DNA from: an uncultured Eubacteriales bacterium
Lineage (GTDB): Bacteria > Bacillota > Clostridia > Christensenellales > Aristaeellaceae
Assembly (NCBI GenBank): GCA_902774025.1
Contig: CACYGY010000003.1
Location: 17,480-81,479 of the forward strand
Reading direction: 5' to 3'
DNA: 64,000 nucleotides
Shown here: piece by piece, positions 1 through 64,000 of the stretch
Layout of the letters: every line of letters begins with the position of its first letter
How positions within the stretch are numbered: position 1 is the stretch's first letter
The notes under the pieces: model-generated
What the model was told of the DNA's origin: nothing
Seen by the model: the letters and a program-made list of their open reading frames with translations, nothing else
The model's database searches: none
Made by a program: the position numbers and the translations under genes

Positions 1-555
1 ACGGAAGATATTCAGTTTGTGATGGCTCAGCTGCTGAAGGGCAGACGGGCTTACTACTGCCACAAAGCCGTCACCTTTGATGAAAGACTCGTGGGATACC
101 GGGAGTCGCGCGGTCAGCTGACCCGGTGGACCCAGGGGTTTGAGCAGGTTGTTTTTTCCTACGGTCCCGCTCTTGTGAAAAGAATCTTCACACAGCGTGA
201 TTTTTCCAGCTATGATCTGCTGGTGAGCTATTTCCCCGTTGGGATGTTTATGGGTCTCTCGTGGGCGGTGAGCCTTGTGGGAGGCGTTCTTGCGGGCCTG
301 GTTTCGGGGAGTTTCGCGGGTGTGCAGTGGCCGATTCTGTGGAGCCTTGCGGTTCCGTTCCTGATTCTCCTTACCATGGGTGCACTGACGATTCTGTGCG
401 AGTGGAAACGGATTCAGATGCCGTGCATGAAAAAGATCCTGGCGGCTTTCGCGTATCCCGTCTACATGATCATGCTGGTGGAGATCTCTTTCGCTTCACC
501 CTTTCGTCCCAGGCAGTGGAGGGAAACCTCCCGCAATATGAAGCGGACGAGGTGA
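1..555 (+). CDS. Family-2 glycosyltransferase, C-terminal part (gene starts upstream of the window)
   Basis: Frame 1 is open from base 1 to the TGA at 553-555. It carries a processive-GT2 style QxxRW motif (GQLTRW) followed by several hydrophobic helices. A terminator hairpin follows. Confidence 0.6.
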   Translation, partial: TEDIQFVMAQLLKGRRAYYCHKAVTFDERLVGYRESRGQLTRWTQGFEQVVFSYGPALVKRIFTQRDFSSYDLLVSYFPVGMFMGLSWAVSLVGGVLAGLVSGSFAGVQWPILWSLAVPFLILLTMGALTILCEWKRIQMPCMKKILAAFAYPVYMIMLVEISFASPFRPRQWRETSRNMKRTR

Positions 556-626
556 TCAGGAGGAGGACCGGACAGGATTTTCCGGGCGATGCCTCCGGCC
601 GGGTTTGCGGATCATGCCGGGACAGG

Positions 627-660
627 AAAAAAGAACAGCCTCAGGCTGCTCTTTTTTTTC
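627..660. terminator. Bidirectional intrinsic terminator between the convergent GT2 and DUF3021-like genes
   Basis: Stem AGAACAGCC/GGCTGCTCT (one mismatch) flanked by AAAAAA and TTTTTTTT. Confidence 0.7.
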
Positions 661-709
661 AGGGACCCTTCTGTCCGTGTCGGTCAAAGGCGGACCGGAA
701 GCCGGGGCG

Positions 710-1174
710 TTATTCTTCGGGAGAGGCCGGAGAATCGGGATGGGAGTGTTTCCACCTCCGAAGCTCAGCGTTCATGCTGCGGACCTTGCGCCGGTAGGAT
801 ATGTAATAGGCGAGCCAGATGAGAAAGTAGACGAAGACAAACCCGGCGGTGATGATCCAGAAGAAAGGATCTCCCGGATGGAACCATCCTGTGGTCATGC
901 CCAGGATATAGAAACTGATGAGGGTAATCAGAAAATGAATGACGGTGGCGCGCGCAATACTGAATTTTTCGATGTCATACACGATCTGGGATCCGACGCA
1001 CAGAGCACCATGAAGAGCACAGTGGACAAGATAGGCCACTGCGGCCCATGGGGCCCGCAGTCCCACGTAGGTTTCAGGTGGTTTTCCGAAAAGAATGAAG
1101 CCGATACCGATCAGAAGACCGAGAACAGCGCCTACTGCGGATTTTATAAGTACTCTCTTTTTGATTTCACTCAT
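710..1174 (-). CDS. Small polytopic membrane protein (DUF3021-like), partner of the upstream LytTR regulator
   Basis: ORF track gives 710..1216, but its first codon is TTG; the first ATG (MSEIKK) is at 1174. Four hydrophobic segments. It lies 58 nt downstream of the LytTR gene on the same strand. Confidence 0.6.
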   Translation of the reverse strand: MSEIKKRVLIKSAVGAVLGLLIGIGFILFGKPPETYVGLRAPWAAVAYLVHCALHGALCVGSQIVYDIEKFSIARATVIHFLITLISFYILGMTTGWFHPGDPFFWIITAGFVFVYFLIWLAYYISYRRKVRSMNAELRRWKHSHPDSPASPEE

Positions 1175-1232
1175 GACAATAATCCGAACCTCCTGCTCAC
1201 AGGGTGGGAAACTCAAACTGTTTTCTGCCTGC

Positions 1233-1697
1233 TCATTGCTGTGTCAGCCTGTGCTTGATGGACTGAACATATCTCCGCGCAACCCAGGTTGAGCTGCCGT
1301 CCGTAAAGGTAACCCGGATGGTGCCTGAAAGATTGAAGTCAAAACCGGACACCATATTCAGGTTGACAATCTCGAAACGGCTGATGCGCATGAACCAGTC
1401 TTCGTCCAGAATTTCTTCCAGCTCCCGCAGAGGACAGCGCACCTCATAATCCCCTGTATGAGTGCAGACAATCAGTTTCCGGGTTTCCGTGTAGACCCGG
1501 ATGATATCCCGCTGACTGACCAGACGCATGACGCTTCCCTGATAGGCCGTGATCTTATGGCGTTCCCGTTCGGCGTGACGTTCAATGGCGGCTATGATCT
1601 GATCCACAGCGGCTGTCTTTTCCTTTGCCCGGATGATCACCTCAGGGATCTGGCATGAGGGATCGATTTCGGTTCGGATGATCACCTTGTTCTTCAT
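1233..1697 (-). CDS. LytTR-family DNA-binding protein without a receiver domain
   Basis: The C-terminal half (WFMRISRFEIVNLNMV...TFTDGSSTWVARRY) fits the LytTR domain pattern. The ATG at 1697 (MKNKV) is preceded by GAGAGGAA; the track start at 1715 is a GTG with no SD. Confidence 0.7.
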   Translation of the reverse strand: MKNKVIIRTEIDPSCQIPEVIIRAKEKTAAVDQIIAAIERHAERERHKITAYQGSVMRLVSQRDIIRVYTETRKLIVCTHTGDYEVRCPLRELEEILDEDWFMRISRFEIVNLNMVSGFDFNLSGTIRVTFTDGSSTWVARRYVQSIKHRLTQQ

Positions 1698-1769
1698 GAT
1701 TTTCCTCTCAATCACTGCTTGATGGACCGAGGCGGCTTTTCACCGTGTGAAGGCCTGACAGTCCCTGAT

Positions 1770-1783
1770 ATCATACATCATAC
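1770..1783. repeat. Tandem heptamer ATCATAC x2 in the LytTR/GH31 divergent intergenic region
   Basis: Read directly. It lies between a TTGACA hexamer (minus strand) and the LytTR gene. Confidence 0.6.
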
Positions 1784-1853
1784 AGATTGTCAACGCTCCC
1801 CGCGCCATCCGCGGCTGCATGTGCTGAGGAGGAGGCGGTCTATTGTTATTTTG

Positions 1854-1867
1854 TCATGTTTCATGTA
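1854..1867. repeat. Tandem heptamer TCATGTT/TCATGTA, related to the 1770-1783 pair (core TCATRY)
   Basis: Read directly, 84 nt from the first pair and overlapping a possible GH31 promoter (TTGTTA, 17-nt spacer, TACCAT). Confidence 0.55.
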
Positions 1868-1946
1868 CCATCTCCTCAGAAAGACGCTCGGGCGATGCCT
1901 GAGGGGATCTTTCGGGATATCGGACAAACGGGAGGAGAAAAGAAGC

Positions 1947-3944
1947 GTGGTCAGGAAATATGTGATCGGAAATCCTTTTCCCACGGAAGCGGTGGTGCAG
2001 GAATTTCCACCCGAAAAAGGCCTGCCGGAGCAGGTCAGAATCAGCACGGACAATGGATTTGAACTGACCTGTTCCCTGGAAGACGGGGACCGGGTATACG
2101 GACTGGGAGAAAATGTCAGGGGAATCAACAAGCGGGGTTTCCGCTATATCAGCGACTGCGCGGATGCGCCGCACCATTATGAGGATGTGTCTTCCCTGTA
2201 CGCGGCGCACAATTTCCTGATTGTCGCGGGTCATCGCACCTTTGGTCTGTTCCTGGATTATCCGGCGACCATGACCTTTGATGTGGGCTATGAAAAGATG
2301 GATGAACTGCGCATCACCTGCGACCGGGCGGATTTGGATCTGTATGTGCTGGACGGGGACAGTCCCCAGGACATTGTCCACACTTTCCGCTGCATGATCG
2401 GGCGCAGCTACATTCCCCCGAGGTTTGCCTTCGGGTTCGGGCAGAGCCGCTGGGGATACATGAATGAGGACGATATCCGGGATGTGGTCAGAAAACACCG
2501 GGAAGCCCATGTGCCGCTGGATATGGTCTACATGGATATCGACTACATGGAGCGGTACAAGGATTTTACCGTCAACGCCGAACGGTACCCGGATTTTCCG
2601 GCGTTTGTGGAGGAAATGCGCAGGGAGCATGTGCGCCTCATTCCCATTATTGACGCGGGCGTCAAGATAGAAAAGGGATACGGCACCTACGAGGAAGGGG
2701 TGGCAGGCAATTATTTCTGCAAGAACGCCAGGGGTGAGGATTTTGTGGGGGAAGTGTGGCCCGGATGGGTTCATTTCCCGGACGTGCTGAATCCTGAGGC
2801 CCGGGAATGGTTCGGCGGACAGTACCGTTTTCTGGTGGACCAGGGCATTGAGGGTTTCTGGAACGACATGAATGAGCCCTCGATCTTCAAAACCCCGGAA
2901 GGGGAAGCCGAAGCCAAGGAAGCGGCCCGACGCTTTGCGGACGCGCCTGCTCCGGCATCCACGGGAGAACTGCAGGCGGCCTTGCGCGCGCTTCCCAACA
3001 GTCATGAAAACTTCAGGCGGTTTTTCCACAGAGTGGGTGACCGGATGGTCTGTCATGATGATGTCCACAATCTCTTCGGCTACAACATGACCCGTGCGGC
3101 GGGAGAGGCTTTTGAACGCATGTATCCGGACCGGCGGATTCTTCTCTTCTCCCGTTCCTCCTATGTGGGCATGCACCGCTACGGCGGCATCTGGCAGGGA
3201 GACAATTATTCCTGGTGGTCTCATCTGCTTCTGAACCTGAAGATGATGCCGTCCCTGAACATGGTGGGATTCCTGTACACCGGGGCGGATCTTGGTGGCT
3301 TTGGCTCCAACTGCAGCCGGGATCTGGTGCTGAGATGGCTGGCACTGGGGGTTTTCACGCCCCTGATGCGGAACCATTCAGCCATACGAACCCGGGAGCA
3401 GGAGTTTTACCGTTTCGAGCGTCCGGAAGACTTCCGCGCCGTCATCTCCGTCCGCTATCGCCTCCTGCCGTATCTCTACAGCGAGTACATGAAGGCTGCC
3501 CTTGGCAATGACATGATGTTCAGGCCTCTGGCCTTTGTGTACCCGGAGGATCCGGTTGCCGTGGAAATTGAGGACCAGCTGATGCTGGGGGACGAGATCA
3601 TGATTGCGCCGGTGTACCAGCAGAACATGTCCGGGAGGTTTGTCTATCTGCCCGAAACCATGATGCTGCTGCGCTTCCTCCCGGACGGAAGACTGGAGGA
3701 AACGGTCCTTGAGAAGGGCAGCCACTACATTCCCGTGGCCCTGAACGAGGTGATTCTGCTGATCCGGCAGGGACGTGCCCTGCCTCTGGGGGATGTGTTT
3801 GAATATGAGGAAGCCGTGGATGACTCAGACCTGGTCATGCATGGGTTCCCTGGAGCTTCCTATGAGCTTTACAGCGATGACGGCATGACCCGGATGTATG
3901 ACCGCCCCGAAAACCGCCGGACGCTGCATATGCCGGAGACGTGA
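1947..3944 (+). CDS. GH31 alpha-glucosidase
   Basis: Contains the GH31 catalytic-nucleophile signature WNDMNEP, and a length of about 665 aa is typical. The in-frame GTG at 1947 lies 9 nt after GGAGGAG (1931-1937). The TTG-started extension 1719-1946 is Arg/Cys-rich and looks non-coding. Confidence 0.85.
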   Translation: MVRKYVIGNPFPTEAVVQEFPPEKGLPEQVRISTDNGFELTCSLEDGDRVYGLGENVRGINKRGFRYISDCADAPHHYEDVSSLYAAHNFLIVAGHRTFGLFLDYPATMTFDVGYEKMDELRITCDRADLDLYVLDGDSPQDIVHTFRCMIGRSYIPPRFAFGFGQSRWGYMNEDDIRDVVRKHREAHVPLDMVYMDIDYMERYKDFTVNAERYPDFPAFVEEMRREHVRLIPIIDAGVKIEKGYGTYEEGVAGNYFCKNARGEDFVGEVWPGWVHFPDVLNPEAREWFGGQYRFLVDQGIEGFWNDMNEPSIFKTPEGEAEAKEAARRFADAPAPASTGELQAALRALPNSHENFRRFFHRVGDRMVCHDDVHNLFGYNMTRAAGEAFERMYPDRRILLFSRSSYVGMHRYGGIWQGDNYSWWSHLLLNLKMMPSLNMVGFLYTGADLGGFGSNCSRDLVLRWLALGVFTPLMRNHSAIRTREQEFYRFERPEDFRAVISVRYRLLPYLYSEYMKAALGNDMMFRPLAFVYPEDPVAVEIEDQLMLGDEIMIAPVYQQNMSGRFVYLPETMMLLRFLPDGRLEETVLEKGSHYIPVALNEVILLIRQGRALPLGDVFEYEEAVDDSDLVMHGFPGASYELYSDDGMTRMYDRPENRRTLHMPET

Positions 3945-4009
3945 GCCGGTTTCGGGAATCTGTCCGCTCCCGCCGGGGCCGGAGCGATGAAAAGGACGGA
4001 GGGTCACCC

Positions 4010-4037
4010 TTGCAAGAGCGGGCAGAAATGATATACT
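4010..4037 (+). promoter_or_regulatory. Sigma-70 type promoter upstream of the ATPase/CYTH gene
   Basis: TTGCAA, 16-nt spacer, TGaTATACT (extended -10). Confidence 0.55.
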
Positions 4038-4149
4038 TGCCCAAGAAAGATAATGCTGATCAGGCCCGGCACCCGGCGGATCTTCAGACCGGACGTCTGC
4101 ATGCGGTGGATCCCGGGAACTGTCAGGGACCGAAGGAGATGGGGCTGGG

Positions 4150-5253
4150 ATGCAGATTCGCAAGATCGTGGTTACGGGCGGCCCCTGTGCGGGCAAGACC
4201 ACGGCCATGAGCTGGATTCAGAACGCCTTTACGGAACGGGGCTACAGGGTGCTGTTCATTCCTGAGACGGCGACGGAGTTTCTGACAGGCGGTGTGGCGC
4301 CCTGGACATGCGGGACCAATCTGGATTACCAGAAGGTACAGATGGAACTGCAGCTGAAGAAGGAAGAGCTGTTCATGAAGGCAGCCCGGACGATGGATGT
4401 GGACAGGATTCTGCTGGTATGCGACCGGGGCAGCATGGACAACAAGGCATACATGACCGACGCGGAGTTTCAGGCGGTTCTGAAGGATCTGAACCTGAAC
4501 GAGGTGGAGCTGCGGGACCAGTATGACGGCGTGTTTCACCTGGTGACGGCGGCCAATGGTGCTCTGTCGGCCTACTCCCAGGCCAACAATCATACAAGAT
4601 ACGAGACGGCGGATGAGGCGGTCCGGCTGGACCAGCGGCTGATTGCGGCCTGGAGCGGGCATCCTCACCTGCGGATTATCGACAACTCCACGGACTTTGA
4701 ACAGAAAATGCATCGTCTGCTGGAGGAGATCTCCCGTCTTCTGGGATCGGAGGACATCTATGCCAATGAGCGCAAGTATCTCATCCGCTACCCGGATGTG
4801 GAGTGGCTCAGGAAGCAGGAGAACTGCCGGCGGGTGGAAATCTTTCAGACCTATCTGAAGACGGAGGACGGACTGGACACGCGCATTCGTCAGCGGGGAG
4901 AGAACGGACATTATCTGTACTATGAAATGATCAAACGTCTCACGCCGGACGGTCACAGGGTGGAAACAGAGCGGCGGCTGAGCCAGAATGAATATCTGGA
5001 ACTGATGATGAACGCGGACACGTCCCGCCGCCAGATCCGGAAGACCCGCTATGTGCTGGCCACGCCGACCCAGTCCATTGAGGTTGACCTGTACCCCTTC
5101 TGGTCCCGTCAGGCCATTGCCAAGACCAGTGTGCGGGGAGAGGGAAAAGAAGTCACTTTTCCCCGTGAAATTCAGATGATCCGGGAAGTGACCGGCGAGG
5201 CCGCTTTCCGTAACTCATCCCTGGCCATGCATCCTCCGGAGGAGGAAGTGTGA
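4150..5253 (+). CDS. P-loop ATPase (NadR/AAA_28-like) fused to a C-terminal CYTH (triphosphate-tunnel) domain
   Basis: Walker A VVTGGPCAGKTT at the N-terminus and a Walker-B-like LLVCDRG. From about residue 203 the sequence shows a CYTH-like strand pattern (ANERKYLI, RIRQRG, ETERRL, KTRYVL, IEVDLYPF). Confidence 0.7.
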   Translation: MQIRKIVVTGGPCAGKTTAMSWIQNAFTERGYRVLFIPETATEFLTGGVAPWTCGTNLDYQKVQMELQLKKEELFMKAARTMDVDRILLVCDRGSMDNKAYMTDAEFQAVLKDLNLNEVELRDQYDGVFHLVTAANGALSAYSQANNHTRYETADEAVRLDQRLIAAWSGHPHLRIIDNSTDFEQKMHRLLEEISRLLGSEDIYANERKYLIRYPDVEWLRKQENCRRVEIFQTYLKTEDGLDTRIRQRGENGHYLYYEMIKRLTPDGHRVETERRLSQNEYLELMMNADTSRRQIRKTRYVLATPTQSIEVDLYPFWSRQAIAKTSVRGEGKEVTFPREIQMIREVTGEAAFRNSSLAMHPPEEEV

Positions 5254-5287
5254 CGAGGAAATGATCCAAAGAGAAAGGGTGAACGGT

Positions 5288-6235
5288 ATGAAGAGATTTC
5301 TGGCTGGTATTCTGGTCCTGATCATGCTGTGCATGGCGGGCATCACCGCCTCCTCTGAGGTCATCATTCCCATGACATGGGAGGAAGCACAGTCCATGTA
5401 CGTGACCAGTTCCGATCACGTTCTGTATATCCAGGAAGGCCGGTTCATAATCAAGGCTGTCTACGCCGACACCGGCCGTCTGTATATGGTGGAACGCGGC
5501 ACGACAATGGATGGCATATATTCCTACACCCGTTCCTTTTACGACGAGGCCGGCAATGTGGTGGAAACCACCTCAGGCTCTGAGGAAATCCAGCCCCTGA
5601 TGCAGACCACCCTTGTCCGGGATTATTCGGGCAGTGTCATCGGCGTGCGCTGCACCATCGGTACGGAAGGCTATATGGTGGCCTATGGCATGGTTTTCCG
5701 TCTGGTGAATTACAACGACACATGGTATCAGTATCCCTGCGAAAGCTTCGACTCTGTTCCGGAACCCTACCGTACGGCCATGCTGAACGTGTATCCCTAC
5801 ATCGATCCCTATCCGCCCATCGGCCCTGTTGTCAAGGCTGGCTGGGAACAGGTCGGGAAGCAGTGGAAATACAAAATGGCAGACGGCACCTATGCCAGGG
5901 AACGCTGGCTGCAGGTGGACGGCAAATGGTATTATTTCGAATCCAACGGCATCATGAAGGCCAATGCATGGCAGGGCGACTACTATCTTACCGGTGACGG
6001 CAGCATGGCTGTGAGCACCTGGATTGGGCCGTACTATGTGGATGCCTCCGGAAAGTGGGTCCCCGAAATGTCCCGGTGGTATCAGGAGAACGGCCGCTGG
6101 AAGTACGGGACCCTCAAGTCCTGCTGGAAACAGATTGACGGCAAATGGTATTATTTTGACGCCAATGGTTACATGGTTACCAACACGACCATTGACGGGT
6201 ACAGGATTGGACCCGACGGCGTGTGGATTCCCTGA
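5288..6235 (+). CDS. Secreted protein with C-terminal cell-wall (choline)-binding type repeats
   Basis: Signal peptide MKRFLAGILVLIMLCMAGITASS. The C-terminal half consists of about 20-aa aromatic repeats (GKWYYFESNGIM, GKWYYFDANGYMV, WKYKMADGTY). ATG 5288 has a better SD (AAAGGGTG) than ATG 5261. Confidence 0.7.
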   Translation: MKRFLAGILVLIMLCMAGITASSEVIIPMTWEEAQSMYVTSSDHVLYIQEGRFIIKAVYADTGRLYMVERGTTMDGIYSYTRSFYDEAGNVVETTSGSEEIQPLMQTTLVRDYSGSVIGVRCTIGTEGYMVAYGMVFRLVNYNDTWYQYPCESFDSVPEPYRTAMLNVYPYIDPYPPIGPVVKAGWEQVGKQWKYKMADGTYARERWLQVDGKWYYFESNGIMKANAWQGDYYLTGDGSMAVSTWIGPYYVDASGKWVPEMSRWYQENGRWKYGTLKSCWKQIDGKWYYFDANGYMVTNTTIDGYRIGPDGVWIP

Positions 6236-6281
6236 TTCCTCTTCATGAGGGGGAAGAAGGACAATGAAGGAAAGGAGAAGC

Positions 6282-6440
6282 ATGATGGATAAGTACGAGT
6301 GCCCCTGCGGCTATGTGTATGATCCCGAAGTCGGAGACCCGGACAACGGTATCGCTCCCGGCACCGCCTGGGAAGACGTACCCGAGGACTGGACGTGCCC
6401 TACCTGCGGTCTGGGCAAGGATGCCTTTACCAAAGTATAA
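6282..6440 (+). CDS. Rubredoxin (52 aa, absent from the ORF track because it is under 60 aa)
   Basis: Translation [52 protein letters not shown] aligns along its whole length with clostridial rubredoxins. AAAGGAG lies just upstream and an intrinsic terminator follows. Alternative in-frame ATGs are at 6264 and 6285. Confidence 0.85.
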
Positions 6441-6447
6441 GACCCGC

Positions 6448-6479
6448 GCGGCTGCCCTGAGGCAGCCGCTTCTTTTTTC
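6448..6479 (+). terminator. Intrinsic terminator after rubredoxin
   Basis: GCGGCTGCC-CTGA-GGCAGCCGC followed by TTCTTTTTTC. Confidence 0.85.
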
Positions 6480-6515
6480 AGGCATGGCCAAGGTCAGGGA
6501 TGCTCTGTGGCCGTC

Positions 6516-6544
6516 TTGCAATCCGGATGGAATCATGTTAGGAT
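6516..6544 (+). promoter_or_regulatory. Promoter upstream of the zinc-ribbon secreted protein gene
   Basis: TTGCAA, 17-nt spacer, TGtTAGGAT. Confidence 0.5.
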
Positions 6545-6603
6545 AGGACATACTTAGGCGCGTCTTTTGACCGGTTTGGACAACAGGGAAGAGGGAGTGG
6601 GTT

Positions 6604-7605
6604 ATGAGCGGAAGAAAAACAGGAATTCTGTCGGTTGTGTGCGTCCTCGCGCTGGTCTTCTGCCTGGGAGCGGCGTCGGCGGAGAGCGTTGACTGGACCT
6701 GCCCGAACTGCGGTCAGGAGCATAACAGCGGACTGTTCTGTCCGGAATGCGGCACAGCCCGGCCGGAGGACAGCTGGACCTGTTCCGGCTGCGGCCAGAC
6801 CGGCAACAAGGGAAAGTTCTGTACCAATTGCGGAAATGCGAGGGGCAGCGGAGACACATCCGCCGCGTCCGCACACTCCGCAGCCTCCTCCACGGCCGCG
6901 TCCGCGGTCCTCAATTCCTCAGTTTCCTGCAGCATGGGCAGAACGACAATCCGCTGGACCGGGGGCAGCGGCGCATCGTACTACGTTGTGGCCGTGGCGG
7001 AGAACGGTGATGTGGAACAGGATATCATGGTTCTCGGGATGTCGGATACCTCCGTTGCCACAAACGCCCTGATGCCCGGGAAACAGTATACGGTCTACCT
7101 GCTGGACGAGGATTTTCAGGTGATCGTGGATCAGAAAACCATAAGGATTCCGGAGGCTGGAACGTTTGAGGATGGGAAGCTCACGAACAATTCCGTCAAG
7201 GTAAGCATCGAACCCAGATGCCTGCCGTCGGGCACTGATGAGCAGAAGGCCAGGGGTGTGAACAGTCTTTCCGCCTCAAAGATCATCAGCGGACTGGAGA
7301 GCGGCAGTGAGTCCTACGGTTACAGGTATACCATCAGGATGCCGCAGCTTGCCAAGCAGAGGAACTATTACGCGACGATTTACATGGAAGCACCGAACGG
7401 GTACCTGGATTCCCTCGGCGGAACAGAGGTTACCTTCAGTCAGGTGACGGACGGCTATGAGACGTTCTGGTTTTATTTCCTCGGCAGTTCCTTCTTCTCG
7501 GACATGTACGAGAATACGGGGAGCGTACCGGCGGGAGACTATACCGTAACCATGTACTGGGACGGCATGCTGGTGAATCAGAGCACCCTCAGGGTCGCCC
7601 CCTGA
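6604..7605 (+). CDS. Signal-peptide protein with two tandem zinc-ribbon motifs and a C-terminal beta-rich domain
   Basis: N-terminus MSGRKTGILSVVCVLALVFCLGAASA-ES is followed by CPNCG..CPECG and CSGCG..CTNCG, a Ser/Ala linker and a domain of about 230 aa. It has its own promoter and SD. Confidence 0.6.
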   Translation: MSGRKTGILSVVCVLALVFCLGAASAESVDWTCPNCGQEHNSGLFCPECGTARPEDSWTCSGCGQTGNKGKFCTNCGNARGSGDTSAASAHSAASSTAASAVLNSSVSCSMGRTTIRWTGGSGASYYVVAVAENGDVEQDIMVLGMSDTSVATNALMPGKQYTVYLLDEDFQVIVDQKTIRIPEAGTFEDGKLTNNSVKVSIEPRCLPSGTDEQKARGVNSLSASKIISGLESGSESYGYRYTIRMPQLAKQRNYYATIYMEAPNGYLDSLGGTEVTFSQVTDGYETFWFYFLGSSFFSDMYENTGSVPAGDYTVTMYWDGMLVNQSTLRVAP

Positions 7606-7633
7606 GGCGTTATCCGGCCAGTGCCAGGCGGAC

Positions 7634-7670
7634 GGGAGATGCATGCTGCAGGTGCATCTCCCTTTGCGTT
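7634..7670 (+). terminator. Possible terminator after the zinc-ribbon protein gene
   Basis: 10-bp stem GGGAGATGCA/TGCATCTCCC followed by only a short TTTGCGTT tract. Confidence 0.35.
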
Positions 7671-7734
7671 GCCGGGTTTCCTGGTCTTTTTCTGTTTTTC
7701 TCCCCCGCTGGCCGTCGCCCTCCCCGGGCCGGAA

Positions 7735-7762
7735 TTGACAAGGGAATCCCCTATGATACAAT
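7735..7762 (+). promoter_or_regulatory. Promoter of the DUF3842 / ECF S component pair
   Basis: TTGACA, 16-nt spacer, TGaTACAAT. This leaves a leader of only about 35 nt. Confidence 0.65.
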
Positions 7763-7803
7763 CGCACCGTTGATTCGGAGGAGGACTTTGAGGAGGCCGG
7801 ACT

Positions 7804-8220
7804 ATGAGGATTCTCGTCATTGACGGACAGGGCGGACGGCTGGGGCGCAGACTGCTGGAAGGCATCAGGAAAATCTGCCCGGAGGATGAGATCATGGCTG
7901 TGGGCACCAACAGCATGGCGACAGAGAACATGATGAACAGCGGCTGTGCCACGCACCTGGCTACGGGGGAGAATGCCGTGGTGGTGGCCTGCCGTCGGGC
8001 TCAGCTCATCGTGGGGCCTCTGGGGATTGCCATGGCGGATGCTCTGATGGGGGAGATTACGCCGGCCATGGCGGTGGCGGTGACCCGGAGCAGTGCCCGG
8101 AGAATTCTGATCCCCATGAACCTGTGCGATACCTATGTGGCCGGCGTTGCCCGGGGTTCCGGGGCGATCCTGGAGGATGCCCTGGAAATGATACGGAAGG
8201 TGGCGGAGGAAACCCTATGA
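7804..8220 (+). CDS. DUF3842-like small cytoplasmic protein
   Basis: The start MRILVIDGQGGRLG... and a size of about 138 aa match my recollection of the DUF3842 family. GAGGAGG lies 7 nt upstream. Its stop overlaps the next start (ATGA). Confidence 0.55.
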   Translation: MRILVIDGQGGRLGRRLLEGIRKICPEDEIMAVGTNSMATENMMNSGCATHLATGENAVVVACRRAQLIVGPLGIAMADALMGEITPAMAVAVTRSSARRILIPMNLCDTYVAGVARGSGAILEDALEMIRKVAEETL

Positions 8221-8771
8221 GTGAAAGGAGAAAGACGGACCTGCGGGTCCGCAGACTGACCTATGCCGGGCTCTACCTGGCCCTGGCCATGGTGCTTCCG
8301 TTTCTCACCGGGCAGATTCCGCAGATCGGCAGTGCCCTCAGCCCCATGCATATTCCGGTGCTGCTGTGCGGCTTCATGTGCGGCTGGCCCTGGGGTCTGG
8401 CGGTGGGACTGACCGCGCCGCTTCTCCGGTCTGTAACCTTCGGCATGCCTGCGATTTTTCCCCAGGCAGTGGCCATGTCCGCAGAGCTGGCCACCTATGG
8501 CGCGCTGAGCGGCATTCTTCACAGAACCATGCCCCGAAAACCCTGGAGCGTCTATGTAACCCTGATTCTTTCCATGATCGCGGGAAGGGTGGTCTGGGGC
8601 TTTATGCGGTATGTGCTGGCGGGTCTCAGCGGCACGACCTTCACCTTCGCAGCCTTCATGGCGGGGGCCGTGACGCAGGCGGTGCCGGGCATTATTCTTC
8701 ACGTTGTGCTGGTCCCGATTCTGGTGCTCGCCATGGACCGGGTGGGCCTTTCCCTGAACCGGAAGGCCTGA
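8217..8771 (+). CDS. ECF transporter S component (substrate not assignable)
   Basis: About 184 aa with six hydrophobic helices and an N-terminal basic stretch followed by LTYAGLYLALAMVLPF and PMHIPVLLCGF, typical of ECF S components. ATG 8217 overlaps the DUF3842 stop. Confidence 0.7.
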   Translation: MSERRKTDLRVRRLTYAGLYLALAMVLPFLTGQIPQIGSALSPMHIPVLLCGFMCGWPWGLAVGLTAPLLRSVTFGMPAIFPQAVAMSAELATYGALSGILHRTMPRKPWSVYVTLILSMIAGRVVWGFMRYVLAGLSGTTFTFAAFMAGAVTQAVPGIILHVVLVPILVLAMDRVGLSLNRKA

Positions 8772-8790
8772 TTTTGCCCGTATGAGAAAA

Positions 8791-8812
8791 CCGCAGGCAG
8801 AGCCTGCGGCTG
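8791..8812. terminator. Bidirectional terminator between the ECF S component and GtrA
   Basis: CCGCAGG-CAGAG-CCTGCGG flanked by GAAAA and CTGTTTTA. Confidence 0.65.
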
Positions 8813-8814
8813 TT

Positions 8815-9240
8815 TTATTGCCCGGATTTGGATTTCACGGCACTGTCCAGACTGTTGCGGTAGATCACAAAGCGCTGGAAGAGATATTCGGTGACGAAAT
8901 TGACGAGCATGTTGATGCCCTGGACCAGCCAGTCATGCACGCCGGCGTTTGACAGGAGCTGTCCTCCCCAGGTACTGACCGGAGTAAACACCAGGTAGTA
9001 GAGGGCGACCAGGAGCATGCCCCTGCGCACATCGTCATTGGAGCGGAAGGTATACTTCCGGTTGAAGGTGTAATTCCAGAGCACGGAGAGGACCAGGGAA
9101 ATGAGATAGGGTATCCAGTAGGGCCTCATGCCGAGCGCATCGTGGAGAAGAGCGAAGGAGCCGATCTGGATGATGCCGGCAGAAACGGAGAACAGGGTAA
9201 ACTTGATCATCCGCCACATGGTTTCTTTTTTCTGATTCAT
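8815..9240 (-). CDS. GtrA-family membrane protein
   Basis: About 140 aa with four helices and the GtrA-like pattern KFTLFSVSAGIIQIG...WNYTFNRKYTFRS. The ATG at 9240 shares one base with the methyltransferase TGA (TGATG). Confidence 0.75.
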   Translation of the reverse strand: MNQKKETMWRMIKFTLFSVSAGIIQIGSFALLHDALGMRPYWIPYLISLVLSVLWNYTFNRKYTFRSNDDVRRGMLLVALYYLVFTPVSTWGGQLLSNAGVHDWLVQGINMLVNFVTEYLFQRFVIYRNSLDSAVKSKSGQ

Positions 9241-10442
9241 CACATATCACCTCGAATCTGATAAACGCGCCGTCTGCCCAGAACATCCACTGTCAGGAGG
9301 GCAGGCAGATGCCCGGGATCTGTATGGAGAAAAGGAGGGAGGGCCGGTTTCTGGCGGGTACGCCGGGCCCGGCTGCAGACGTGGAACGTATCCTGGTCGA
9401 TCCAGCCTGTGGCCCAGGATTCCAGGGCATCCTCTGGAGATTCCACCTGCGTGCCCTTCAGACCCCGAAGGGCAATGGTTCCGGGGGCGGCGGCTTCCAG
9501 CAGAGGAATGACATCGTCCACGGTGGTTTCCGCGTCCACCTGCATGGGAGATTCCAGGCGGTGTTCGCTGAGGGCCAGCATTTCCTCCCGGATATCCACG
9601 CCGGTGAAACGGCAGTTCAGTGCCTGGGCAGCACAGAGGGTACTGCCGCTGCCGCAGCACAGGTCCACCACCCTGTCACCGGGAAGGACCAGAGGTTTCA
9701 GGAGCCGGCTCAGGAGGGCTATGGGTTTCTGTGTGGACAGGCCCGTGCGTTCAGGGTCTTTCTGCTGCATGACGGGGATATCCGCCCACACGTCGGAGGG
9801 ATAAACCGGTTCGTCCAGATAGTAACGGTATTCCTTTCCCCCGGAGCGGATGGAACGATAAGCGCGCCCGTCCTCATCATGCTGCAGCCGCATGTGGTTA
9901 TGTTTATCCTCCCGGACACCGCAGGGCACGGTCGTGATGTCAAAATGCACGGGTCCGTCCTTCATGAAGAGAAGAATGTTGTCATGCTTGCGGCTGAAAT
10001 GCGACATGGAACGGCCGCCGCTTTCATAGGCCCAGATGATTTCGTTGATGAAATTCTCCCTGCCGAAGACATCCCAGCAGGAGTTCCAGCCCAGGGGGAT
10101 GGAGTGCCAGTCCAGGTGCAGGATAAAGACGCCGCCCGGCATCAGCAGTTCCATGGCATGACGCGTCAGGGAACGGATCATGCCGGCGCTGTCTGCCGAC
10201 CTGTCCGTGTACCCGGGAATGGAGAGGGTGTCCCGGTAGTTTTTCCAGCCCTTTTCCCCCAGAGGCCTTCGGCGCATGAACGTTTTGCCCGTGAGAAAAG
10301 GGGGATCCGAATAGACAACCCTGGCGCTTCCCCGGATGGACTCCAGTGCCGGAAGGGAAGGCTCAAGGAGGTCAGCCTGAATGAGGCGGTTTTCGTCCCC
10401 GCCATAGCGGGTATGCAGAACTTTGCGGATTTCAGTGGTCAT
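9240..10442 (-). CDS. Beta-class N6-adenine/N4-cytosine type methyltransferase with a C-terminal extension of about 100 aa
   Basis: Motif IV-like SDPPF (residues 45-49) precedes motif I-like VDLCCGSGST (residues 259-268), which is the permuted order of the N6_N4 MTase family. No endonuclease gene is adjacent. Confidence 0.75.
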   Translation of the reverse strand: MTTEIRKVLHTRYGGDENRLIQADLLEPSLPALESIRGSARVVYSDPPFLTGKTFMRRRPLGEKGWKNYRDTLSIPGYTDRSADSAGMIRSLTRHAMELLMPGGVFILHLDWHSIPLGWNSCWDVFGRENFINEIIWAYESGGRSMSHFSRKHDNILLFMKDGPVHFDITTVPCGVREDKHNHMRLQHDEDGRAYRSIRSGGKEYRYYLDEPVYPSDVWADIPVMQQKDPERTGLSTQKPIALLSRLLKPLVLPGDRVVDLCCGSGSTLCAAQALNCRFTGVDIREEMLALSEHRLESPMQVDAETTVDDVIPLLEAAAPGTIALRGLKGTQVESPEDALESWATGWIDQDTFHVCSRARRTRQKPALPPFLHTDPGHLPALLTVDVLGRRRVYQIRGDM

Positions 10443-10917
10443 TCCGGGTTCTTCTCCATTCCTTCAGTTCGTCCTGTTCCCGGGTTCTCTCCTGCAGGAA
10501 AGCAAGTCCCTGCTCACTGCCGGCCAGGATCTGACCGGCCTTCCGGACACGGTTCACAAAATCAGGCAGGAGTCCGGAAGATCCGGATGAGAACATGGGG
10601 CATACGTAACGTGCCCGCTCGTCCATTTCCACCCTGATTTCCCCCTGCCGCAGGACAGGCAGCAGGGGAAAGATCCGGCAGGAGAGGGGGCGGAGGGACC
10701 TGTCGCAGGTACCTTCACAGACAATCAGGTTCCGGTTTCCCACCAGACGGAAGCCCGGAAGATGCGCAAAGAGCGCCTCCTCTCCGGGAAAGGGCAGCAT
10801 GCCGGTTTCCTCGCCTTCAAGGCTTCTGCAGCAGCGGCTGCCGCAGAGCAGACCGCAGTCCTGCTGGAGAGGCGTGGCTGTGTCCAGCAGAGTACGGAGG
10901 ACAACGGGATCACACAT
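10432..10917 (-). CDS. YkgJ-family cysteine-cluster protein (CxxCxxCC type)
   Basis: N-terminal Cys cluster CGLLCGSRCC plus later Cys residues. ATG 10917 (MCDPVV) lies 6 nt after AAAGGAG; the track start at 10950 lacks an SD. The 3' end overlaps the methyltransferase start by 11 nt. Confidence 0.65.
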   Translation of the reverse strand: MCDPVVLRTLLDTATPLQQDCGLLCGSRCCRSLEGEETGMLPFPGEEALFAHLPGFRLVGNRNLIVCEGTCDRSLRPLSCRIFPLLPVLRQGEIRVEMDERARYVCPMFSSGSSGLLPDFVNRVRKAGQILAGSEQGLAFLQERTREQDELKEWRRTRNDH

Positions 10918-10942
10918 ACGCGGCTCCTTTTTATCTGATTTT

Positions 10943-12214
10943 TCAGGCATGCCTTGGCATGGACAGAGCCGCTCTTCCCTGTCCCCTGAGGGTCAGGGCG
11001 GGGGCGGATGCAGGGATGTAAAGAGTCTCTCCGGCGGCGAGATTCATGGACTGGCAGGCAAAGCATACCTCCAGCGTGCCTTCCAGACCGGTAAGGAAGC
11101 CGAAATCCCGGATTTCGGGCATTTCCAGGCTGTCTGCGGGATGGAGCAGGTCCAGGGTGAAATAGGTTTCATTCAGAACCCGGACACAGACTCCCTCCGG
11201 CGCGTGAATGGGGGAGGGCTGCAGGGACAGGTCCGTCACGTCCAGGGCCTGGGCAAGGTGCAGGGCACGCCGGCGGCCCTGGCTGTCGGTGCGGTCCCAG
11301 TCATAGAAGCGGTAGGTGATATCGGAGGACTGCTGGATTTCATAGAGGAGGATGCCGCTTCCGATGGCGTGCACACAGCCTGCTGGGATATAGCACACAT
11401 CTCCGGGACGGACCTTGACCTTGCGCAGCAGGGGCTCCACGGCGGCGCCCTTTTCGCAGGCCCTGCGGAGCTCCTCCATGGTCACGCCCTCCCGGATGCC
11501 GTAGACCAGTTCACTGCCTTCCGGGGCATCCAGGATCAGCCAGGCCTCTGTCTTGCCCAGCTTGCCGTTCTCGTGGGACCGGGCATAGGCATCGTCGGGG
11601 TGCACCTGAACGGAAAGGCGGTCCCGGGCATCGATAAGCTTGAGGAGCAGCGGGAAGGCCTGGTCATGATAGAAACCGCAGAAGGATCGGCCATAGCGGT
11701 CCTTCAGGGTCTGCAGGGGCGTGCCGGCGTCATCCGTGGAGTTCAGTTCCGGGACGCAGCTGGCTTCCAGGCTTTCTCCCGTGGGCACTTCCAGGAGCGG
11801 TTTTCCATACACGGTCCGCAGCTTTTCCCCGCCCCAGGGGGTCAGACTGCCGCCCCGGAAGGCGGGATGCATCCGCAGGGGCAGCAGGGGACAGTCGGGG
11901 GTGAGAGGGCATTCAAAGGCAGCGGGGACCGCGCCTTCCGGGGTGGCCTCGCGCATGGAATCCCGGAAAAGGTCTGCGTTTTCCGCAGCGGAAAGGAGGC
12001 GGAGACTGTCATAGCCCAGACGCCGCGCTTCTTCCCGGAGGCGGGAAAGGGCTTCCGCTTCCGGAATGCCCTGGGGAACCAGCTGATCCAGAACCAGGGG
12101 ACGGATCCCGAAAAGCCACCCCGTCTGGGGAAGGGGAGACTCTGAAACGGCATAGGAAAGACCGGGCAGTGTCCTTGCAGGGCAACTGTGAGAAACGGAG
12201 AGTACCAGATTCAT
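10943..12214 (-). CDS. manA: Type I phosphomannose isomerase with an N-terminal extension of about 110 aa
   Basis: Contains the PMI motifs TPWGGEKL, LSVQVHPDD, KTEAWLIL and YIPAGCVHAIG. Only the ATG at 12214 has an SD (AAAGGAG); the internal ATGs at 11956 and 11872 have none. Confidence 0.8.
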   Translation of the reverse strand: MNLVLSVSHSCPARTLPGLSYAVSESPLPQTGWLFGIRPLVLDQLVPQGIPEAEALSRLREEARRLGYDSLRLLSAAENADLFRDSMREATPEGAVPAAFECPLTPDCPLLPLRMHPAFRGGSLTPWGGEKLRTVYGKPLLEVPTGESLEASCVPELNSTDDAGTPLQTLKDRYGRSFCGFYHDQAFPLLLKLIDARDRLSVQVHPDDAYARSHENGKLGKTEAWLILDAPEGSELVYGIREGVTMEELRRACEKGAAVEPLLRKVKVRPGDVCYIPAGCVHAIGSGILLYEIQQSSDITYRFYDWDRTDSQGRRRALHLAQALDVTDLSLQPSPIHAPEGVCVRVLNETYFTLDLLHPADSLEMPEIRDFGFLTGLEGTLEVCFACQSMNLAAGETLYIPASAPALTLRGQGRAALSMPRHA

Positions 12215-12220
12215 GACGGG

Positions 12221-14011
12221 TCAGCTCCTTTCGCTTGTCTCCGGCCGGTTTCCTTCCGGAGCCTGATCGGTGGTATACATGTCGTACATATGGGCATAAA
12301 GGCCGCCCCGGTGCATCAGCTCTTCATGAGTGCCCATCTCCTCCACTCCCTTTTCCGTGAGGACAAAGATCACGTCAGCCCGGCGGATGGTGGTGAGACG
12401 GTGGGCAATGGTGAAAACGGTCCGGCCCTGGGCCAGCTGTTCCAGAGACTGCTGCACAAGGTGCTCGCTTTCATTGTCCAGGGCGGAGGTGGCCTCATCC
12501 AGAATCAGGATAGGCGGGTTTTTGAGGAAGACCCGGGCAATGGAGATGCGCTGCTTCTGTCCGCCGGACAGACGCACGCCCCGCTCGCCCACATAGGTGT
12601 CGTATCCCTGGGGGAGCATTTTGATGAAGTCATGGGCGCCCGCCAGTTTTGCGGCCTCCATGGCCTGTTCACGGGTGGCCCCGGGCAGGCCATAGAGGAT
12701 ATTGTCCATGACGGTGCCGGAGAAGAGGTAGACATCCTGCTGCACCATGCCGATGGCCCGGCGCAGGCTCTGCTGCTTCAGGTCCCGGACATCGTGCCCG
12801 TCCACAAGGATCCGGCCGCCGCTTACGTCATAGAACCGGGGGATCAGGTTGCAGAAAGTGGTTTTTCCGCTGCCGCTGGGCCCCACCAGGGCAACGGACT
12901 GGCCCGGCCGGACCGTCAGGGACAGATCATGGAGAATTTCCGTGTCATCGTCTGAATAGTGGAAGGTGACATGATCGAAGGTCACCTCGCCCTTCACATC
13001 CGAAAGAGTTGCAGCCCCCGGCCTGTCCTGGATTTCCTCCGGAGCGTCCATGATTTCGAAGAAGCGCTCAATGCCGGTCATGCCCCGCTGGAACTGCTCC
13101 ACAAACTCCACAATCCGCCGGATGGCGGCCAGAAGCACCTGTGCGAAGAGCAGATAAGCGGTAAAGTCGGGCACGGAAAGCGTGCCGTTGTGGATGAACA
13201 GAGCGCCGGCCACCACGATGATGATGTACATCAGGCCGTCGAAAACCCGGGTGCAGGTGCCGAATTCCGCCATGTACCGGTAGGAGACGGCCTTGAGTGT
13301 GAGGAAGTGTTCGTTGCCGGCGCGGAACTTTTCCTCCTCAATGGTCTCATTGGCAAAACTCTTGACCACCCGGATTCCCAGAAGACTGTCCTCCACCTGG
13401 GCGTTGATCTCACCCACCTGCCGGTTCCGGGCCTTGAAGGCCTCACGGAATTTCCGGTTATAGTGCCGGGCAGCCCAGACCATCAGGGGAATAACGGCAA
13501 ACATGAGGAGGGTGAGCACTGGATTCATGCGCACAAGGAGCACAAAACTGACGACCAGTTTTACTCCGGCGATGAGGAATTCCTCGGGGCAGTGATGACT
13601 GAACTCAGTCACCTCGAACAGGTCCGAGGTGATCCTGGACATAATCTGTCCCACCTTGGTCTGGGAGAAATATCCGAAGGACAGCTGCTGAAGGTGGTGG
13701 AACAGGTCCGAGCGCATGTCCGTTTCCAGTTTTGAACCCATGATGTGGCCCACGGACTGCATATAGTAATTGGCCAGGGCATCCACGATGCGGAGAATCA
13801 GATAAAAGGCGCCGATGCGAAGCACGAAGCCCGGGAGGAGCTGAGCGGGGCCTTCCGGGGAGAGGGCGACATTGGTGATTCTGCGGACGATCATGGGAAG
13901 AAAGAGGTCGCACACTGTGGTAAAGGCCGCGCAGAACAGGTCAAACAGAAGTGTTTTGCGATACTTCCGGTAATATGGAAGAAAGCGGCGGATCAGGGTG
14001 GATGTTCGCAT
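12221..14011 (-). CDS. ABC exporter, fused permease/ATPase (MsbA-like half transporter)
   Basis: Six-helix TMD followed by an NBD with GPSGSGKTT, LSGGQKQR and ILILDEATSALD. ATG 14011 (MRTSTLIRRF) is preceded by AAGGGAG. The track ORF extension to 14992 is shadow sequence. Confidence 0.9.
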   Translation of the reverse strand: MRTSTLIRRFLPYYRKYRKTLLFDLFCAAFTTVCDLFLPMIVRRITNVALSPEGPAQLLPGFVLRIGAFYLILRIVDALANYYMQSVGHIMGSKLETDMRSDLFHHLQQLSFGYFSQTKVGQIMSRITSDLFEVTEFSHHCPEEFLIAGVKLVVSFVLLVRMNPVLTLLMFAVIPLMVWAARHYNRKFREAFKARNRQVGEINAQVEDSLLGIRVVKSFANETIEEEKFRAGNEHFLTLKAVSYRYMAEFGTCTRVFDGLMYIIIVVAGALFIHNGTLSVPDFTAYLLFAQVLLAAIRRIVEFVEQFQRGMTGIERFFEIMDAPEEIQDRPGAATLSDVKGEVTFDHVTFHYSDDDTEILHDLSLTVRPGQSVALVGPSGSGKTTFCNLIPRFYDVSGGRILVDGHDVRDLKQQSLRRAIGMVQQDVYLFSGTVMDNILYGLPGATREQAMEAAKLAGAHDFIKMLPQGYDTYVGERGVRLSGGQKQRISIARVFLKNPPILILDEATSALDNESEHLVQQSLEQLAQGRTVFTIAHRLTTIRRADVIFVLTEKGVEEMGTHEELMHRGGLYAHMYDMYTTDQAPEGNRPETSERS

Positions 14012-14058
14012 GGTCAGAACTCCCTTTCTGTGAACCGGGCTCGTGCAAAGCCCCGGAT

Positions 14059-14087
14059 ATTGTATCATGAAGGCATGGGCTGAACAA
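14059..14087 (-). promoter_or_regulatory. Promoter of the ABC exporter-manA-ykgJ-MTase-gtrA operon
   Basis: Minus strand reads TTGTTC, 17-nt spacer, TGaTACAAT. Confidence 0.55.
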
Positions 14088-14230
14088 GAAAAAATCAGGA
14101 AGAAACCCATCCTGTGCAGGTGGGCGGATGCCAGGGAAAATCCATACGGGAAGGTCGGGATGCCTTTTCGGAATGACGGGGGTGTGATAAAATCAGCATA
14201 CTTCCGTCCCGGAAGGGGAAAGGACAGTTT

Positions 14231-14725
14231 ATGCGGGAAGAGATCAGAGGGAATCCGGGCATCACCGTTTTCCGGGTCCTGTTCCGGGTGTTCGGCTCCA
14301 TTGGCCTTGTCTATATCCTTGTGGCCACTGCCTTTCATTTTCTGGACAGTCCCGATCCGCTCCCGATGATCTTCGGCATTCTGGGGACCTGCTTTGCTGC
14401 TGCCGCCCTGGTCATGCTGTGGCTGGAAAAACGGAAAAACCGCCGCATGGAGGAACTGCTGAGGAACGGAAAGGTGCTGACCTGCACCGTGACAGGAATC
14501 ACGGTGGACGCAAGGATAAGGGTGAACGGACATTTCATGCAGGTGGCGGAATGCGCCTGGACGGACCCTGTGAGCAATGTGGTGCATGTGTTCCGGAGCC
14601 GCGGGCTGACCCACTGTCCCCGGTCCGTCATCGGTCAGGAAGTCAAAGTGTATGTGGATCGGAACTCGGATCATGACTACTACGTGGACATGGACGCAAT
14701 CCTGCCCAAAATGGTCATACACTGA
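14231..14725 (+). CDS. Membrane protein with two N-terminal helices and a C-terminal beta-rich domain (DUF3592-like)
   Basis: Two hydrophobic helices (res 12-35 and 44-66) are followed by a soluble domain of about 95 aa. SD GGAAAGGA lies 6 nt upstream. Confidence 0.5.
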   Translation: MREEIRGNPGITVFRVLFRVFGSIGLVYILVATAFHFLDSPDPLPMIFGILGTCFAAAALVMLWLEKRKNRRMEELLRNGKVLTCTVTGITVDARIRVNGHFMQVAECAWTDPVSNVVHVFRSRGLTHCPRSVIGQEVKVYVDRNSDHDYYVDMDAILPKMVIH

Positions 14726-14731
14726 ACCATC

Positions 14732-14760
14732 TTGCGGGAAAACGGGGCTTTTGTTAGAAT
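14732..14760 (+). promoter_or_regulatory. Promoter of plsX-acpP-rnc
   Basis: TTGCGG, 17-nt spacer, TGtTAGAAT. Confidence 0.5.
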
Positions 14761-14792
14761 AGACCGATGAATGTGAAAGGCAGGCGAAAAGC

Positions 14793-15803
14793 ATGCGCAT
14801 TTTTCTGGATGCCATGGGAGGCGACAACGCTCCGAAGGCGCCCGTGGAAGGAGCCCTGGAGGCTCTGCGGGAGAATCCGGAACTGACGATTGTGCTGGCG
14901 GGAGACCTGAAGCAGGTGGAACCGCTTCTGAAGGACTGTGAGGACGTGCGCGGCCGCATTGAACTGCTGGACGCGCCGGAGGTGATCACCAATGACGAAA
15001 GCCCTGTGATGGGCGTCCGTCAGAAGAAGAAGAGCGCCACGGTGATCGGCATGCTGCAGCTGAAGGAAAAGCAGGTGGATGGTTTTGTGTCCGCCGGTTC
15101 CACCGGGGCGGTCCTGGCGGGAGGCATGTTCCGTCTCGGACGTGTGCCCGGGATTGAGCGCCCGGCACTGGCGCCGATTCTCCCGAACGGCAAACCTCTG
15201 GGCGCGCTCCTCATTGACTGCGGCGCCAATGTGGACTGCAAGCCGGATTATCTGCTCCAGTTCGGCATGATGGGCAGCATTTACATGCGGGATGTGATGA
15301 AGGTCTCCAATCCCAGGGTCGGTCTGATCAATATCGGCGTGGAGAGCGACAAGGGCAATGAGCTGGTGAAGACGGTCTATCCCATGATGGAAAAGGCGCC
15401 CTACAACTTCGTGGGGAACGTGGAAGCCCGGGAGATTACCAATGACGTGGCTGATGTGCTGGTGTGCGACGGCTTTTGCGGCAACCTGGTGTTGAAATTC
15501 ATGGAAGGTGTGGCGGGTACCCTGCTGGGAATGATCAAGAAGGTGCTGATGAGCGGTCTTCGCTCCAAGCTGGGTGCTCTGCTGGCCAAGCCGGCTTTCC
15601 GCAGACTGAAAAAGGCCATGGATTATTCCGAGGTGGGCGGTGCGCCGCTGCTGGGCGTGCAGGGCTGTGTGGTGAAGGCCCATGGGTCCAGCGACGGTCA
15701 TGCCCTGTGCTGTGCCATCCGGCAGCTGAAAAGGATGATTGATGCGGATGTGCCTGCCACCATCGCCAAAGGTGTCCTGGCCATGAGGGGCGAAGAAAAG
15801 TGA
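14793..15803 (+). CDS. plsX: Phosphate acyltransferase PlsX
   Basis: N-terminus MRIFLDAMGGDNAP and the overall pattern are characteristic of PlsX. acpP and rnc follow, as in other Firmicutes. Confidence 0.95.
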   Translation: MRIFLDAMGGDNAPKAPVEGALEALRENPELTIVLAGDLKQVEPLLKDCEDVRGRIELLDAPEVITNDESPVMGVRQKKKSATVIGMLQLKEKQVDGFVSAGSTGAVLAGGMFRLGRVPGIERPALAPILPNGKPLGALLIDCGANVDCKPDYLLQFGMMGSIYMRDVMKVSNPRVGLINIGVESDKGNELVKTVYPMMEKAPYNFVGNVEAREITNDVADVLVCDGFCGNLVLKFMEGVAGTLLGMIKKVLMSGLRSKLGALLAKPAFRRLKKAMDYSEVGGAPLLGVQGCVVKAHGSSDGHALCCAIRQLKRMIDADVPATIAKGVLAMRGEEK

Positions 15804-15858
15804 TGCAGGGTCCCGCGGGGCGGGCTGCGATAGAACTGAAAAACGAGGAGGAATACCC

Positions 15859-16083
15859 ATGTTTGAAAAAGTACGCAAAATGATTGCTGACCAGCTGAAA
15901 CTGGAGGAAAGCGCCATCACCCGTGAATCCAGACTGATTGACGATCTGCACGCGGACAGCGCCAACATCATGGTCATGATCATGGACCTGGAAGACCAGC
16001 TTGGCATCACCGTGGAAGATGATCAGATCATGAAGATGAAGACGGTGGGCGACGTGGTGGATTACATCGAAAAGCATCATTGA
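15859..16083 (+). CDS. acpP: Acyl carrier protein
   Basis: 74 aa with the phosphopantetheine-attachment context DDLHADSANIM, and conserved position between plsX and rnc. Confidence 0.9.
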   Translation: MFEKVRKMIADQLKLEESAITRESRLIDDLHADSANIMVMIMDLEDQLGITVEDDQIMKMKTVGDVVDYIEKHH

Positions 16084-16093
16084 GCCTGAAAAC

Positions 16094-16117
16094 CTCCGGC
16101 GAATGCCGGAGTTTTTT
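16094..16117 (+). terminator. Hairpin plus T-tract between acpP and rnc (partial terminator/attenuator)
   Basis: CTCCGGC-GAAT-GCCGGAG followed by TTTTTT, 18 nt before the rnc ATG. Confidence 0.6.
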
Positions 16118-16134
16118 GACCGGAGGAAGGGTTT

Positions 16135-16803
16135 ATGCAGTCTCAGCAGAAACTCATGAAGACCATGGGTTATCAGTTTCAGCATCCGGAGATTCTCCGT
16201 CGTGCGCTGACGCATCCCTCCATGGGCGGAGAGGATAACCAGCGCCTGGAATTTCTGGGGGACGCGGTGCTGCAGTATCTGGTGAGTGATCAGCTGTTCC
16301 GCTCTCATCCCGGGGATCAGGAGGGCAGTCTGACGCATTTCAGGTCACTCCTGGTGTGCGAGGAGGCTCTGAGCCTGGTGGCCCGGTCCCTGGGCATCGG
16401 TGAGGCGCTGATCATGGATCACGGGGAGGAGCTCTCCGGGGGCAGGACCAAGCCCAGCGTGCTCTGTGACGCCATGGAGGCCGTCCTGGCCGCCGTGTAT
16501 CTGGACGGAGGCATGGAAGCGGCGCGGGAGCTGATCCGTCGCTTCTGGCCGGAGCCCGAGGAGGTGCACAGGCCCCTGCAGGACAGCAAGGGAGCCCTAC
16601 AGGAGGTGCTCCAGCGGGACGGCGGGGAAACACCGGTCTATACCATTCTTTCCAGCAGCGGTCCGGTGCACGCCCCGCACTTTGAGGCTCAGGTTTCCTG
16701 GATGGGCAGGATCCTGGGCCGGGGAGATGGCGGGTCCAAAAAGGACGCGGAAAAGGCCGCGGCACTGGATGCTCTGCGGGGAATGGGGAAGGATGTGGAA
16801 TGA
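16135..16803 (+). CDS. rnc: Ribonuclease III
   Basis: RNase III signature NQRLEFLGDAVL plus a C-terminal dsRBD (SKKDAEKAAA). Confidence 0.95.
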   Translation: MQSQQKLMKTMGYQFQHPEILRRALTHPSMGGEDNQRLEFLGDAVLQYLVSDQLFRSHPGDQEGSLTHFRSLLVCEEALSLVARSLGIGEALIMDHGEELSGGRTKPSVLCDAMEAVLAAVYLDGGMEAARELIRRFWPEPEEVHRPLQDSKGALQEVLQRDGGETPVYTILSSSGPVHAPHFEAQVSWMGRILGRGDGGSKKDAEKAAALDALRGMGKDVE

Positions 16804-16807
16804 GAAG

Positions 16808-16848
16808 AGCCCCGGATTCTGTCCGGAAGGACGGGCGCCGGGGCTTTT
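16808..16848 (+). terminator. Intrinsic terminator after rnc
   Basis: Outer stem AGCCCCGG/CCGGGGCT encloses a second helix (GTCC-GGAA-GGAC), followed by TTTT. Confidence 0.7.
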
Positions 16849-16906
16849 CAGCGCGTGAAAACACACCGGCGGAAGGAATGACAGACATGCTGCCTCTGCT
16901 TCCGGA

Positions 16907-16935
16907 TTGCCAGACACTCATTTTTCCTCTATACT
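16907..16935 (+). promoter_or_regulatory. Promoter upstream of the triplicated-domain protein gene (leaves a leader of about 205 nt)
   Basis: TTGCCA, 17-nt spacer, TATACT. Confidence 0.55.
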
Positions 16936-17148
16936 GTAACGGACAGTTCCCGAAAACCAGACCTGATCGGATCCGGCACGCTCCCCTGTCCCATGGGCGA
17001 GCCCTGTCCGGAAAGATTTTTTGCCTTTCCGGGGAACAGGAGAGAAGGGGAATGCGTCCGATGAAGTGAAGGGACGGCTGACTGAAGTTCGGGAAGGAAC
17101 AGGCTGTGGTGAATGAAAAACGGATTCCGGGAAAAAAGGAGGAGCGTT

Positions 17149-19104
17149 ATGCGTAAGATTCTTGCTCTGGTCCTGGCTGCCGCCGCGCTGCTGATTCTCG
17201 CCGGCATGGCCGGGGCGGAGACCATTTCCGACATGAAATATCTGACCTTTACCATCAACGGCGAGCACTATACCCTGGGCTCCAGCCATCTCAGCGATCT
17301 GGAGGAACACGGATGGACGTATACCCGGGAGGAGGACGGAAAGTATTCCTTTGAAATCCCCGGTGAGGGAAGCTATTTCTATGCCGTGACGGCGGACGGC
17401 ACGGAGGAGACGCCCGTGGCAGGTGTGGATCTCATGTGGGCTGACGGGCTGATCAGCAGTTACCTGGGATTCTCGTCGGCGGATCCGGACCGGAGCGATG
17501 AGTTCTGGACCATGCTTGTGAACACCTATGCCGCCAGCGAAACGGATGAGGGACACCTGCTTGCCATGATCCCCGTGTCCCGGGGAAAGACTGTGCTGGT
17601 GGAGACGGCAGACGTCCGGGTCAGCCTCGGACTGTATGACGGGGTCATTCCCGGAAGCCAGGTGGTCAGGGTGCCGGAACAGGATTTCTCCACCCTGGCC
17701 ATGGAAGGTTATACCTGCAGCTACCATCCCGACGCGGGCATGACCATTTTCCTCGATAAAAAGGAACAGGTGCCCTATGTGAACATCAATCGGGTTGAGA
17801 CACGTTCCTTTGACGCGAAGACCTATCTGACCGTGACCCTGGAAAAACAGATGCGGGATTCCTGGGGTGCGGATTATCTCGGGGCCGGCAATTATGAAAC
17901 CATTCAACTGGCGGGCAGGGCCATGCATGCCAGGCTGTACGCCTACAGGGCCGGCGGACAGGCAATCTGTTCCTATGTGGTGCTGGATCAGCGGCCGGAC
18001 AGCGTTGTCCGCTATGAGGGAAGGTACCTGGACGGGCAGGAAATGACCATGTACGGCGTTCTGGGCATTGCTGCCGTTTGCTACCGTCCGGATGCGTATT
18101 TCTACGATCCGGAACCTGCCCTCACCGGTGAAATGGACACGATTGTCTGTGCGCAGCAGGGATTCTCGGTTCGGGCTCCCGGGAATTATGCCTGTGAAGT
18201 GGATCCCCAGGACGGTGTGACCTTCTACACGGAAAGGGAAGGGAGCATTCCCTGGGTCAGCGTGACCCGTGCCGGCAACCTGTATGATTCCCGGGAACTG
18301 GTCCGGGAAACGGTCACGCCCAATATCCGGAAACAGTACGGTGAGGATCTCCTCAGTGCGGAAGTGTATGATAGCTATCCCCTGGGAGGACGGGACATGA
18401 CCATCGGCGTTTACCGGTACCGCCTGCAGGATCACATCGTGGAGATGGTGCGGGCGTACGAGGCCAGAGATGGTCATACGGTGATGTACTGTGCCAAATA
18501 TCTGCTGGATGAGGGAGAAAAGCCTCTGAAGCTGCTTCAGACCCTGGCTTCCACCTACCATACGGAGGGCCGGATGGCGCCCATGGAGTCCGGCACGGCC
18601 AGTGAAGCGCGGGCGTCCGGGAAAACCTCTGACATTCCGGAAGGCTACGGCGTGATCTCCGTGCCTGAAATGGAGTTTTCCACCCTGGCCCTGAAGGAAT
18701 ACCCCTGGACCTGGGACAGGAGCAACGGCGTGACCATTTATACCCGGCGGGAAAACAGCATCCCCTATGTCCTGGTCTTTCGCTCCGAGGACTGGCTGGT
18801 GGATGTGGCGGATTACATGCATGAGCAGTACACGCCCAGGATCCGGAAGCAGTACGGGGATGACCTGATTAGCGTGGAGGAGCATGTCCACTATACCCTG
18901 GGAGGACGGGACATGCCCGCGGCCATTTACACCTACAGGCTGCAGGGATACACAGTGATCATGATCCGGGCCTGGGACACTCAGGATGGTCATACGGTGG
19001 TCTTTACCGCAAAGTATGTGAAGGGCGAGGGCGAAAAGACCCTGCAGGCACTGGAGGACGCGGTGCGCAATTACAGGCCGGGTGCCCATGCCTGGGAAGA
19101 ATGA
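17149..19104 (+). CDS. Secreted protein with a thrice-repeated domain of about 140 aa, function unknown
   Basis: Signal peptide MRKILALVLAAAALLILAGMAGA. Three homologous units are encoded at approx. 17665-18090, 18142-18567 and 18655-19080 (for example TPNIRKQYGEDLLS...LGGRDM...YRYRLQ...DGHTV versus TPRIRKQYGDDLIS...LGGRDM...YTYRLQ...DGHTV). ATG 17149 lies 5 nt after AAGGAGGAG; ATG 17113 is an alternative start. Confidence 0.7.
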   Translation: MRKILALVLAAAALLILAGMAGAETISDMKYLTFTINGEHYTLGSSHLSDLEEHGWTYTREEDGKYSFEIPGEGSYFYAVTADGTEETPVAGVDLMWADGLISSYLGFSSADPDRSDEFWTMLVNTYAASETDEGHLLAMIPVSRGKTVLVETADVRVSLGLYDGVIPGSQVVRVPEQDFSTLAMEGYTCSYHPDAGMTIFLDKKEQVPYVNINRVETRSFDAKTYLTVTLEKQMRDSWGADYLGAGNYETIQLAGRAMHARLYAYRAGGQAICSYVVLDQRPDSVVRYEGRYLDGQEMTMYGVLGIAAVCYRPDAYFYDPEPALTGEMDTIVCAQQGFSVRAPGNYACEVDPQDGVTFYTEREGSIPWVSVTRAGNLYDSRELVRETVTPNIRKQYGEDLLSAEVYDSYPLGGRDMTIGVYRYRLQDHIVEMVRAYEARDGHTVMYCAKYLLDEGEKPLKLLQTLASTYHTEGRMAPMESGTASEARASGKTSDIPEGYGVISVPEMEFSTLALKEYPWTWDRSNGVTIYTRRENSIPYVLVFRSEDWLVDVADYMHEQYTPRIRKQYGDDLISVEEHVHYTLGGRDMPAAIYTYRLQGYTVIMIRAWDTQDGHTVVFTAKYVKGEGEKTLQALEDAVRNYRPGAHAWEE

Positions 19105-19112
19105 GGTGACGG

Positions 19113-19646
19113 ATGGCTTTTCAGCTGACCAACCGGGTGCAGAGGGATGAGGAAGGCGCCTACCGATGGATCTATGAAATGGATATGATGCGGAACAAAT
19201 CCATTCTGATGGTTTTCTTCAAATACCTGGTGCCCATCTTTCTGGTGATCTCCGCCGCAGGCGCGCTGATGGGAATGTTTCCCCTCTGGTTCGGCCTTCT
19301 GATTCTTACGGGTCTTATGGCTCTTCTCACCGGCGGGTACTTTATCGTGGCCATGATGCGCAGAGGCAGAAAGAGAACGCCCTTCTACATGGACGATATT
19401 CAGATATCCATGAGCGCGGACAGGCCGCGGAAAATACCCGCGCACCCCGGGTCACCCCGGTACGGACTGTGCCGCTTTGAGGCCGTACGCAGTATCCGGA
19501 CCTTTCCGGAGTATGACATGATTGAGCTGACGGCGGGGACGCCCTATCAGATGTACGTGCCGAGGGAGGATTATGATATGGTTCTGGATCATGTCCTGAG
19601 TCATGTCAGTGAAAATGTCAGGGAGAAATATCGCAGAAGGACATGA
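19113..19646 (+). CDS. Two-helix membrane protein, function unknown
   Basis: Starts 8 nt after the preceding stop with a GAGGTGA SD. Two hydrophobic helices (res 30-80) are followed by a soluble tail of about 90 aa. A strong terminator follows. Confidence 0.55.
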   Translation: MAFQLTNRVQRDEEGAYRWIYEMDMMRNKSILMVFFKYLVPIFLVISAAGALMGMFPLWFGLLILTGLMALLTGGYFIVAMMRRGRKRTPFYMDDIQISMSADRPRKIPAHPGSPRYGLCRFEAVRSIRTFPEYDMIELTAGTPYQMYVPREDYDMVLDHVLSHVSENVREKYRRRT

Positions 19647-19680
19647 GAAAAGCCGCGGTTCGCCGCGGCTTTTCTCATTT
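19645..19680 (+). terminator. Intrinsic terminator after the 19113-19646 gene
   Basis: 14-bp stem GAGAAAAGCCGCGG-TTCG-CCGCGGCTTTTCTC followed by ATTT. Confidence 0.8.
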
Positions 19681-19900
19681 GGAATCCGTCAGGAGAAAGG
19701 AGGGGGGGAGGCAAAGGTGAAACAGATCGGGTGTCCGGAGGAGGCCATGTGCCGACCCGCATGGAAAAGAACCTGCCCGGGACAGCTTTTCCCGGATGTT
19801 CCTCTGAGGGAACCCCGATGCAGCCGGTTCAGACCCGGGTCCTGTCCTGCGGAAAGGATTGCGTATCCCGGATCGGCCCTTTCAGCCTCCGAGCCCTTTT

Positions 19901-19929
19901 TTGACAGGGGATCGGAGAGTGGCTATAAT
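19901..19929 (+). promoter_or_regulatory. Consensus promoter of the panT-like/coaX/hom unit
   Basis: TTGACA, 17-nt spacer, TATAAT (both hexamers perfect). Confidence 0.75.
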
Positions 19930-20028
19930 GCATCAGGCTCTTCCGCCGGAAGCCAAGGCGCCGGACGGAACATGGGGCCGAGAAAATGGAGCAACAGGTA
20001 TCCGAAAGGAACCTGATTGGAGGCAGGC

Positions 20029-20643
20029 ATGAAAAAAAGAAGAAATTCCGTTTACAAACTGACACTGTATGGCATGCTGATCGCTGTTCTGGTGGTTCTT
20101 GCCATGGTGAACATCCCGCAGCCCGCGGGCCTGTCCATCACCTTCAACATGATTCCGGTGGCCATCGCGGCCATCGCGGGGGGCGTGGAAGGCGGCGCCG
20201 TGGTGGGCGGGGCCTTTGGTCTGATCAGTTTTCTGCAGTGTTTCGGGATCCTTGGGTACAGCGCCATGGGCGCGGCTCTGGTCGGCGTCAGCCCGGTGCT
20301 CATGTTCGTGCAGCGTTTTGTGTCCCGTCTTCTGGTGGGCATCCTGGTGGCCGTGATCCATGGTTTTCTGAAGAAGAGAGCCGTAAGGAATTTTGTGCGT
20401 TATTCCATTGCCGGCTTTGCGGCGGCTTTCCTGAACACACTGTTCTTCATGAGCCTGCTGGTGCTCCTGTTCGGATCCACGGAGTACATGCAGACGAGCA
20501 TGGGCGGTCAGGGTTTTCTCGCCTTTGTGATCTCAGCCACAGGGGTGAATGCGCTGGTGGAGATGATCGTTTCCACGCTGGTAACGGGAGCTGTGGCCAT
20601 GGCGCTGGATCATTCCAGACTGATGAATATCAAAGGAGCCTGA
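20029..20643 (+). CDS. ECF transporter S component, pantothenate type inferred from linkage to coaX
   Basis: About 204 aa and six helices. ATG 20029 lies 5 nt after GGAGG. The stop is 1 nt before the coaX start. Confidence 0.65.
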   Translation: MKKRRNSVYKLTLYGMLIAVLVVLAMVNIPQPAGLSITFNMIPVAIAAIAGGVEGGAVVGGAFGLISFLQCFGILGYSAMGAALVGVSPVLMFVQRFVSRLLVGILVAVIHGFLKKRAVRNFVRYSIAGFAAAFLNTLFFMSLLVLLFGSTEYMQTSMGGQGFLAFVISATGVNALVEMIVSTLVTGAVAMALDHSRLMNIKGA

Positions 20644-20644
20644 C

Positions 20645-21430
20645 ATGATCTTTACAATGGACGTGGGCAATACCAACATCAAGATGGGTCTGTTTGAGGG
20701 GGAAAAGATGGTGCGGTACTGGCGTCTGGCCACAAACCGGACCAGCACCAGTGACGAGTACGGCATCCTGGTGTCCAGTCTGTTCCAGAACAGCCATCTG
20801 GAGATGGGAGACGTGCGGGGCATTATTGTTTCCAGCGTGGTTCCCACCGTGAATTTTACCGTGGAACACATGTGCAATGATTATTTCGGCCTGATTCCCA
20901 TGTTTGTCATGCCTGGGGTGCGTACGGGCATGAACATCCTCTATGAGAATCCCCAGGCCCTGGGAAGCGACCGGATATGCAATGCTGTGGCGGCGCTGGC
21001 GGAGTATGGATCCCCCTGTATTTTCATTGATTTCGGCACGGCCACAACCTTCGGGGTGATCAATGAAAAGGGCAGTTTTGCGGGGGGCTGTATCTGTCCC
21101 GGCATTAAGATTGCCAGCGAGGCCCTGGTGCAGGGCACTTCCAAGCTTCCCAATTTCGAGCTGGTGTGGCCGGAGTCGGTGATTGGCCGGAACACCATTT
21201 CCAATCTGCAGTCCGGCATGCTTTATGGATTTGTGGGACAGGTGGAGTATCTGATTCACCGCATGAAGAAGGAACTGGGGGCCGAAGCCCGGGTGGTGGC
21301 CACAGGCGGCATGGCGCGGATGATCGCCTCCAAGACGCAGGCCATTGACTGTATCGACGGCTTACTGACCCTGAAAGGACTGCGCCTGATTTATGAGCGC
21401 AATCTGGACACTGCCCGGGGAGGCAACTGA
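20645..21430 (+). CDS. coaX: Type III pantothenate kinase
   Basis: N-terminal MIFTMDVGNTNIKMGLF (the DxGNT motif of CoaX), a later GTATT, and a length of about 261 aa. Confidence 0.9.
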   Translation: MIFTMDVGNTNIKMGLFEGEKMVRYWRLATNRTSTSDEYGILVSSLFQNSHLEMGDVRGIIVSSVVPTVNFTVEHMCNDYFGLIPMFVMPGVRTGMNILYENPQALGSDRICNAVAALAEYGSPCIFIDFGTATTFGVINEKGSFAGGCICPGIKIASEALVQGTSKLPNFELVWPESVIGRNTISNLQSGMLYGFVGQVEYLIHRMKKELGAEARVVATGGMARMIASKTQAIDCIDGLLTLKGLRLIYERNLDTARGGN

Positions 21431-21433
21431 GCA

Positions 21434-22708
21434 ATGAAAAGGATTCGTGTGGGTTTTCTGGGCTGCGGCAATGTGGGGGGCGGCGTATACCGTCTGCTGG
21501 AGGGTTTCCGGGAGGAAATTCTGCACCGCTACGGGCTGCAGATTGACGTGGAGAAGATTCTGGTCCGGAACGTCACAAAGCCCAGAAGCGTGGAGATTCC
21601 GGAGTGCATGCTGACGGAGGATCCCGGCGAGGTGCTGGAAAATCCGGATATTGCCTTTGTCCTTGAATTCATGGGAGGCGAAGAGCCTGCCACGGCGTAC
21701 ATGCTCCGGGCATTGAAGGCGGGGAAAACCGTGGTGACGGCCAACAAGGTAGCCCTGGCCATGAACTGGCACCTGCTCCAGAAGGCGGCGATGGAGCATG
21801 GTTGCGGGCTTTACTATGAGGCCAGCGTGGGAGGAGCCATTCCGGTGATTTCCACCCTGTCCACATCTCTCAGGGCCAACAGGATTGAAAAGGTCATGGC
21901 CATTATCAACGGGACCACCAACTATATTCTCTCCCGGATGGCTCGGGAGGGGCAGAGTTATGAAACGGTGCTCAGGGATGCCCAGAGGCTGGGCCTGGCG
22001 GAACCGGACCCGGCCAGTGACGTGGACGGGATTGACGCGGCCTGTAAGCTCTCCATCATGGCTTCCCTGGCCTTTCACTGCCGGGTGACCTATCCTCAGA
22101 TCTACCGGGAGGGCATTACGGAAATCAGTGACGTGGATATCCGCATGGGCCGGGAAATGGGTCTGACGCTGAAGCCCCTGGCCCTGGCCAAGCGGGAGGG
22201 GGATACACTGGAAATCCGGGTGCACCCCGCTTTTCTGCCCGCTTCCCATCCTCTGTCCTCCGTGGACGGAAGCTTCAATGCCGTGTATATCCATGGCCAT
22301 GCCTGCGGAGACATGATGCTTCAGGGCCGGGGGGCCGGGGATATGCCCACAGCCTCCGCGGTGGTGGGGGATCTGCTGCAGGCGGCCATGGTGGAAAAGC
22401 ACATGCATCCCACCTTTGCCAATACGGCTGAACCGGACAGCAGCCTGGTGTTTACGGACAACTGGAAGACCCGGTACTATATCCGTCTCAGTGCCATGGA
22501 TGCCGTGGGTGTGCTGGCGCGGGTGGCGGACTGCTTCGCGGAAAAGAATGTCTCCATCGCCTCCATGGTGCAGAAGGATGCGGCGGAGGGCCGGGTGATG
22601 CTGATCCTGGTCACGCATGAGGCGCCGGAGCACGCTCTGGCCTCCGCTGTGGCCGCCCTGGATCCCCGGAAGGTTCAGGTGCAGAGCGTCATCCGGGTGG
22701 AATCCTGA
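21434..22708 (+). CDS. hom: Homoserine dehydrogenase with a C-terminal ACT domain
   Basis: N-terminal Rossmann motif VGFLGCGNVGGGV, central NGTTNYIL, and a C-terminal ACT-like segment YYIRLSAMDAVGVLARV. Confidence 0.9.
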   Translation: MKRIRVGFLGCGNVGGGVYRLLEGFREEILHRYGLQIDVEKILVRNVTKPRSVEIPECMLTEDPGEVLENPDIAFVLEFMGGEEPATAYMLRALKAGKTVVTANKVALAMNWHLLQKAAMEHGCGLYYEASVGGAIPVISTLSTSLRANRIEKVMAIINGTTNYILSRMAREGQSYETVLRDAQRLGLAEPDPASDVDGIDAACKLSIMASLAFHCRVTYPQIYREGITEISDVDIRMGREMGLTLKPLALAKREGDTLEIRVHPAFLPASHPLSSVDGSFNAVYIHGHACGDMMLQGRGAGDMPTASAVVGDLLQAAMVEKHMHPTFANTAEPDSSLVFTDNWKTRYYIRLSAMDAVGVLARVADCFAEKNVSIASMVQKDAAEGRVMLILVTHEAPEHALASAVAALDPRKVQVQSVIRVES

Positions 22709-22741
22709 AAAAACGGAACCCGCAATCCGGGTTCCGTTTTC
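22709..22741. terminator. Bidirectional terminator between hom and the GPH symporter gene
   Basis: ACGGAACCCG-CAATC-CGGGTTCCGT flanked by AAAAA and TTTT. Confidence 0.8.
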
Positions 22742-22750
22742 TGATACCGT

Positions 22751-24220
22751 TCAGTTTTTCCGCGCCTCCAGTTCCCTGCGGATCCGGTCATACTCCTTTT
22801 CGTCCAGGAAATACTTCCGCCGGTAGATCAGGAAAGCGGCAAGCATGAAGCCAAAGGAGAGAAGGACCATGACCAGGAGAAGCCCCGCGGTCTGTTTCCT
22901 GCTGACGGATGAAAGAATTTCGTCAATGGCGGCGAGCTTCTCCGCTTCCGTGATATGGTCAGAGGCGGCCTGGTTTTCCAGAAAGGAAATCTGATTGGTG
23001 TATCCGGTGACATTGAAAATCAGGTAGGTGAAGGAAGTGAGGAACACGCTCAGGGCCAGGCTCAGTTTTGTGACAAAGGGGCGCAGGGATGCGATGAGGG
23101 TTTCCTCGCGTCTTCCGAAACGATATTCATTGTATTCCACCGTGTTGAGGATGGAGAGAATCGCGACGAGGCAGAAGCCGTACTGCCCGAAACTGCCCAG
23201 CATGCCGCCGGCGGTGAGCACCCAGAATCCCGCCGCGGCCTGTCCGAAAGCCAGGGAAGCGACCATCAGGACATAGCCCAGGCCCGCAGTGAGGATCAGA
23301 AGGTGCAGGAGTCTTTTCCGCCCCAGTCTCCGGCTGATGGCGGGATAGAAGATCATCAGGATGGCGGTGGCGGACAGGCTGACGATGGTGAAGGTGGAAT
23401 ACAGGCCGCCCCGGTAGCCGAAGGTGAAATAGATGTAGGTGGAAGCGATGCCCCCCGAGATGATGCCGGTTCCCATCTGCTGAAGGAAGAGGAACAGGGA
23501 AGCCCACAGAAGCTGATCATTGCGCAGGATGGCATTCAGGATTCTCCGGAAGGACACAGGCTCCGGGGCATTCTGATTCTGTACCCGGTCTTCCTTCACG
23601 CCCAGAAGCGTGAAAAGCTGAAAAAGAGGAGCCAGGATACAGATGATCAGGGCCACCAGACCGAACCCGGTGCGGGCGTTGCCTCCCAGGGCGGTGCGCC
23701 CGGTGGTGAACATGGGAATGGTGACGCTGGCCACGGCCGTGCCAATGCCGGCGCACAGGACTGTCCTGGAGGTGAGCTGATCCCGGATGCCGCTGTCCCG
23801 GGAAAGGGCGGGAATCATGCCCCAGTACGCGATGTCGTTCATGGTGAAGGTTATACTGTAGGCAAAGTAACACAGGCCGAAGGCGGCGACAAAAGGCCAG
23901 CCGTTCAGGGAAGTGTTGAAGAGGAAGATGACCACCAGGGATGTGAGCACGGCGCCCGAGGCCAGCCAGGGCTTGAACTTGCCCCATCGGGAACGGGTGC
24001 GCTCGATGATGCCGCCCATGAAGGGGTCATTCAGGGCGTCAAAGAGGCGGGCTGCCACCATAATGACGCTGATGGCCCCCAGCTGCGGGGCGGTCAGTTC
24101 CCGGGTGAACATGGAATAGGTCAGGAGATAATTTGCGATGAGCACATAGAGCATGTCCCGCCCCGTGGTGCCCAGGGGATAAAACCAGAGATTGCGCCTT
24201 TCGCGCTGACGGCCGTTCAT
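22751..24220 (-). CDS. Glycoside-pentoside-hexuronide (GPH) family cation symporter
   Basis: Twelve-helix protein with the GPH N-terminal pattern YPLGTTGRDMLYVL...RLFDALNDPFMGGIIERTRSRWGKFKPW. ATG 24220 is preceded by GGAGGGA; the upstream part of the track ORF is Arg-rich noise. Confidence 0.85.
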   Translation of the reverse strand: MNGRQRERRNLWFYPLGTTGRDMLYVLIANYLLTYSMFTRELTAPQLGAISVIMVAARLFDALNDPFMGGIIERTRSRWGKFKPWLASGAVLTSLVVIFLFNTSLNGWPFVAAFGLCYFAYSITFTMNDIAYWGMIPALSRDSGIRDQLTSRTVLCAGIGTAVASVTIPMFTTGRTALGGNARTGFGLVALIICILAPLFQLFTLLGVKEDRVQNQNAPEPVSFRRILNAILRNDQLLWASLFLFLQQMGTGIISGGIASTYIYFTFGYRGGLYSTFTIVSLSATAILMIFYPAISRRLGRKRLLHLLILTAGLGYVLMVASLAFGQAAAGFWVLTAGGMLGSFGQYGFCLVAILSILNTVEYNEYRFGRREETLIASLRPFVTKLSLALSVFLTSFTYLIFNVTGYTNQISFLENQAASDHITEAEKLAAIDEILSSVSRKQTAGLLLVMVLLSFGFMLAAFLIYRRKYFLDEKEYDRIRRELEARKN

Positions 24221-24258
24221 GTCTGAGTCTTCCCTCCAGCAAGGCAGGACATCGCGCC

Positions 24259-25356
24259 TTATCGGCTCATCCAGAGATAGACAATGCCGCCGATGACGGC
24301 TGCGACCAGGAGGACGGCAAGGATTACGCGGGGAACACTGACGGGCGCCTCGCCGCCGCACTGTCCGGTCTGTCCGTTGACCAGGACATGGTAGGACTTG
24401 TCCTTGTAGGCGAAGGAAGAAATATACATGGGAAGAAGGGAGAGCTTGTAGCGGACATGATCATGTTCTGAATCAATGGAGGAAACCTGAGCCTCATCGG
24501 CATGGGAGAGAATATCCTGACGGGCCATGTCCTGCATGGTTCTGCGGATCACATCCTGGGCTTCGGTCCAGCCCTGCTGGACATCCACGGCGGCCTTTTC
24601 AGCCAGGAAACCGGAGAGAAAGCCCGGCTGATAGCGGCACAGGCGGCGGAGATCGAAGGGCTGAACCTGCTTGAGAAGGCGCTGGGGAAGGCGCTGGGAA
24701 CCGGGAATCAGAATATCGAGGAACTGCTTTTCCACATAGCCGCTGGTGGGTTCCCAGCGGGTGCGCTGTTCCCGCCGGGTTTCCGTAACCTTTTTGCCGT
24801 TCCTCTCCACGGTTACCGGCACGTCCACGTAATAATGGTACCCGGCCTGGCCCGTATAATGGGTACGGGTATGGCTGTTATATGCCCAGTGGGGCATGTA
24901 TACCCCCAGAATCTGGCCCAGACTGGCCATTTTCTTGGCCTTGCCTGGGGCGAAGAGCTTGCCTTTGAGCCAGGTGCGGAAGGACCGGACGGCCTGTTCC
25001 ATGGGAACACAGAAGGGAATGACGCTCTCCGGGGCAATGCCGGCCCGGGCCTGATCCTCCAGGACCTGAGGAGAACCGCAGAAGGGGCAGAAGGAAGCGC
25101 TTTCATCCCTGCCCAGAATGGTCTGGGCGCCGCAGCCTCCGCATTTGACAACCCGCTTCTGATCGCCCCATTCTTCCATGTCCGCCGTGGGGGCAGTGCG
25201 GATATCGTAGACCAGGGGCGGGGTGGTGTCATGGGGGACTTCACTGGCGGTGCCGCAGAAAGGGCACTTCATTCCGGCGCTGGAAGGATCCCACACCGGG
25301 CGGGCGCCGCAGCCGGGGCATTTGAACTGCGTTGATTTTTCCAGAGTTTCTTCCAT
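24259..25356 (-). CDS. Double zinc-ribbon protein with a C-terminal transmembrane anchor
   Basis: CPGCG..CPFCG and CGGCG..CPFCG ribbons at the N-terminus, a central domain of about 230 aa, and a terminal helix VILAVLLVAAVIGGIVYLWM. ATG 25356 lies 8 nt after AGGAGG. Confidence 0.6.
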   Translation of the reverse strand: MEETLEKSTQFKCPGCGARPVWDPSSAGMKCPFCGTASEVPHDTTPPLVYDIRTAPTADMEEWGDQKRVVKCGGCGAQTILGRDESASFCPFCGSPQVLEDQARAGIAPESVIPFCVPMEQAVRSFRTWLKGKLFAPGKAKKMASLGQILGVYMPHWAYNSHTRTHYTGQAGYHYYVDVPVTVERNGKKVTETRREQRTRWEPTSGYVEKQFLDILIPGSQRLPQRLLKQVQPFDLRRLCRYQPGFLSGFLAEKAAVDVQQGWTEAQDVIRRTMQDMARQDILSHADEAQVSSIDSEHDHVRYKLSLLPMYISSFAYKDKSYHVLVNGQTGQCGGEAPVSVPRVILAVLLVAAVIGGIVYLWMSR

Positions 25357-25394
25357 GGGTTTTTCCTCCTGTCTCAGGGAAAACATTCGGCGCA

Positions 25395-25423
25395 AGTATA
25401 ACAGGAAAGGAAGAACCTTTCAA
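25395..25423 (-). promoter_or_regulatory. Promoter of the zinc-ribbon/TM protein and GPH symporter genes
   Basis: Minus strand reads TTGAAA, 17-nt spacer, TGtTATACT. Confidence 0.6.
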
Positions 25424-25475
25424 TGCGTGGAAGCGGAGGCGGGGAAAGAGAAAAGGAATCCGCCGCGGGGCAGGG

Positions 25476-26327
25476 TCAGGGCATACGGAGGAAGTACATG
25501 CCGTCAGGGCGCATCAGCAGGCCGTCGTAGAAGTCCAGGGACGCGTCGCGTTTCCCGTCCTCTGCGTGGATGACGCAGATCATGAAGCCGCCGGTGACAC
25601 TGGAGGCATTGGCTTTGCCGGTGACCATGCCTTCGGACAGGAGACGGCGCAGATCCTCCGTTTCTTCCTCCGTCATCTCCATGGGCAGATTCCCCTCCTC
25701 GCAGTCTGACAGATAGCAGACAATCCGGGCTTCGGTGAAGTCCAGACCCTCCAGGCCACAGAAGGAGCGGAGGGAGACGGGCCGGAACCCGTCGGGTCCC
25801 ATGGTCCCGCCGTAGCAGGTGACCTGAGGGAAGAGACTGCGCAGATACAGGTACAGGGCCTGGGCATTGGGATCGGTGTTTTCAAACCGGTCATCCCCGG
25901 ACATGCCCAGCAGAACGAAGATAGGGGTGCCGGAGCGGGTATAGCGGACGGCATAGCTGGATTCGGTGCCGGCGTCGCAGGCCGCAGGCTGGGCGGTTTT
26001 TCCCTGATCGGGGACGGAGGTGACCAGGCCTTTGAGGTCCGTCACGTCGTCATGTCTGAGCCGATCGACCGGTTCAGCCTCCGCCTTCCGGAGCCATGCA
26101 AGCTGTTCCTCAGGCTTTGAAGGCCATTTCAGGTCTGCGTCATGGCCGGTGATGAGATACAAATTTCCGTCGTCGGTCACCCATCCGATCTGGACCGCGT
26201 CTCCCCATCCCATCTGACGGTAACAGGTGTAGAGGATAATCTGCGGCTGGGCGGACAGGGCCGGGCATACGCCTGTCAGGATACAGAGGGCGAGAAGACA
26301 GGGAAGCCATATGCGGATCTTTTTCAT
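25476..26327 (-). CDS. Secreted protein, function unknown
   Basis: Signal peptide MKKIRIWLPCLLALCILTGVCPALSA and a strong SD (AAGGAGGAG). I recognise no motif. Confidence 0.55.
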   Translation of the reverse strand: MKKIRIWLPCLLALCILTGVCPALSAQPQIILYTCYRQMGWGDAVQIGWVTDDGNLYLITGHDADLKWPSKPEEQLAWLRKAEAEPVDRLRHDDVTDLKGLVTSVPDQGKTAQPAACDAGTESSYAVRYTRSGTPIFVLLGMSGDDRFENTDPNAQALYLYLRSLFPQVTCYGGTMGPDGFRPVSLRSFCGLEGLDFTEARIVCYLSDCEEGNLPMEMTEEETEDLRRLLSEGMVTGKANASSVTGGFMICVIHAEDGKRDASLDFYDGLLMRPDGMYFLRMP

Positions 26328-26467
26328 GGAATCTCCTCCTTACGAAACCCTGTGAGGTTTCACTTTACGGGACGGATGAACATGGAAAAAGTTCCCGCCG
26401 CCGGATGGACAGGGTCTTTGACGCCCCAAGCCATTCACGGTCGGGGGAGGGGTTTCCCTGCCCCGCA

Positions 26468-26496
26468 TTGATTTCTGCCTGTTCATCGTATACACT
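26468..26496 (+). promoter_or_regulatory. Promoter of the L,D-transpeptidase gene
   Basis: TTGATT, 17-nt spacer, TACACT. Confidence 0.45.
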
Positions 26497-26529
26497 GAAA
26501 AGGCGTATCTATACGGGAAGGAGTTTTCT

Positions 26530-28188
26530 ATGGGGAAACGGGCGATACTCTGTCTTCTGTTCTGTCTTCTGTGGACCGCATGGGCACAGGCGGGAACCTG
26601 GCAGAGTGACATGGTGGAGATTCACCTGGGAGAATCCCGGGATGTGTTTTTTGATGGCGGGGGGAAGACGGTCTATCTCACCGACGGGGACGGCCGGGCG
26701 CTGTCCACCCTGGAGATTGTCCGGGAGGAGACGGCCGGCAGGGTTACGCTGGATACGTCAGGTCTGGAAATCGGACATTACCGTCTGTTCCTCACCGGCG
26801 AGGGTGCGGCGGAGAGCATGGATGTGCAGATTCTGCCGCCTCTGCCGGAAATTCTGTTCGCGGATGCCCCGGAGGTCTATTCCGATACCTTTCAGATTCA
26901 GGCCAGTGTCAACGTACCCGGAACACTGCAGGTCATGGACGGGGAAAGGGTGCTGGGGGAGGTTCAGGCCCGGGCAGGGGATACCACCTTCCTGAATCTG
27001 CGGGAGAGTCCGGGAAGCGGCATGAAGGAACTGACCCTGGTTCTCCGGGATGAGCGGGGACAGCGTTCAGGGCTGTATGTGCTGGACGTGCTGTTTCCGG
27101 AGCCGGAACCTGCCCACAGAGCGCAGGATCAGGTGATCCGGACGCCCTCGGAGCTCAGCGGTGTGGATTGCGGAGAAACCATGTCCTTCTGGAATCTGCC
27201 CATGGATATCCGTGAGGAGGAGAAGATCTGGCAGGTTCTGACAAGCCCTGTCACGGTGCTGTCCGGGAATGAACGGCACCAGTACAGGGTGCGCAGGGAG
27301 GCGGACGAAAACTGCACGGAATATACGGGTGAGGTGACCTGCGAGAGCCAGGGGGTGCAGGTTCTGGAGACCGCGGGAGAATGGACGAGGATTCTGGCTT
27401 ATTCTTCCTCCGTGGAAGGCAGCCGGGTAGGCGTGTTTTCCAAATGCTTTACCGGCTATGTGGAGACGTCCCTTCTGAAGGAAAAAGAAGTCAGCCAGGA
27501 AATCGGCCTGGTGGTGGACAAGCTCCAGCAGCGGCTGTATGTGTTTCGCAACGGCCATCTCTTCAGCACGCTTCTGTGTTCCACGGGATACGCCAGGGCG
27601 GATACGCCCTTCCATGAAACGCCCGCGGGGGAATATCTGGCCATTTCCCATACCGGCGGATTCTGGGCCGGGAATCTTTTCTGCGACATGGGCATCCGCA
27701 TCAATGACGGTATTCTTCTTCACGAGGTGCCCTGCACCATTGAGGAGGCGGAGGACGGCAGTCAGGTACGGCATTATGAGCGGTGCGAGTATTATCTGGG
27801 GGAAAAGGCCAGTCACGGATGCATCCGGATTCAGAAAGAGCGAACACCGCAGGGAGTCAATATGAAATGGCTCTGGGAAAACATGCCCAGAAGCGGCAAC
27901 CGGGCAAAGGTGATCATATGGGATGATTCGGACAGAACACTGGTTCCCGCATCTGATGACTGGCCTCTGTACTATAATCCCGACAATGGCCGGCAGTATC
28001 ATTCCGATCCCTATTGCAGCCTGGTAAATCAGAAATTCCTTCCCCTGACCGGGTTTACCTACGGTGAGCTGGAAGAGGGACGGTACGCCTCCCTGTCCGT
28101 GTGCCCGGGCTGTTCTCCGGAAGCCCGTGCAGCGGAGGTGGAGGTCATGAACCGCAAGAACAAAGGCCATGCCTATGGGGATTCCTGA
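26530..28188 (+). CDS. L,D-transpeptidase (YkuD) family protein with N-terminal Ig-like and C-terminal extra domains
   Basis: Signal peptide plus the catalytic YkuD motif LLHEVP...ASHGCIRIQ. GAAGGAG SD. Confidence 0.75.
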   Translation: MGKRAILCLLFCLLWTAWAQAGTWQSDMVEIHLGESRDVFFDGGGKTVYLTDGDGRALSTLEIVREETAGRVTLDTSGLEIGHYRLFLTGEGAAESMDVQILPPLPEILFADAPEVYSDTFQIQASVNVPGTLQVMDGERVLGEVQARAGDTTFLNLRESPGSGMKELTLVLRDERGQRSGLYVLDVLFPEPEPAHRAQDQVIRTPSELSGVDCGETMSFWNLPMDIREEEKIWQVLTSPVTVLSGNERHQYRVRREADENCTEYTGEVTCESQGVQVLETAGEWTRILAYSSSVEGSRVGVFSKCFTGYVETSLLKEKEVSQEIGLVVDKLQQRLYVFRNGHLFSTLLCSTGYARADTPFHETPAGEYLAISHTGGFWAGNLFCDMGIRINDGILLHEVPCTIEEAEDGSQVRHYERCEYYLGEKASHGCIRIQKERTPQGVNMKWLWENMPRSGNRAKVIIWDDSDRTLVPASDDWPLYYNPDNGRQYHSDPYCSLVNQKFLPLTGFTYGELEEGRYASLSVCPGCSPEARAAEVEVMNRKNKGHAYGDS

Positions 28189-28201
28189 GAAGTGGGAAAG
28201 C

Positions 28202-28226
28202 AAAAAGTCCGCCTGGCGGACTTTTT
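28202..28226. terminator. Bidirectional terminator between the L,D-transpeptidase and PreA-like genes
   Basis: AAAAAGTCCGCC/GGCGGACTTTTT palindrome. Confidence 0.75.
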
Positions 28227-28240
28227 GTGTGAAACCGATT

Positions 28241-29755
28241 TCACCTTTTCCTGGAAGACAGAGGGACGCGCTTGCTGCCGGGGGCAATGGCCCGCTGAGG
28301 GCATACAAGGACACACAGGTGGCAGCCGACGCACCGGGCGCCATTGAGAACGGGATGCCTGTCCTCATCGGGGATGAGGGCCTGATGGCCGCCGTCCTGA
28401 CAGGAGACGACACAGCGCCCGCAGCCTATGCAGCGCTCAGGGATGAACTGGGGATAGATGACGGTGTCCCGCTCCAGCATCTCCGCAGAAGAAGTCAGGT
28501 TATCCAGGCCCAGCCCCACGGCTTCCCGGACATTGCGGAAGCCTTTTTCCGTGAGATAGAGGTTCAGTCCGCTCTTCAGATCCTCGATGATCCTCTGGCC
28601 GTACTGCATGACGGCCGTGGTCACCTGAATGGAACTGGCGCCCATCAGGATGAACTCCAGGGCGTCCATCCACGTCTCCACACCGCCCATGGCGGACAGG
28701 TGCAGCCCCTTCAGCGCAGGGTCCTTTCCCAGTTCCGCGATGAACCGCAGGGCAATGGGACGCACCGCGTTGCCGCTGTATCCGCCGGATACCCCCAGGC
28801 CCCTGACGGCCGGGGCGGATACGTAGGTATGCGGGTTGACGCCGATAATGGACTGAATGGTATTGATGGCTGAGAGGCCGCGGGCGCCGCCCCGGAGGGC
28901 AGCTTCCCCCGCGGGTGCCATGGAGTCCACGTTGGGGGTCAGCTTGGCCAGCACGGGAATGGAGCAGCCGCGGACGGCGGAGGCAGTGTACTCCTCCACC
29001 AGTTCCGGCACCTGTCCGATGGACAGGCCCAGGGTGGATTCCACCAGATTGGGACAGGAGAAGTTCAGCTCCACGGCATCCGCACCGTTGTCCTCGCACA
29101 TCCGGGAAAGGACACCCCACTCCTCGGTGTCCCTGCCCATGATGGAGGCCATGATGAACTTGCCGGGGAATTCCTTTTTCAGATGACGGAAACAGGCCAT
29201 GTTCTCCGCCACGCTGTGGTCCGAAAGCTGCTCAATGTTCTTGAAGCCCATGATGCTTCCGCCGTCGCCGGAGATGGCGGAATAACGGGGACTGGCCTCA
29301 TGGATATCCAGATTGGAAACGGTCTTGAAGCATATGCCGGCCCATCCCGCCCTCAGAGCCCGGGCGCACATGTCATGATTGCTGGACACCACGGAGGAGG
29401 CGAGGAGGAAAGGGTTTTCCAGCGGAACGCCGCACAGTTCGCACTGAAGGCGGCTGTCATCCTCCGGCAGGGGTGTTTCACATTCCGGCAGAACCTGATA
29501 GTACAGGCGGTTGATCAGCTCCCGGATGGGTATTTCCCCGGGACGCACGCAGGCCTGCTCACAGGGCGCGGCACAGGTCAGGCAGGGGTTTTCCGGGGGA
29601 AGCGAAAGGGCGGCGCTCTGCTCATTACGGAACCAGATGCTGCGCAGGAGACTGCCGGGCTTGATTTTTTCACAGGCAGCACTGCAGCGGGGCGAAGTAC
29701 ACAGGGCACAGCGGATCATGTCGGAACGGGTAATGGTCATCTCCGTGTGAATCAT
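28241..29755 (-). CDS. Dihydropyrimidine/dihydroorotate dehydrogenase-like (PreA-type) flavoprotein with Fe-S motifs at both ends
   Basis: Central class-1 DHOD/DPD TIM-barrel pattern (NPFLLASS, ELNFSCPN, GGVSGG..RPIAL, GGVETW). The C-terminus has two ferredoxin motifs (CIGCGRCVVSC, CVGCHLCVLVCP). The N-terminus has two extra four-Cys clusters. Confidence 0.7.
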   Translation of the reverse strand: MIHTEMTITRSDMIRCALCTSPRCSAACEKIKPGSLLRSIWFRNEQSAALSLPPENPCLTCAAPCEQACVRPGEIPIRELINRLYYQVLPECETPLPEDDSRLQCELCGVPLENPFLLASSVVSSNHDMCARALRAGWAGICFKTVSNLDIHEASPRYSAISGDGGSIMGFKNIEQLSDHSVAENMACFRHLKKEFPGKFIMASIMGRDTEEWGVLSRMCEDNGADAVELNFSCPNLVESTLGLSIGQVPELVEEYTASAVRGCSIPVLAKLTPNVDSMAPAGEAALRGGARGLSAINTIQSIIGVNPHTYVSAPAVRGLGVSGGYSGNAVRPIALRFIAELGKDPALKGLHLSAMGGVETWMDALEFILMGASSIQVTTAVMQYGQRIIEDLKSGLNLYLTEKGFRNVREAVGLGLDNLTSSAEMLERDTVIYPQFIPERCIGCGRCVVSCQDGGHQALIPDEDRHPVLNGARCVGCHLCVLVCPQRAIAPGSKRVPLSSRKR

Positions 29756-29768
29756 TCTGGCAGCCTCC

Positions 29769-30416
29769 TTATGGAGAAATTGTATGGACGGCGTTCATGT
29801 GTACGGGGAACTGGAAACAGGTATCCGGAAAGGGCTCCCTTTCCAGTGTGAAATGCCACCACTCCGATGAGATAGCGCGGAAACCGCACCGGGTCATGAC
29901 CTGCCGCAGGCGCATGCGGTTTTCGCGCTGCAGGGGTGTCAGGCCGGGGTATTCCGTATGGCTCAGCTCACCGAAGAAGTCGAAAGGCCCGCCCATGTCC
30001 AGCTCCTGCTGGGTTTTCATATCCACCAGGGTCAGATCCACCGTGCTGCCCCGGGTATGGGCGGAACGTCGGGCGAGATAGCCCCGGGGAAACAGATCCT
30101 TCTTCTCCAGGTCCGGATAAAACAGGGATTTCATGGCTGCGTCCTCCGTCTCCGCCCAGGCCATGAAAAAGTCCACGGCGCACTGAGGCCGGTAGGCATC
30201 CCAGATCTTCAGTGTCAGTCCGTCGCTCCGGACAAGGTCACAGACCTGCTTCATCGCCTCCGCGGCCTGACGGGTGAGGATGGCAACGGGCTGAAGGTAT
30301 CCGGGGATCCGCTGCCCGGTAAAATTGAAGGCGCTGTAATACCGGATATCCAGCAGGACAGATGGCACCAGGTCGGTGAGCAGGACAAAATCCGGCGCGC
30401 CGGTGGATTCTTGCAT
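29769..30416 (-). CDS. D-alanyl-D-alanine dipeptidase (VanX/DdpX, M15D)
   Basis: VanX-family motifs AYRP, SAHTRGSTVDLTL and EWWHF. ATG 30416 lies 5 nt after AAGGAGAA. Confidence 0.85.
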   Translation of the reverse strand: MQESTGAPDFVLLTDLVPSVLLDIRYYSAFNFTGQRIPGYLQPVAILTRQAAEAMKQVCDLVRSDGLTLKIWDAYRPQCAVDFFMAWAETEDAAMKSLFYPDLEKKDLFPRGYLARRSAHTRGSTVDLTLVDMKTQQELDMGGPFDFFGELSHTEYPGLTPLQRENRMRLRQVMTRCGFRAISSEWWHFTLEREPFPDTCFQFPVHMNAVHTISP

Positions 30417-30462
30417 GGCGTTTCTCCTTTGAGCGGGCTGAAAGATGAGACTTGCTTTTTCC

Positions 30463-30491
30463 ATTTTAAACGATATTGGCTCCGGAATCAA
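30463..30491 (-). promoter_or_regulatory. Promoter of the VanX-like / PreA-like gene pair
   Basis: Minus strand reads TTGATT, 17-nt spacer, TAAAAT, located between the uxaC terminator and the dipeptidase SD. Confidence 0.6.
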
Positions 30492-30524
30492 AGGGTGGAG
30501 AAAAAAATCATCCGGTCCGCCGGT

Positions 30525-30561
30525 AGAAGAAAAGGGCAGACAATGCGTGCACTGTCTGCCC
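30525..30561 (-). terminator. Intrinsic terminator after uxaC
   Basis: Minus strand reads GGGCAGACA-GTGCACGCAT-TGTCTGCCC followed by TTTTCTTCT. Confidence 0.75.
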
Positions 30562-30577
30562 GTGAGGCCGGAGGAGA

Positions 30578-31990
30578 TCAGTTCTTGCGGGCAAAGCGGA
30601 AATAGTTTCTGGCATTGTTGTAACTGATATCCGCCACAATCTTTTTCAGGGTTTCCATGTCATCGGGATAGAAGCCCTGTTCCACCCACTCGCCGAAGAG
30701 ACGGCAAAGAATCCGGCGGAAATACTCATGCCGGGGATAGCTCAGGAAGGAACGGCTGTCGGTGAGCATGCCCACAAATCCGGCCAGATAGCCCAGGCTG
30801 GCCAGGGAGCGGAGATGATCCGTCATGCCGTCGAAGTGATCATTGAACCACCAGGCGGAGCCGTGCTGGATCCTGCCTACAGCTTCGCTGTTCTGGAAAC
30901 AGCCCAGGATGGTGTCAATGGCGGCGTTGTCGCAGGTGTTCAGGGAGTAGAGGATGGTCCTGGGCAGCTTGCCCATATCCTCCAGAGCGCCCATGAAGGC
31001 CGCGGTCTGAGTGGAAGGCGCGGTGTTGTCCACGCAGTCAAAGCCGGTGTCCGGGCCCAGGTCCCGGAAGGTAACGGGATTGTTGTTCCGGCGGCAGCCA
31101 TAGTGCAGCTGCATGACCCAGCCCCGGTCATGATATTCCCCGGCCAGGAAGGTCATGCAGGCGAACCTGAACACGGCGGATTCCTGGGGCGTGGGCATGA
31201 CGTTCTCCAGACGGGCCTTGAAAATGCGTTCCACTTCCTCTTCGGGAGCGGGGGCGTACATGACATAGTCCAGGCCGTGATCGGAGAGGCTGCAGTTGTG
31301 GGCGGCAAAGAAATCAAGACGGCGCTTCAGGGCCTCCTTCAGGTCTGAAACGGAAGCGATTTTCATGCCTGCGGCCTTCTCCAGTTCTCTGAGGTAATCC
31401 ACGTAGGAGAGTTTGTCCAGGTCAATGGCTTTGTCCGGACGCCAGGCGGGGAGCACGGTGACGGGGAAGGAACTGTCCGCGGCCAGTTTTTCGTGCCAGA
31501 TGAGGTCGTCCACGGGGTCATCCGTGGTGCAGATGGTGTCCACATGACTCATCTGAATCAGGCCGCGGCTGGTGTAACCGGGACTCCGAAGCTTTTCGTT
31601 GGCCAGCTTCCAGACTTCCGGTGCGGTTTTCGCATTGAGAATGCCGTCATAGCCGAAGAAACGGCGCAGTTCCAGGTGAGACCAGTGATGCAGGGGATTG
31701 CCGATGGAATTCCCCAGCACTTCCGCGTACTTCAGGAACTTTTCCTCATCCGGCGCGTTTCCGGTGATGTACTTCTCCTCCACCCCGGCGCTGCGCATGA
31801 GTCTCCACTTGTAGTGGTCGCCCCCCAGCCAGACCTGGGTGATGTTGTCATAGCGGATATCCATGTAGATTTCCCGGGGGCTGAGGTGACAGTGATAGTC
31901 AATAATGGGGCACTTTTCCGCCACCTCATGATAGAGCTCCCTGGCACATTCCGTGTTCAGCAGGAAATCCTGATCCATAAATGCGCGCAT
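30578..31990 (-). CDS. uxaC: Glucuronate isomerase
   Basis: N-terminus MRAFMDQDFLLNTECARELYH...IIDYHCHL is characteristic of UxaC, with a length of about 470 aa. Confidence 0.95.
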   Translation of the reverse strand: MRAFMDQDFLLNTECARELYHEVAEKCPIIDYHCHLSPREIYMDIRYDNITQVWLGGDHYKWRLMRSAGVEEKYITGNAPDEEKFLKYAEVLGNSIGNPLHHWSHLELRRFFGYDGILNAKTAPEVWKLANEKLRSPGYTSRGLIQMSHVDTICTTDDPVDDLIWHEKLAADSSFPVTVLPAWRPDKAIDLDKLSYVDYLRELEKAAGMKIASVSDLKEALKRRLDFFAAHNCSLSDHGLDYVMYAPAPEEEVERIFKARLENVMPTPQESAVFRFACMTFLAGEYHDRGWVMQLHYGCRRNNNPVTFRDLGPDTGFDCVDNTAPSTQTAAFMGALEDMGKLPRTILYSLNTCDNAAIDTILGCFQNSEAVGRIQHGSAWWFNDHFDGMTDHLRSLASLGYLAGFVGMLTDSRSFLSYPRHEYFRRILCRLFGEWVEQGFYPDDMETLKKIVADISYNNARNYFRFARKN

Positions 31991-32022
31991 TCTATTCCTC
32001 CTGACCAGTCTGACTGGCTGTT

Positions 32023-32661
32023 TCAGCCCCGGATTTCCCGGGCGATGCCGGCCGCTTCACGGACCAGGCGTTCAATCTCGTCAAATTTGCCTTCCTTTAC
32101 CAGACTGCCGCTGACCATCCAGCTGCCGCCGCAGGCCACGATCCGGTCATAGGCCAGATAATCCCGCACATTGGCCGCATTGATGCCTCCGGTGGGCATG
32201 AAGCGAAGGTTCACATAGGCCGCCGCCAGGGCCTTGATCATCTTCAGACCGCCGGAGGGCTCCGCCGGGAAGAATTTCAGGACGTCCAGGCCCAGTTCCA
32301 TGGCTGCCTCGATTTCTGTGGGTGTGCAGACACCGGGCGTCATGGGAACGCCCTTCTTCAGAACATGCTCGGTGACCCGGGGATTGAATCCGGGGCTGAC
32401 CACGAAGGTGGCACCGGCGTCAATGGCCCGGTCCGCCTGCTCAATGGTAAGCACCGTGCCGGCGCCGATGATCATGTCCGGGTAGGCTTTGGCCATGCGG
32501 CGGATGGATTCCTCCGCGGCATCGGTGCGGAAGGTGACCTCGGCGCAGGGCAGGCCGCCCGCCATGAGCTTTTCGCCCAGAGGGAGGGCATCCCCGGCAT
32601 CATTGAGCACCACGACGGGCACGATGCCGATGGTCTGAAGCCGTTTCATCATTTCTGTCAT
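32023..32661 (-). CDS. eda: KDPG / 4-hydroxy-2-oxoglutarate aldolase
   Basis: Eda pattern GIVPVV..., EVTFRT, GAGTVL, LKFFPAE (Schiff-base Lys context) and PTGGI. ATG 32661 lies 6 nt after AGGAGG. Confidence 0.9.
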   Translation of the reverse strand: MTEMMKRLQTIGIVPVVVLNDAGDALPLGEKLMAGGLPCAEVTFRTDAAEESIRRMAKAYPDMIIGAGTVLTIEQADRAIDAGATFVVSPGFNPRVTEHVLKKGVPMTPGVCTPTEIEAAMELGLDVLKFFPAEPSGGLKMIKALAAAYVNLRFMPTGGINAANVRDYLAYDRIVACGGSWMVSGSLVKEGKFDEIERLVREAAGIAREIRG

Positions 32662-32745
32662 GCTGATTTCCTCCTTGACGATGGACGTGCAAAAACGACA
32701 AAAGTATTTAACCACATCCGTCCTGAAAAGAAAAGGGCTGTTTTC

Positions 32746-33978
32746 TCACGGGCGGCAGCTGCCCATTTCCCGGAACATGGTCAGAACCAGCAGATTCCAG
32801 TTGATAAAACCGCCGTTCATGATGGGATCGCCGGTGAGGGGAGAGTAGAATTCGTGGAGGCATCCGGTTTTTTCCAGATCCTCTGACAGAAGGTGCAGGG
32901 ACTGCTCTGCGATCCTTTCGGCATCCTCCCGGTAGCCGTAGTTCATAAGCCCCCGGAATACGCAGTAGTTGGTCACCAGCCAGACGGGCCCCAGCCAGTT
33001 GGAGGGATTGATGGTTTTCTCCAGATTGAACATGGGTTCATTCATGGCCAGGGAAGGAATGCCCCAGGGGGCGGCAAAGGTATCGGCACACAGGATCTGC
33101 TCACGGAGGGCTCCGGCCTGCTCCCGGGTGGCGAACCCCGCCAGCAGGGGCAGAAAGCCTGACCAGACCCGTATGCGGATGGGCAGGCCCTTCCAGAAGA
33201 CCCCGAGCCCCTGGTGAAACCAGTCATACCTGCGGGTATGCACGTCCACATCCAGGGAATAATAGAAGCGGTCCCGGGGATCCCACAGATGGGTCTGGAT
33301 GGAGCGGATCAGGGCCTGCCGCTCAGCGGCCCAGGGACTTCCGTCTCTTCCCAGAGCCAGGCAGATTTCCTCCATGGCCTTCAGTTCCATGACCATAAAG
33401 CTGTTGAGGAAGATACTGGCGGTGCTGTCCGGGGGACGGCCGAAGGAGGCGGGATCATTGTCCACGCCGATCATGATGTCATCGTGCCAGACGTAGAGGC
33501 CGGTGCTTTCGTGAAAATAGGTGCGGTAGAAGCGGAAGTATTTTTCCAGCTGCTCCTGGAAAGGTTCCGCCCAGGAAAAGTCTTCCTGTTCCCGGGAGAT
33601 GAGGAGGATCTGCTGGCAGAGAAAAGGCTTGTGCATGTTCATCCGGACACCTTCCAGATGCCGCATGTTCAGGTAAGGCATGGGATACCTGTCCGCCTCC
33701 ACCATCATGGGGATATATCCGTCGGACAGCTGATGGTCCAGAAAGTTCAGGACGTTGCCCCGGGCGTGGGTCAGGACCTGCTGATCCAGAGACGGGGAAA
33801 GGCGGTCCCGGATGGAGAACAGGCCGTAGACGGACCAGTAGGTGTCCCAGTCCCAGCAGTTTCCATCATAGACGGAGCCCGGATCAATGAAGGGATAGTG
33901 AATGTATGCCCGGGGCTGCTTCAGAAGGCCGGGAATACTCTCCACGAGATAGTCTTCCAGATGATTCAGGGAACGCAT
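32746..33978 (-). CDS. GH63-like / MGH1-like (alpha/alpha)6 glycoside hydrolase
   Basis: Motifs CWDWDTYW, GVDNDPASFGRP and a C-terminal EFYSPLTG resemble the GH63 / mannosylglycerate-hydrolase / trehalase superfamily. ATG 33978 lies 5 nt after GGAGGA. Confidence 0.65.
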   Translation of the reverse strand: MRSLNHLEDYLVESIPGLLKQPRAYIHYPFIDPGSVYDGNCWDWDTYWSVYGLFSIRDRLSPSLDQQVLTHARGNVLNFLDHQLSDGYIPMMVEADRYPMPYLNMRHLEGVRMNMHKPFLCQQILLISREQEDFSWAEPFQEQLEKYFRFYRTYFHESTGLYVWHDDIMIGVDNDPASFGRPPDSTASIFLNSFMVMELKAMEEICLALGRDGSPWAAERQALIRSIQTHLWDPRDRFYYSLDVDVHTRRYDWFHQGLGVFWKGLPIRIRVWSGFLPLLAGFATREQAGALREQILCADTFAAPWGIPSLAMNEPMFNLEKTINPSNWLGPVWLVTNYCVFRGLMNYGYREDAERIAEQSLHLLSEDLEKTGCLHEFYSPLTGDPIMNGGFINWNLLVLTMFREMGSCRP

Positions 33979-34010
33979 GGCATCCTCCAAAACACGGTCA
34001 GGGCACAGCG

Positions 34011-34040
34011 GAAGGCAGGAGAAACCGGTCTCCTGCCTTC
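34011..34040 (-). other. Perfect 12-bp intercistronic stem-loop between the GH127-like and downstream GH63-like genes
   Basis: GAAGGCAGGAGA-AACCGG-TCTCCTGCCTTC with no U tract, inside a 79-nt gap. Confidence 0.6.
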
Positions 34041-34057
34041 TGCTGTATTCCTTGGGT

Positions 34058-35761
34058 TCAGTTCTTTGGTCTGGACTGCTGGGTGGGGCCGTAATTGGCG
34101 GCACCGCCGAAGGTGACGTCCTCAGGTCCGGGCAGGACCGGAGGAAGGCTCAGATCCCGCTGGTAGAGACGCAGATGCTCCCCCGGGGGATCCATGGCGA
34201 TGACGTCCGGGCCGCGCCAGGACACGGTATAGACCCGGCCGGCGGCCTCCTCCCGGCGCTGCACGGTTTCCATGGGGAAAAGGAGCTCCACACGGCTGAG
34301 CGCGGGGACGGGATCCGTGAGGATCAGACCCTTTTCCAGACGGAAGGGATGGGGCTGCCGGTTCACCAGGCAGGTGAAGTTCTGTCCCATGTAGGGATAG
34401 TACCGGAAAGCGACGGGCCTGTCCCGGAAGGGGGTCAGGCAGATACGGCCTTCGTCGGGAATCCAGCTTTCCATCTCCCAGTCTGCTGTTTTGCGGCAGA
34501 AGGGGAAGTTCACCGTCAGCAGGGAACCTTCCTCCGTGACGGCCCTGTCCCAGATCAGGGCAATGGCCATGGGGGCCGTGCCGGCGCAGCATCCCGCGAT
34601 GGAGCGGAATTTGGACAGGGCGATGCTGTTGGGGAGGGAACCGCCGGTAAACCCGCCCGCCATGCGGTCGTCCAGATGCTTCCAGGTCTTGCCTTCCGCG
34701 TCCGGCCGGTCATTGTCCACCTGGACATACCCGGTATAGTTCATCTGATTCTCCACCAGATGATTCCGGGAGAAGAGGAGCATGTCTTCCCAGTACTGGT
34801 CATATCCCTTCCGGATCAGGCGGTCCGCCAGGACCAGCATATCCTTGATGCAGCAGGTTTCGCAGTGTTCCTCCTGCATGGGATGCCACTGGGCGTATTC
34901 AGGCACCCACCCGAAGGAGGAGGATATGGACCGGACATAGTCATAGATTCCTCTGGCGGCCCGGAGGTATTCGTCATTTCCGGTGATTTCCGTCAGGTCG
35001 CACAGACCGCAGGCGGTCCACGTGGCGGAATGGACATGGCCAAAGAAGGCGTACTGCCAGTTGAGATACCGGGAGGGGCCCAGAAGATGATTGGCCAGAC
35101 CCAGGGCCAGATCCAGGGCGACGGGATCCCCTGTGTCCATGTACCGTTCCGTAAGGGCGGGGATCAGGACGCTGTGGCGGATGGGCTGTTCACCCCGGCC
35201 GGTATACCGGGTCAGATCGAATCCTCCCTCAAGGAGGTATACATCATTGGGAAACTCATAGATGGGTCTGTCTTCCGGCGTGTCCCCGCTCCAGAAGGTT
35301 TTGACTTCCCGCTGCACGACAAGTCCGCGCATCCCCCGCACAAGCCCGGAGGTTTTCGCCTGAAGATCGGCGTCATCCGGATACTTCCGGAGCATCCGGT
35401 TCAGGGCGGGAAGGATATAGCCCATCTCATGGAAGGAGGAGTGCATGGTATGGGTCCAGGGATAGCGGGCATGGTATCTCAGTCCCTGCGGGCCCCAGGA
35501 GGAGCGGAGGAAATCCTCAAAGGAATGAAGCACATCCATGCCTTCCCGGGTCTGAAGCACATGCATGCAGCTGTCCAGCCCCTCATACCAGGAACCCACC
35601 AGTTCCGCATCATCCACCCGGCAGTGGGCCGCCTCGGCGGGCTTGAGATTGGGAAGGATGAGCCAGTAGGGCAGATGATTCCGCTCGGGGTCCACCATAT
35701 GGGTGAGATAGTGATGGGCGTGTTCAGCCATGGAACGGGGATCAAAGGAACGGTAACGCAT
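34058..35761 (-). CDS. Putative glycoside hydrolase with a GH127-like Glu/Cys metal-site motif
   Basis: An E-T-C triad (HCETCC) followed 88 residues later by a GCC pair resembles the Glu-x-Cys ... Cys-Cys zinc/nucleophile arrangement of GH127 beta-L-arabinofuranosidases. AAGGAGG SD. Confidence 0.5.
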   Translation of the reverse strand: MRYRSFDPRSMAEHAHHYLTHMVDPERNHLPYWLILPNLKPAEAAHCRVDDAELVGSWYEGLDSCMHVLQTREGMDVLHSFEDFLRSSWGPQGLRYHARYPWTHTMHSSFHEMGYILPALNRMLRKYPDDADLQAKTSGLVRGMRGLVVQREVKTFWSGDTPEDRPIYEFPNDVYLLEGGFDLTRYTGRGEQPIRHSVLIPALTERYMDTGDPVALDLALGLANHLLGPSRYLNWQYAFFGHVHSATWTACGLCDLTEITGNDEYLRAARGIYDYVRSISSSFGWVPEYAQWHPMQEEHCETCCIKDMLVLADRLIRKGYDQYWEDMLLFSRNHLVENQMNYTGYVQVDNDRPDAEGKTWKHLDDRMAGGFTGGSLPNSIALSKFRSIAGCCAGTAPMAIALIWDRAVTEEGSLLTVNFPFCRKTADWEMESWIPDEGRICLTPFRDRPVAFRYYPYMGQNFTCLVNRQPHPFRLEKGLILTDPVPALSRVELLFPMETVQRREEAAGRVYTVSWRGPDVIAMDPPGEHLRLYQRDLSLPPVLPGPEDVTFGGAANYGPTQQSRPKN

Positions 35762-35770
35762 ACATCCTCC

Positions 35771-37456
35771 TTACGCTTCGGGAATGCCGAAGAGAGACGG
35801 ATTTTCCAGCATCATGGCAGCGCAGAGGGTGGCCGTCCAGCCATAGTCCCGGATGGTCTGGTAGCGCACCTCCGGGGCATAGGGCTCCACAACCGGCCCC
35901 TTGCGGTAAAGCGCTCTCGGACTGTTCAGGCCCTGTGGGTCATACATTTCGTAGACCACCCCGTCGGTGAGATAGAACCGGCGGATGTTCTCCACTGTTT
36001 TCAGGATCAGGCTGTCGGCAAGCTCTGTCATGCCATAGGCCCTCAGGCCCAGGGCCGTCATGTAGTTCATATTGATCCATACGGGTCCCCGCCACATATC
36101 CGTCCCGTACAGGGGATGGGAGCGGGCGATGGTGGGCAGGGGAAGCGGGGTGCCGAAGGCATCCGGGTCCGTAAGCGCCCGGGCCATTTTTCCGGCCATT
36201 TCCGGGGTGGGAATCCCGGCCAGGAGGGGGAGGAAGGAGGCGCAGGAGAAAACGAGGGTCTTTTCTCCGCTGCGAAGGTCCAGATCGGTATACAGTCCCG
36301 ATTCCTCGTCCCAGAGACAGCGGTTCACCCGCTCCTTCAGATCCCGGGCCTGCCTGTCCCAGTCTTCCCCGTCTTCGCCGAGGCAGGACAGGATTCCGGC
36401 CATGCACTGCATTTCCTGGACCATGAAGGTGCAGAAGTCCACGCAGCCCATGGGCCGGGGATGGTCAAAGCGGGGAGAATTGTCCATGCCGCTTTCGTCA
36501 CAGCGGTTCCTGGGCATGTCCTCCCGGATATACCAGCCGTACAGTCCTGTTTCCGCGTCCATGCGGTTTTCCCGGTTCCATTCCAGGTACCGCCGGAGCT
36601 TTGGCACGGCCCGGGCCGCAAAGTCCCGGTCGCCGGTTCTTTCCAGATACCGCAGAATCCCCCAGGCAAGGACGGGGGGCTGGGTGATGCCGGAAACGGT
36701 ATGGGGCCTGGCCATGTGGGGAATCATCCCGGAGCTCTGCTGGGTGTCCAGAACGGACTGAAGAGCGTCCCGCGCCAGTTCCGTTTCCATGTGGATCATG
36801 CCGAAACTGTGGAAAACGCTGTCCCAGAGCCAGAGCATGGCATGGGGGATACGGTCCGGAGTGGTCCATCTCTGGCGGAACATGCCGCAGGGACTGTAGA
36901 CCTGGGAGCGCATGACGGAGATGCACTTGAGGAGGAGCTGCCTGTCCTCTGCCTTTTCCGGCATGCGGTCCCGGAAAGCTCTGTAGTAATTCAGACGCTT
37001 GTCCCGGAGGGTCTCCACTTCCCGGGGGGTGACGGGCACGGCTTCCCGGAGGGACAGGGTGAAAACGGTGCCCTCCTCCCTGTCTTCCCGGAAAAGATAG
37101 AATCCGCAGTTTTCCGGAGTTCCTTCCGTGTCCACCATCCGCAGGCGCAGGGAGCCCGGGGGGCAGAGGCCGGCGACGGTGACCTGGTCCAGAAAGGTGA
37201 GGATCAGGGGAAATTCATGGCCCCCGCGGTCCGTGAGAAACGCGAGAATCAGATCCGAGCTCACCAGGTCGTAGCGAATATCCCGGATATACCGCAGGGA
37301 AAAGTACAGGTCCAGGGCTTCCTCACGGCCCCGGAGACGGACGCCCAGCAGGTCGCCCAGCAGGGAGCCGTTCATACATTCCGGGGGACAGCAGGGACCG
37401 TCCAGGCCGGAAAAGGCAAACAGGGCACCCTGGCCCCAGACATTGGGCATGATCAT
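35771..37456 (-). CDS. GH63-like / MGH1-like (alpha/alpha)6 glycoside hydrolase
   Basis: Motifs LWLWDSVFH, CDESGMDNSPRFD and GPVWINMNY are typical of the GH63/MGH1 catalytic domain. The ATG overlaps the PHP gene stop (ATGA). Confidence 0.7.
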   Translation of the reverse strand: MIMPNVWGQGALFAFSGLDGPCCPPECMNGSLLGDLLGVRLRGREEALDLYFSLRYIRDIRYDLVSSDLILAFLTDRGGHEFPLILTFLDQVTVAGLCPPGSLRLRMVDTEGTPENCGFYLFREDREEGTVFTLSLREAVPVTPREVETLRDKRLNYYRAFRDRMPEKAEDRQLLLKCISVMRSQVYSPCGMFRQRWTTPDRIPHAMLWLWDSVFHSFGMIHMETELARDALQSVLDTQQSSGMIPHMARPHTVSGITQPPVLAWGILRYLERTGDRDFAARAVPKLRRYLEWNRENRMDAETGLYGWYIREDMPRNRCDESGMDNSPRFDHPRPMGCVDFCTFMVQEMQCMAGILSCLGEDGEDWDRQARDLKERVNRCLWDEESGLYTDLDLRSGEKTLVFSCASFLPLLAGIPTPEMAGKMARALTDPDAFGTPLPLPTIARSHPLYGTDMWRGPVWINMNYMTALGLRAYGMTELADSLILKTVENIRRFYLTDGVVYEMYDPQGLNSPRALYRKGPVVEPYAPEVRYQTIRDYGWTATLCAAMMLENPSLFGIPEA

Positions 37457-38889
37457 GAATCGTTCCTCCCCATGGATCCTTCTTCAAAGCCGAAGTATTT
37501 CCGGCGCATTCTCTGTGTCCGGCCGTGGATGGCATTCAGGACCTGAAGGGCCTCCTGCTTTTCCTCTCCGGACCCCGTGACATACTGTTTCATGGCCCGG
37601 CCTTCCTCAAAGCACAGTTCGTCATGCAGAGGGAAATAGTGCCGCAGAAGGAAGCAGGCATACTGCACCAGGCGGAAATCCCCCACCAGACGGAATTCCC
37701 TGCTGATGGTGTCCACCGCCACGGAGCGGAAGGAGCGCACGGCTTCCAGCAGGTCTTCCCGGGTGTTGCGGGGGGCAAAGATGATGGTGGAGCAGATCAG
37801 GGCGTTGCGGTTGGTGGGATTGGAATTGTGACTGTCCGTGCTTCCCACGATGGGATACCGGAAACCCCGGGCCCTGTCCTCATAGTAGCGGGTGGTCTGG
37901 AACCCGTTCTGTTCGTAGTAGTTTTCACCCCCCAGCACCTCCAGGACATCAAAGAGGCGGTTCTCCAGGAGATAGTCATAGAGCCCCCGGGGGATATGGA
38001 ACACATCATGGATCCAGTAGGGATGGGGGAAGACTGCCAGGCCGCCGCTGCGCCGGATTTCCCCGAAGGCCCAGGTCATGCCCGCGGCGGGAATGGGATC
38101 CACACCCTGGGGAAAGGTCCGGCTGTCCAGAATGGCCTGAAGCGTCCTTTCATACTCTGCCTGGTTCATCACCGGGGGACACTGCCCTGTGAGGGAGCGG
38201 CTCAGATCGTCGGTGGGGATGTTGTCCACGTCATCCCGCTCAATCATGGCGTTGACGGAATAGGTGCCGCCCAGATTGATCATGTGGGGGTCGATGAAAT
38301 GATCAAAGGCTTTGGGCAGGTGCACCTCCTCACCGGGCAGGATGGTGAGGTCCACCGGGAGTTTCTCAAAAAAGCGCATGGCTTCGAGGGAAGGATAGTA
38401 CCGGCGGTGATCCGTGATGCAGATGAAATCGTATCCCTGTTTCCGGTAGTTGGCGCAGACCACCTCCGGACTCTGGCTGCCGTCGGAATAGGTGGTATGG
38501 ATATGCAGGTCTCCCAGATAGGGGAACATGCCGAAAAGATCCGGGGCGACGCAGTACACGCAGAATCTTTCCTGTTTCTCCCTTCCCCGGCTGTCCGTGT
38601 AGGGGATGTCCAGGAAGTATTCCTGCTCCTGTGTAAAGGTATGGCGGAAGCGGAGCACCCCTGTTTCGTCGCAGAGGCAGGTTATGCTCTGAAAATCGGA
38701 GGAAATGGGGAAGTATTCGGGCTTGCCTCCGTCAATGGCCTTGATGATGACCGTACATTCCTTTCCCGGCCGGAAACAGCCGGAAACACCCAGAGGGCGG
38801 ATGGTGATCTCCGTCTCCACACCCTGGCGGACAACCCGGGGAAACAGATCATAGCTGAAGAGATTTTCCTGCTCCACAGGGAACGCCAT
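37453..38889 (-). CDS. PHP-domain metal-dependent phosphoesterase with an N-terminal beta-domain of about 125 aa
   Basis: PHP motifs GDLHIHTTYSDGS, ICITDH, GEEVH and GSTDSH. ATG 38889 (MAFPVEQ) has better SD spacing than ATG 38898. Confidence 0.7.
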   Translation of the reverse strand: MAFPVEQENLFSYDLFPRVVRQGVETEITIRPLGVSGCFRPGKECTVIIKAIDGGKPEYFPISSDFQSITCLCDETGVLRFRHTFTQEQEYFLDIPYTDSRGREKQERFCVYCVAPDLFGMFPYLGDLHIHTTYSDGSQSPEVVCANYRKQGYDFICITDHRRYYPSLEAMRFFEKLPVDLTILPGEEVHLPKAFDHFIDPHMINLGGTYSVNAMIERDDVDNIPTDDLSRSLTGQCPPVMNQAEYERTLQAILDSRTFPQGVDPIPAAGMTWAFGEIRRSGGLAVFPHPYWIHDVFHIPRGLYDYLLENRLFDVLEVLGGENYYEQNGFQTTRYYEDRARGFRYPIVGSTDSHNSNPTNRNALICSTIIFAPRNTREDLLEAVRSFRSVAVDTISREFRLVGDFRLVQYACFLLRHYFPLHDELCFEEGRAMKQYVTGSGEEKQEALQVLNAIHGRTQRMRRKYFGFEEGSMGRNDS

Positions 38890-38906
38890 GCATATCATCC
38901 TTTCTT

Positions 38907-41129
38907 TCAGGTTCTGTTCTTGTCGGTATGAGAGGAATACTGCCTGTATTCGCTCAGTGTCATGCCGTAGTATTCCCGGAATTTTCCGGCAAAGTACTGA
39001 AGCCGGCTGTAGCCGATGGCCTCACAGATCTCCTCATTGGTCATTTCACCCTCCCGCAGGAGCCTGGCAGCGTGCTCCATGCGTTTTTTCTGCAGACAGT
39101 CCATGAGCTTTTCCCCGGTTTCCTGATGGAACACACGGCTCAGGTGTCCGGTGGAAATGCCCAGGGCATCCGCCACATACTGGGTGGACAGGTCCGCGGG
39201 GGGACACTTGTCAATGACCTGTCTGGCAAGGGTCACCATGCTCCGGTTTCCCGTGTCGCTTTCCTTTTTCAGGTATTCGGCCAGCTTCAGACAGTCGGAT
39301 TTCATCCGGGCCTCAAAGCTCTCAATGTCTTCCAGATGGTAATAGACCTGCATCAGGTCCTGGCCGTAAACGGCCTGGGGACTGGTGTGCACGTCAAAGG
39401 CCGCCTGGACCAGAAAGGCGCCGGTGAGCAGCATGACGGAGCGAACGGTACTCAGATAAGGGATCATGTTTCTCAGTTCCGTGACGATTTCCTCAATCCG
39501 CTGCATGGCCTCCTGGGTTTTTCCCGCCGCCGCCAGGCGGGGCAGGACCGCGAGGTGCACCATGATTCCGGCGATGACCCGGTCTGCGGAGGCATGTTCC
39601 TCTTCCGTGCGGAAAATGCAGACCCGGCGGTTCCGGTCAAAATAGCGTTCGGTCAGGGCTCTGCGGGCACAGCGGTAGGAGACCCCGAGGGGAGCGGTTC
39701 TGTCCACGGGAAGGCCGACACCGAAGGTGAGGGATGAATCGGGGGTGTCCCGGACCACCTCCTCCAGTCTTTCGGGGATCCTTTCCTCATCCTCCTTTTT
39801 CAGGTTCAGCAGGCAGATCCATTCCCGGCGTCTGGACTGGAAGATCTCCACCTGACAGTCCAGGGAGCGGAAGGCGGCGTTCAGGGCCTCCTCCTCTTCC
39901 CGGGCCGGGGCATCGCTGAGCATGAGGCACAGGAGCCGGTCATGGGGAAGCAGGATCCCCAGCTCAGGCAGGGAATGGGTGTAGACCGCCTCATCGCTGA
40001 TGAGGCTGTTCAGATAGGCCTCCCGCAGCTGCAGGCGGCTTTTTTCAATCTCCTGTTCCCGCTCCAGGCGGCTTTCCTCCATGTTTTCCAGCTGATTTTC
40101 CATCATGGAAAAGGTCTGGTCCGGGCTGTACAGGCGGCCCTGGCGGGATTCCGGCAGCTGCATCTGGCGGACCAGGCGCTTCATGGGATAGGCGTAGTGC
40201 TTGGAGTGCACATACAGAACCAGACCGAGGGCGAGGAGCATCACCAGAATGGTGATGAGAATCCACCCCATGAAGGAAGGCTCCAGGGTCAGAGGCATTT
40301 GTGTCCTGACAATGGCGAGCTCCCAGTCCATGATATGGGCGCGCGTACAGGCAGTCATGGCCTTCTGTCCGTCGGGCAGGGTAACCTCCTCTCCCGACAG
40401 AAGAGCCGCCCCCTGATCTGCAAGGTCGGGTGATTCTGAGCACAGAACGGTTCCCTTTCCATCCATGAGCACGAGCGAATCCTGACTCTGCAGGCTCCTC
40501 AGGCAGGAGCGGACGGAGGCCAGGAAGGACTCTTCGCGACAGGAGAGGATCAGGACAGGCTCCTCATCCGGTGTGAACACACCGGGATAACGCCGGAGAT
40601 GGCTGATCCAGCCCTGGACATCCAGGCCTTCGGTTTCTGTCCGCCTGAGCCACAGGGATTCCCCGTAACCCAGCTGTTCCCAGTAGGCGTCCATCCGGTC
40701 CGGCCGGTATTTCTTATCCTCCAGAAAGCGCACGCCCCGGGTGCCCACCAGAAGACGGGAGGCGGGAAAGTACAGGTCCAGCTCCTCCACGGCGGGGAAG
40801 GCAGACTTCACCTCCGTGAGAAGGCTCTTCAGCTTCAGGATCTGTCCGGAGGGGGGCCGGGAAGCTCTGGCCAGGGTGGCGATGGAGGACTCTGAGGCAT
40901 CCCTGGCGGCAATGCGCAGGGGAATCTGCCGGGTCATGGCGTCCACCAGCTGAGAGTCCATGTTGTTCACAAGGGCAGAAAGCTGGGCGGTGAGATGATC
41001 CTGGTTTTCCCGGCGGAGCATATCCTGTCTCAGGGCGTACAGAAGACATCCGAGAAGCAGGGCCACCACCAGAAAGATGGCTGTCACATAAAGGGTGACC
41101 ACATTGATTTTCCGCTCTCTGTTTTTCAA
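38907..41129 (-). CDS. Transmembrane one-component regulator: extracytoplasmic sensor domain, cytoplasmic linker and AraC-type HTH
   Basis: TM helices at about res 11-33 and 295-316 flank a loop of about 260 aa. The C-terminal 100 aa carry the AraC double HTH (ALGISTGHLSRVF...ICEAIGYSRLQYFAGKFREYYGMT). Confidence 0.8.
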   Translation of the reverse strand: MKNRERKINVVTLYVTAIFLVVALLLGCLLYALRQDMLRRENQDHLTAQLSALVNNMDSQLVDAMTRQIPLRIAARDASESSIATLARASRPPSGQILKLKSLLTEVKSAFPAVEELDLYFPASRLLVGTRGVRFLEDKKYRPDRMDAYWEQLGYGESLWLRRTETEGLDVQGWISHLRRYPGVFTPDEEPVLILSCREESFLASVRSCLRSLQSQDSLVLMDGKGTVLCSESPDLADQGAALLSGEEVTLPDGQKAMTACTRAHIMDWELAIVRTQMPLTLEPSFMGWILITILVMLLALGLVLYVHSKHYAYPMKRLVRQMQLPESRQGRLYSPDQTFSMMENQLENMEESRLEREQEIEKSRLQLREAYLNSLISDEAVYTHSLPELGILLPHDRLLCLMLSDAPAREEEEALNAAFRSLDCQVEIFQSRRREWICLLNLKKEDEERIPERLEEVVRDTPDSSLTFGVGLPVDRTAPLGVSYRCARRALTERYFDRNRRVCIFRTEEEHASADRVIAGIMVHLAVLPRLAAAGKTQEAMQRIEEIVTELRNMIPYLSTVRSVMLLTGAFLVQAAFDVHTSPQAVYGQDLMQVYYHLEDIESFEARMKSDCLKLAEYLKKESDTGNRSMVTLARQVIDKCPPADLSTQYVADALGISTGHLSRVFHQETGEKLMDCLQKKRMEHAARLLREGEMTNEEICEAIGYSRLQYFAGKFREYYGMTLSEYRQYSSHTDKNRT

Positions 41130-41156
41130 AAACGGTCCTCCTCAACGGTGATTTCC

Positions 41157-42197
41157 TCAGGAGATTCTATCACCGTCCGGGGAAGGACGCCAGTGTGTCT
41201 CCACGTCCCGGACAAGGACCATTTCTGTCCGGATGGATTCAGGGCATGTCAGGTCCAGATCCACGATTCTCCCACCCCGCAGGGAATCTCTCTCTTCCCC
41301 GCTCAGACCGTACGCCTGATAACCGATGCTGCCGTCATAGCCCAGGCGGATGCCGCAGTACAGACCGTCGAAGGTGTTGTTGTGGTCATGACCGGTGAAG
41401 ATGGCCCGGACGTCTCCCCGCTGCAGTACGGCGGCAAAGAGGCCGGAATTGACGGTGGAGCAGCAGATGCGCTCCCTGTTTTCACCTCGCATGCCCGTTT
41501 CCCGGGGGTTTCGGATGAGGGCGTGAAACTCCGGCAGGGGAATATGGAAGCACATGAGGGAGGGAATCCGGCCGCCGTTTTCCTTCTCCAGGGTCAGGGA
41601 GGTCTGGAAATACCACTGGACCTGCTGGAAGCAGATGAATTCGTCGTCCGATTTTCCCCAGGGAGGATCCGGTAAAAGCAGATCCTTTATCAGTTCCCCC
41701 GGCTGAGCCAGAGGGCAGGATGGATGCCGCAGGTCCTGATGGGAGTCCAGAGCCCAGATGCCGAAGACGGTCCGGCCCCGGGCGTCCCGGATGGGCAGAA
41801 AATAGTTGCCCACCCCCGGGATGTCTTCCGGCCCCGGGCGGGAGAGGCAGTGGGGAAAGGACTCATAAAGGGTTTCCTGCCATGCCTTGGACAGAACAGG
41901 CGTCTCGTCGTGATTCCCGAACACATGAGCCCAGGGAATGTTCCGTTCTTCCATGGGGGTGACCAGGCGGGTTATGACAGAGCGGAGATGGTCCTCGTGC
42001 TCGCATCCCCCCTCCTGATCCCCCAGGAGCATGACCAGGTCCGGATGGGTATATGCCAGCAGTTTTTCCACGGCGTCGGGGGTTCGCCGGTCATCCCCCG
42101 GGCGCAGGTGTGCGTCTGACAGGAGGAGGATGCGGAAATGCCCCTCAGGGTTAAAGGTCAGGGGAATGCGCGGGGCAAACTGATCCAGGAGCAGCAT
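41157..42197 (-). CDS. Calcineurin-like metallophosphoesterase
   Basis: Motifs ILLLSDAHL, GDQ, GNHD and TGHDHNN. AAGGAGG SD. Confidence 0.8.
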   Translation of the reverse strand: MLLLDQFAPRIPLTFNPEGHFRILLLSDAHLRPGDDRRTPDAVEKLLAYTHPDLVMLLGDQEGGCEHEDHLRSVITRLVTPMEERNIPWAHVFGNHDETPVLSKAWQETLYESFPHCLSRPGPEDIPGVGNYFLPIRDARGRTVFGIWALDSHQDLRHPSCPLAQPGELIKDLLLPDPPWGKSDDEFICFQQVQWYFQTSLTLEKENGGRIPSLMCFHIPLPEFHALIRNPRETGMRGENRERICCSTVNSGLFAAVLQRGDVRAIFTGHDHNNTFDGLYCGIRLGYDGSIGYQAYGLSGEERDSLRGGRIVDLDLTCPESIRTEMVLVRDVETHWRPSPDGDRIS

Positions 42198-42215
42198 AAT
42201 TCGCCTCCTTCGGTG

Positions 42216-42254
42216 AAAAAAAGGGCCGGAGACCGCCTGAAGGCGGCCTCCGGC
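42216..42254 (-). terminator. Strong intra-locus terminator/attenuator directly after the solute-binding-protein gene
   Basis: Minus strand reads GCCGGAGGCCGCC-TTCA-GGCGGTCTCCGGC (13 bp, one G-U pair), then CC and TTTTTTT. The SD of the next gene begins 5 nt later. Confidence 0.75.
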
Positions 42255-42266
42255 TGCTCGCAGGGA

Positions 42267-43850
42267 TTATTTGGAGTGATACCACTCGTTGGCTTCTTCG
42301 GTGATGACTTTGCCGCCCATCTGATACCAGGACTCCACAAAGCTGTCGAAGCTGTCCACGGGCATCTCACCGGTGATGATGGCCACGTAGGTGGTCTGAC
42401 GCAGCGTATCCATGCTGGTCCAGTAGTTGGGCATGGAAGCGGTGGTGATGGGAAGCATGGTGTTGGAATAGCCGCCGGTTCTGAACTGGGGCAGGGACTT
42501 GGCCCATTCGTACTGGGCGGGCTTGACCTTCATGGCGAAGAAGGGATTCTGCAGGGTGTTGAACATGTTGGTGTGGGAACCTTCGTCCACCCGCTCATGG
42601 CCTTCCTTGGCCACATAGCCCAGGAGCTCGTCATAGTCGTACTGATCCGACTCCAGATCCCAGTTCCAGATCTTCAGCCAGGTGTCGAAATCGGAACCGA
42701 TGGTGTTGATCATCTCAAGGATCCTCGCCACCTTGGCGGGCTGGTCCTTCAGCTTGTAGCTGAACACCACGGCTTCGTCGGTGGTCAGGCCCCAGCTCTC
42801 GCCGCCCTGCTTTCCGTCAGGACCGGTGGGGTTGAAGCCGATGATCATGTTCTCATAGCCCACGGTGGAGGCAAAGGTGCGCATGGTCCGTCCATACTGG
42901 AAGTTGCCGCCCTCGCCGGTCTCCTCATTCTTGGGTCCGTCGAAGTCAGGCGCCAGGTGATAGTAGGCACCGGAGGAGGAGAAGCCGATCTGGCCGTTTT
43001 CGAAGGGAACGGACAGAGCCCAGTAGCCGCCCTGATTCTCGCCGGTGATGAACTCGGGATCGATCAGGCCGTCCTTGTACCACTTGGCCAGCAGGGCCAG
43101 GGCATCCTTCATGCCGGGATACACGGCGCCGTAAACGAGATTGCCCTCGCCGTCATCCACCCAGCGGTCCGGCAGAGCGCCGAAAGCGCCGAAGATGGGG
43201 TTCATGCCGGTGTTGCTCAGGGCATAGGTGTTCTTGATGCCGTCGCCGTCGGGATCGTCATTGGCGAAGTGATAGAACACTTCCTCACACTCTTCCAGGG
43301 TCATGGGAACCTTGCCGTTGTCATAGCCGAACTTCTTCAGCCAGTCAGCGCGCCAGAAGGGAGCGTAGTTGAAGTAGCCGTCGCCGTTGACGCGGGGCAG
43401 GCCATAGTTCTTGCCGTTGTAGGACACGTTGTCAAAGCAGCCGGGGTCATACTCGATCAGCCAGGCATAGCCTTCGGGCATGCACTGCTTGACGACTTCC
43501 AGGGGCAGTTCCATGACCACGCCCTGCTTGACGAACTTGGAGAACTGGGTGGCATTCTGGAGCATGAACACGTCCGGGATCTCGCCGCCCATGATCCGGG
43601 TGGTGAGGAGTTCGTCATAGTTCTCTCTCTCCAGGAACCACATATCCAGTGTCACATTGAACTTTTCTTCCAGCCACTTCACCACGGTGTCGCCTTCCGC
43701 GATGGGTTCGGTGTCATGACCGGCCAGCCAGGCGATGGTGATCTTTTCCGCGGGATCGGAGACATAGGCGCTCAGATCCACTTCGGCCAGGGCTCCGGCG
43801 ACGGACATGAGCATCACCAGAGCTGTCAGCATTGCCAACCACTTCTTCAT
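42267..43850 (-). CDS. Large extracellular solute-binding protein of a carbohydrate ABC importer (LplA/LipO-like)
   Basis: Signal peptide MKKWLAMLTALVMLMSVAGALA, a length of about 527 aa, position next to two sugar-type permeases, and an AAGGAGG SD. Confidence 0.8.
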   Translation of the reverse strand: MKKWLAMLTALVMLMSVAGALAEVDLSAYVSDPAEKITIAWLAGHDTEPIAEGDTVVKWLEEKFNVTLDMWFLERENYDELLTTRIMGGEIPDVFMLQNATQFSKFVKQGVVMELPLEVVKQCMPEGYAWLIEYDPGCFDNVSYNGKNYGLPRVNGDGYFNYAPFWRADWLKKFGYDNGKVPMTLEECEEVFYHFANDDPDGDGIKNTYALSNTGMNPIFGAFGALPDRWVDDGEGNLVYGAVYPGMKDALALLAKWYKDGLIDPEFITGENQGGYWALSVPFENGQIGFSSSGAYYHLAPDFDGPKNEETGEGGNFQYGRTMRTFASTVGYENMIIGFNPTGPDGKQGGESWGLTTDEAVVFSYKLKDQPAKVARILEMINTIGSDFDTWLKIWNWDLESDQYDYDELLGYVAKEGHERVDEGSHTNMFNTLQNPFFAMKVKPAQYEWAKSLPQFRTGGYSNTMLPITTASMPNYWTSMDTLRQTTYVAIITGEMPVDSFDSFVESWYQMGGKVITEEANEWYHSK

Positions 43851-43899
43851 ACAGAGACCTCCTTAAGATTGTTTATTTCAGGCACTTCCCGGTGCCCGG

Positions 43900-43917
43900 G
43901 GTTCAGGTTCAGGTTCA
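43900..43917. repeat. Hexamer GGTTCA x3 (minus strand TGAACC x3), giving three in-frame TGA codons at the end of the permease gene
   Basis: Read directly. The first TGA (43915-43917) is the annotated stop. Confidence 0.7.
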
Positions 43918-44832
43918 GCCTTTCAGGGAGCCGATGAGGACGCCCTTGACGAAATACTTCTGCAGGAAGGGATAGACACAGATGATGGGGATGGTGGCCA
44001 GCATGATGGAGGCCGCCCGCAGGGTGACGATATCCGTGTCCGTCTGATTGGCCACCGCCTCCGCCACCGACGTCATTTCCTTGGAGTCAGTGAGGATGAT
44101 GCGGCGGAGCACGACCTGCAGCACATACTTGTTGGGATCGGTGATATAGAGGAGACAGTTGAAATAGGCATTCCAGTTGCTGACGATGACCCACAGGCTG
44201 ATGGTGGCCAGAATGGGCATGCTCAGGGGAAGGATCACCCGCACCAGAACCTGCAGGGAGCTGGCGCCGTCAATGGTGGCGGCTTCCTCCAGTTCCGTGG
44301 GCAGGGTCATGAAGTAGTTTCTGGCGATGATCACATGGGAGGAGGAAACGCAGGCCGGGAGAATGATGGCAAAATAGGAGTTTCGCATGCCCAGGGTGTT
44401 GTTCACCAGAAGATAGGTGGGAATCATGCCGCCGGAGATGAACATGGTGGTGATGATCATGCCGGTGAACAGTCCACGGAAGGGAAGGTCCTTCTTGGAC
44501 AGGGGATAGCTGCTGAGCACCACGCCCACAAGGGAACAGGACCAGCCCAGGAGCACCACCTTGATGGTGTTGGCGTATCCCTTCCACAGATAGGACGCGT
44601 TGAACATGCGGATGTAGGCGTCCCAGCTCCAGGACTGTGGCCAGAGCTTGAACCCTGCGGCGGAGGCATAATCCGGAGAGGTGAAGGAGGTGACGAGGAC
44701 ATGCCAGTAGGGATAGAGGAAAGTCAGTCCCATGAGAAGGAAAACGATGGTAAGGATGGTCTGGAACAGGCCCTCACCCCGGTTTTCCAGAACCCGGGTG
44801 CTCCCCTTCATTTTTTTCTTTGCCTTTGTCAT
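43915..44832 (-). CDS. Carbohydrate ABC transporter permease (LplC/YtcP-like)
   Basis: Six helices with an EAA-loop-like LEEAATIDGASSLQV. GGAGGGAGG SD. Confidence 0.85.
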   Translation of the reverse strand: MTKAKKKMKGSTRVLENRGEGLFQTILTIVFLLMGLTFLYPYWHVLVTSFTSPDYASAAGFKLWPQSWSWDAYIRMFNASYLWKGYANTIKVVLLGWSCSLVGVVLSSYPLSKKDLPFRGLFTGMIITTMFISGGMIPTYLLVNNTLGMRNSYFAIILPACVSSSHVIIARNYFMTLPTELEEAATIDGASSLQVLVRVILPLSMPILATISLWVIVSNWNAYFNCLLYITDPNKYVLQVVLRRIILTDSKEMTSVAEAVANQTDTDIVTLRAASIMLATIPIICVYPFLQKYFVKGVLIGSLKG

Positions 44833-44847
44833 ACGTCCTCCCTCCCC

Positions 44848-45783
44848 TTACCACAGTCCGTATTCATTGACCCGGCGGGAAATGAAATTGGCGCCGAGGA
44901 CAAGAAGCAGGGAAATGACATTGCGGAACAGATCCGCTGCCGTGGAATAGGAATAGTCCATGTTGGTGATGCCCTGGCGGTAGATGTAGGTGCCCAGCAC
45001 GTCGCCCACGGAGTAGACGGCAGGATTCAGGAGGTTGAACACCTGATCAAAGTTGTCATCCACCAGGCCGCCCACCGCCAGGATCAGCATGATGGTCACG
45101 GTGGGCAGAATGCCCGGAAGGGTCACATGCCAGATCCGCTTCCAGCGCCCGCAGCCGTCCACCCGGGCCGCGTCATAGAGCTCCTCATTGACGCCACCGA
45201 GGGCTGCCAGATAGATAATGGAACTCCAGCCGATGGTTTTCCAGATATTGGTCACCACCAGTGTTCCCCGGAAATACTTGGGATTCCCGAGAAAATAGAT
45301 GGGGTCTCCCCCGAAGATACGGATCAGGGTGTTGACGGGGCCGCGGGTGGGAGAGAGCAGTTCCATGAAAATACCGGTGAGAATGACCCAGGAGATGAAA
45401 TGGGGAAGATAGCTGATGCTCTGGGTGACCCGCTTGAACCCCGGGGAGCGCAGCTCATTGAGCAGAAGCGCCAGGATAATGGGAGCGGGAAACCCGAAGA
45501 GAAAATTCAGACCAGAGAGGATCAGCGTATTCCGGAACACATTGCCGAAATCGTAGGAGGAGAAGAGCCGGTTGAAATTATCCAGGCCGACCCAGGGACT
45601 CCCGGTAATGCCGTCCAGAAGACGGAATTCCTTGAAGGCCAGTGTGATGCCGTAAAGGGGACCGTATCGGAAGAGGATCCACCAGAGCATCACGGGGATG
45701 ATCATCAGAAGGTGCAGTCGATGCTTCCGGATCCGTTTCCCGAGGGGCACTTTTCCGCTGACTGCTGTGTGAGGGGAAGACAT
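44848..45783 (-). CDS. Carbohydrate ABC transporter permease (LplB/YteP-like)
   Basis: Six helices with the EAA loop LYDAARVDGCGRW. The start is ambiguous between ATG 45783 (MSSPH) and ATG 45828, and neither has a strong SD. Confidence 0.8.
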   Translation of the reverse strand: MSSPHTAVSGKVPLGKRIRKHRLHLLMIIPVMLWWILFRYGPLYGITLAFKEFRLLDGITGSPWVGLDNFNRLFSSYDFGNVFRNTLILSGLNFLFGFPAPIILALLLNELRSPGFKRVTQSISYLPHFISWVILTGIFMELLSPTRGPVNTLIRIFGGDPIYFLGNPKYFRGTLVVTNIWKTIGWSSIIYLAALGGVNEELYDAARVDGCGRWKRIWHVTLPGILPTVTIMLILAVGGLVDDNFDQVFNLLNPAVYSVGDVLGTYIYRQGITNMDYSYSTAADLFRNVISLLLVLGANFISRRVNEYGLW

Positions 45784-46043
45784 GCTGTCACCCGCCTTTC
45801 CCGGAAAAGAATGTGCATTTTTGACCATTGCGTGGCCCCATGCTAACAGACAGAAGGAGCGCTCACAAGACCAATAATCTGATCCGGAAAGCCAAAAAGA
45901 TGATCAAAAGGCTCGAATCTGACCAGATTTTCCATCTTTTATGTTCGATTTTTGGATATCAGATGTTTGATGCGATCTGGGCGGCCAAAAAAAGGGCGGA
46001 GCCGGAGGGCCTGTCAGGATTCAGGATCCGATCTTCGCCGGGC

Positions 46044-46069
46044 ACAAAAAAAGGCGGCGGGGCCGCCTT
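46044..46069 (-). terminator. Intrinsic terminator after glgX
   Basis: Minus strand reads AAGGCGGC-CCC-GCCGCCTT followed by TTTTTTTGTG, beginning 2 nt after the stop. Confidence 0.85.
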
Positions 46070-46071
46070 CG

Positions 46072-48126
46072 TTATGGTCTGGCTTCCAGGATCATGGAGG
46101 AACGGGGAAAGAGGCGCACCGGACCGTTCTCCGTCAGGCTGTTTCCGTCATGGGATGACAGGACCAGGCGCCAGTGAAATCCGGCGGGCACAACGGGCAG
46201 GGTGAAATCGTGCGTTTCCCAGTGGGCATTCAGGAGGATGTAAAGGAAGGCATCCGATTCGGTTCCGTACTTTTCATGATCCTCTGCCCAGAGAAGGGCC
46301 AGGGTCAGGGTGGGTGTGTTCCAGTCCAGATTCCAGGGCACAGGTCCGTGGAAGGACAGCTCCGGATAGCCGGTTCCATTGGGATCCGTGTCAAAATGGT
46401 CAGCCCGGAGGACGGGATGGGCAGCGCGGAAGGCCAGAAGGGTGCGGAGGCTGTCATACAGGTCCCGGTGCTCCTCCAGTTTTTCCCAGTTCAGCCACGA
46501 GATCGGATTATCCTGACAGTAGGCATTATTGTTGCCCCCCTGACTGCGGGCCATTTCATCCCCGGACAGGAGCATGGGGGTGCCCCGGCTGACAAGCAGA
46601 AGGGTGAGCATATTCTTCATCTGCCGGATGCGGAGGGCGAGAATGTCCTGATCCTCCGTGTCTCCCTCCCATCCGCAGTTCCAGCTGAGGTTCCAGTCCG
46701 TGCCGTCCCGGTTGTCCTCTCCGTTGGCTTCATTGTGCTTCTGGTTGTAGGCGGTGAGGTCGTAGAGGGTGAACCCGTCATGGCAGGTGACGAAATTAAT
46801 GGAGGCGGCGGGACTCCGGCTGCCATACAGGTCGGGGGAGCCGCAGATGCGCCGGATCAGTTCCGGGGAGGCGTCTGCGTCCCCTTTGACAAAGCGGCGG
46901 ACGCAGTCCCGGAACAGACCGTTCCACTCGGACCAGCGGTTCCAGGAGGGGAAGGAACCCACCTGATACAGACCTCCGGCGTCCCAGGCCTCGGCGATGA
47001 GCTTGCACCTGCCCAGCACAGGGTCCAGGGCCAGCGCTTCCAGGATCGGCGGGGACTGCATGGGCTGGCCGGATTCGTCCCGGGTGAGGATGGAGGCCAG
47101 ATCGAAACGGAATCCATCAATATGATAGGCGGTGACCCAGTAACGCAGACAGTCCAGGATCATGCTGCGCACAACGGGATGATTGCAGTTCATGGTGTTG
47201 CCGCAGCCGCTGTAATTCATGTATTCCCCCTGAGGGGTGAGGAGATAATAGGTCCGGTTGTCCACGCCCCTGAAGGAGATGGTGGGTCCCTCCAGGTCCA
47301 TCTCTGCCGTGTGATTGAAGACCACGTCCAGAATGACCTCAATGCCGTTCTGATGCAGGGTCCGGACCATGTGCTTCAGCTCGTCCGCTTCCATGCCCAG
47401 ATGACCGGAGGCGGCGTAGCCGGCCTTGGGGGCAAAAAAGCCCAGCGTGGAATAGCCCCAGTAATTGATGCGCTTCGGGAAGGTTTCCATCTCGTCGAAG
47501 GCAAACACGGGCATCAGCTCCACACAGTTGATCCCCAGTTCCCTGAGGTGGGGAAGCTTTTCCAGCACTCCCGCGAAGGTGCCGGGGTGACGGACCTGAC
47601 TGGAGGGATGGGCGGTGAAGGAGCGGATGTGCATCTCATAGATCACCAGGTCTGTCAGAGGTCGGTCGGGAATCTCCTCACCGTCCCAGTCATAATCCTC
47701 CGGGATGATTCTTCCCCGGTGCTGGAAGGCACAGGCGGGGTTCCGGGGGCTGCGCCATATGTCCCGTCCGGAGACGGAGCGGGCATAGGGATCCAGAAGG
47801 ACGCGTTCAGGATCAAAGAGGAGTCCTTCCTCCGGGCGCCAGGGCCCATTAAAACGGTAGCCGTATTCCACAGACTCCGGGTTCAGGCCGAAGACCAGCA
47901 TGGTATACACGTCCCCGATTCTGAAGCCGGGCAGGAAAGGAATTTCCGCGAAGGGAGCCTCATCCCCCGCGTGGTACAGGACCAGGGTGCACCCCGTGGC
48001 TTCCCTGGAATAGACGCTGAAGTTCACGCCCCCGTCCAGAAGGGATGCGCCAAAGGGAAAGACATGACCGGCCCGGTACTGAAGTGATCCGGCCTGATGG
48101 GTGGGAAAGGTGTCGATTCTCGGCAA
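46072..48126 (-). CDS. glgX: Glycogen debranching enzyme / isoamylase-type GH13 (GlgX-like)
   Basis: GH13 conserved regions DVVFNHT, GFRFDLASIL, EAWDAGG and FVTCHDGFTL, plus an N-terminal CBM48-like segment. The only start with an SD (AAGGAGAAGGAA) is a TTG at 48126. Confidence 0.85.
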   Translation of the reverse strand: MPRIDTFPTHQAGSLQYRAGHVFPFGASLLDGGVNFSVYSREATGCTLVLYHAGDEAPFAEIPFLPGFRIGDVYTMLVFGLNPESVEYGYRFNGPWRPEEGLLFDPERVLLDPYARSVSGRDIWRSPRNPACAFQHRGRIIPEDYDWDGEEIPDRPLTDLVIYEMHIRSFTAHPSSQVRHPGTFAGVLEKLPHLRELGINCVELMPVFAFDEMETFPKRINYWGYSTLGFFAPKAGYAASGHLGMEADELKHMVRTLHQNGIEVILDVVFNHTAEMDLEGPTISFRGVDNRTYYLLTPQGEYMNYSGCGNTMNCNHPVVRSMILDCLRYWVTAYHIDGFRFDLASILTRDESGQPMQSPPILEALALDPVLGRCKLIAEAWDAGGLYQVGSFPSWNRWSEWNGLFRDCVRRFVKGDADASPELIRRICGSPDLYGSRSPAASINFVTCHDGFTLYDLTAYNQKHNEANGEDNRDGTDWNLSWNCGWEGDTEDQDILALRIRQMKNMLTLLLVSRGTPMLLSGDEMARSQGGNNNAYCQDNPISWLNWEKLEEHRDLYDSLRTLLAFRAAHPVLRADHFDTDPNGTGYPELSFHGPVPWNLDWNTPTLTLALLWAEDHEKYGTESDAFLYILLNAHWETHDFTLPVVPAGFHWRLVLSSHDGNSLTENGPVRLFPRSSMILEARP

Positions 48127-48171
48127 GGGTTCCTTCTCCTTCCTTCAGATTCATCCGGTGACGGGACACGG

Positions 48172-49632
48172 TCAGTTGTCAGACCTGTTGTATCCGTTCT
48201 TCATGCGGCGGCTGACCTCATCCACCAGTTTGTTCAGGATTTCCGTGGTTTTTTTTCGGGCCATGGTGCACAGGTCCTCATTGGCCTTTTCCAGCAGCCC
48301 GGGATCCGGGTTCTCCATCATCTGCAGGTCACAGCTTCGCAGGATCTGTCTGCCCCCGGTCATGACGGCGGCCTGATAGCGCTCCACGGCCTGGATACAG
48401 GCGCCGTAGCAGGAATCCGCCAGGGCTCCGATGAGCCGGCTGGACCAGTAGAAGTTTTCCGTGGACACATCCGTCCGGACCCGGCTCAGGTAGTCGGGGA
48501 TTCTGGACACATTGGCATACACGGGCAGAAGAGCATCAAAGGTGGTGGATCCGAAGCAGACCCATTCCACGCCCTGGATGGCCTCCGGCAGATCGCCGCG
48601 GATCTGGCATACGGAGGTGACACCGGTGCGGTTGATGCCGATAGACCGGTACATGCCCCGTTTTCCCGTGTCCTGATGGGTATAGGGATTGTAGGGCGTG
48701 CCCTGATAGTGGGCGGAGAGCATGTATTTCACGTCCTCCACCGCCAGTTTCCGCTCAGGAACAAGGGCCCAGGGAATGTTGTCGCTCTCCGGTGTGAAAT
48801 CCGCATTCTCTCCCTCCCAGCGGAAGGCGCGGGGGGCGAGATAACGGCCCATGAACCATGCGCGGGGCGTGTTGTAGAGATGATCCTGATCCGTATGGGA
48901 GCCGAAGACATCCCGGGGATTGAAGCGGCCGGACTGGTTCGTGTCCAGGTGATTCTCCGCGATGAATTCCCTCAGGTCATGGCTGCAGAGATGCGCCTCC
49001 TGCGGACCGAAAGCGTCCTCAAGGTCAAAGCTGTCCATGCCGAACTGATTGGGCTGGATGACACAGACGTCATCCGGCACCCGCCGGGCCATCCAGTGAT
49101 GGCCGCCGATAGTTTCCAGCCACCAGATTTCCCGGGCGTCATTGAAGGCAATGCCGTTGGATTCATAGGTGCCGTACTTCTCCAGCAGCTGACCCAGGCG
49201 GAGAACGCCTTCCCGGGCACTGCGGATATAGGGAAGAATCAGGACCACCATGTCTTCTTCCCCGATCCCGCCGGGAACTTCCTTCCGGCCCTTTTCCCGC
49301 TTCTGGTATTCCACCAGGGGATCCGCCGCGAGAACCCGGGGATTGCTGGTGATGGTTTCCGTGGCTGTCATGCCTACATTGGCGCTGTTGATGCCGGTGG
49401 CGGCCCAGATGCCGTGTCTGCGGTCCACATTGGGACAGGCGGTATAACGCAGGGGCTGATCCGGAAGCTCAAGGGTCAGGTGGGACAGAACGCTCCTGTA
49501 TTTCCTCGGCTGTCTGTCCGGCTCCACCACCACCATCTTCTTGACGTCAAAGCTTCCGTCATCCGTGCGGGCGATGAGGGTGGAATGGTCATGGGTGGCG
49601 TTTCTGCCCACCAGAATGGTTGTGCAGGACAT
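48172..49632 (-). CDS. C69-family dipeptidase
   Basis: N-terminal MSCTTILVG places the nucleophilic Cys at position 3, as in Ntn-type C69 peptidases. Length is about 486 aa, with an AAGGAGG SD. Confidence 0.75.
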   Translation of the reverse strand: MSCTTILVGRNATHDHSTLIARTDDGSFDVKKMVVVEPDRQPRKYRSVLSHLTLELPDQPLRYTACPNVDRRHGIWAATGINSANVGMTATETITSNPRVLAADPLVEYQKREKGRKEVPGGIGEEDMVVLILPYIRSAREGVLRLGQLLEKYGTYESNGIAFNDAREIWWLETIGGHHWMARRVPDDVCVIQPNQFGMDSFDLEDAFGPQEAHLCSHDLREFIAENHLDTNQSGRFNPRDVFGSHTDQDHLYNTPRAWFMGRYLAPRAFRWEGENADFTPESDNIPWALVPERKLAVEDVKYMLSAHYQGTPYNPYTHQDTGKRGMYRSIGINRTGVTSVCQIRGDLPEAIQGVEWVCFGSTTFDALLPVYANVSRIPDYLSRVRTDVSTENFYWSSRLIGALADSCYGACIQAVERYQAAVMTGGRQILRSCDLQMMENPDPGLLEKANEDLCTMARKKTTEILNKLVDEVSRRMKNGYNRSDN

Positions 49633-49644
49633 GAAAAGACCTCC

Positions 49645-50502
49645 TTATTCAGCAGGGCGGCCGCAGCCCAGGGAAATGCCCAGGCGGTCCGCCAGGTCGT
49701 GGACGAACAGGGAAGCGAGACGGTAATCTTCCTTCTCCGTCATATGTTCCAGCATCAGGGTCACCTGGTCCGGAAGCTGTGAGGCACAGGTGAGCAGCGT
49801 GGGATAGTCCAGTCCCCCGGTGCCGGGCCTGCATTCGCTCAGGTGCACGGTGAGTTCCTGGCTGAGGGTGATATCCTTGGCATGGATGCTCCGGATCCAT
49901 GGGCCCACCTTCCGGAACCATTCCTGAATGACCTCACGGTTCCGGTAGTAGAGGGAGGGGCTGGAAAGAACGTTCACCAGGTCCACATGGGCGGCAAAGC
50001 CCGGCCGGTCCACGGCATGGATCAGCTGAAGGCAGGTGTCCGCGCTGTCCGGATACATCCAGGGCATGGGCTCCAGGGTGTAGAAGGTGTGAAGGGGTCT
50101 GACCGTGTCCAGGATTTTCTGCGTGCAGCGCGTGATGTCCTCAAAGGCCCTGGGGGTGAGGTTGTCCGGATGATGTCCGTCCCATACCTCCGGGTCGTAG
50201 GAACCGGCTATGTTGACACAGCAGTTGGCTCGGACATAGTCCGCAAGCTCCAGCTGACGGACAGCCCGCTCCATGGCGGACGCCCGCTTTTCCGCGTCGG
50301 GATGCAGGAGATTGTTCCATATGCCCACCTCGGCGATGGTCAGATGGAAGGCATGCGCCGCCTGGACGTACCGGTCAATTTCCCGCTGAGGGGCGGTGTA
50401 GTCCAGGGGAAAGTAGACAGCGCTGTAACCGAGACTCCGGGCCTGCAGAGCCCAGGCCTCACAGTTCTCAAAGGGTCCGAAAAGATTGCCTCCGAATTTC
50501 AA
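49645..50502 (-). CDS. Sugar phosphate isomerase/epimerase (xylose-isomerase-like TIM barrel)
   Basis: Size and pattern (AVYFPLDY, NIAGSY, LEPMPW, IHAKD, LEHM) fit the AP-endonuclease-2 / TIM-barrel family. A TTG start overlaps the upstream TGA (TTGA), and there is no in-frame ATG for about 75 codons. Confidence 0.65.
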   Translation of the reverse strand: MKFGGNLFGPFENCEAWALQARSLGYSAVYFPLDYTAPQREIDRYVQAAHAFHLTIAEVGIWNNLLHPDAEKRASAMERAVRQLELADYVRANCCVNIAGSYDPEVWDGHHPDNLTPRAFEDITRCTQKILDTVRPLHTFYTLEPMPWMYPDSADTCLQLIHAVDRPGFAAHVDLVNVLSSPSLYYRNREVIQEWFRKVGPWIRSIHAKDITLSQELTVHLSECRPGTGGLDYPTLLTCASQLPDQVTLMLEHMTEKEDYRLASLFVHDLADRLGISLGCGRPAE

Positions 50503-51623
50503 GCTTCACATACCTGCCTTTCACAGATTGCCTGCAGGTCCGGGAGCACCAGGCGGGCAAAGGCCATGGCGCCCTCCATATGCAGGTGCGTGTTGTCGGA
50601 CAGGCCCCGGGGATAATTGGGATGTCCCGGGGCAACATGACAGTAGAGATGCCGGGTTTCCTCCTCCGTCATGGACGCAAGATATTGTTCAGCCCGCTCT
50701 TCCATGTCCAGACAGAGAAGATTTTCCCGTCGGGCCAGAGCGCGGATGATCCCCGGGTAAATGCCATGGGTCCGTTTCAGCCCTCCGTCTTCGTAACACC
50801 GCCGGGGGAGGGGGGTGAGGAGAACAGGAAGGGCTCCGCGGCGTCGGGCGGCATCCACGTACATCATGAGGTACAGGGGAAAGGTGGCTTCGTGGGTGCA
50901 CCGTTCCCGGTCCGGCTTTTCGTCGTTGTGGGAGAACTGGATCAAAAGGACATCCCCGGGCCGCAGGCAGAGCTCAATGAGACTCAGACGGCCCTCCGAG
51001 ATGAAGGACTTGGAGGACCGGCCGCAGACGGCGCAGTTCTGAACATCCAGTCCGGTCAGCGCCTGAAGCGCCTGCCCCCAGCCGGTCATGGGGGACTGGT
51101 CCGGGGGATAGTCTGCCATGGTGGAGTCACCGCAGAGGTAGAACGTGGGTTCAGAGCCGGAAAACACATCGGGTGAGGAGAAGGATGAAGCGTTTTCCTC
51201 CGGGAGACGGCAGTTCCTGAACCGGGCCCGGCCTCCACGGAATTCGGGGGGAGAGGAGATTTCACAGTCCTCCAGGCATGCATTGCCTGCTTCGAAACAC
51301 AGGGATGAAAAAGTGCAGGCGCGCAGGGTGATCCGGTTCCCCTGCACACGGACCGGCGGGGTGTGGTCCTGATGAAAGACCAGGTTTTCCATCTGAAGGT
51401 CACTGCCCTGAAGGCACAGGGCGTCTTCCTGAGGCAGAAGGAAGGTGCGCTTCGGATCTTCCCCCACAAGCCGCACGCGGCTTCGGGAAATCACGCCGAG
51501 GCGGTGCTCCCCGGTGCGCAGGACCAGCGTGAGAGGGCCGTGGGGGCGGGAAGGCGCCTGTTCCAGAGCTTCCCGGAGGCTTCTGAAGTCACCGGAAGCG
51601 TCAGGTGCGACGGTATAGATCAT
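50499..51623 (-). CDS. Fusion of a truncated pectinesterase-like beta-helix module with a CE12-type SGNH rhamnogalacturonan acetylesterase
   Basis: Residues 1-150 start like a CE8 (YTVAPDASGDFRSLREALEQAP) but lack the QDT and DFIFG catalytic motifs. Residues 165-374 carry LCGDSTMADY, GWGQ, GRSSKSF and the SGNH block V DNTHL. Confidence 0.6.
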   Translation of the reverse strand: MIYTVAPDASGDFRSLREALEQAPSRPHGPLTLVLRTGEHRLGVISRSRVRLVGEDPKRTFLLPQEDALCLQGSDLQMENLVFHQDHTPPVRVQGNRITLRACTFSSLCFEAGNACLEDCEISSPPEFRGGRARFRNCRLPEENASSFSSPDVFSGSEPTFYLCGDSTMADYPPDQSPMTGWGQALQALTGLDVQNCAVCGRSSKSFISEGRLSLIELCLRPGDVLLIQFSHNDEKPDRERCTHEATFPLYLMMYVDAARRRGALPVLLTPLPRRCYEDGGLKRTHGIYPGIIRALARRENLLCLDMEERAEQYLASMTEEETRHLYCHVAPGHPNYPRGLSDNTHLHMEGAMAFARLVLPDLQAICERQVCEA

Positions 51624-52279
51624 TGGAGTGCCTCCTTCAGGGGAAGGTTCAGGGCGAGGAGTCCCTGACAGACAAAGGACGCCATGGCCTCAGCCCCTTC
51701 CCGCCGTGTATGGGCATCGTCCTGAAGCCCCCGGGGGTGGGCCTCGCTTTCTCCCGGGGAAAGGTGCATAAACCATTTCCGGCTGCCCTCATCCCCCAGG
51801 GCATCTACCGCTTCAAGGCTGGATCGGTACAGGTCGATGAAGGGCACCTTTTCCGCTCCGGCAAGGTGCTTCATGGCTCGGGGATAATCACCGTGGCTCT
51901 CAAGGAGACGGCCTTCCTGAAAGGTGCGCAGGCAGATGGGGGTGAGAAGCACGGGAATGGCGTCATAGGTCCTGGCTGTTTCCACAAAGATCCGCAGATT
52001 GTTGAGATAGGAAGTCCAGGGATCCGTATGTCTCCAGACCAGGGTATGCTCATCGTTGTGGGCAAACTGGATCAGCAGAAGATCCCCCGGCTCCAGCATC
52101 TTTTCCGCTTCCACCAGACGGCCTTCCGAAATGAAGGACTTGGTGCTGCGTCCGGGAAAGGCAAGATTGATCACTTCGGGCCTGACATATTCAGGCAGAA
52201 CCTGTCCCCATCCCGTCATGGGACGGTCCCTCTCCGCATAGGAGGCGGCGGTGGAATCACCGCAGATGATGATTTTCAT
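51620..52279 (-). CDS. CE12-type SGNH rhamnogalacturonan acetylesterase
   Basis: Starts MKIIICGDSTAASY, followed by GWGQ, GRSTKSF and DDAHT. ATG 52279 lies 6 nt after AAGGAG. The stop overlaps the next start (ATGA). Confidence 0.75.
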   Translation of the reverse strand: MKIIICGDSTAASYAERDRPMTGWGQVLPEYVRPEVINLAFPGRSTKSFISEGRLVEAEKMLEPGDLLLIQFAHNDEHTLVWRHTDPWTSYLNNLRIFVETARTYDAIPVLLTPICLRTFQEGRLLESHGDYPRAMKHLAGAEKVPFIDLYRSSLEAVDALGDEGSRKWFMHLSPGESEAHPRGLQDDAHTRREGAEAMASFVCQGLLALNLPLKEALQ

Positions 52280-52310
52280 GGGTGCTCCTTTTCTCAGGTG
52301 GGCTACGGAC

Positions 52311-52338
52311 ATGATACGCCGGAATCCGGGAAAATCAA
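52311..52338 (-). promoter_or_regulatory. Promoter of the CE12-...-glgX operon
   Basis: Minus strand reads TTGATT, 16-nt spacer, TATCAT. Confidence 0.5.
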
Positions 52339-52354
52339 CCGTCCGCATCCCCTT

Positions 52355-52384
52355 CTTGTCATCCGGGCGTGACAAGGGTAGAAT
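52355..52384 (+). promoter_or_regulatory. Malic-enzyme operon promoter overlapped by a perfect inverted repeat (candidate operator)
   Basis: TTGTCA (52356-52361), 17-nt spacer, TAGAAT (52379-52384). The inverted repeat CTTGTCA-N8-TGACAAG spans 52355-52376. Confidence 0.55.
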
Positions 52385-52416
52385 GACCGGAGAAAACCCG
52401 CAGGATGGAGGAAGAG

Positions 52417-53589
52417 ATGATGAATTACGCGGAGGAGTCCCTGCGTCTGCACGAGGCGTGGAAAGGCAAGATTGAGGTGGTGTCAAGGGTTCAGGTGAAG
52501 AGCCGGGAGGATCTGTCTCTGGCCTACACACCCGGTGTGGCGCAGCCCTGCCTGGAAATCCAGAAGGATTATGACCGCTCCTTTACCCTGACCCGCCGGA
52601 GCAATCTGGTGGCGGTCATCACCGACGGCACGGCCGTGCTGGGCCTGGGGGATATCGGGCCGGAGGCGGGTATGCCGGTCATGGAAGGCAAGTGTGCCCT
52701 GTTCAAGACCTTCGGGGGCGTGGATGCATTCCCCATCTGCATCCGTTCCAGGGATGTGGACGAGATCGTCCGGACCGTTTATCTCATCTCCGGAAGCTTC
52801 GGAGGCATCAATCTGGAAGATATTGCGGCGCCAAGGTGTTTTGAGATTGAAAAAAGGCTCCAGGAGATCTGTGATATCCCCGTGTTCCATGATGACCAGC
52901 ATGGCACCGCCATTGTGGTGGGCGCGGCCATGCTCAATGCCCTGAAGGTGACCGGGAGAAAACCGGAGGACACCCGGGTGGTGATCAACGGGGCGGGGTC
53001 CGCCGGCATTGCCATTGCCCGGCATCTCCTGAACATGGGGATCCGGCATATGAAACTGGTGGACCGCTCCGGGATTCTCTGCCGGGGGCTGGAGATGAAT
53101 CCGGTACAGGCGGAGATGGCGGAGAGGACCAATCCGGAAATGCTCAGCGGAAGCCTGAAGACCGCCATGGAAGGCGCGGATGTGTTCATCGGGGTCAGCG
53201 CCCCCGGTGTGGTGTCAGGGGATATGATCCGGTGCATGGCAGACCGGCCTGTTGTCTTTCCCATGGCCAATCCCGTTCCGGAGATCGGACGGGATGAGGC
53301 ACTGGAAGCCGGGGCCGCCGTGGTGGGCACGGGCCGGAGCGATCTGCCCAATCAGATCAACAATGTCCTGGTCTTTCCGGGTCTGTTCCGGGGCGCCCTG
53401 GACGTGCGTGCCCGGGAAATCAACCTGGAGATGAAGCTGGCGGCCACCCGTGCTCTGGCGGATCTGGTTTCGGAGGAAGAACTGTCGGACACCTATATTC
53501 TGCCCCTGGCCTTTGACTCCCGGGTGGGTCCCGCGGTGGCCTCGGCGGTGGCGGAGGCGGCAAGGAGAAGCGGCGTGGCGCGCGCCTGA
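52417..53589 (+). CDS. NAD(P)-dependent malic enzyme (short form)
   Basis: Malic-enzyme pattern LSLAYTPGVA, VITDGTAVLGLGDIG, PVMEGKCALFK and NGAGSAGIA. ATG 52417 follows GGAGGAAGAG; the track start at 52405 lies inside the SD. Confidence 0.9.
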   Translation: MMNYAEESLRLHEAWKGKIEVVSRVQVKSREDLSLAYTPGVAQPCLEIQKDYDRSFTLTRRSNLVAVITDGTAVLGLGDIGPEAGMPVMEGKCALFKTFGGVDAFPICIRSRDVDEIVRTVYLISGSFGGINLEDIAAPRCFEIEKRLQEICDIPVFHDDQHGTAIVVGAAMLNALKVTGRKPEDTRVVINGAGSAGIAIARHLLNMGIRHMKLVDRSGILCRGLEMNPVQAEMAERTNPEMLSGSLKTAMEGADVFIGVSAPGVVSGDMIRCMADRPVVFPMANPVPEIGRDEALEAGAAVVGTGRSDLPNQINNVLVFPGLFRGALDVRAREINLEMKLAATRALADLVSEEELSDTYILPLAFDSRVGPAVASAVAEAARRSGVARA

Positions 53590-53600
53590 AGGAGGCAGAC

Positions 53601-54227
53601 ATGGAAGCGGTAACCTATGGACTGGCCGGGTTGTTTCTGCTGGCGGTGATTCTGTACTTTTTCAGGGGAGAGAAACTGCAGGCTCCCAGTGTGCCCAGGG
53701 CCGTATACAAGATTATTCCCACCTCCCTGTGTGCGCTTCTGGCTCTGTCCTTTGCCATCCGGGGAAGCGGGAATTACGCGTGGCTGCTTTTTGCGGGCCT
53801 GGTGGTCTGCGCCCTGGCGGACTGGCTGCTGGAGTTCCGCTTTCTGGCGGGCATGGGTGCCTTCGGCTGCGGGCATATTCTCTACTGTCTGGGCTATGCC
53901 CTGGCAGCGCCGGTGACCATGAGAAGCCTGTGGGTTTTCCTGGGCCTGTTCGGAGTGGTTTTCCTGATCTGGCTGCGTCTGCGGTCCAAACTGGATCAGG
54001 CGCCTCTGTTCCTGGTCTATGCCTGTGTGCTCTGCGCCATGGCGTCCCTGGCATCCGGTCTAACGCCCCTTCTCATGGCGGGGGGACTGCTGTTCGTGGT
54101 TTCGGATCTGATGATCGGGATCCGTCTGGCCATGAATATCCGGAACAAAGGATACGGCGTCGCCATTATGGTGACCTATTACGCCGCCCAGTTCCTGATT
54201 GCCTGGAGCGCGGGGCATCTCGTGTGA
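53601..54227 (+). CDS. YhhN-family membrane protein (lysoplasmalogenase-like)
   Basis: About 208 aa and seven to eight helices, with a YhhN-like GLVVCALADWLLE segment. GAAGGAGG SD. Confidence 0.55.
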   Translation: MEAVTYGLAGLFLLAVILYFFRGEKLQAPSVPRAVYKIIPTSLCALLALSFAIRGSGNYAWLLFAGLVVCALADWLLEFRFLAGMGAFGCGHILYCLGYALAAPVTMRSLWVFLGLFGVVFLIWLRLRSKLDQAPLFLVYACVLCAMASLASGLTPLLMAGGLLFVVSDLMIGIRLAMNIRNKGYGVAIMVTYYAAQFLIAWSAGHLV

Positions 54228-54243
54228 GAAAGGAGGGGAAAGC

Positions 54244-55533
54244 ATGGATTTTTATCCCGAAACCTTCGGAGCTCTTGGTGACGGCCGGACGGATGACGGC
54301 CGGGCTCTGCAGGAGGCCATCAATGCCTGCTGCGCCTGTGGCGGCGGCCGGGTCATTCTACGCAGCGGCCGGATTTATCTCAGTCATTCCCTGATGCTCC
54401 GTTCCCGGGTGGAACTGCATCTGGAAAACGGAAGCACTCTTCGGGCCAGCGGCGAGCTTGAGAGCTATTTCCGCCCGGACCAGCCGGAAAGGGATGGAAA
54501 TGCCTCAAAGGTGGGTACACCGGTGACCGGCAAGCCCTCCTATGTCTTCCTCTACGGTCTTGGCTGCCATCACCTGTGCGTCAGCGGTCAGGGCACCATT
54601 GACGGAAACGGATATGCTTTTGTCCGGCGTGTCAGTCCGTATTATGTGACGGGGGATTTTTATCCCAGACCCACGCTGTGCTATCTGGAAAACTGTCAGC
54701 ACGTGACGGTCCGGGACGTGACCATGTGCAGAGTGCCCTTCTGGACACTGCATCTGGGGGGCTGCAGGGACGTGCTTCTGGACAGTCTGCGGATTCTCAA
54801 TCCCCTGGATGTGGCCAACAGTGACGGCATTGATGTGGACCACAGCCAGTATGTCCGGATCCGCTCCTGCCATGTGGAATGCGCGGATGACTGCATATGC
54901 ATGAAGAACACACTGGGGAATCATGAGTATGAGCCCACCTCCCATGTGATCGTGGAGGGCTGTACACTCATCTCCACCAGTGCGGCGCTGAAAATCGGCA
55001 CGGAGGGCGTGGATGACTTTTCCAACATAACCTTTGCCCACTGTATGATTGACAGAAGCAACCGGGGCATATCCATTCAGGTCAGGGACGCCGGTCAGGT
55101 CAGAAATGTGCACTTCCAGGACATCATGATCCACACCCGGCGGTTTGCGGAGAACTGGTGGGGCTGCGGTGAGGCCATTGCCGTTACCGCCTTTGACCGG
55201 GACGGTTCCGTGCCCGGGGGCGGGATTGAGCATATTCTGTTCCGCGATATTGTCTGCGAAGGGGAAAACGGTGTTTTCCTGGCCGGGATGCCCGGGCGGA
55301 TCCGGGACGTACGCATGGAGGGCGTCCGGGTGCGGCTGGAGCGCACAAGCCGCTGGCCCCTGGACCGGTATGACCTGAGGCCGGGGGCGGGTACCGGGAT
55401 CATGGAGCGGAAAACCGTGCCCTTCCTGTCCATGGGGGCGGACGTAAGACTGCTGGATGTGATTCTGGAAGACGAAAACGGCCGGATGTGCCGGCCGGTG
55501 ATGGAAGCGGAGTCTCCGACCCTGAACCTGTAG
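54244..55533 (+). CDS. GH28 polygalacturonase-family hydrolase
   Basis: N-terminal FGALGDGRTDDGRALQEAINAC, catalytic-region NSDGIDVD and ADDCICMK, and RGISIQ. ATG 54244 follows AGGAGGGGA. Confidence 0.8.
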   Translation: MDFYPETFGALGDGRTDDGRALQEAINACCACGGGRVILRSGRIYLSHSLMLRSRVELHLENGSTLRASGELESYFRPDQPERDGNASKVGTPVTGKPSYVFLYGLGCHHLCVSGQGTIDGNGYAFVRRVSPYYVTGDFYPRPTLCYLENCQHVTVRDVTMCRVPFWTLHLGGCRDVLLDSLRILNPLDVANSDGIDVDHSQYVRIRSCHVECADDCICMKNTLGNHEYEPTSHVIVEGCTLISTSAALKIGTEGVDDFSNITFAHCMIDRSNRGISIQVRDAGQVRNVHFQDIMIHTRRFAENWWGCGEAIAVTAFDRDGSVPGGGIEHILFRDIVCEGENGVFLAGMPGRIRDVRMEGVRVRLERTSRWPLDRYDLRPGAGTGIMERKTVPFLSMGADVRLLDVILEDENGRMCRPVMEAESPTLNL

Positions 55534-55567
55534 GGCAGTCTTTTTCGGGGAATACGCACAGACAGTG

Positions 55568-55600
55568 AGGAGGGGATGGTCTTTGTGACCATCCCCTCCT
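55568..55600. terminator. 14-bp hairpin between the convergent GH28 and HAD genes (no clear U tract)
   Basis: AGGAGGGGATGGTC-TTTGT-GACCATCCCCTCCT. Confidence 0.35.
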
Positions 55601-55620
55601 GATGTTAAACAGGTCCGGAA

Positions 55621-56406
55621 TCAGATGAGTTCCAGTTTTTCCATGGCATTCAGAAGGCCGTCTTCCTCGGCTCTTCCGGTGACAAGGGTACACAGATCCT
55701 GCACCGGTTTCGGGGCGTTGCCCATGCACACGGAAACAGGGCAGGTGGAGAGCATGCCCAGATCATTGGTGCTGTCTCCGAAGGCAATGCAATCCTCCAG
55801 AGAGCGATGCAGATAGTCCGCCACGAAACGGATGGCCGTTCCTTTGTCGTATTGATCCGGGGTGATTTCCCATCCCCGTGGATGGCCGCCCCGGTCTATG
55901 GGGCAGACGGGCCAGGGGAGCATCTGCTGCAGGTTCCGGATCTGTCCGGGATCCTCTGAGAAGAGGAAGAACTTCTGGAAGGTGAAGTCTTCGTCCTCAG
56001 TGCTTCCCAGGATTCCGAGACGCAAAAGATACGACTGCAGACGCTGCGAAAAGGAACCTGCCGGAAAAAGCGGGTCCAGGGAGATCTTCTCCCGGCCCTC
56101 ATAATATCCTTCAAGGGACAGGGAACGGACAGCCTCCAGGATCCGGCGGGACTGGGCATGGTCATAGCTTACCGACAGAATCAGCTGTTTCTCCAGCTCG
56201 ATATGACACCCGCAGGCGCACAGATATCCGTCAAAGGGGAAGTTCCGGAGCTGGGGATCAATATGGCAGGGCACACGGCCGGTGTTTATGAAGATACGGT
56301 GGCCCGCCTGTTTTGCCCGGCGCAGTGCCCGGACCGCGCTTTCGGGAAGAACCGTGGTGTGATCCGGATACAGCGTGCCGTCAATATCAAAGAAAAGAAG
56401 TTTCAT
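55621..56406 (-). CDS. Cof-type HAD-IIB phosphatase
   Basis: MKLLFFDIDGTL (motif I), INTGR (motif II) and GDSTNDLGM (motif IV). Confidence 0.85.
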   Translation of the reverse strand: MKLLFFDIDGTLYPDHTTVLPESAVRALRRAKQAGHRIFINTGRVPCHIDPQLRNFPFDGYLCACGCHIELEKQLILSVSYDHAQSRRILEAVRSLSLEGYYEGREKISLDPLFPAGSFSQRLQSYLLRLGILGSTEDEDFTFQKFFLFSEDPGQIRNLQQMLPWPVCPIDRGGHPRGWEITPDQYDKGTAIRFVADYLHRSLEDCIAFGDSTNDLGMLSTCPVSVCMGNAPKPVQDLCTLVTGRAEEDGLLNAMEKLELI

Positions 56407-56415
56407 GCGATCCTT

Positions 56416-57813
56416 TCAGCATTTGCCCAGAACGGAAGGCCGCCTGACCCGGGCACCGGTGGAGGGGCGGTCTGTTTCCAGTACGATACCCTTCACATCT
56501 CCGGGGAGCAGGACTTCGTCCCCCACATCATAGAGCTCATGGTCTGCCCGGAACCAACCGGTCCTGCCCGTGGAAAGGCGTACCTTCAGACACAGTGTGC
56601 CATGATCCGGAAGGGAGGGTTCCTGAAGGGTGCTGACAGACAGGTAGGGATAGAGACGGCGGAACAGAAGAAAGGCGGCCTCAAAAGCCTGGGGATGGGG
56701 CACTTCTTCCGGGATTCCCTGAAAGTCCAGCCTGTCCCCGTAGACTGAGACGGCATGCATTTCAAAATCCGGACTTTCGGAGAGCGTGTTGGCCGACGGA
56801 GCAATGAGATTGGGAAAAGGCTGCGGCAGGGTGTCCAGAAAATGAGACGCCAGATCTCCCAGGTGCCAGCTGGTTTCCAGGACCGGTTTATGATCCAGCT
56901 GCACCTCCCAGGTCATCAGAGAAGTGGAACGATTCAGAAAAAGCTGCTCATGGCGAACCCGGCCATTTTCCATTTTTCTATTTCTGGCGCATACAAGGCT
57001 GCGGATGGACTGGGAAAAGTCGTCCACACCCCAGAGGGTGGGAACGGACAGATACGTCCGGAGCATGTCGGAGAACTCGCAGCGTTCGCCGGACAGGCCT
57101 GGGCCCGGAACGCCGCACCGTTTCAGCGTCTGCCCCTGCAGATTCTGAAAAGTCAGCGTATAGGAGGCGGGCGTGCTTCCCTCAGGTACTGATTCCTCAT
57201 CCGCGTCGGCAAAAAGCAGAGCGTAGGCCAGAAGCTGAGCCTGCATGAGGGGCTGAATCTGAATGTCGCTGGTACGGGTGTTCCCGTCCCTGAGAATCCG
57301 GGTCAGCTGACACTGCCCTGTGTGATGAATGCTCAGGGTCTGTGTGACGGTATCCGGCTCTCTGACCGCGCTTGCGCTGCCGGGGGCACAGGTTACCGTA
57401 AGGTTCATGGAGGCCAGGCTGGTCAGGGTAAAGGCGGAACAGCTGTCAACGGAAGGCGTGAGCTCACAGATTCTTTCAAGGACCGGAATAAACCAGGCCC
57501 GGGCATCGCCTGTCAGCAGATTCGGTGCCTGAGGTCTGAGGGGGTACAGGGACAGGCAGCGTCCTGTGATGGCCGAGGCAAGAAGACCCGGACGGGTGAT
57601 CTGCGGCAGAACCGGCTTCATGGCCGCGGTGTCCTCCAGGACAGAGGGACCGTAGGCACGGATCAGTGTTTCACCAAAGTCCGGCGGATCGGCATGGCCG
57701 AGAAAAGTCTGAAAAAACAGGTCCTGGACCTGGGAAAGCCGCGTGTTTCTGTCCTGCATCATGCGCAGATAAAACCCGGCGTCCCCGTGAAGCCGGGAAG
57801 GATGAATGGGCAT
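56416..57813 (-). CDS. Hypothetical cytoplasmic protein (465 aa) with no recognisable motif
   Basis: ATG 57813 lies 6 nt after AGGAGG, with its own consensus promoter upstream. The stop is 9 nt before the HAD gene start. Composition is protein-like. Confidence 0.5.
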   Translation of the reverse strand: MPIHPSRLHGDAGFYLRMMQDRNTRLSQVQDLFFQTFLGHADPPDFGETLIRAYGPSVLEDTAAMKPVLPQITRPGLLASAITGRCLSLYPLRPQAPNLLTGDARAWFIPVLERICELTPSVDSCSAFTLTSLASMNLTVTCAPGSASAVREPDTVTQTLSIHHTGQCQLTRILRDGNTRTSDIQIQPLMQAQLLAYALLFADADEESVPEGSTPASYTLTFQNLQGQTLKRCGVPGPGLSGERCEFSDMLRTYLSVPTLWGVDDFSQSIRSLVCARNRKMENGRVRHEQLFLNRSTSLMTWEVQLDHKPVLETSWHLGDLASHFLDTLPQPFPNLIAPSANTLSESPDFEMHAVSVYGDRLDFQGIPEEVPHPQAFEAAFLLFRRLYPYLSVSTLQEPSLPDHGTLCLKVRLSTGRTGWFRADHELYDVGDEVLLPGDVKGIVLETDRPSTGARVRRPSVLGKC

Positions 57814-57844
57814 GCTGAGCCTCCTGTGAAAAATGTACGCAGGC

Positions 57845-57873
57845 ATTGTACATGAGGGAGAAGGGAAATACAA
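57845..57873 (-). promoter_or_regulatory. Promoter of the 465-aa hypothetical / HAD gene pair
   Basis: Minus strand reads TTGTAT, 17-nt spacer, TACAAT. Confidence 0.55.
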
Positions 57874-57900
57874 GATGCCGGGAAACAGTGGCGTGAAGCG

Positions 57901-57934
57901 CAAAAAAACGACAGAATCCATCCGATTCTGCCGT
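57901..57934 (-). terminator. Intrinsic terminator ending the opp operon
   Basis: Minus strand reads CGGCAGAATC-GGATG-GATTCTGTCG (one G-U pair) followed by TTTTTTTG. Confidence 0.8.
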
Positions 57935-57960
57935 TTTTTTCATTACTTCAGGAGAACACG

Positions 57961-58170
57961 TTAAAGGGCACCAAAGAGCAGCATGGGAATCAGGATGATG
58001 GCGGCCAGAACCAGCAGCAGGGGAGCAAAAGCCAGGAAAGCGCCCAGAACCATGGCCAGATAGTCACCCTTTTCCAGTTCCAGTTTTTCCATGCGCGAAT
58101 AATGGGCATCCAGTTCCTGCGGTGTCTTTTCCGCAGGCAGGCGTTTTTTCCATTTCTCCAGCAGGATCAT
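57961..58170 (-). CDS. Small membrane protein (69 aa) translationally coupled to oppF
   Basis: The ATG overlaps the oppF TGA (ATGA). A charged N-terminal half is followed by a hydrophobic tail of about 35 aa, and the operon terminator follows. Confidence 0.55.
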   Translation of the reverse strand: MILLEKWKKRLPAEKTPQELDAHYSRMEKLELEKGDYLAMVLGAFLAFAPLLLVLAAIILIPMLLFGAL

Positions 58171-59168
58171 ACGTTTTTCTCCATCAGCGGATAGTGACAG
58201 GCCACATAGTGGCCGGGACGGTGTTCATGCCAGACAGGACACTCTTTGGAACACAGCTCCGTGGCATACTTGCAGCGGGTGTGGAACTTGCAGCCGGAGG
58301 GAGGATTCACGGGACTGGGAATATCGCCTTCCAGAACCTGCAGTTCCTTGTTGGATTCCTCCTCAGTGGTGGGGATGGCTTCCAGCAATGCCTTTGTATA
58401 GGGATGCAGAGGCTCCGCGAAGATCATATCCGAACTCGCCAGTTCCACCATGTTTCCCAGATACATGACACCTACGCGGTCCGAAATAAACTTGACGGCA
58501 CTCAGATCGTGGGAGATGAAGAGGTAAGTCAGCTTTTCCTGGGCTTTCAGATCCACAAGGAGATTGATGATCTGAGACTGAATAGACACGTCCAGGGCGG
58601 AGACGGCTTCATCACACACGATGAAACGGGGATTGAGGGCCAGGGCGCGGGCAATGCCGATGCGCTGACGCTGTCCGCCGGAGAACTGGTGGGGATAGCG
58701 ATGGAGCATGTAATTCTGCAGACCGCAGCGGTCCATGATATTCAGGGTATATTCTTCCAGCTCCTTCGAGCCGCGCTTCATGATGCCGTGGGCCACCAGG
58801 GCTTCGGAAATCAGGTTTCCCACCGTCAGACGGGGGTTCAGGGACGAATAGGGATCCTGGAAGACGATCTGCATATCCTTGCGCAGCCTGCGCAGTTCCT
58901 CTCCCTTGAGGTTGTGCAGGTCCCTGCCGTCAAACATGATTCTGCCGGCGGTCTGGCGGTAGAGCTGAAGAATGACACGTCCCAGTGTGGATTTACCGCA
59001 GCCGGACTCGCCCACCAGTCCCAGGGTCTCGCCTTCATAAATATCCAGAGAGATATTGTCGACGGCCTTGACGGAAACCTCATGACGATTGAACAGGTTC
59101 TTTTTCTTGATGGGGAAATACATCTTGACCTGATCCACCTGAATCAGGACCTTCCTGGCTTCAGCCAT
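58167..59168 (-). CDS. oppF: Oligopeptide ABC transporter ATP-binding protein OppF
   Basis: GESGCGKST, LSGGQRQR, FIVCDEAVSALD and a C-terminal oligopeptide-type extension (PSGCKFHTRC). Confidence 0.9.
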   Translation of the reverse strand: MAEARKVLIQVDQVKMYFPIKKKNLFNRHEVSVKAVDNISLDIYEGETLGLVGESGCGKSTLGRVILQLYRQTAGRIMFDGRDLHNLKGEELRRLRKDMQIVFQDPYSSLNPRLTVGNLISEALVAHGIMKRGSKELEEYTLNIMDRCGLQNYMLHRYPHQFSGGQRQRIGIARALALNPRFIVCDEAVSALDVSIQSQIINLLVDLKAQEKLTYLFISHDLSAVKFISDRVGVMYLGNMVELASSDMIFAEPLHPYTKALLEAIPTTEEESNKELQVLEGDIPSPVNPPSGCKFHTRCKYATELCSKECPVWHEHRPGHYVACHYPLMEKNV

Positions 59169-60153
59169 CCGTGCGCACCCCCTTTCTGGGATAGAAGCAG
59201 CGAACCTGCTGGACCTCAGAGACAGAGGTCAGCTCGGGCTCCTCCTGACGGCATTTTTCCGTGGCGTACTTGCAGCGCGGCGCAAACTTGCAGCCCTTGG
59301 GCAGATCCAGAGGATGCGGCACAGCTCCGGGAATCATGTCCAGATGCGTGTCCTGTTTGGTGGACAGAAGAGGAATGGAACGCAGCAAAGCTTCGGTATA
59401 GGGATGGCTGTAGTCTGTGACAGGCTTGAAAATGTAATCCACCGGGGCGATTTCCACCACCTGCCCGCAGTACATAACGGCTACGTTATCCGCCATCTGA
59501 TTGATGACGCCCAGGTCATGGGTGATGAACATGATGGCTGTGTTGTACTGCTGCTTCAGATCGTTCATCAGGCGGAGAATCTGTGCCTGGATGGTCACAT
59601 CCAGGGCCGTGGTGGGCTCATCGGCGATCAGGAGCTTGGGACGACAGGCCAGAGCCATGGCGATCATGACCCGCTGCCGCATGCCACCGGACAGCTGATG
59701 GGGATACTGATTGGCCACCACTTCGGGATTGGGAATCTTCACGGCCGCGAGCATCTCGATGGACTTCTGTTCGGCTTCCTTCTTCTTCATCTTCTGGTGA
59801 AGAATGAAAACCTCGCCAATCTGCCTTTTCACGCTGAAGACCGGGTTCAGACTGGTCATGGGTTCCTGGAAGATCATGGAAATGCTGTTGCCGCGAATCC
59901 GGTACAGCTCTTCACGGGTCAGATGGGTGATTTCCTTTCCATTGAAATGGATTTCACCGCCATAAATCTTCTGGTTGGGTTCAAACAGCTGCAGGACACT
60001 CATGGCGGTCTGGCTCTTTCCGGAACCGGATTCGCCGACCACGCCCAGTGTCTTGCCACTTTCAATGTTCATGGACACACCGTTCACGGCCTTGATCAGT
60101 CCGCGCCGGGTGGAGAAATAGGTGTGCAGGTCTTTGATTTCCAGAATATTCAT
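59161..60153 (-). CDS. oppD: Oligopeptide ABC transporter ATP-binding protein OppD
   Basis: [28 protein letters not shown] and C-terminal [13 protein letters not shown] 60153 (MNILEIKDL) lies 8 nt after AGGAGG. Confidence 0.9.
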
Positions 60154-60172
60154 CCTTCTAGCCTCCTGTCCC

Positions 60173-62044
60173 TTAGCGCTCGTTCTCGCGGGGATCAATG
60201 GCCTCGCGCAGGGCGTCCCCGATCAGGTTGGCAGAGAGGGCGGCCAGCACAACGAACAGGCCCGGCAGGAACCAGCGCCACCAGTAGTACTGGATGACCT
60301 GAGACTGCTGCGCGCTGGTGAGCATGTTGCCCCAGCTGGGGGTGGGCTGCGCGACGCCGAAACCCAGGAAGGAAAGACCGGCTTCCGTCAGAAGGGAAGA
60401 GGCGTATCCCAGGGTGATGTTGACGATGACCAGGTTGAAAACGTTGGGGAGAATGTGTTTCCACATAATGTTGCGCTGCTTGATGCCCAAGGCTCTTGCA
60501 GCAAGCACAAAATCCTTTTCACGTTCCACCAGCAGCTGGGCACGCACCAGACGCGCAAGACCCATCCAGGACAGGACGCCCAGAATCACCATGATCATGT
60601 AGAGTCTCTGGGATTCGTTCAGGGAAAGGCCGATGGTATAGGAAAGGGTAACGGCGATGGGATAGAAGGGAATGGCGCTGAAAATATCCGCCAGACGCAT
60701 CAGGGCGTGATCCACCCAGCCGCCGAAATAGCCGGCGGACAGACCGATGATCAGAGCAATGATGGTGGAAATGACCATGGCGATGGCGCCGACGGTGAGG
60801 GAGATACGGCCGCCGTGAATGAGGCGCAGAAGCATATCCCGTCCGTATTCATCCGTGCCGAAGATATATCCGCGGTTGCCCCAGGGGATGATCTTGCCGG
60901 TGCTCTCCTGAATGGCGTAATTCTGATAGTAGTCGGTGCAGACCCGGGTGATTCCCGTCAGGTCCTTGGGCAGGTCCGTCTGATGCAGCGCGTTGCTGCC
61001 CCAGGTATGGACCGTGCCGTCATCCATGACCACCACGAAATGCCGGTAGCCGGCCTCCACATTGACAATATGGCCGTTCAGGCCTTCGGGAACCCGGTTA
61101 AGACCATCCAGGTTGGAGCCCCATACATAGAGATTGCCGTCTTCATCGATGGCGGCGGCATTGCGGTTGGTTGAGGCAACGTCCACCACGCGCACCTCGC
61201 CGGTGGTGAGGACTGCAGGGATGTTGGCATAGTATTCCGTGGACTTGTCGCCGATGACCGCGACGGTGCCGTCATCCAGGCGGAGGACCATGTTGTTGTC
61301 TGCTGTGGCGACCTGAACAATATGATCCTTCAGCTTGCGGCCGATCTTGAAGTTCTGGGTGGACTGAGAAGAACCCCAGATATAAAGATTATGATCGTCG
61401 GTGACCACGGCACTCCACATGGTGGCCGCGTGGATGGCGATGATTCTGGCGCCGCTTTCCGCAATTTCCCGCTTGATGCTGTCGGGCATGATGGTCTGGC
61501 CATGGGCGTAATAGCCCCAGCCATAGAAATTTCCCTGATCGTCCAGGGCGATGACGTGCTTGCCGCCGGTGGCCAGCTGTGTGATATGAGCGGACCTGAC
61601 TTCAGCGGGGATTTCAAACACATAATCGGAAACGGCCTTGAGCTTCTGGTTGGGCTCCACGCCCCATATGGACAGGGAACCGTCCTTTTTAAGGGCGATG
61701 GAGAAGCTGTTGCCGGAGACGATGTCCACCAGATCATCCACCCTGACGTCCTTGTTGACGTTCAGGTAATTCGTCCCCGGGGCCAGGTTGGCATTGGGCA
61801 GTTCCATATAGGTTACATCAATGGGATTCAGGGCGGATCCCAGGAAGGCGAAGAGCAGGAAGGCGATGAACATGATCAGGCCCAGCATGCCCAGCCGGTT
61901 GTGCAGATAATTACGGATGATCGTCTGCAGGGGCGTGCGAAGCGCTTCCTCCTCCAGAACGGACATCTTTTTGTCCTTGCGGAAAAGACGCTTGAACATC
62001 CCGGCGAAGGAGCTTCCCAGGGTCATCTTCTTGTTCTGACTCAT
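60173..62044 (-). CDS. oppC: OppC-type ABC permease with an RCC1-like repeat insertion of about 300 aa in the first extracytoplasmic loop
   Basis: The C-terminal 230 aa are a normal OppC/DppC core (GTDEYGRDML, EAA-like ARALGIKQRNIMWKHILPN). Residues approx. 100-393 form seven tandem WG-ending repeats. AAAGGAG lies 9 nt upstream of ATG 62044. Confidence 0.85.
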   Translation of the reverse strand: MSQNKKMTLGSSFAGMFKRLFRKDKKMSVLEEEALRTPLQTIIRNYLHNRLGMLGLIMFIAFLLFAFLGSALNPIDVTYMELPNANLAPGTNYLNVNKDVRVDDLVDIVSGNSFSIALKKDGSLSIWGVEPNQKLKAVSDYVFEIPAEVRSAHITQLATGGKHVIALDDQGNFYGWGYYAHGQTIMPDSIKREIAESGARIIAIHAATMWSAVVTDDHNLYIWGSSQSTQNFKIGRKLKDHIVQVATADNNMVLRLDDGTVAVIGDKSTEYYANIPAVLTTGEVRVVDVASTNRNAAAIDEDGNLYVWGSNLDGLNRVPEGLNGHIVNVEAGYRHFVVVMDDGTVHTWGSNALHQTDLPKDLTGITRVCTDYYQNYAIQESTGKIIPWGNRGYIFGTDEYGRDMLLRLIHGGRISLTVGAIAMVISTIIALIIGLSAGYFGGWVDHALMRLADIFSAIPFYPIAVTLSYTIGLSLNESQRLYMIMVILGVLSWMGLARLVRAQLLVEREKDFVLAARALGIKQRNIMWKHILPNVFNLVIVNITLGYASSLLTEAGLSFLGFGVAQPTPSWGNMLTSAQQSQVIQYYWWRWFLPGLFVVLAALSANLIGDALREAIDPRENER

Positions 62045-62061
62045 GAAGGTTCACTCCTTTC

Positions 62062-63033
62062 TTATTCGAGACGGATTCTCGGATCAATGAGTCCATAGAC
62101 GATATCCGATACAAGCACGGCAATGACGCTCACCAGGGCGAAGAAGGTGTTCATGGTGGAAACCAGCATGGTGTCCCGGGAATTGATAGCATCGATCAGA
62201 ACCTTTCCGATGCCGTTCCAGGCAAAAACGGTTTCCGTGATGGTGGATCCGGCAAAAAGGGAGAAAACGGTCGCCACAACCACGGTGGACACAGGAATCA
62301 GGGCATTGCGGAAGGCGTGGGAATAGATAACCGTCTTTTCCCGCAGGCCCTTGGCCCGGGCGGTGCGGATATAATCCTGGTTCAGGGCATCAATCATGGC
62401 GTTGCGTACGATGCGGATGGAACTGGCCACGGAAATGAGGCTCAGCACCACCACAGGCAGCACCATGTAGCGCAGCCAGTCGGAATAATAGGCCCAGCCG
62501 CTGGTGAGGGCGGCGTTTGGCATGCCGCCGAAGGGAAGCCACCCCAGCTGTGCGGCAAAGATAAACAGAAGACACAGGGCAATGAAAAAGCTGGGCATGG
62601 ACCAGGTGATGAGAGAGAACACCTGCCAGAAATTATCATACAGTTTTCCCCGTTTGACGGCACATCGTATGCCCACGGGGACGGCGATGCCCAGCTGCAG
62701 AAGAATCACGCCGATGTTCAGAATGACCGTGTTACGGATGGGCTCAGCCACCACATCCGCAACGGGACGGTTGTTCTTGCTGGACCAGCCGAATTCTCCC
62801 TGAAGCATGTTGGTCACCCAACGGAAATACTGCTCAGGAAGGGACTTGTCCAGCCCCAGCTTCTGATACATGGCATTATACGCGTTCTCATACTGGTCTG
62901 CCTTCAGAGACGTGGGAAGCATGGCGCGCACGGGATCTCCGGGCATCATTTTGTTGATGGTGAACAGAATGATGGTGATGGCGATCAAGACGGGGATCAG
63001 GATTAAGATACGTTTGATGATGTATTTGATCAT
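62062..63033 (-). CDS. oppB: Oligopeptide ABC transporter permease OppB
   Basis: Starts MIKYIIKRILILIPVL, as is typical for OppB/DppB, with the EAA loop YIRTARAKGLREKTV. ATG 63033 lies 8 nt after AAAGGA. Confidence 0.9.
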   Translation of the reverse strand: MIKYIIKRILILIPVLIAITIILFTINKMMPGDPVRAMLPTSLKADQYENAYNAMYQKLGLDKSLPEQYFRWVTNMLQGEFGWSSKNNRPVADVVAEPIRNTVILNIGVILLQLGIAVPVGIRCAVKRGKLYDNFWQVFSLITWSMPSFFIALCLLFIFAAQLGWLPFGGMPNAALTSGWAYYSDWLRYMVLPVVVLSLISVASSIRIVRNAMIDALNQDYIRTARAKGLREKTVIYSHAFRNALIPVSTVVVATVFSLFAGSTITETVFAWNGIGKVLIDAINSRDTMLVSTMNTFFALVSVIAVLVSDIVYGLIDPRIRLE

Positions 63034-63155
63034 GGTACTCATCCTTTCAGCCTTGGCCGGATTTAGCGTGATCTGCCGGAAAAAACGGCGGGCTTTCTTC
63101 TGCCGACAACGCGTATCAGCGGAAGAAAACCTGCTGAAGCGCACCGGACCTAACA

Positions 63156-63187
63156 GAAAAAAGAGGGAGAGGCGAGTTGCCCCTCCC
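63156..63187 (-). terminator. Intra-operon terminator/attenuator between oppA and oppB
   Basis: Minus strand reads GGGAGGGGC-AACTC-GCCTCTCCC (one G-U pair) followed by TCTTTTTTCTG, 14 nt after the oppA stop. Confidence 0.7.
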
Positions 63188-63201
63188 CTTTACTGTTTCA
63201 A

Positions 63202-64000
63202 TCAGTAGGTTGTGATTTCCTTGGCAGCCTCACTGTCAGCCACCTTGTAGATGTTGCAGATCTCATAGGGCCATTCATGGAAAGGACTGGTGTTCAGGCC
63301 CTTCACGGCATAGTCAAAGACCTCAAAGTATTCGTTGGAATACAGCGGGATCTGGGGCAGGATCTGCTGCCAGCGGACCTGGAAGGCCAGCCAGTTCTCC
63401 AGGAAGGTGTCTTCATCACCGGGTTCGGTGCTGCGCAGCTTCATGATCAGCTCGTCCAGCTCAGGATCGTTGACCTGGCAGGCATTCTGCCAAGTGCCGT
63501 AGAAATCAGAGTGCCAGCTGTCATAGGGATCGTTGGGGTTGCCGAAGGTGTTGCCCATGTTGAAGGTGCTGTACAGCTTCTCGTCATCGGACAGTTCGTA
63601 GCTGTAGTAGTAGTTGTCCAGCAGGGCGTTGAAGTCGGACTTGGTCACGGTGAAGTTCAGACCGGCCAGAGGAGCATTGGCGGCATAGCTGATCTCGATG
63701 GAGTCAGTGGTGTCCAGGCCGGCAGTACCCATATGACGGACAGTCAGCATTTCACCCTTGTCGTTGTAGCGCATGTAGCTGCCGTCGGCCTTGGCCTTGG
63801 AGGCGTCGAAGGGGGTCTTTCCGTCCGCTTCATACTTCCATTCGGTCTGGTCCAGCAGTTCGTTGGCCTTTTCCACGTTCAGGGAGAAGGGAGTCAGCAG
63901 CTCTTCCAGCTCGTCGCCCACTTCCTGGTAGGCCCATTCAGCATAACCGTACAGACCATGCACGATTCCGCCGTAGCCGCCCAGGCAGTAGTTCAGAACT
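63202..64000 (-). CDS. oppA: Oligopeptide-binding protein OppA (family-5 SBP), C-terminal part; the gene continues beyond the window
   Basis: The frame is open to base 64000. Its position at the head of oppBCDF and its Trp/Tyr-rich C-terminal lobe are typical of family-5 SBPs. Confidence 0.75.
   Translation of the reverse strand, partial: VLNYCLGGYGGIVHGLYGYAEWAYQEVGDELEELLTPFSLNVEKANELLDQTEWKYEADGKTPFDASKAKADGSYMRYNDKGEMLTVRHMGTAGLDTTDSIEISYAANAPLAGLNFTVTKSDFNALLDNYYYSYELSDDEKLYSTFNMGNTFGNPNDPYDSWHSDFYGTWQNACQVNDPELDELIMKLRSTEPGDEDTFLENWLAFQVRWQQILPQIPLYSNEYFEVFDYAVKGLNTSPFHEWPYEICNIYKVADSEAAKEITTY

Follow-up and report, generated by a model that had tools for sequence, protein, structure and literature searches.

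Parts of the locus described here have counterparts in several known glycan-degrading systems. The yeast alpha-mannan loci of Bacteroides thetaiotaomicron reportedly combine GH92, GH125 and GH76 enzymes with an EEP-family phosphatase (BT3783), and in the hypBA cluster HypBA1 follows the GH43 enzyme HypAA. In clan GH-P, Glu-x-Cys and Cys-Cys motifs form a Cys3-Glu zinc site (PMC10850190), and the ABC importers of Smon0123 and AlgQ1/AlgQ2 serve unsaturated glycosaminoglycan disaccharides and alginate oligosaccharides, respectively (PMC5430744). Literature searches recovered no pathway matching the gene combination found in our window (the whole 64,000-nt stretch of an uncultured Eubacteriales genome analysed here), which bears out the initial annotation on this point. 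The array is a composite, in which a conserved core (34058-45828) is followed by a lineage-specific tail (30578-33978). We favour, with about even confidence, the reading in which the core is a so far uncharacterised catabolic unit conserved among uncultured Clostridia of gut and rumen, by which a small phosphorylated glycan would be imported and dismantled in the cytoplasm, the tail being a local matter.

The initial annotation had described eleven minus-strand genes arranged head to tail with gaps of -4 to 84 nt, and these were recovered intact (30578-45828), the successive spacings from permease 1 to uxaC being 15, 64, 69, 27, 17, -4, 9, 79, 84 and 32 nt (gene calls, identical contigs). Its family calls also hold under Pfam and NCBIfam assignment, that of GH127 by way of profile and fold searches. 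The core comprises an ABC importer with an AlgQ/Smon0123-like solute-binding protein (SBP), the metallophosphoesterase MPE-a, an AraC-type regulator, a PHP-family metallohydrolase, the GH63-like hydrolase GH63a and the putative cysteine glycosidase GH127L; the tail holds a second GH63-like hydrolase (GH63b), eda and uxaC. The enzymes carry neither signal peptides nor membrane segments and are therefore cytoplasmic, acting downstream of the ABC importer, just as the original proposal of import followed by cytoplasmic dismantling supposed.

The importer consists of two CUT1-type permeases, permease 1 (LplB type, 326 aa, 44848..45828; PF00528, 63 bits) and permease 2 (LplC type, 305 aa, 43915..44832; PF00528), together with the 527-aa SBP (42267..43850), all on the minus strand like every feature below. 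The SBP has a signal peptide, lacks a lipobox cysteine and matches no model in Pfam or NCBIfam. Among solved structures it comes closest to Smon0123 (5gub) and AlgQ1/AlgQ2 (E about 4e-11), which bind acidic oligosaccharides and which it resembles as a large CUT1-type protein with a two-permease partner; the match spans only query residues about 78-273, and ligand specificity does not carry over between such distant relatives. Unlike the Smon0123/AlgQ systems, the window holds no GH88, lyase or KduI/KduD genes. In other genomes, orthologues of permease 1 (66-81% identity) adjoin GH127L-like or metallophosphoesterase genes, permease 2 is conserved alongside permease 1 and the SBP, and SBP orthologues (58-86% identity) lie immediately 5' of a metallophosphoesterase gene in many loci. 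In our locus the SBP gene is followed by a terminator-like hairpin with a U-tract (42225..42254; a 13-bp stem with 11 G-C pairs, then a T-run), which lies within the 69-nt SBP-MPE gap, a stretch with a folding energy of -35.1 kcal/mol (z = -3.2). The transmembrane one-component AraC-type regulator (740 aa, 38907..41129; HTH_18, HTH_AraC, GGDEF_2) contains two hydrophobic segments (residues 6-38 and 280-310) that enclose a sensor region of ~240 aa, and its homologues (35-41% identity) occur in nine related loci.

The two phosphoesterases, singled out as noteworthy from the start, are not incidental: the partnership of an MPE- or PHP-type gene with the importer and GH127L is conserved in many genomes. 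MPE-a (346 aa, 41157..42197; PF00149, Metallophos, 49.6 bits) keeps its canonical metal ligands (D28xH30, GD60, GN95H96, H218 and GH270xH272) invariant across 20 homologues, and the fold of its AF2 model (pLDDT 85) matches SMPDL3A, Lmo2642, purple acid phosphatases, Rv0805 and GpdQ. Wherever the flanks are long enough to judge, MPE-a orthologues sharing 50% identity or more adjoin ABC importer genes. The PHP protein (478 aa, 37453..38889; PF02811, 32.4 bits; CehA/McbA domain, 69 bits) carries a ~120-aa extra domain at its N-terminus, and six orthologues share its HxH, DH, EExH, H and DxH motifs without variation. A GH127L-adjacent gene of no prior assignment likewise turned out to encode a CehA/McbA PHP-like hydrolase.

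The recurrence of the core across genomes carries most of the weight. In close relatives, a permease-permease-SBP block with a PHP or MPE gene is divergent from or adjacent to a GH127L-MPE-GH63 block; fifteen loci are core-like, six of them with PHP orthologues of 59-66% identity. At least one phosphoesterase-type gene was found in 39 of the 62 GH127L loci spanning 12 kb or more (Metallophos in 31, PHP in 11, MBL in 11, EEP in 5 and NPP in 3; at least two classes in 20) and none in the remaining 23, counts for which the queries were picked from neighbours already seen, a choice that favours finding them. These genes belong to five unrelated folds and are concentrated within 2.5 kb of GH127L, the Metallophos density being 8.9 per 100 kb within that distance against 0.4 at 7.5-10 kb (20-fold). 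We infer a phosphate on the glycan from this gene association, and with caution, because some enzymes with a Metallophos, PHP or MBL fold hydrolyse bonds other than phosphate esters or act on nucleotides. Furthermore, close relatives of the core encode alpha-mannosidases of families GH92, directly 3' of MPE-a (5 loci), and GH125 (4 loci), as well as EEP phosphatases (8 loci), and in this pairing of GH92 and GH125 with Exo_endo_phos and other phosphoesterases they resemble the B. thetaiotaomicron mannan loci, with which they may share the logic of removing phosphate first and trimming mannosides afterwards. The differences are considerable: the core combines Gram-positive-type ABC import with cytoplasmic enzymes, whereas the Bacteroides loci rely on SusC/D and periplasmic processing; the GH92, GH125 and EEP genes of the latter were not found in our window, and Metallophos, PHP and a GH127-like protein are not known to belong to the mannan loci.

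GH127L (567 aa, 34058..35761) is related to GH127/GH146, and its assignment to GH127 is solid only through profile and fold searches: against Pfam PF07944 it scores 21.9 bits, under the threshold of 24.9, and it shares about 14% identity with GH127/GH146. With Foldseek the top 21 matches were all GH127/GH146, and a broad GH127L profile retrieved the GH127 enzyme BT3674 (E = 8.8e-18), a match in which the CETC and CC motifs line up. As in the GH127/GH146 beta-L-arabinofuranosidases (Bifidobacterium longum HypBA1; Bacteroides BT3674, BT0349 and BT1003), the predicted fold is an (alpha/alpha)6 barrel plus beta-sandwich, and the Glu-x-Cys and Cys-Cys motifs are conserved; the Glu and three Cys of the putative zinc site (E301, C303, C391 and C392) are retained, with at least 90% conservation in 45 relatives of 21-60% identity. 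Solved GH127/GH146 chains are longer than GH127L by ~80-200 residues, and a further difference is its very high sequence conservation, with identity staying at 57-70% from Clostridia to Paenibacillus and Kiritimatiellae. GH127L founds a well-conserved family in which nearly all of its 551 homologues lack annotation; sequence profiles and structural models together place it alongside GH127/GH146 in clan GH-P. By analogy with HypBA1, it would work as an exo-enzyme in the cytoplasm once the substrate has been imported. It is usually partnered by phosphoesterases rather than by GH121 or GH43.

The exceptions to this partnership suggest another reading, namely that the substrate is a non-phosphorylated plant arabino-oligosaccharide (from extensin, arabinogalactan-protein or a pectic side chain) and that the phosphoesterase-fold proteins act on a different target: a lactone, a carbamate, a sulfate, a nucleotide signal or some ester other than a glycan phosphate. 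In Paenibacillus and Gorillibacterium the gene immediately 5' of GH127L encodes a 1040-1540-aa GH43, an ABC importer and a two-component system precede, and no phosphoesterase is present; the Gorillibacterium GH43 that was scanned bears SLH domains, and the layout, with GH127L following an extracellular GH43, recalls HypBA1 after HypAA and the Bifidobacterium GH43-GH121-GH127 extensin cluster. GH127L itself therefore needs no phosphorylated substrate. Elsewhere it adjoins GH78 and GH29 genes, and the best-scoring model for the PHP proteins is the CehA/McbA metallohydrolase; two GDSL/PaeY-like esterases and one GH28, earlier noted as CE12 esterases and a GH28, do lie nearby in the window. Nevertheless, we regard this reading as unlikely, as the recurrence of five unrelated phosphoesterase folds beside GH127L is hard to explain unless their shared chemistry is phosphate-ester cleavage, the metal ligands of MPE-a and PHP are intact, and the EEP genes with GH92/GH125 mirror the phosphatase-plus-mannosidase logic of the yeast-mannan loci.

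GH63a (561 aa, 35771..37456; PF22422, 210 bits; PF03200, 90 bits) and GH63b (410 aa, 32746..33978; PF22422, 122 bits) are hydrolases of GH63/MGH1-like type, the former an (alpha/alpha)6 enzyme, and 25% identical to each other. Their kinship with GH63 glycosyl-glycerate hydrolases and E. coli YgjK shows in Pfam scores above the MGH1-like and GH63 thresholds, but they fall far under the NCBIfam equivalog cutoffs (88 bits vs 550, 92 vs 625). The best solved relative of GH63a is the Thermus mannosylglycerate hydrolase TTHA0978 (2.5e-24), with motifs WLWDS, GITQPPV and ESGMDNSP aligned, from which GH63a differs by a ~200-aa extra N-terminal region. The gene context, with phosphoesterases and an oligosaccharide importer, also departs from the compatible-solute metabolism of glycosyl-glycerate hydrolases such as the mycobacterial glucosylglycerate hydrolase. 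Orthologues of GH63a (41-57% identity) adjoin MPE-a or GH127L.

The tail is another matter. Both eda (32023..32661; KDPG/KHG aldolase, PF01081, 235 bits; TIGR01182, 264 bits vs cutoff 156) and uxaC (30578..31990; glucuronate isomerase, equivalog NF002794, 579 bits vs cutoff 387) are confident matches to the Ashwell hexuronate pathway (UxaC to KdgK and Eda). The locus encodes just the opening and closing steps of that pathway, and these genes do not stay with the other locus genes elsewhere. The alternative that all eleven genes form one operon for a phosphorylated uronate-containing oligosaccharide, with UxaC and Eda as integral last steps on the released uronate, draws on the single orientation and tight spacing, on the uronate oligosaccharides bound by the SBP's nearest solved relatives, and on five loci from other lineages in which MPE/PHP/ABC or GH127L modules adjoin GH88, RGL11-like, ulvan-lyase-like or GH4 genes. 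No U-tract terminator was found between MPE-a and uxaC. The two hairpins initially reported, after the SBP gene and after uxaC (30534..30561; 12-bp stem, then a T-run; -24.2 kcal/mol, z = -4.9 for the 58 nt 3' of uxaC), were both confirmed, but a third strong one, a 12-bp perfect stem without a U-tract (34000..34052), had been missed; it sits exactly at the core/tail border, in a 79-nt gap with a folding energy of -35.7 kcal/mol (z = -3.6). Without the U-tract, transcription could perfectly well continue into the tail. Against the single operon stand the lack of any eda or uxaC in the 80 GH127L loci and the 83 metallophosphoesterase loci, uronate-related genes in just 4 of the 62 large GH127L loci, and UxuA/B or UxaA/B and KdgK not being found in the annotated parts of the window. 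Moreover, the GH63b family (1524 matches) elsewhere occupies separate operons of HK-RR-SBP-permease type that include GH43, or lies next to GH78, GH140 and GH29, an association that also suits the arabino-oligosaccharide reading; in other genomes it was not found alongside eda/uxaC. We therefore call the tail lineage-specific, given the missing eda/uxaC, the separate life of GH63b and the border hairpin. It accompanies the core in this species only, the glucuronate genes being a local add-on, so that the eleven genes do not recur as one unit, an ending in hexuronate catabolism holds for this species only, and the single operon appears improbable. A uronate in the substrate is a weakly supported possibility, uronate-related genes being so few in the large loci. 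Overall, the interpretation of the initial annotation is partly supported. That a transporter operon, a regulator with assorted hydrolases and the hexuronate genes came to lie side by side by chance, sharing no substrate, is scarcely credible: the hairpins after the SBP gene and 5' of GH63b and the unconserved tail would fit, but SBP-MPE adjacency is kept across many genomes, ABC, PHP, MPE, GH63a and GH127L co-occur in rearranged orders, other phyla (labelled Spirochaetes and Kiritimatiellae) included, and the Metallophos enrichment depends on distance.

Returning to the phosphorylated-glycan module, we propose that the CUT1-type importer with its AlgQ/Smon0123-like SBP would take up a small, soluble molecule, either a glycan or the head-group of a glycoconjugate, whose extracellular presence the transmembrane AraC protein probably senses, switching the genes on. 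In the cytoplasm, the two-metal MPE-a and the metal-dependent PHP enzyme would strip a phosphodiester or phosphomonoester substituent, after which two exo-glycosidases would dismantle the sugar chain: GH63a as a GH63/MGH1-like inverting alpha-glycosidase, and GH127L acting through a cysteine nucleophile bound to zinc, on a linkage of the furanoside type. The tail, appended by this species and maybe partly insulated by the hairpin, would at most feed released hexuronate into central metabolism. Inositol-phosphate glycans derived from plant GIPC are the most attractive candidate substrate. The recurrent pairing of GH127L with phosphoesterases points to an undescribed breakdown route for phosphate-bearing plant or fungal glycans.

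Additionally, the start of GH63b is most likely at 33978 (410 aa) rather than 34104, and the GlgX reported in the vicinity corresponds to a CBM48 plus alpha-amylase gene with its own terminator.

Eleven successive ORFs occupy the minus strand of the window between 30578 and 45828, and the same eleven genes were called on three identical metagenomic contigs, where their spacings are 15, 64, 69, 27, 17, -4, 9, 79, 84, and 32 nt. On these contigs GH63b, the second GH63-like gene, begins at 33978 and encodes 410 aa, and eda begins at 32661 and encodes 212 aa. Searches of Pfam and NCBIfam upheld the family calls of the initial annotation for the two permeases (both BPD_transp_1), the Metallophos and PHP phosphoesterases, the AraC regulator, the two GH63-like hydrolases, the KDPG aldolase encoded by eda, and the glucuronate isomerase encoded by uxaC, the last assigned at equivalog level. 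The regulator is a 740-aa AraC/HTH_18 and GGDEF_2 protein with two membrane segments in a hydropathy scan. The same scan revealed neither signal peptides nor membrane segments in the five locus enzymes, which are therefore taken to be cytoplasmic. The flanks, too, proved to be as described, with a GlgX-like gene that carries a separate terminator, a pair of GDSL/PaeY-like esterases, and a GH28; beyond uxaC, downstream, lie unrelated genes, for a D-Ala-D-Ala dipeptidase and a DHO-dehydrogenase-like protein. The earlier description of the locus thus stands, with three corrections. The locus is a Gram-positive glycan-utilisation locus, an already known kind of system.

The recurrence of this gene set was examined in 80 genome loci built around homologues of GH127L, the GH127-like protein encoded at 34058-35761 (-), with the eleven locus proteins and the flanking genes as queries. 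Matches were found for Metallophos (21 of the 80 loci), the permeases (16-17), the binding protein (11), GH63a, the first GH63-like hydrolase (9), and PHP and the AraC regulator (4 each), and none of the 80 loci matched eda, uxaC, GlgX, GDSL, or GH28. The closest relatives, in rumen Clostridia, show the two permeases and the binding protein together with a PHP or metallophosphoesterase gene, divergent from GH127L; next after GH127L come a short PHP-like gene in some loci, and metallophosphoesterase and GH63 genes in others. Among 83 further loci centred on metallophosphoesterase homologues, orthologues of at least 50% identity adjoin ABC importer genes on every contig of sufficient length to show it, and GH127L, GH63a, PHP, and the AraC regulator often accompany them. 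In one locus (L086) the place of GH127L is occupied by an ulvan-lyase-like protein, and the Sphaerochaeta-type loci L084 and L093 pair the metallophosphoesterase with GH88 and a short PHP, with an RGL11-like gene added in L084. What recurs in related genomes is a core of ABC importer, metallophosphoesterase, PHP, GH63a, GH127L, and AraC regulator (34058-45828), and the tail of GH63b, eda, and uxaC (30578-33978) does not recur, so the array is a conserved core joined to a species-peculiar tail.

The transcription signals were inspected along the same stretch. Both terminator-like hairpins named in the initial annotation were found again, one after the binding-protein gene, with a U-tract, and one after uxaC. 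A third hairpin (34000-34052) had been overlooked in the 79-nt gap between GH127L and GH63b, where a structure with a 12-bp perfect stem folds at -35.7 kcal/mol (2 of 200 shuffles fold as well); it has no U-tract and is placed exactly at the joint of core and tail. With the tail failing to recur and a hairpin at the joint, the unity of the eleven genes, as first proposed, is not borne out. A promoter scan gave sites in numbers not above the shuffled expectation, with no sigma-70-like promoter standing out, and so was of no help in defining transcription units; an Rfam scan of the whole window returned no riboswitch and no leader.

Nor is the central role formerly given to hexuronate catabolism borne out. 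UxaC and Eda stand alone in the locus, which lacks the dehydratase/reductase pair and KdgK of a hexuronate (Ashwell) operon, and no other hexuronate pathway genes were found among the annotated ORFs of the window. Among 62 large loci, just 4 have uronate-related genes in company with GH127L. The first reading was shaped by the hexuronate genes, which are a local accretion and lie outside the conserved pathway.

Both GH63-like hydrolases pass the Pfam thresholds, GH63a (35771-37456, minus strand) with 210 bits for PF22422 and 90 bits for PF03200, and GH63b with 122 and 38 bits, respectively. Their motifs ESGMDNSP (GH63a) and GVDNDP (GH63b) align with TTHA0978, and we take the catalytic roles of this acid-motif region to be those of GH63 generally. 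Neither reaches the NCBIfam equivalog level for glucosylglycerate/mannosylglycerate hydrolase: GH63a scores 88 bits where 550 are required, and GH63b scores 27 bits. The GH63b family is large (1524 matches); some homologues have their own histidine kinase, response regulator, binding protein, and permeases with GH43, others adjoin GH43, GH78, GH140-like, and GH29 genes, and in the contexts examined eda and uxaC are never beside them. The notion of GH63b as a uronate-linked glycosidase in a conserved GH63b-eda-uxaC trio was rejected in view of these other contexts.

The "GH127-like" call required more searching. Against Pfam PF07944/DUF1680 (GH127), GH127L gave only a partial, sub-threshold match (21.9 bits, gathering threshold 24.9); NCBIfam yielded zero matches, a phmmer search of the PDB gave no GH127 structure and nothing relevant, and a profile of 14 orthologues reached BT3674 at only E = 7e-4. 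Its kinship to GH127 was resolved only by structure prediction and a broad profile of 45 members. The AlphaFold2 model (pTM 0.82) retrieved GH127/GH146 structures at Foldseek ranks 1-21 (E from 6e-12 to 1e-8, about 14% identity), and the broad profile matched BT3674 (GH127) at 8.8e-18, Ara127N at 4e-14, BT0349 (GH146) at 4e-12, and HypBA1 at 5e-12. The model predicts the fold of clan GH-P, with an (alpha/alpha)6 catalytic barrel, a C-terminal beta-sandwich, and homology to GH127/GH146. The defining feature of that clan, comprising GH127 and GH146, is a Cys3-Glu zinc site whose cysteines include the nucleophile (PMC10850190). The 45 relatives (21-60% identity) keep H46, E301, C303, C391, and C392, the last four of which are at least 90% conserved; in the broad profile, the cEtC motif of the family aligns with CETC of BT3674, and its CC with CC(P) of BT3674 and Ara127N. 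GH127L thus has, in its sequence, the Cys3-Glu residues of a predicted zinc site. From fold, profile, and conservation of the Cys/Glu residues, GH127L is therefore a distant member of clan GH-P, outside both Pfam-defined families, and probably a cysteine glycosidase.

With 551 homologues at E <= 1e-5, of which the best 120 (56-71% identity, full length) are nearly all named "hypothetical", the GH127L family is compact, strongly conserved, and almost wholly unannotated, and it appears undescribed. In the wider superfamily, an exhaustive profile search matched 1472 clusters at 50% identity. Three groups carry the family, namely rumen and gut Clostridia (Acutalibacteraceae, Ruminococcaceae, and Candidatus Limiplasma), Kiritimatiellae/Verrucomicrobia MAGs, and cultured Paenibacillus and Gorillibacterium; metagenomes of the rumen and of the horse, kangaroo, and human gut carry it in abundance.

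The two phosphoesterases of the core were confirmed in their Pfam families with every canonical metal ligand kept. The metallophosphoesterase MPE-a (41157-42197, minus strand) scores 49.6 bits against a cutoff of 21.5, and its motifs DxH, GD, GNH(D/E), H, and GHxH are invariant in 20 homologues. Its predicted model has the usual two-metal fold and no closely related characterised protein; the matches are generic to the superfamily (SMPDL3A, PAP, Mre11, Rv0805, GpdQ) and give no clue to substrate. PHP (37453-38889, minus strand) scores 32.4 bits against 26.4, and among 6 orthologues its ligands HxH (129/131), DH (160/161), EExH (187-190), H289, and DxH (352/354) do not vary. On some metagenomic contigs, four consecutive Metallophos paralogues, 23-44% identical to MPE-a, stand in tandem (L110, 7243-11300; L117, 2547-6600; L121, 3905-8100; L122, 8913-12996), and two of these four arrays have a GFO/IDH/MocA gene nearby.

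When all ORFs of the 80 loci were clustered without bias, Metallophos came out as the most frequent neighbour of GH127L, with a median of 69 bp between them. Further recurrent neighbours, likewise of phosphoesterase-type folds, include two more Metallophos paralogue groups, a metallo-beta-lactamase, Exo_endo_phos proteins, a CehA/McbA PHP-like protein directly after GH127L, and, in L016 and L058, a type I phosphodiesterase. At least one phosphoesterase-type gene is present in 39 of the 62 loci of at least 12 kb, and at least two classes in 20 of the 62; Metallophos genes reach a density of 8.9 per 100 kb up to 2.5 kb from GH127L, against 0.4 per 100 kb at 7.5-10 kb. Mainly because unrelated phosphoesterase folds converge on one genomic position, we infer that the shared substrate bears a phosphate ester. 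The significance first attached to the phosphoesterases is strengthened by this comparison: five unrelated phosphoesterase folds beside the GH127L family imply a class of phosphorylated glycans, of dietary or microbial origin, with an as yet unexplained route of breakdown in bacteria. Literature searches on GH127 with metallophosphoesterase, on calcineurin-like phosphoesterases in polysaccharide utilisation, and on rumen metallophosphoesterase/GH63/GH88/PHP turned up no account of this gene combination, and the systematic link between GH127L and phosphoesterases appears undescribed.

The remaining clues to the substrate come from the importer and from related loci. The 527-aa binding protein (42267-43850, minus strand) matches no Pfam or NCBIfam family, and its nearest relatives of solved structure are Smon0123, with unsaturated glycosaminoglycan disaccharides as ligands, and AlgQ1/2, with alginate oligosaccharides. 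Its N-terminus bears the signal peptide MKKWLAMLTALVMLMSVAGALA/EV and has no lipobox cysteine, unlike what is typical of solute-binding proteins in monoderm Firmicutes. Among close relatives of the core, GH92 directly follows the metallophosphoesterase gene in five loci, GH125 occurs in four, and a GH78-like gene in three; three also carry a melibiase-like gene, for which two others gave weaker matches. L016 and L058 further contain GH4 and GH88, plus a pair of GFO/IDH/MocA genes and a pair of xylose-isomerase-like TIM barrels; their gene order is nearly identical, with ABC genes of Firmicutes style, and the label Phocaeicola massiliensis on the bin of L058 may be a binning error. Another conserved set, in Acutalibacteraceae (L024, L025, L036, L040, L047, L063, and L080, around 10001-11690), comprises a geranylgeranyl-reductase-family flavoprotein, GH127L, metallo-beta-lactamase, an alpha/beta hydrolase, and a xylose-isomerase-like TIM barrel, with a cupin-AraC protein and a 560-580-aa Metallophos encoded divergently. 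The picture that emerges is of a small plant- or fungus-derived glycoconjugate containing alpha-mannoside or alpha-hexoside, pentofuranoside, and phosphate, with uronate in some lineages, and the cytoplasmic dismantling of an imported small glycan, proposed at the outset, gains strength from the comparative evidence.

One candidate of this kind derives from plant GIPC sphingolipids. A fungal GIPC phospholipase C frees soluble inositol-phosphate glycans from these lipids, and such glycans bear, on a hexose-uronic acid-inositol-phosphate core, three to five pentoses, hexose or deoxyhexose (PMC11496612). We consider it possible, albeit rather unlikely, that the core is a bacterial pathway for eating plant (perhaps fungal) glycosyl-inositol-phosphoryl-ceramide head-groups in this soluble form, in which case the substrate would be hexose-glucuronate-inositol-phosphate with pentose, hexose, and deoxyhexose side chains. 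The glycan would be imported by the AlgQ-like ABC system and dephosphorylated by the metallophosphoesterase and PHP enzymes; the GH127-like enzyme would then take off the pentofuranose side chains, and the GH63-like, GH92, and GH125 enzymes the alpha-hexose or alpha-mannose residues. Glucuronate would pass to UxaC and Eda, and inositol to the GFO/IDH/MocA and xylose-isomerase-like TIM-barrel enzymes of several related loci. If true, this class of substrate would offer a single, joint explanation for the phosphate, uronate, mannoside, pentose, and rhamnosidase associations, the uxaC and eda of the window included, and the route would be the first described for catabolism of the most abundant plant sphingolipid head-group.

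Fragments of fungal phosphomannan may be a comparable alternative, by analogy with the mannan loci of Bacteroides, which reportedly combine GH92 and GH125 with an EEP phosphatase. Proof of either GIPC glycans or fungal phosphomannan would give metabolism models of the herbivore gut a new carbon and phosphorus source, and glycobiology new enzyme activities. Another reading takes the substrate for an ordinary, non-phosphorylated plant arabino-oligosaccharide, the phosphoesterase-fold proteins acting on something else. In Paenibacillus and Gorillibacterium (L030, L044, L051, L073, and L076; upstream of 10001), GH127L lies immediately downstream of a GH43 of 1040-1540 aa, itself preceded by genes for an ABC importer, an AraC-type response regulator, and a histidine kinase, and no phosphoesterase was found in these loci; SLH domains are present on the GH43 of the one Gorillibacterium protein scanned. 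Action of the phosphoesterase folds as sulfatases on ulvan- or GAG-like substrates, with nothing in its favour, was left within this arabino-oligosaccharide reading. A Hyp-arabinoside/extensin reading of the Acutalibacteraceae loci was dropped, their flavoprotein being geranylgeranyl-reductase-like and not D-amino-acid-dehydrogenase-like.

Several minor features of the window were also recorded. A xylose-isomerase-like TIM-barrel gene (49645-50502, minus strand) and a C69 dipeptidase gene (48172-49632, minus strand) separate the GlgX-like gene from the pair of GDSL esterases; the TIM-barrel gene is about 14 kb from GH127L, and elsewhere such TIM-barrel genes recur beside GH127L (12 loci). An ORF of 1189 aa (33977-37546, plus strand) runs antisense to three locus genes, and the window (59% G+C) has many further long antisense ORFs, of which those scanned gave no family matches; they look like compositional artefacts rather than genes. 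Finally, at 60173-62044 (minus strand), a 623-aa OppC-type ABC permease (OppC_N and BPD_transp_1) has a block of RCC1-like repeats inserted at about residues 187-389, an unusual extracytoplasmic insertion for an oligopeptide permease.

Follow-up and report, generated by a model that had tools for sequence, protein, structure and literature searches.

An OppC-type ABC importer permease with a predicted extracytoplasmic seven-bladed propeller in uncultured gut Clostridia

A gene at positions 60173 to 62044 (stop codon included; minus strand, as are all features given below) encodes a 623-aa permease of the Opp/Dpp type into which a seven-bladed propeller is inserted. It stands in the oppC position of an operon within the window, that is, the whole 64,000-nucleotide stretch of DNA analyzed here, and this operon specifies a binding-protein-dependent type I ABC importer of the Opp/Dpp family in an uncultured gut Clostridia bacterium. 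The propeller-bearing OppC variant is genuine and widespread, and the architecture was apparently not described previously. The propeller is predicted to sit on the membrane's outer side, and the arrangement suggests an extracellular binding partner for the permease itself.

In the prevailing view, type I ABC importers contact the outside almost wholly via their substrate-binding proteins (SBPs), and no report of an RCC1 module in an ABC permease was found in the searchable literature. Should the propeller dock the SBP, it would represent a second, independent case in which an SBP is recruited by the permease, here in Gram-positive bacteria; with another ligand, it would give ABC import a new layer of recognition. 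It would also constitute a natural, compact binding scaffold of the BLIP-II type on a membrane protein, and it marks an unstudied but conserved uptake system of uncultured gut Clostridia.

The permease and its inserted propeller

The open reading frame contains no internal stop codons, and its GC content (0.55 to 0.59) is even along the whole gene, with no compositional break. Canonical OppC/DppC proteins measure ~290 to 300 aa, so that the present protein has about twice the usual length; its placement as a double-length OppC in the preliminary description was borne out by the ORF, Pfam, and NCBIfam. That a permease and an RCC1 protein had been fused artificially during assembly or gene calling was ruled out, since the same protein, 100% identical, is present on contigs of independent samples and belongs to a large family that is full length and syntenic. 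Some database relatives do resemble truncations or chimeras (P0194 joins a radical-SAM protein to OppC, and P0165 and P0245 have two or no blades), as would be expected if the protein were a fusion artifact or if the insert were a decaying passenger. We consider either explanation hardly credible for the gene described here, as its frame is unbroken and conserved identically in independent assemblies, its GC content has no break at any part, hundreds of full-length homologs conserve its length and blade register, and its fold is confidently predicted by AlphaFold2, with the fold-determining residues kept across deep divergence.

The protein falls into four parts. Residues 1 to 72 (61829 to 62044) form a cytoplasmic N terminus and TM1 (residues ~51 to 72), as indicated by hydropathy, charge count, the OppC_N domain (PF12911, residues 37 to 89; 34.3 bits against a Pfam cutoff of 23.9), and a helix at residues 50 to 72 of the structural model. 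A linker from TM1 to the first blade (residues 73 to 103; 61736 to 61828) is conserved (N-L-x-P-G-x-N-Y-L), with P89 invariant even when distant relatives are included, and is modeled with block-mean pLDDT values of 79 to 94 by AlphaFold2. The propeller follows (residues 104 to 391; 60872 to 61735), and the remaining residues, 392 to 623 (60176 to 60871), comprise the GTDxxGRD segment IFGTDEYGRDML (residues 394 to 405) and, after it, the canonical membrane core (TM2 to TM6) with an EAA-type coupling motif (E507...AARALG520...HILP533). Invariant columns in this coupling region include E507, A516, G520, and P533.

The core is matched by BPD_transp_1 (PF00528) over residues 431 to 619 (108.6 bits in Pfam), and in phmmer searches residues 389 to 619 align with residues 75 to 297 of the DppC chain 8z1v_B (5.4e-47) and also match OppC 8z21_B and Mycobacterium tuberculosis OppC 8j5q_C. 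Foldseek likewise matched the membrane part to Escherichia coli DppC/OppC and M. tuberculosis OppC (TM score, 0.72). The ~290-residue insert (residues 104 to 391) thus lies between TM1 and the GTDxxGRD segment, where the preliminary description had located it; Pfam, hydropathy, and phmmer against solved homologs agree on this position.

The inserted region is a propeller of the RCC1_2/BLIP-II-like type. Exactly seven blades were delineated with a single-blade HMM built from the family (residues 104 to 130, 153 to 179, 200 to 226, 241 to 267, 285 to 311, 325 to 351, and 364 to 391), and all seven turns quoted in the preliminary description were found, with W or I at positions 127, 176, 223, 264, 308, 348, and 388. 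The RCC1_2 model (PF13540) matched four stretches at an E value of 1.4e-29 (101.5 bits against a cutoff of 22), so that profile matches to RCC1 models are significant and far above chance. The RCC1-like domain model PF25390, which is based on longer, eukaryote-type blades, gave an E value of 8e-35, yet its 121.2 bits stay below the gathering cutoff of 150. Against the PDB, phmmer matched BLIP-II (1.8e-17) as well as UVR8, HERC2, and RCC1.

Structure prediction with AlphaFold2 from a 66-sequence alignment gave a mean pLDDT of 84.5 and a pTM of 0.76. Residues 91 to 400 were modeled at a pLDDT of 88 to 95 with seven strand triplets, a confident prediction that leaves no sign of the disordered or low-confidence structure that would have spoken against a folded domain. 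DSSP assigned three strands to each blade of the model, the blades are spaced 40 to 49 aa apart, and the seven blades are predicted to close into a complete propeller. The top Foldseek match of the model was again BLIP-II (E value, 1.5e-18; TM score, 0.75; root mean square deviation, 2.4 Å over ~250 columns).

Pfam, phmmer, the blade HMM, AlphaFold2, and Foldseek therefore uphold the assignment as an RCC1-type domain of seven blades, with one refinement. Classical RCC1 repeats measure 50 to 60 aa; a propeller is indeed present, but its blades are the compact, three-stranded blades of BLIP-II and RCC1_2 rather than the classical RCC1 repeat. The coordinates initially given for the module, 60869 to 61747, correspond to residues 100 to 392. 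A search of the window for further RCC1 proteins found none, and the nearest relatives of the propeller outside permeases are giant multi-RCC1 proteins of 1,400 to 7,000 aa.

The first 50 residues of the permease contain 11 K/R versus 4 D/E residues, a positive-inside bias, and in DppABCDF the TM1-TM2 regions are periplasmic (PMC12136057). Because the flanks of the insert are homologous to those of solved DppC and OppC proteins, the TM1-TM2 region being periplasmic in the DppC homolog, and because of the positive-inside rule, the propeller is predicted from sequence to lie on the outer membrane face, in agreement with the location first proposed for it. The giant relatives of the propeller are proteins of extracellular type that contain Ig, PKD, fn3, and cadherin domains, which we also counted toward an outside location.

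Operon, distribution, and evolution

The operon has a fixed order, SBP5-OppB-OppC(propeller)-OppD-OppF-small TM protein, which is strict in 80 related loci and in which an SBP gene is always present. The partner permease of the oppB type (62062 to 63033; 323 aa as called in L001) carries Pfam domains BPD_transp_1_N and BPD_transp_1, is syntenic in 76 of the 80 loci, and scores 301 bits, under the cutoff, with NCBIfam Opp4B. The family-5 SBP gene is represented in the window by its C-terminal part (63202 to 64000; Pfam SBP_bac_5) and extends past the window edge; the full gene (L001, positions 6984 to 8843) encodes 619 aa with an N terminus resembling a lipoprotein signal peptide and is syntenic in 73 of the 80 loci. 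Its closest relative in the PDB is OppA 9p48_A (4.9e-31), an unspecific match.

Downstream of the permease gene lie two ATPase genes. The oppD-type gene (59161 to 60153; 330 aa, as called in L001) encodes an oligo_HPY C-terminal region in Pfam and a cysteine quartet, C-x5-C-x6-C-x17-C, whose spacing agrees with the [4Fe-4S] site of DppD (PMC12136057). The oppF-type gene (58167 to 59168; 333 aa) likewise has an oligo_HPY region in Pfam and a cysteine quartet, and by alignment its product is without the ~125- to 345-aa insertion present in many relatives. The sixth gene of the unit (57961 to 58170), whose start overlaps the oppF stop, encodes a 69-aa protein with a charged N terminus and a single C-terminal TM helix. 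It had no match in Pfam or NCBIfam; its homologs occur in 71 of the 80 loci, and they are also found beside the relatives L094, which lacks the insert, and L092, which has a giant one. The view that the neighbors are ordinary thus held for the family types of OppA, OppB, OppD, and OppF, but it did not anticipate the conserved 69-aa TM protein or the OppF insertion in relatives.

Assignment of a substrate by homology failed, as both permeases and the SBP stay below all NCBIfam equivalog cutoffs. For OppC, none of the cutoffs for Opp1C to Opp4C, DppC, OppC, NikC, GsiD, and others was reached, the best being Opp4C at 303.9 versus 350 bits, and the SBP scored 90.8 against a cutoff of 650 for Opp4A; the nearest NCBIfam models for the permeases and the SBP are of the Staphylococcus aureus Opp4 type. 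The GH28, HAD hydrolase, and 465-aa genes of the window are co-conserved in 0 of the 80 loci, and the flanks vary by lineage, so that a substrate hint from the neighbors was also rejected.

A database survey found the same Pfam combination in more than 120 clusters (51 to 100% identity) and the architecture in at least 91 GTDB species, all of those listed being MAGs of gut or digester Clostridia. The clade as a whole numbers hundreds of protein clusters. The sources comprise termite, rabbit, and human gut and digesters, and the hosts are saccharolytic anaerobes.

The propeller is retained in distant relatives, down to 40% identity in the transmembrane domain, and a few distant relatives appear to have lost it. 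Others have extra blades or large nested inserts, of up to ~840 aa in total; the insert was enlarged independently, and the enlarged variants contain nested coiled-coil or repeat domains. The insertion site is repeatedly remodeled. One insert-less relative is nested within the clade and keeps the remaining operon, and the propeller is therefore dispensable for transporter assembly.

Within the family of at least 51% identity, the strand 1-2 turns hold blade-specific polar and aromatic residues that do not vary (S113, W210, N251, R294, N295, Y333, Q374, and Y376). A clade-wide conserved binding site was also sought in 29 divergent representatives, among which fold residues alone are conserved; because conservation across the deep clade is limited to the fold, no binding site common to the whole clade is apparent. 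The propeller and the SBP are the fastest-evolving parts of the system (mean distances of 0.83 and 0.74, respectively, versus 0.34 for the OppC core). The insert is ancient within a diversified clade, with purifying selection on its fold and a fast-evolving surface.

Candidate functions of the propeller

We tentatively propose that the propeller is a protein-binding platform that most probably docks the cognate SBP, a reading by analogy to which we give somewhat less than an even chance. It is our best guess because the position of the insert matches that of MalF P2 and mirrors that of the DppB scoop. The propeller would sit on the outer face, adjoining the place where the lipoprotein SBP docks, at a position that we read as pseudo-symmetric to the OppB/DppB scoop and equivalent to MalF P2. 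There it could hold or preposition the cognate SBP at the translocator, and such prepositioning might let substrate pass more efficiently to the OppBC pore within the Gram-positive envelope. By analogy with BLIP-II, binding may take place via the apical face, formed by the strand 1-2 turns and the interblade loops, while ATP-driven transport would be expected to follow the ordinary DppABCDF/OppABCD cycle.

The invariance of the turn residues within the family of at least 51% identity is consistent with SBP docking, as is the finding that the propeller and the SBP evolve fastest. A mirror-tree analysis, a weak method when applied to 67 related sequences, gave no specific signal of propeller-SBP coevolution (partial r = 0.04); the highest partial correlation of the propeller in these sequences, whose ATPase distances are odd, was with OppB (0.56). 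SBP length is unrelated to insert size (for example, a 767-aa loop goes with an SBP of 630 aa, and a 575-aa loop with one of 725 aa). The nested coiled-coil and repeat inserts of relatives look more like outward-reaching adhesin modules, which we counted against docking. Two further points against it are that no binding site is common to the deep clade and that the nested insert-less relative retains the other genes of the operon.

In a possible, if on balance unlikely, alternative, the propeller leaves the SBP untouched and acts in capture, as a lectin- or adhesin-like domain, like those of the giant RCC1 surface proteins, that binds a polymer, the cell wall, or a host or dietary surface. Such a module would bring the importer to where its substrate is found or raise the local concentration of ligand around the SBP. 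It would fit the lineage-variable surface over a fold that alone is conserved clade-wide, the independent enlargement of the insert with extra blades or nested domains (up to ~840 aa in total), the absence of a covariation signal with the SBP in the mirror-tree, the saccharolytic lifestyle of the gut and digester hosts, and the Ig-like, Big, PKD, fn3, cadherin-like, and InlB-B-repeat domains carried by the nearest non-permease relatives. However, the 80 loci share no further gene that is conserved along with the six-gene unit, be it for a carbohydrate-active enzyme, a peptidase, or another protein, no known sugar-binding signature was identified, and a tether ending only a few residues from GTDxxGRD, near the membrane, would limit its reach. 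Doubtful, too, is a broader version in which the propeller is an autonomous extracellular receptor on the permease, with a ligand other than the SBP and a spatial or allosteric coupling to import; candidate ligands would be a polymeric or surface-bound substrate, a component of the cell envelope, or a secreted partner protein. If the receptor reading were true, the repeated enlargements of the insert would be lineage-specific retuning of the receptor, and type I importers would include a class that has, besides the SBP, a second recognition module on the permease.

We regard as decidedly improbable a structural, gating, or regulatory role, in which the propeller would pack chiefly against OppB and the translocator. 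As a collar, lid, or allosteric element, it would govern entry into the outward-facing cavity or the closure of that cavity, or mediate oligomerization or signaling, with no recruitment of ligand or SBP. That propeller divergence has its highest partial correlation with OppB argues for such a role, although a mirror-tree value from 67 related sequences is weak. The pTM of 0.76 and the confidently modeled linker and junction suggest that the propeller is fixed in its orientation toward the membrane domain, and in Dpp the outward cavity is sealed by the TM1-TM2 scoop of the partner permease, which is functionally important (PMC12136057). Yet, at 290 residues, the propeller is sizable for a lid, and no other part evolves as fast as its surface, a pace that would be unusual for an intramolecular packing interface.

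Comparison with known systems

Canonical OppC/DppC proteins (8z1v, 8z21, and 8j5q) share with the present permease the OppC_N region with TM1, the GTDxxGRD segment, the six-TM core, and the EAA motif, at 33 to 40% identity in the core, and differ in having a short link where it has a 300-residue propeller. The same Opp/Dpp systems also resemble the present operon in their OppB, family-5 SBP, and two oligo_HPY ATPases with cysteine quartets, whereas the small TM protein is an addition of the present operon.

The closest structural relative of the propeller, BLIP-II of Streptomyces exfoliatus (1jtd and 3qi0), likewise has seven three-stranded blades of ~40 aa, with 26% identity, and is a secreted, picomolar protein binder that makes contact through the turns of its apical face and the loops between blades. 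BLIP-II is a free, secreted inhibitor of class A beta-lactamases, whereas the present propeller is an internal domain of a six-TM permease, and nothing links it to beta-lactamases. The giant multi-RCC1_2 proteins share with the propeller both the RCC1_2 repeat type (28 to 37% identity) and the metagenomic protein space; unlike the permease, they are not membrane embedded, carry Ig-, PKD-, fn3-, and cadherin-like modules, and stand outside transporters.

No report of a characterized importer with a propeller was found in the searchable literature, in keeping with the preliminary description. The P2 domain of MalF offers a characterized precedent for a folded periplasmic domain on a type I importer permease, although of another fold. 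We take the P2 loop to follow helix 1 of the conserved core of six helices, the present insert being equivalent to a position between TM3 and TM4 of MalF. Both are then folded extracytoplasmic domains that a type I importer permease carries in the loop following TM1 of the core; P2 has an Ig-like fold of ~185 aa in a different permease family, whereas the domain in OppC is a propeller of ~290 aa. P2 binds MalE throughout the transport cycle, with a Kd of 7 to 22 µM, and has been regarded as a unique exception among type I importers (PMC6906923). The modeled propeller would be at most an analog of P2, not a member of the same group.

In the Dpp system, the TM1-TM2 scoop of DppB enters the cleft of DppA (PMC12136057). 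Located in the pseudo-symmetric subunit, the scoop corresponds in loop position to the propeller; in Dpp it touches the cleft of the SBP and closes off the outward cavity. It is a flexible element of ~30 residues with two short helices in OppB/DppB, in contrast to the folded, 290-residue domain that OppC carries here.

Domains and modelled fold of the permease

The permease gene is a single uninterrupted ORF of 623 codons (60173..62044, minus strand) with even GC content along its whole length, in which Pfam places OppC_N at residues 37 to 89 and BPD_transp_1 at residues 431 to 619. The region described earlier as a seven-bladed insert (60869-61747) corresponds to residues 100 to 392, and its landmarks were recovered: TM1 lies at about residues 51 to 72, as placed before, the conserved segment IFGTDEYGRDML at residues 394 to 405, and all seven hydrophobic-x-[WI]G turns at residues 127, 176, 223, 264, 308, 348, and 388; a single-blade HMM derived from family members likewise counted exactly seven blades. 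The insert matched RCC1_2 above the gathering score (E, 1.4e-29) and the RCC1-like domain PF25390 below its curated cutoff (E, 8e-35). Among NCBIfam models, OppC, DppC, and NikC types matched only the C-terminal core (about residues 390 to 620); Opp4C ranked top, yet under its cutoff, and no substrate-specific equivalog threshold was reached. By these tests, the protein belongs to the Opp/Dpp permease superfamily and carries an RCC1_2/BLIP-II-type propeller.

An AlphaFold2 model based on a 66-sequence alignment had a mean pLDDT of 84.5 and a pTM of 0.76, with residues 91 to 400 at pLDDT 88 to 95 and arranged in seven sets of three beta-strands. The top PDB structural match found by Foldseek was BLIP-II (E, 1.5e-18; TM, 0.75; rmsd, 2.4 A; 26% identity); UVR8, RCC1, HERC2, and RPGR ranked next, and the membrane part resembled E. 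coli DppC and OppC and M. tuberculosis OppC; PDB sequence searches agreed with these results. As modelled, the insert is a compact propeller of the RCC1_2/BLIP-II type.

Occurrence and variation of the insert

An identical permease is encoded on contigs of independent samples. With a word-indexed search, 897 homologues were recovered at E ≤1e-10, of which the best 120 clusters were 51 to 100% identical and 606 to 635 aa long, except for a 411-aa fragment (P0063); the same Pfam combination occurred in 120 of these 120, and the only name given, where there was one, was "ABC transporter permease subunit." A pattern scan and insert-only alignment identified at least 91 relatives in GTDB species representatives, species and cluster counts being lower bounds. 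The 80 relatives retained all come from MAGs, with titles naming Oscillospiraceae, Christensenellales, Lachnospiraceae, Eubacteriales, or Clostridia apart from a few, and no cultured isolate with the propeller permease was found, every carrier genome found being an uncultured MAG. As far as habitat can be read from MAG names, several isolate codes match termite-gut MAG series, and others suggest rabbit, Hadza human gut, and a digester as sources. Some loci with the same operon (L022, L025, L040, L041, L046-L048, L063-L065, L068, and L071) are titled "uncultured Bacteroides sp." or "Treponemataceae"; because the operon is of Clostridia type, the bins were probably mislabelled or the contigs mis-binned. 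Full-text searches of open-access papers and bioRxiv found no report of RCC1 in OppC or an ABC permease; the single paper matching broader terms deals, by its title and abstract, with an unrelated Chryseobacterium genome. As far as checked, the architecture sits in databases under a generic name, undescribed and uncharacterised.

Of the best 150 matches in an exhaustive HMMER search of a 50%-identity representative library, 51 were permease-type proteins, whose cores were 40 to 73% identical to that of the window protein. In most of them the TM1-to-core loop spans 281 to 359 residues, corresponding to one propeller. The 575-residue loop of P0139 bears RCC1 repeats all along and is probably two propellers, and the loops of P0150 (554 residues), P0151 (453), P0141 (767), and P0133 (839) have blades at either end, with intervening non-RCC1 sequence (coiled coil or "LEWKYD"-type repeats) that had no Pfam match; these enlarged permeases, P0139 included, are found at loci L090, L092, L093, and L088. 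Short loops occur in P0164 (215 residues), P0165 (115), and the insert-less relative P0255 (42). In a neighbour-joining core tree without support values and with few insert-less outgroups, the short forms nest within the propeller-bearing clade and enlarged inserts arise at least three times. The cores of P0165 (two blades) and P0245 (none) hardly differ, suggesting that a gene call was cut short or that a deletion occurred recently. In P0194 (531 aa), an OppC core and a two-blade remnant are joined to a radical-SAM domain, probably through a chimeric gene call or assembly.

Family members at ≥51% identity conserve two kinds of insert residue: those of the fold (WG and DG turns) and blade-specific residues of the strand 1-2 turns (S113/F114/S115, W210, N251, R294/N295, Y333/F336, and Q374/Y376). 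Only the fold residues and linker P89 persist across 29 deeply divergent single-propeller representatives. By mean pairwise distance, the propeller (0.83) and the SBP (0.74) diverge most, ahead of OppB (0.46) and the OppC core (0.34). Together, these patterns indicate that the fold is maintained over long times and that its surface is quick to change.

The operon and its surroundings

The importer is otherwise a canonical Opp/Dpp-type system. The order SBP5-OppB-OppC(propeller)-OppD-OppF-small TM protein was invariant wherever the contig allowed (tblastn of window proteins against the 80 loci). The double-length variant, one giant-insert variant, the insert-less relative, and a relative of 32% identity all keep the operon. 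The downstream 465-aa protein (56416-57813, minus strand; no Pfam or NCBIfam match), the HAD hydrolase, and GH28 were co-conserved in none of the 80 loci by tblastn; L088 has a different unannotated 601-aa protein in the position of the 465-aa protein. L091 also carries, 5 kb downstream of the propeller operon, another OppB/OppC pair (14001-15842), one lacking the propeller, indicating that the propeller variant coexists with an ordinary Opp system.

The small TM protein (57961-58170, minus strand) is encoded directly 3' of oppF, often overlapping it. Its relatives (61 to 89 aa) share a charged N terminus, an ELEKGD-like motif, and one C-terminal TM helix, and match no Pfam or NCBIfam family; examples are L004:12337-12546, L006:12349-12618, L089:12205-12423, L092:13150-13410 (uncalled), and L094:3946-4146. 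Because it was found in 71 of the 80 related loci and beside the insert-less relative as well, it marks the transporter clade and not the propeller; a role as an accessory subunit is possible.

Many relatives have an OppF of 458 to 676 aa, versus 333 aa in the window (58167-59168), owing to a variable-length insertion shortly after the Walker A region (L004:10893-12347, L006:10877-12328, L088:10620-12167, L091:9826-11202, and L092:11208-13238); that of L092 is K/E-rich, coiled-coil-like, and about 340 aa long. This insertion is absent from the window OppF and occurs independently of the OppC insert. Both ATPases (59161-60153 and 58167-59168, minus strand) have a C-terminal cysteine quartet, C-x5-C-x6-C-x17-C in OppD; the spacing is that of the [4Fe-4S] sites described for E. 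coli DppD and DppF (PMC12136057). Across 67 related loci (L008-L087), OppD and OppF distances correlated with each other at 0.80 and with those of the SBP, OppB, OppC core, and propeller at 0.05 to 0.43, possibly reflecting two ATPase subtypes, ATPase-gene recombination, or a few cross-assigned hits.

Elsewhere, the window encodes GH31 (1719-3944, plus strand), the glucuronate isomerase UxaC (30578-31990, minus), GH13 with CBM48 (46072-48126, minus), GH28 (54199-55533, plus), and an AraC-type regulator with a GGDEF-like domain (38907-41129, minus), suggesting a saccharolytic anaerobe. No Pfam hit was obtained for two minus-strand ORFs, 16918-19089 (723 aa) and 42267-43850 (527 aa).

Placement and possible roles of the propeller

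In the flank alignment, permease residue 389 aligns with DppC residue 75, so that the propeller takes the place of the short link just ahead of the GTDxxGRD motif. The TM1-TM2 regions are periplasmic in DppBCDF (PMC12136057), the first 50 permease residues include 11 K/R versus 4 D/E, and the propeller finds its nearest non-permease relatives in giant proteins that also contain Ig, PKD, fn3, cadherin-like, and InlB-B-repeat domains. On the basis of this homology, charge, and kinship, the propeller is predicted to be extracytoplasmic.

We tentatively propose, at somewhat less than even odds, that the propeller would serve as a protein-binding platform keeping the lipoprotein SBP at the translocator. 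Several observations count against such docking: the mirror-tree partial correlation between propeller and SBP divergence was about 0, SBP size is independent of insert size, the enlarged variants contain nested domains with the look of outward-reaching modules, and the rest of the system is kept in the insert-less relative. The main rival, a capture or adhesin-type module for a polymer or envelope component, seems somewhat less probable to us; the nested domains that look outward-reaching are consistent with it. A collar, gating, or regulatory element on OppB is less probable still; in its favour, the highest partial correlation of propeller divergence was that with OppB (0.56).

With respect to SBP docking, the propeller loop occupies what we take to be the position of MalF P2 in the MalFGK2 structure. 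MalF P2 binds MalE throughout the cycle (PMC6906923), and the same loop of the partner subunit DppB forms the SBP-contacting scoop motif in Dpp (PMC12136057). The propeller lacks the P2 fold and would be a functional analogue of it at most, nor is it a member of the BLIP-II inhibitor family.
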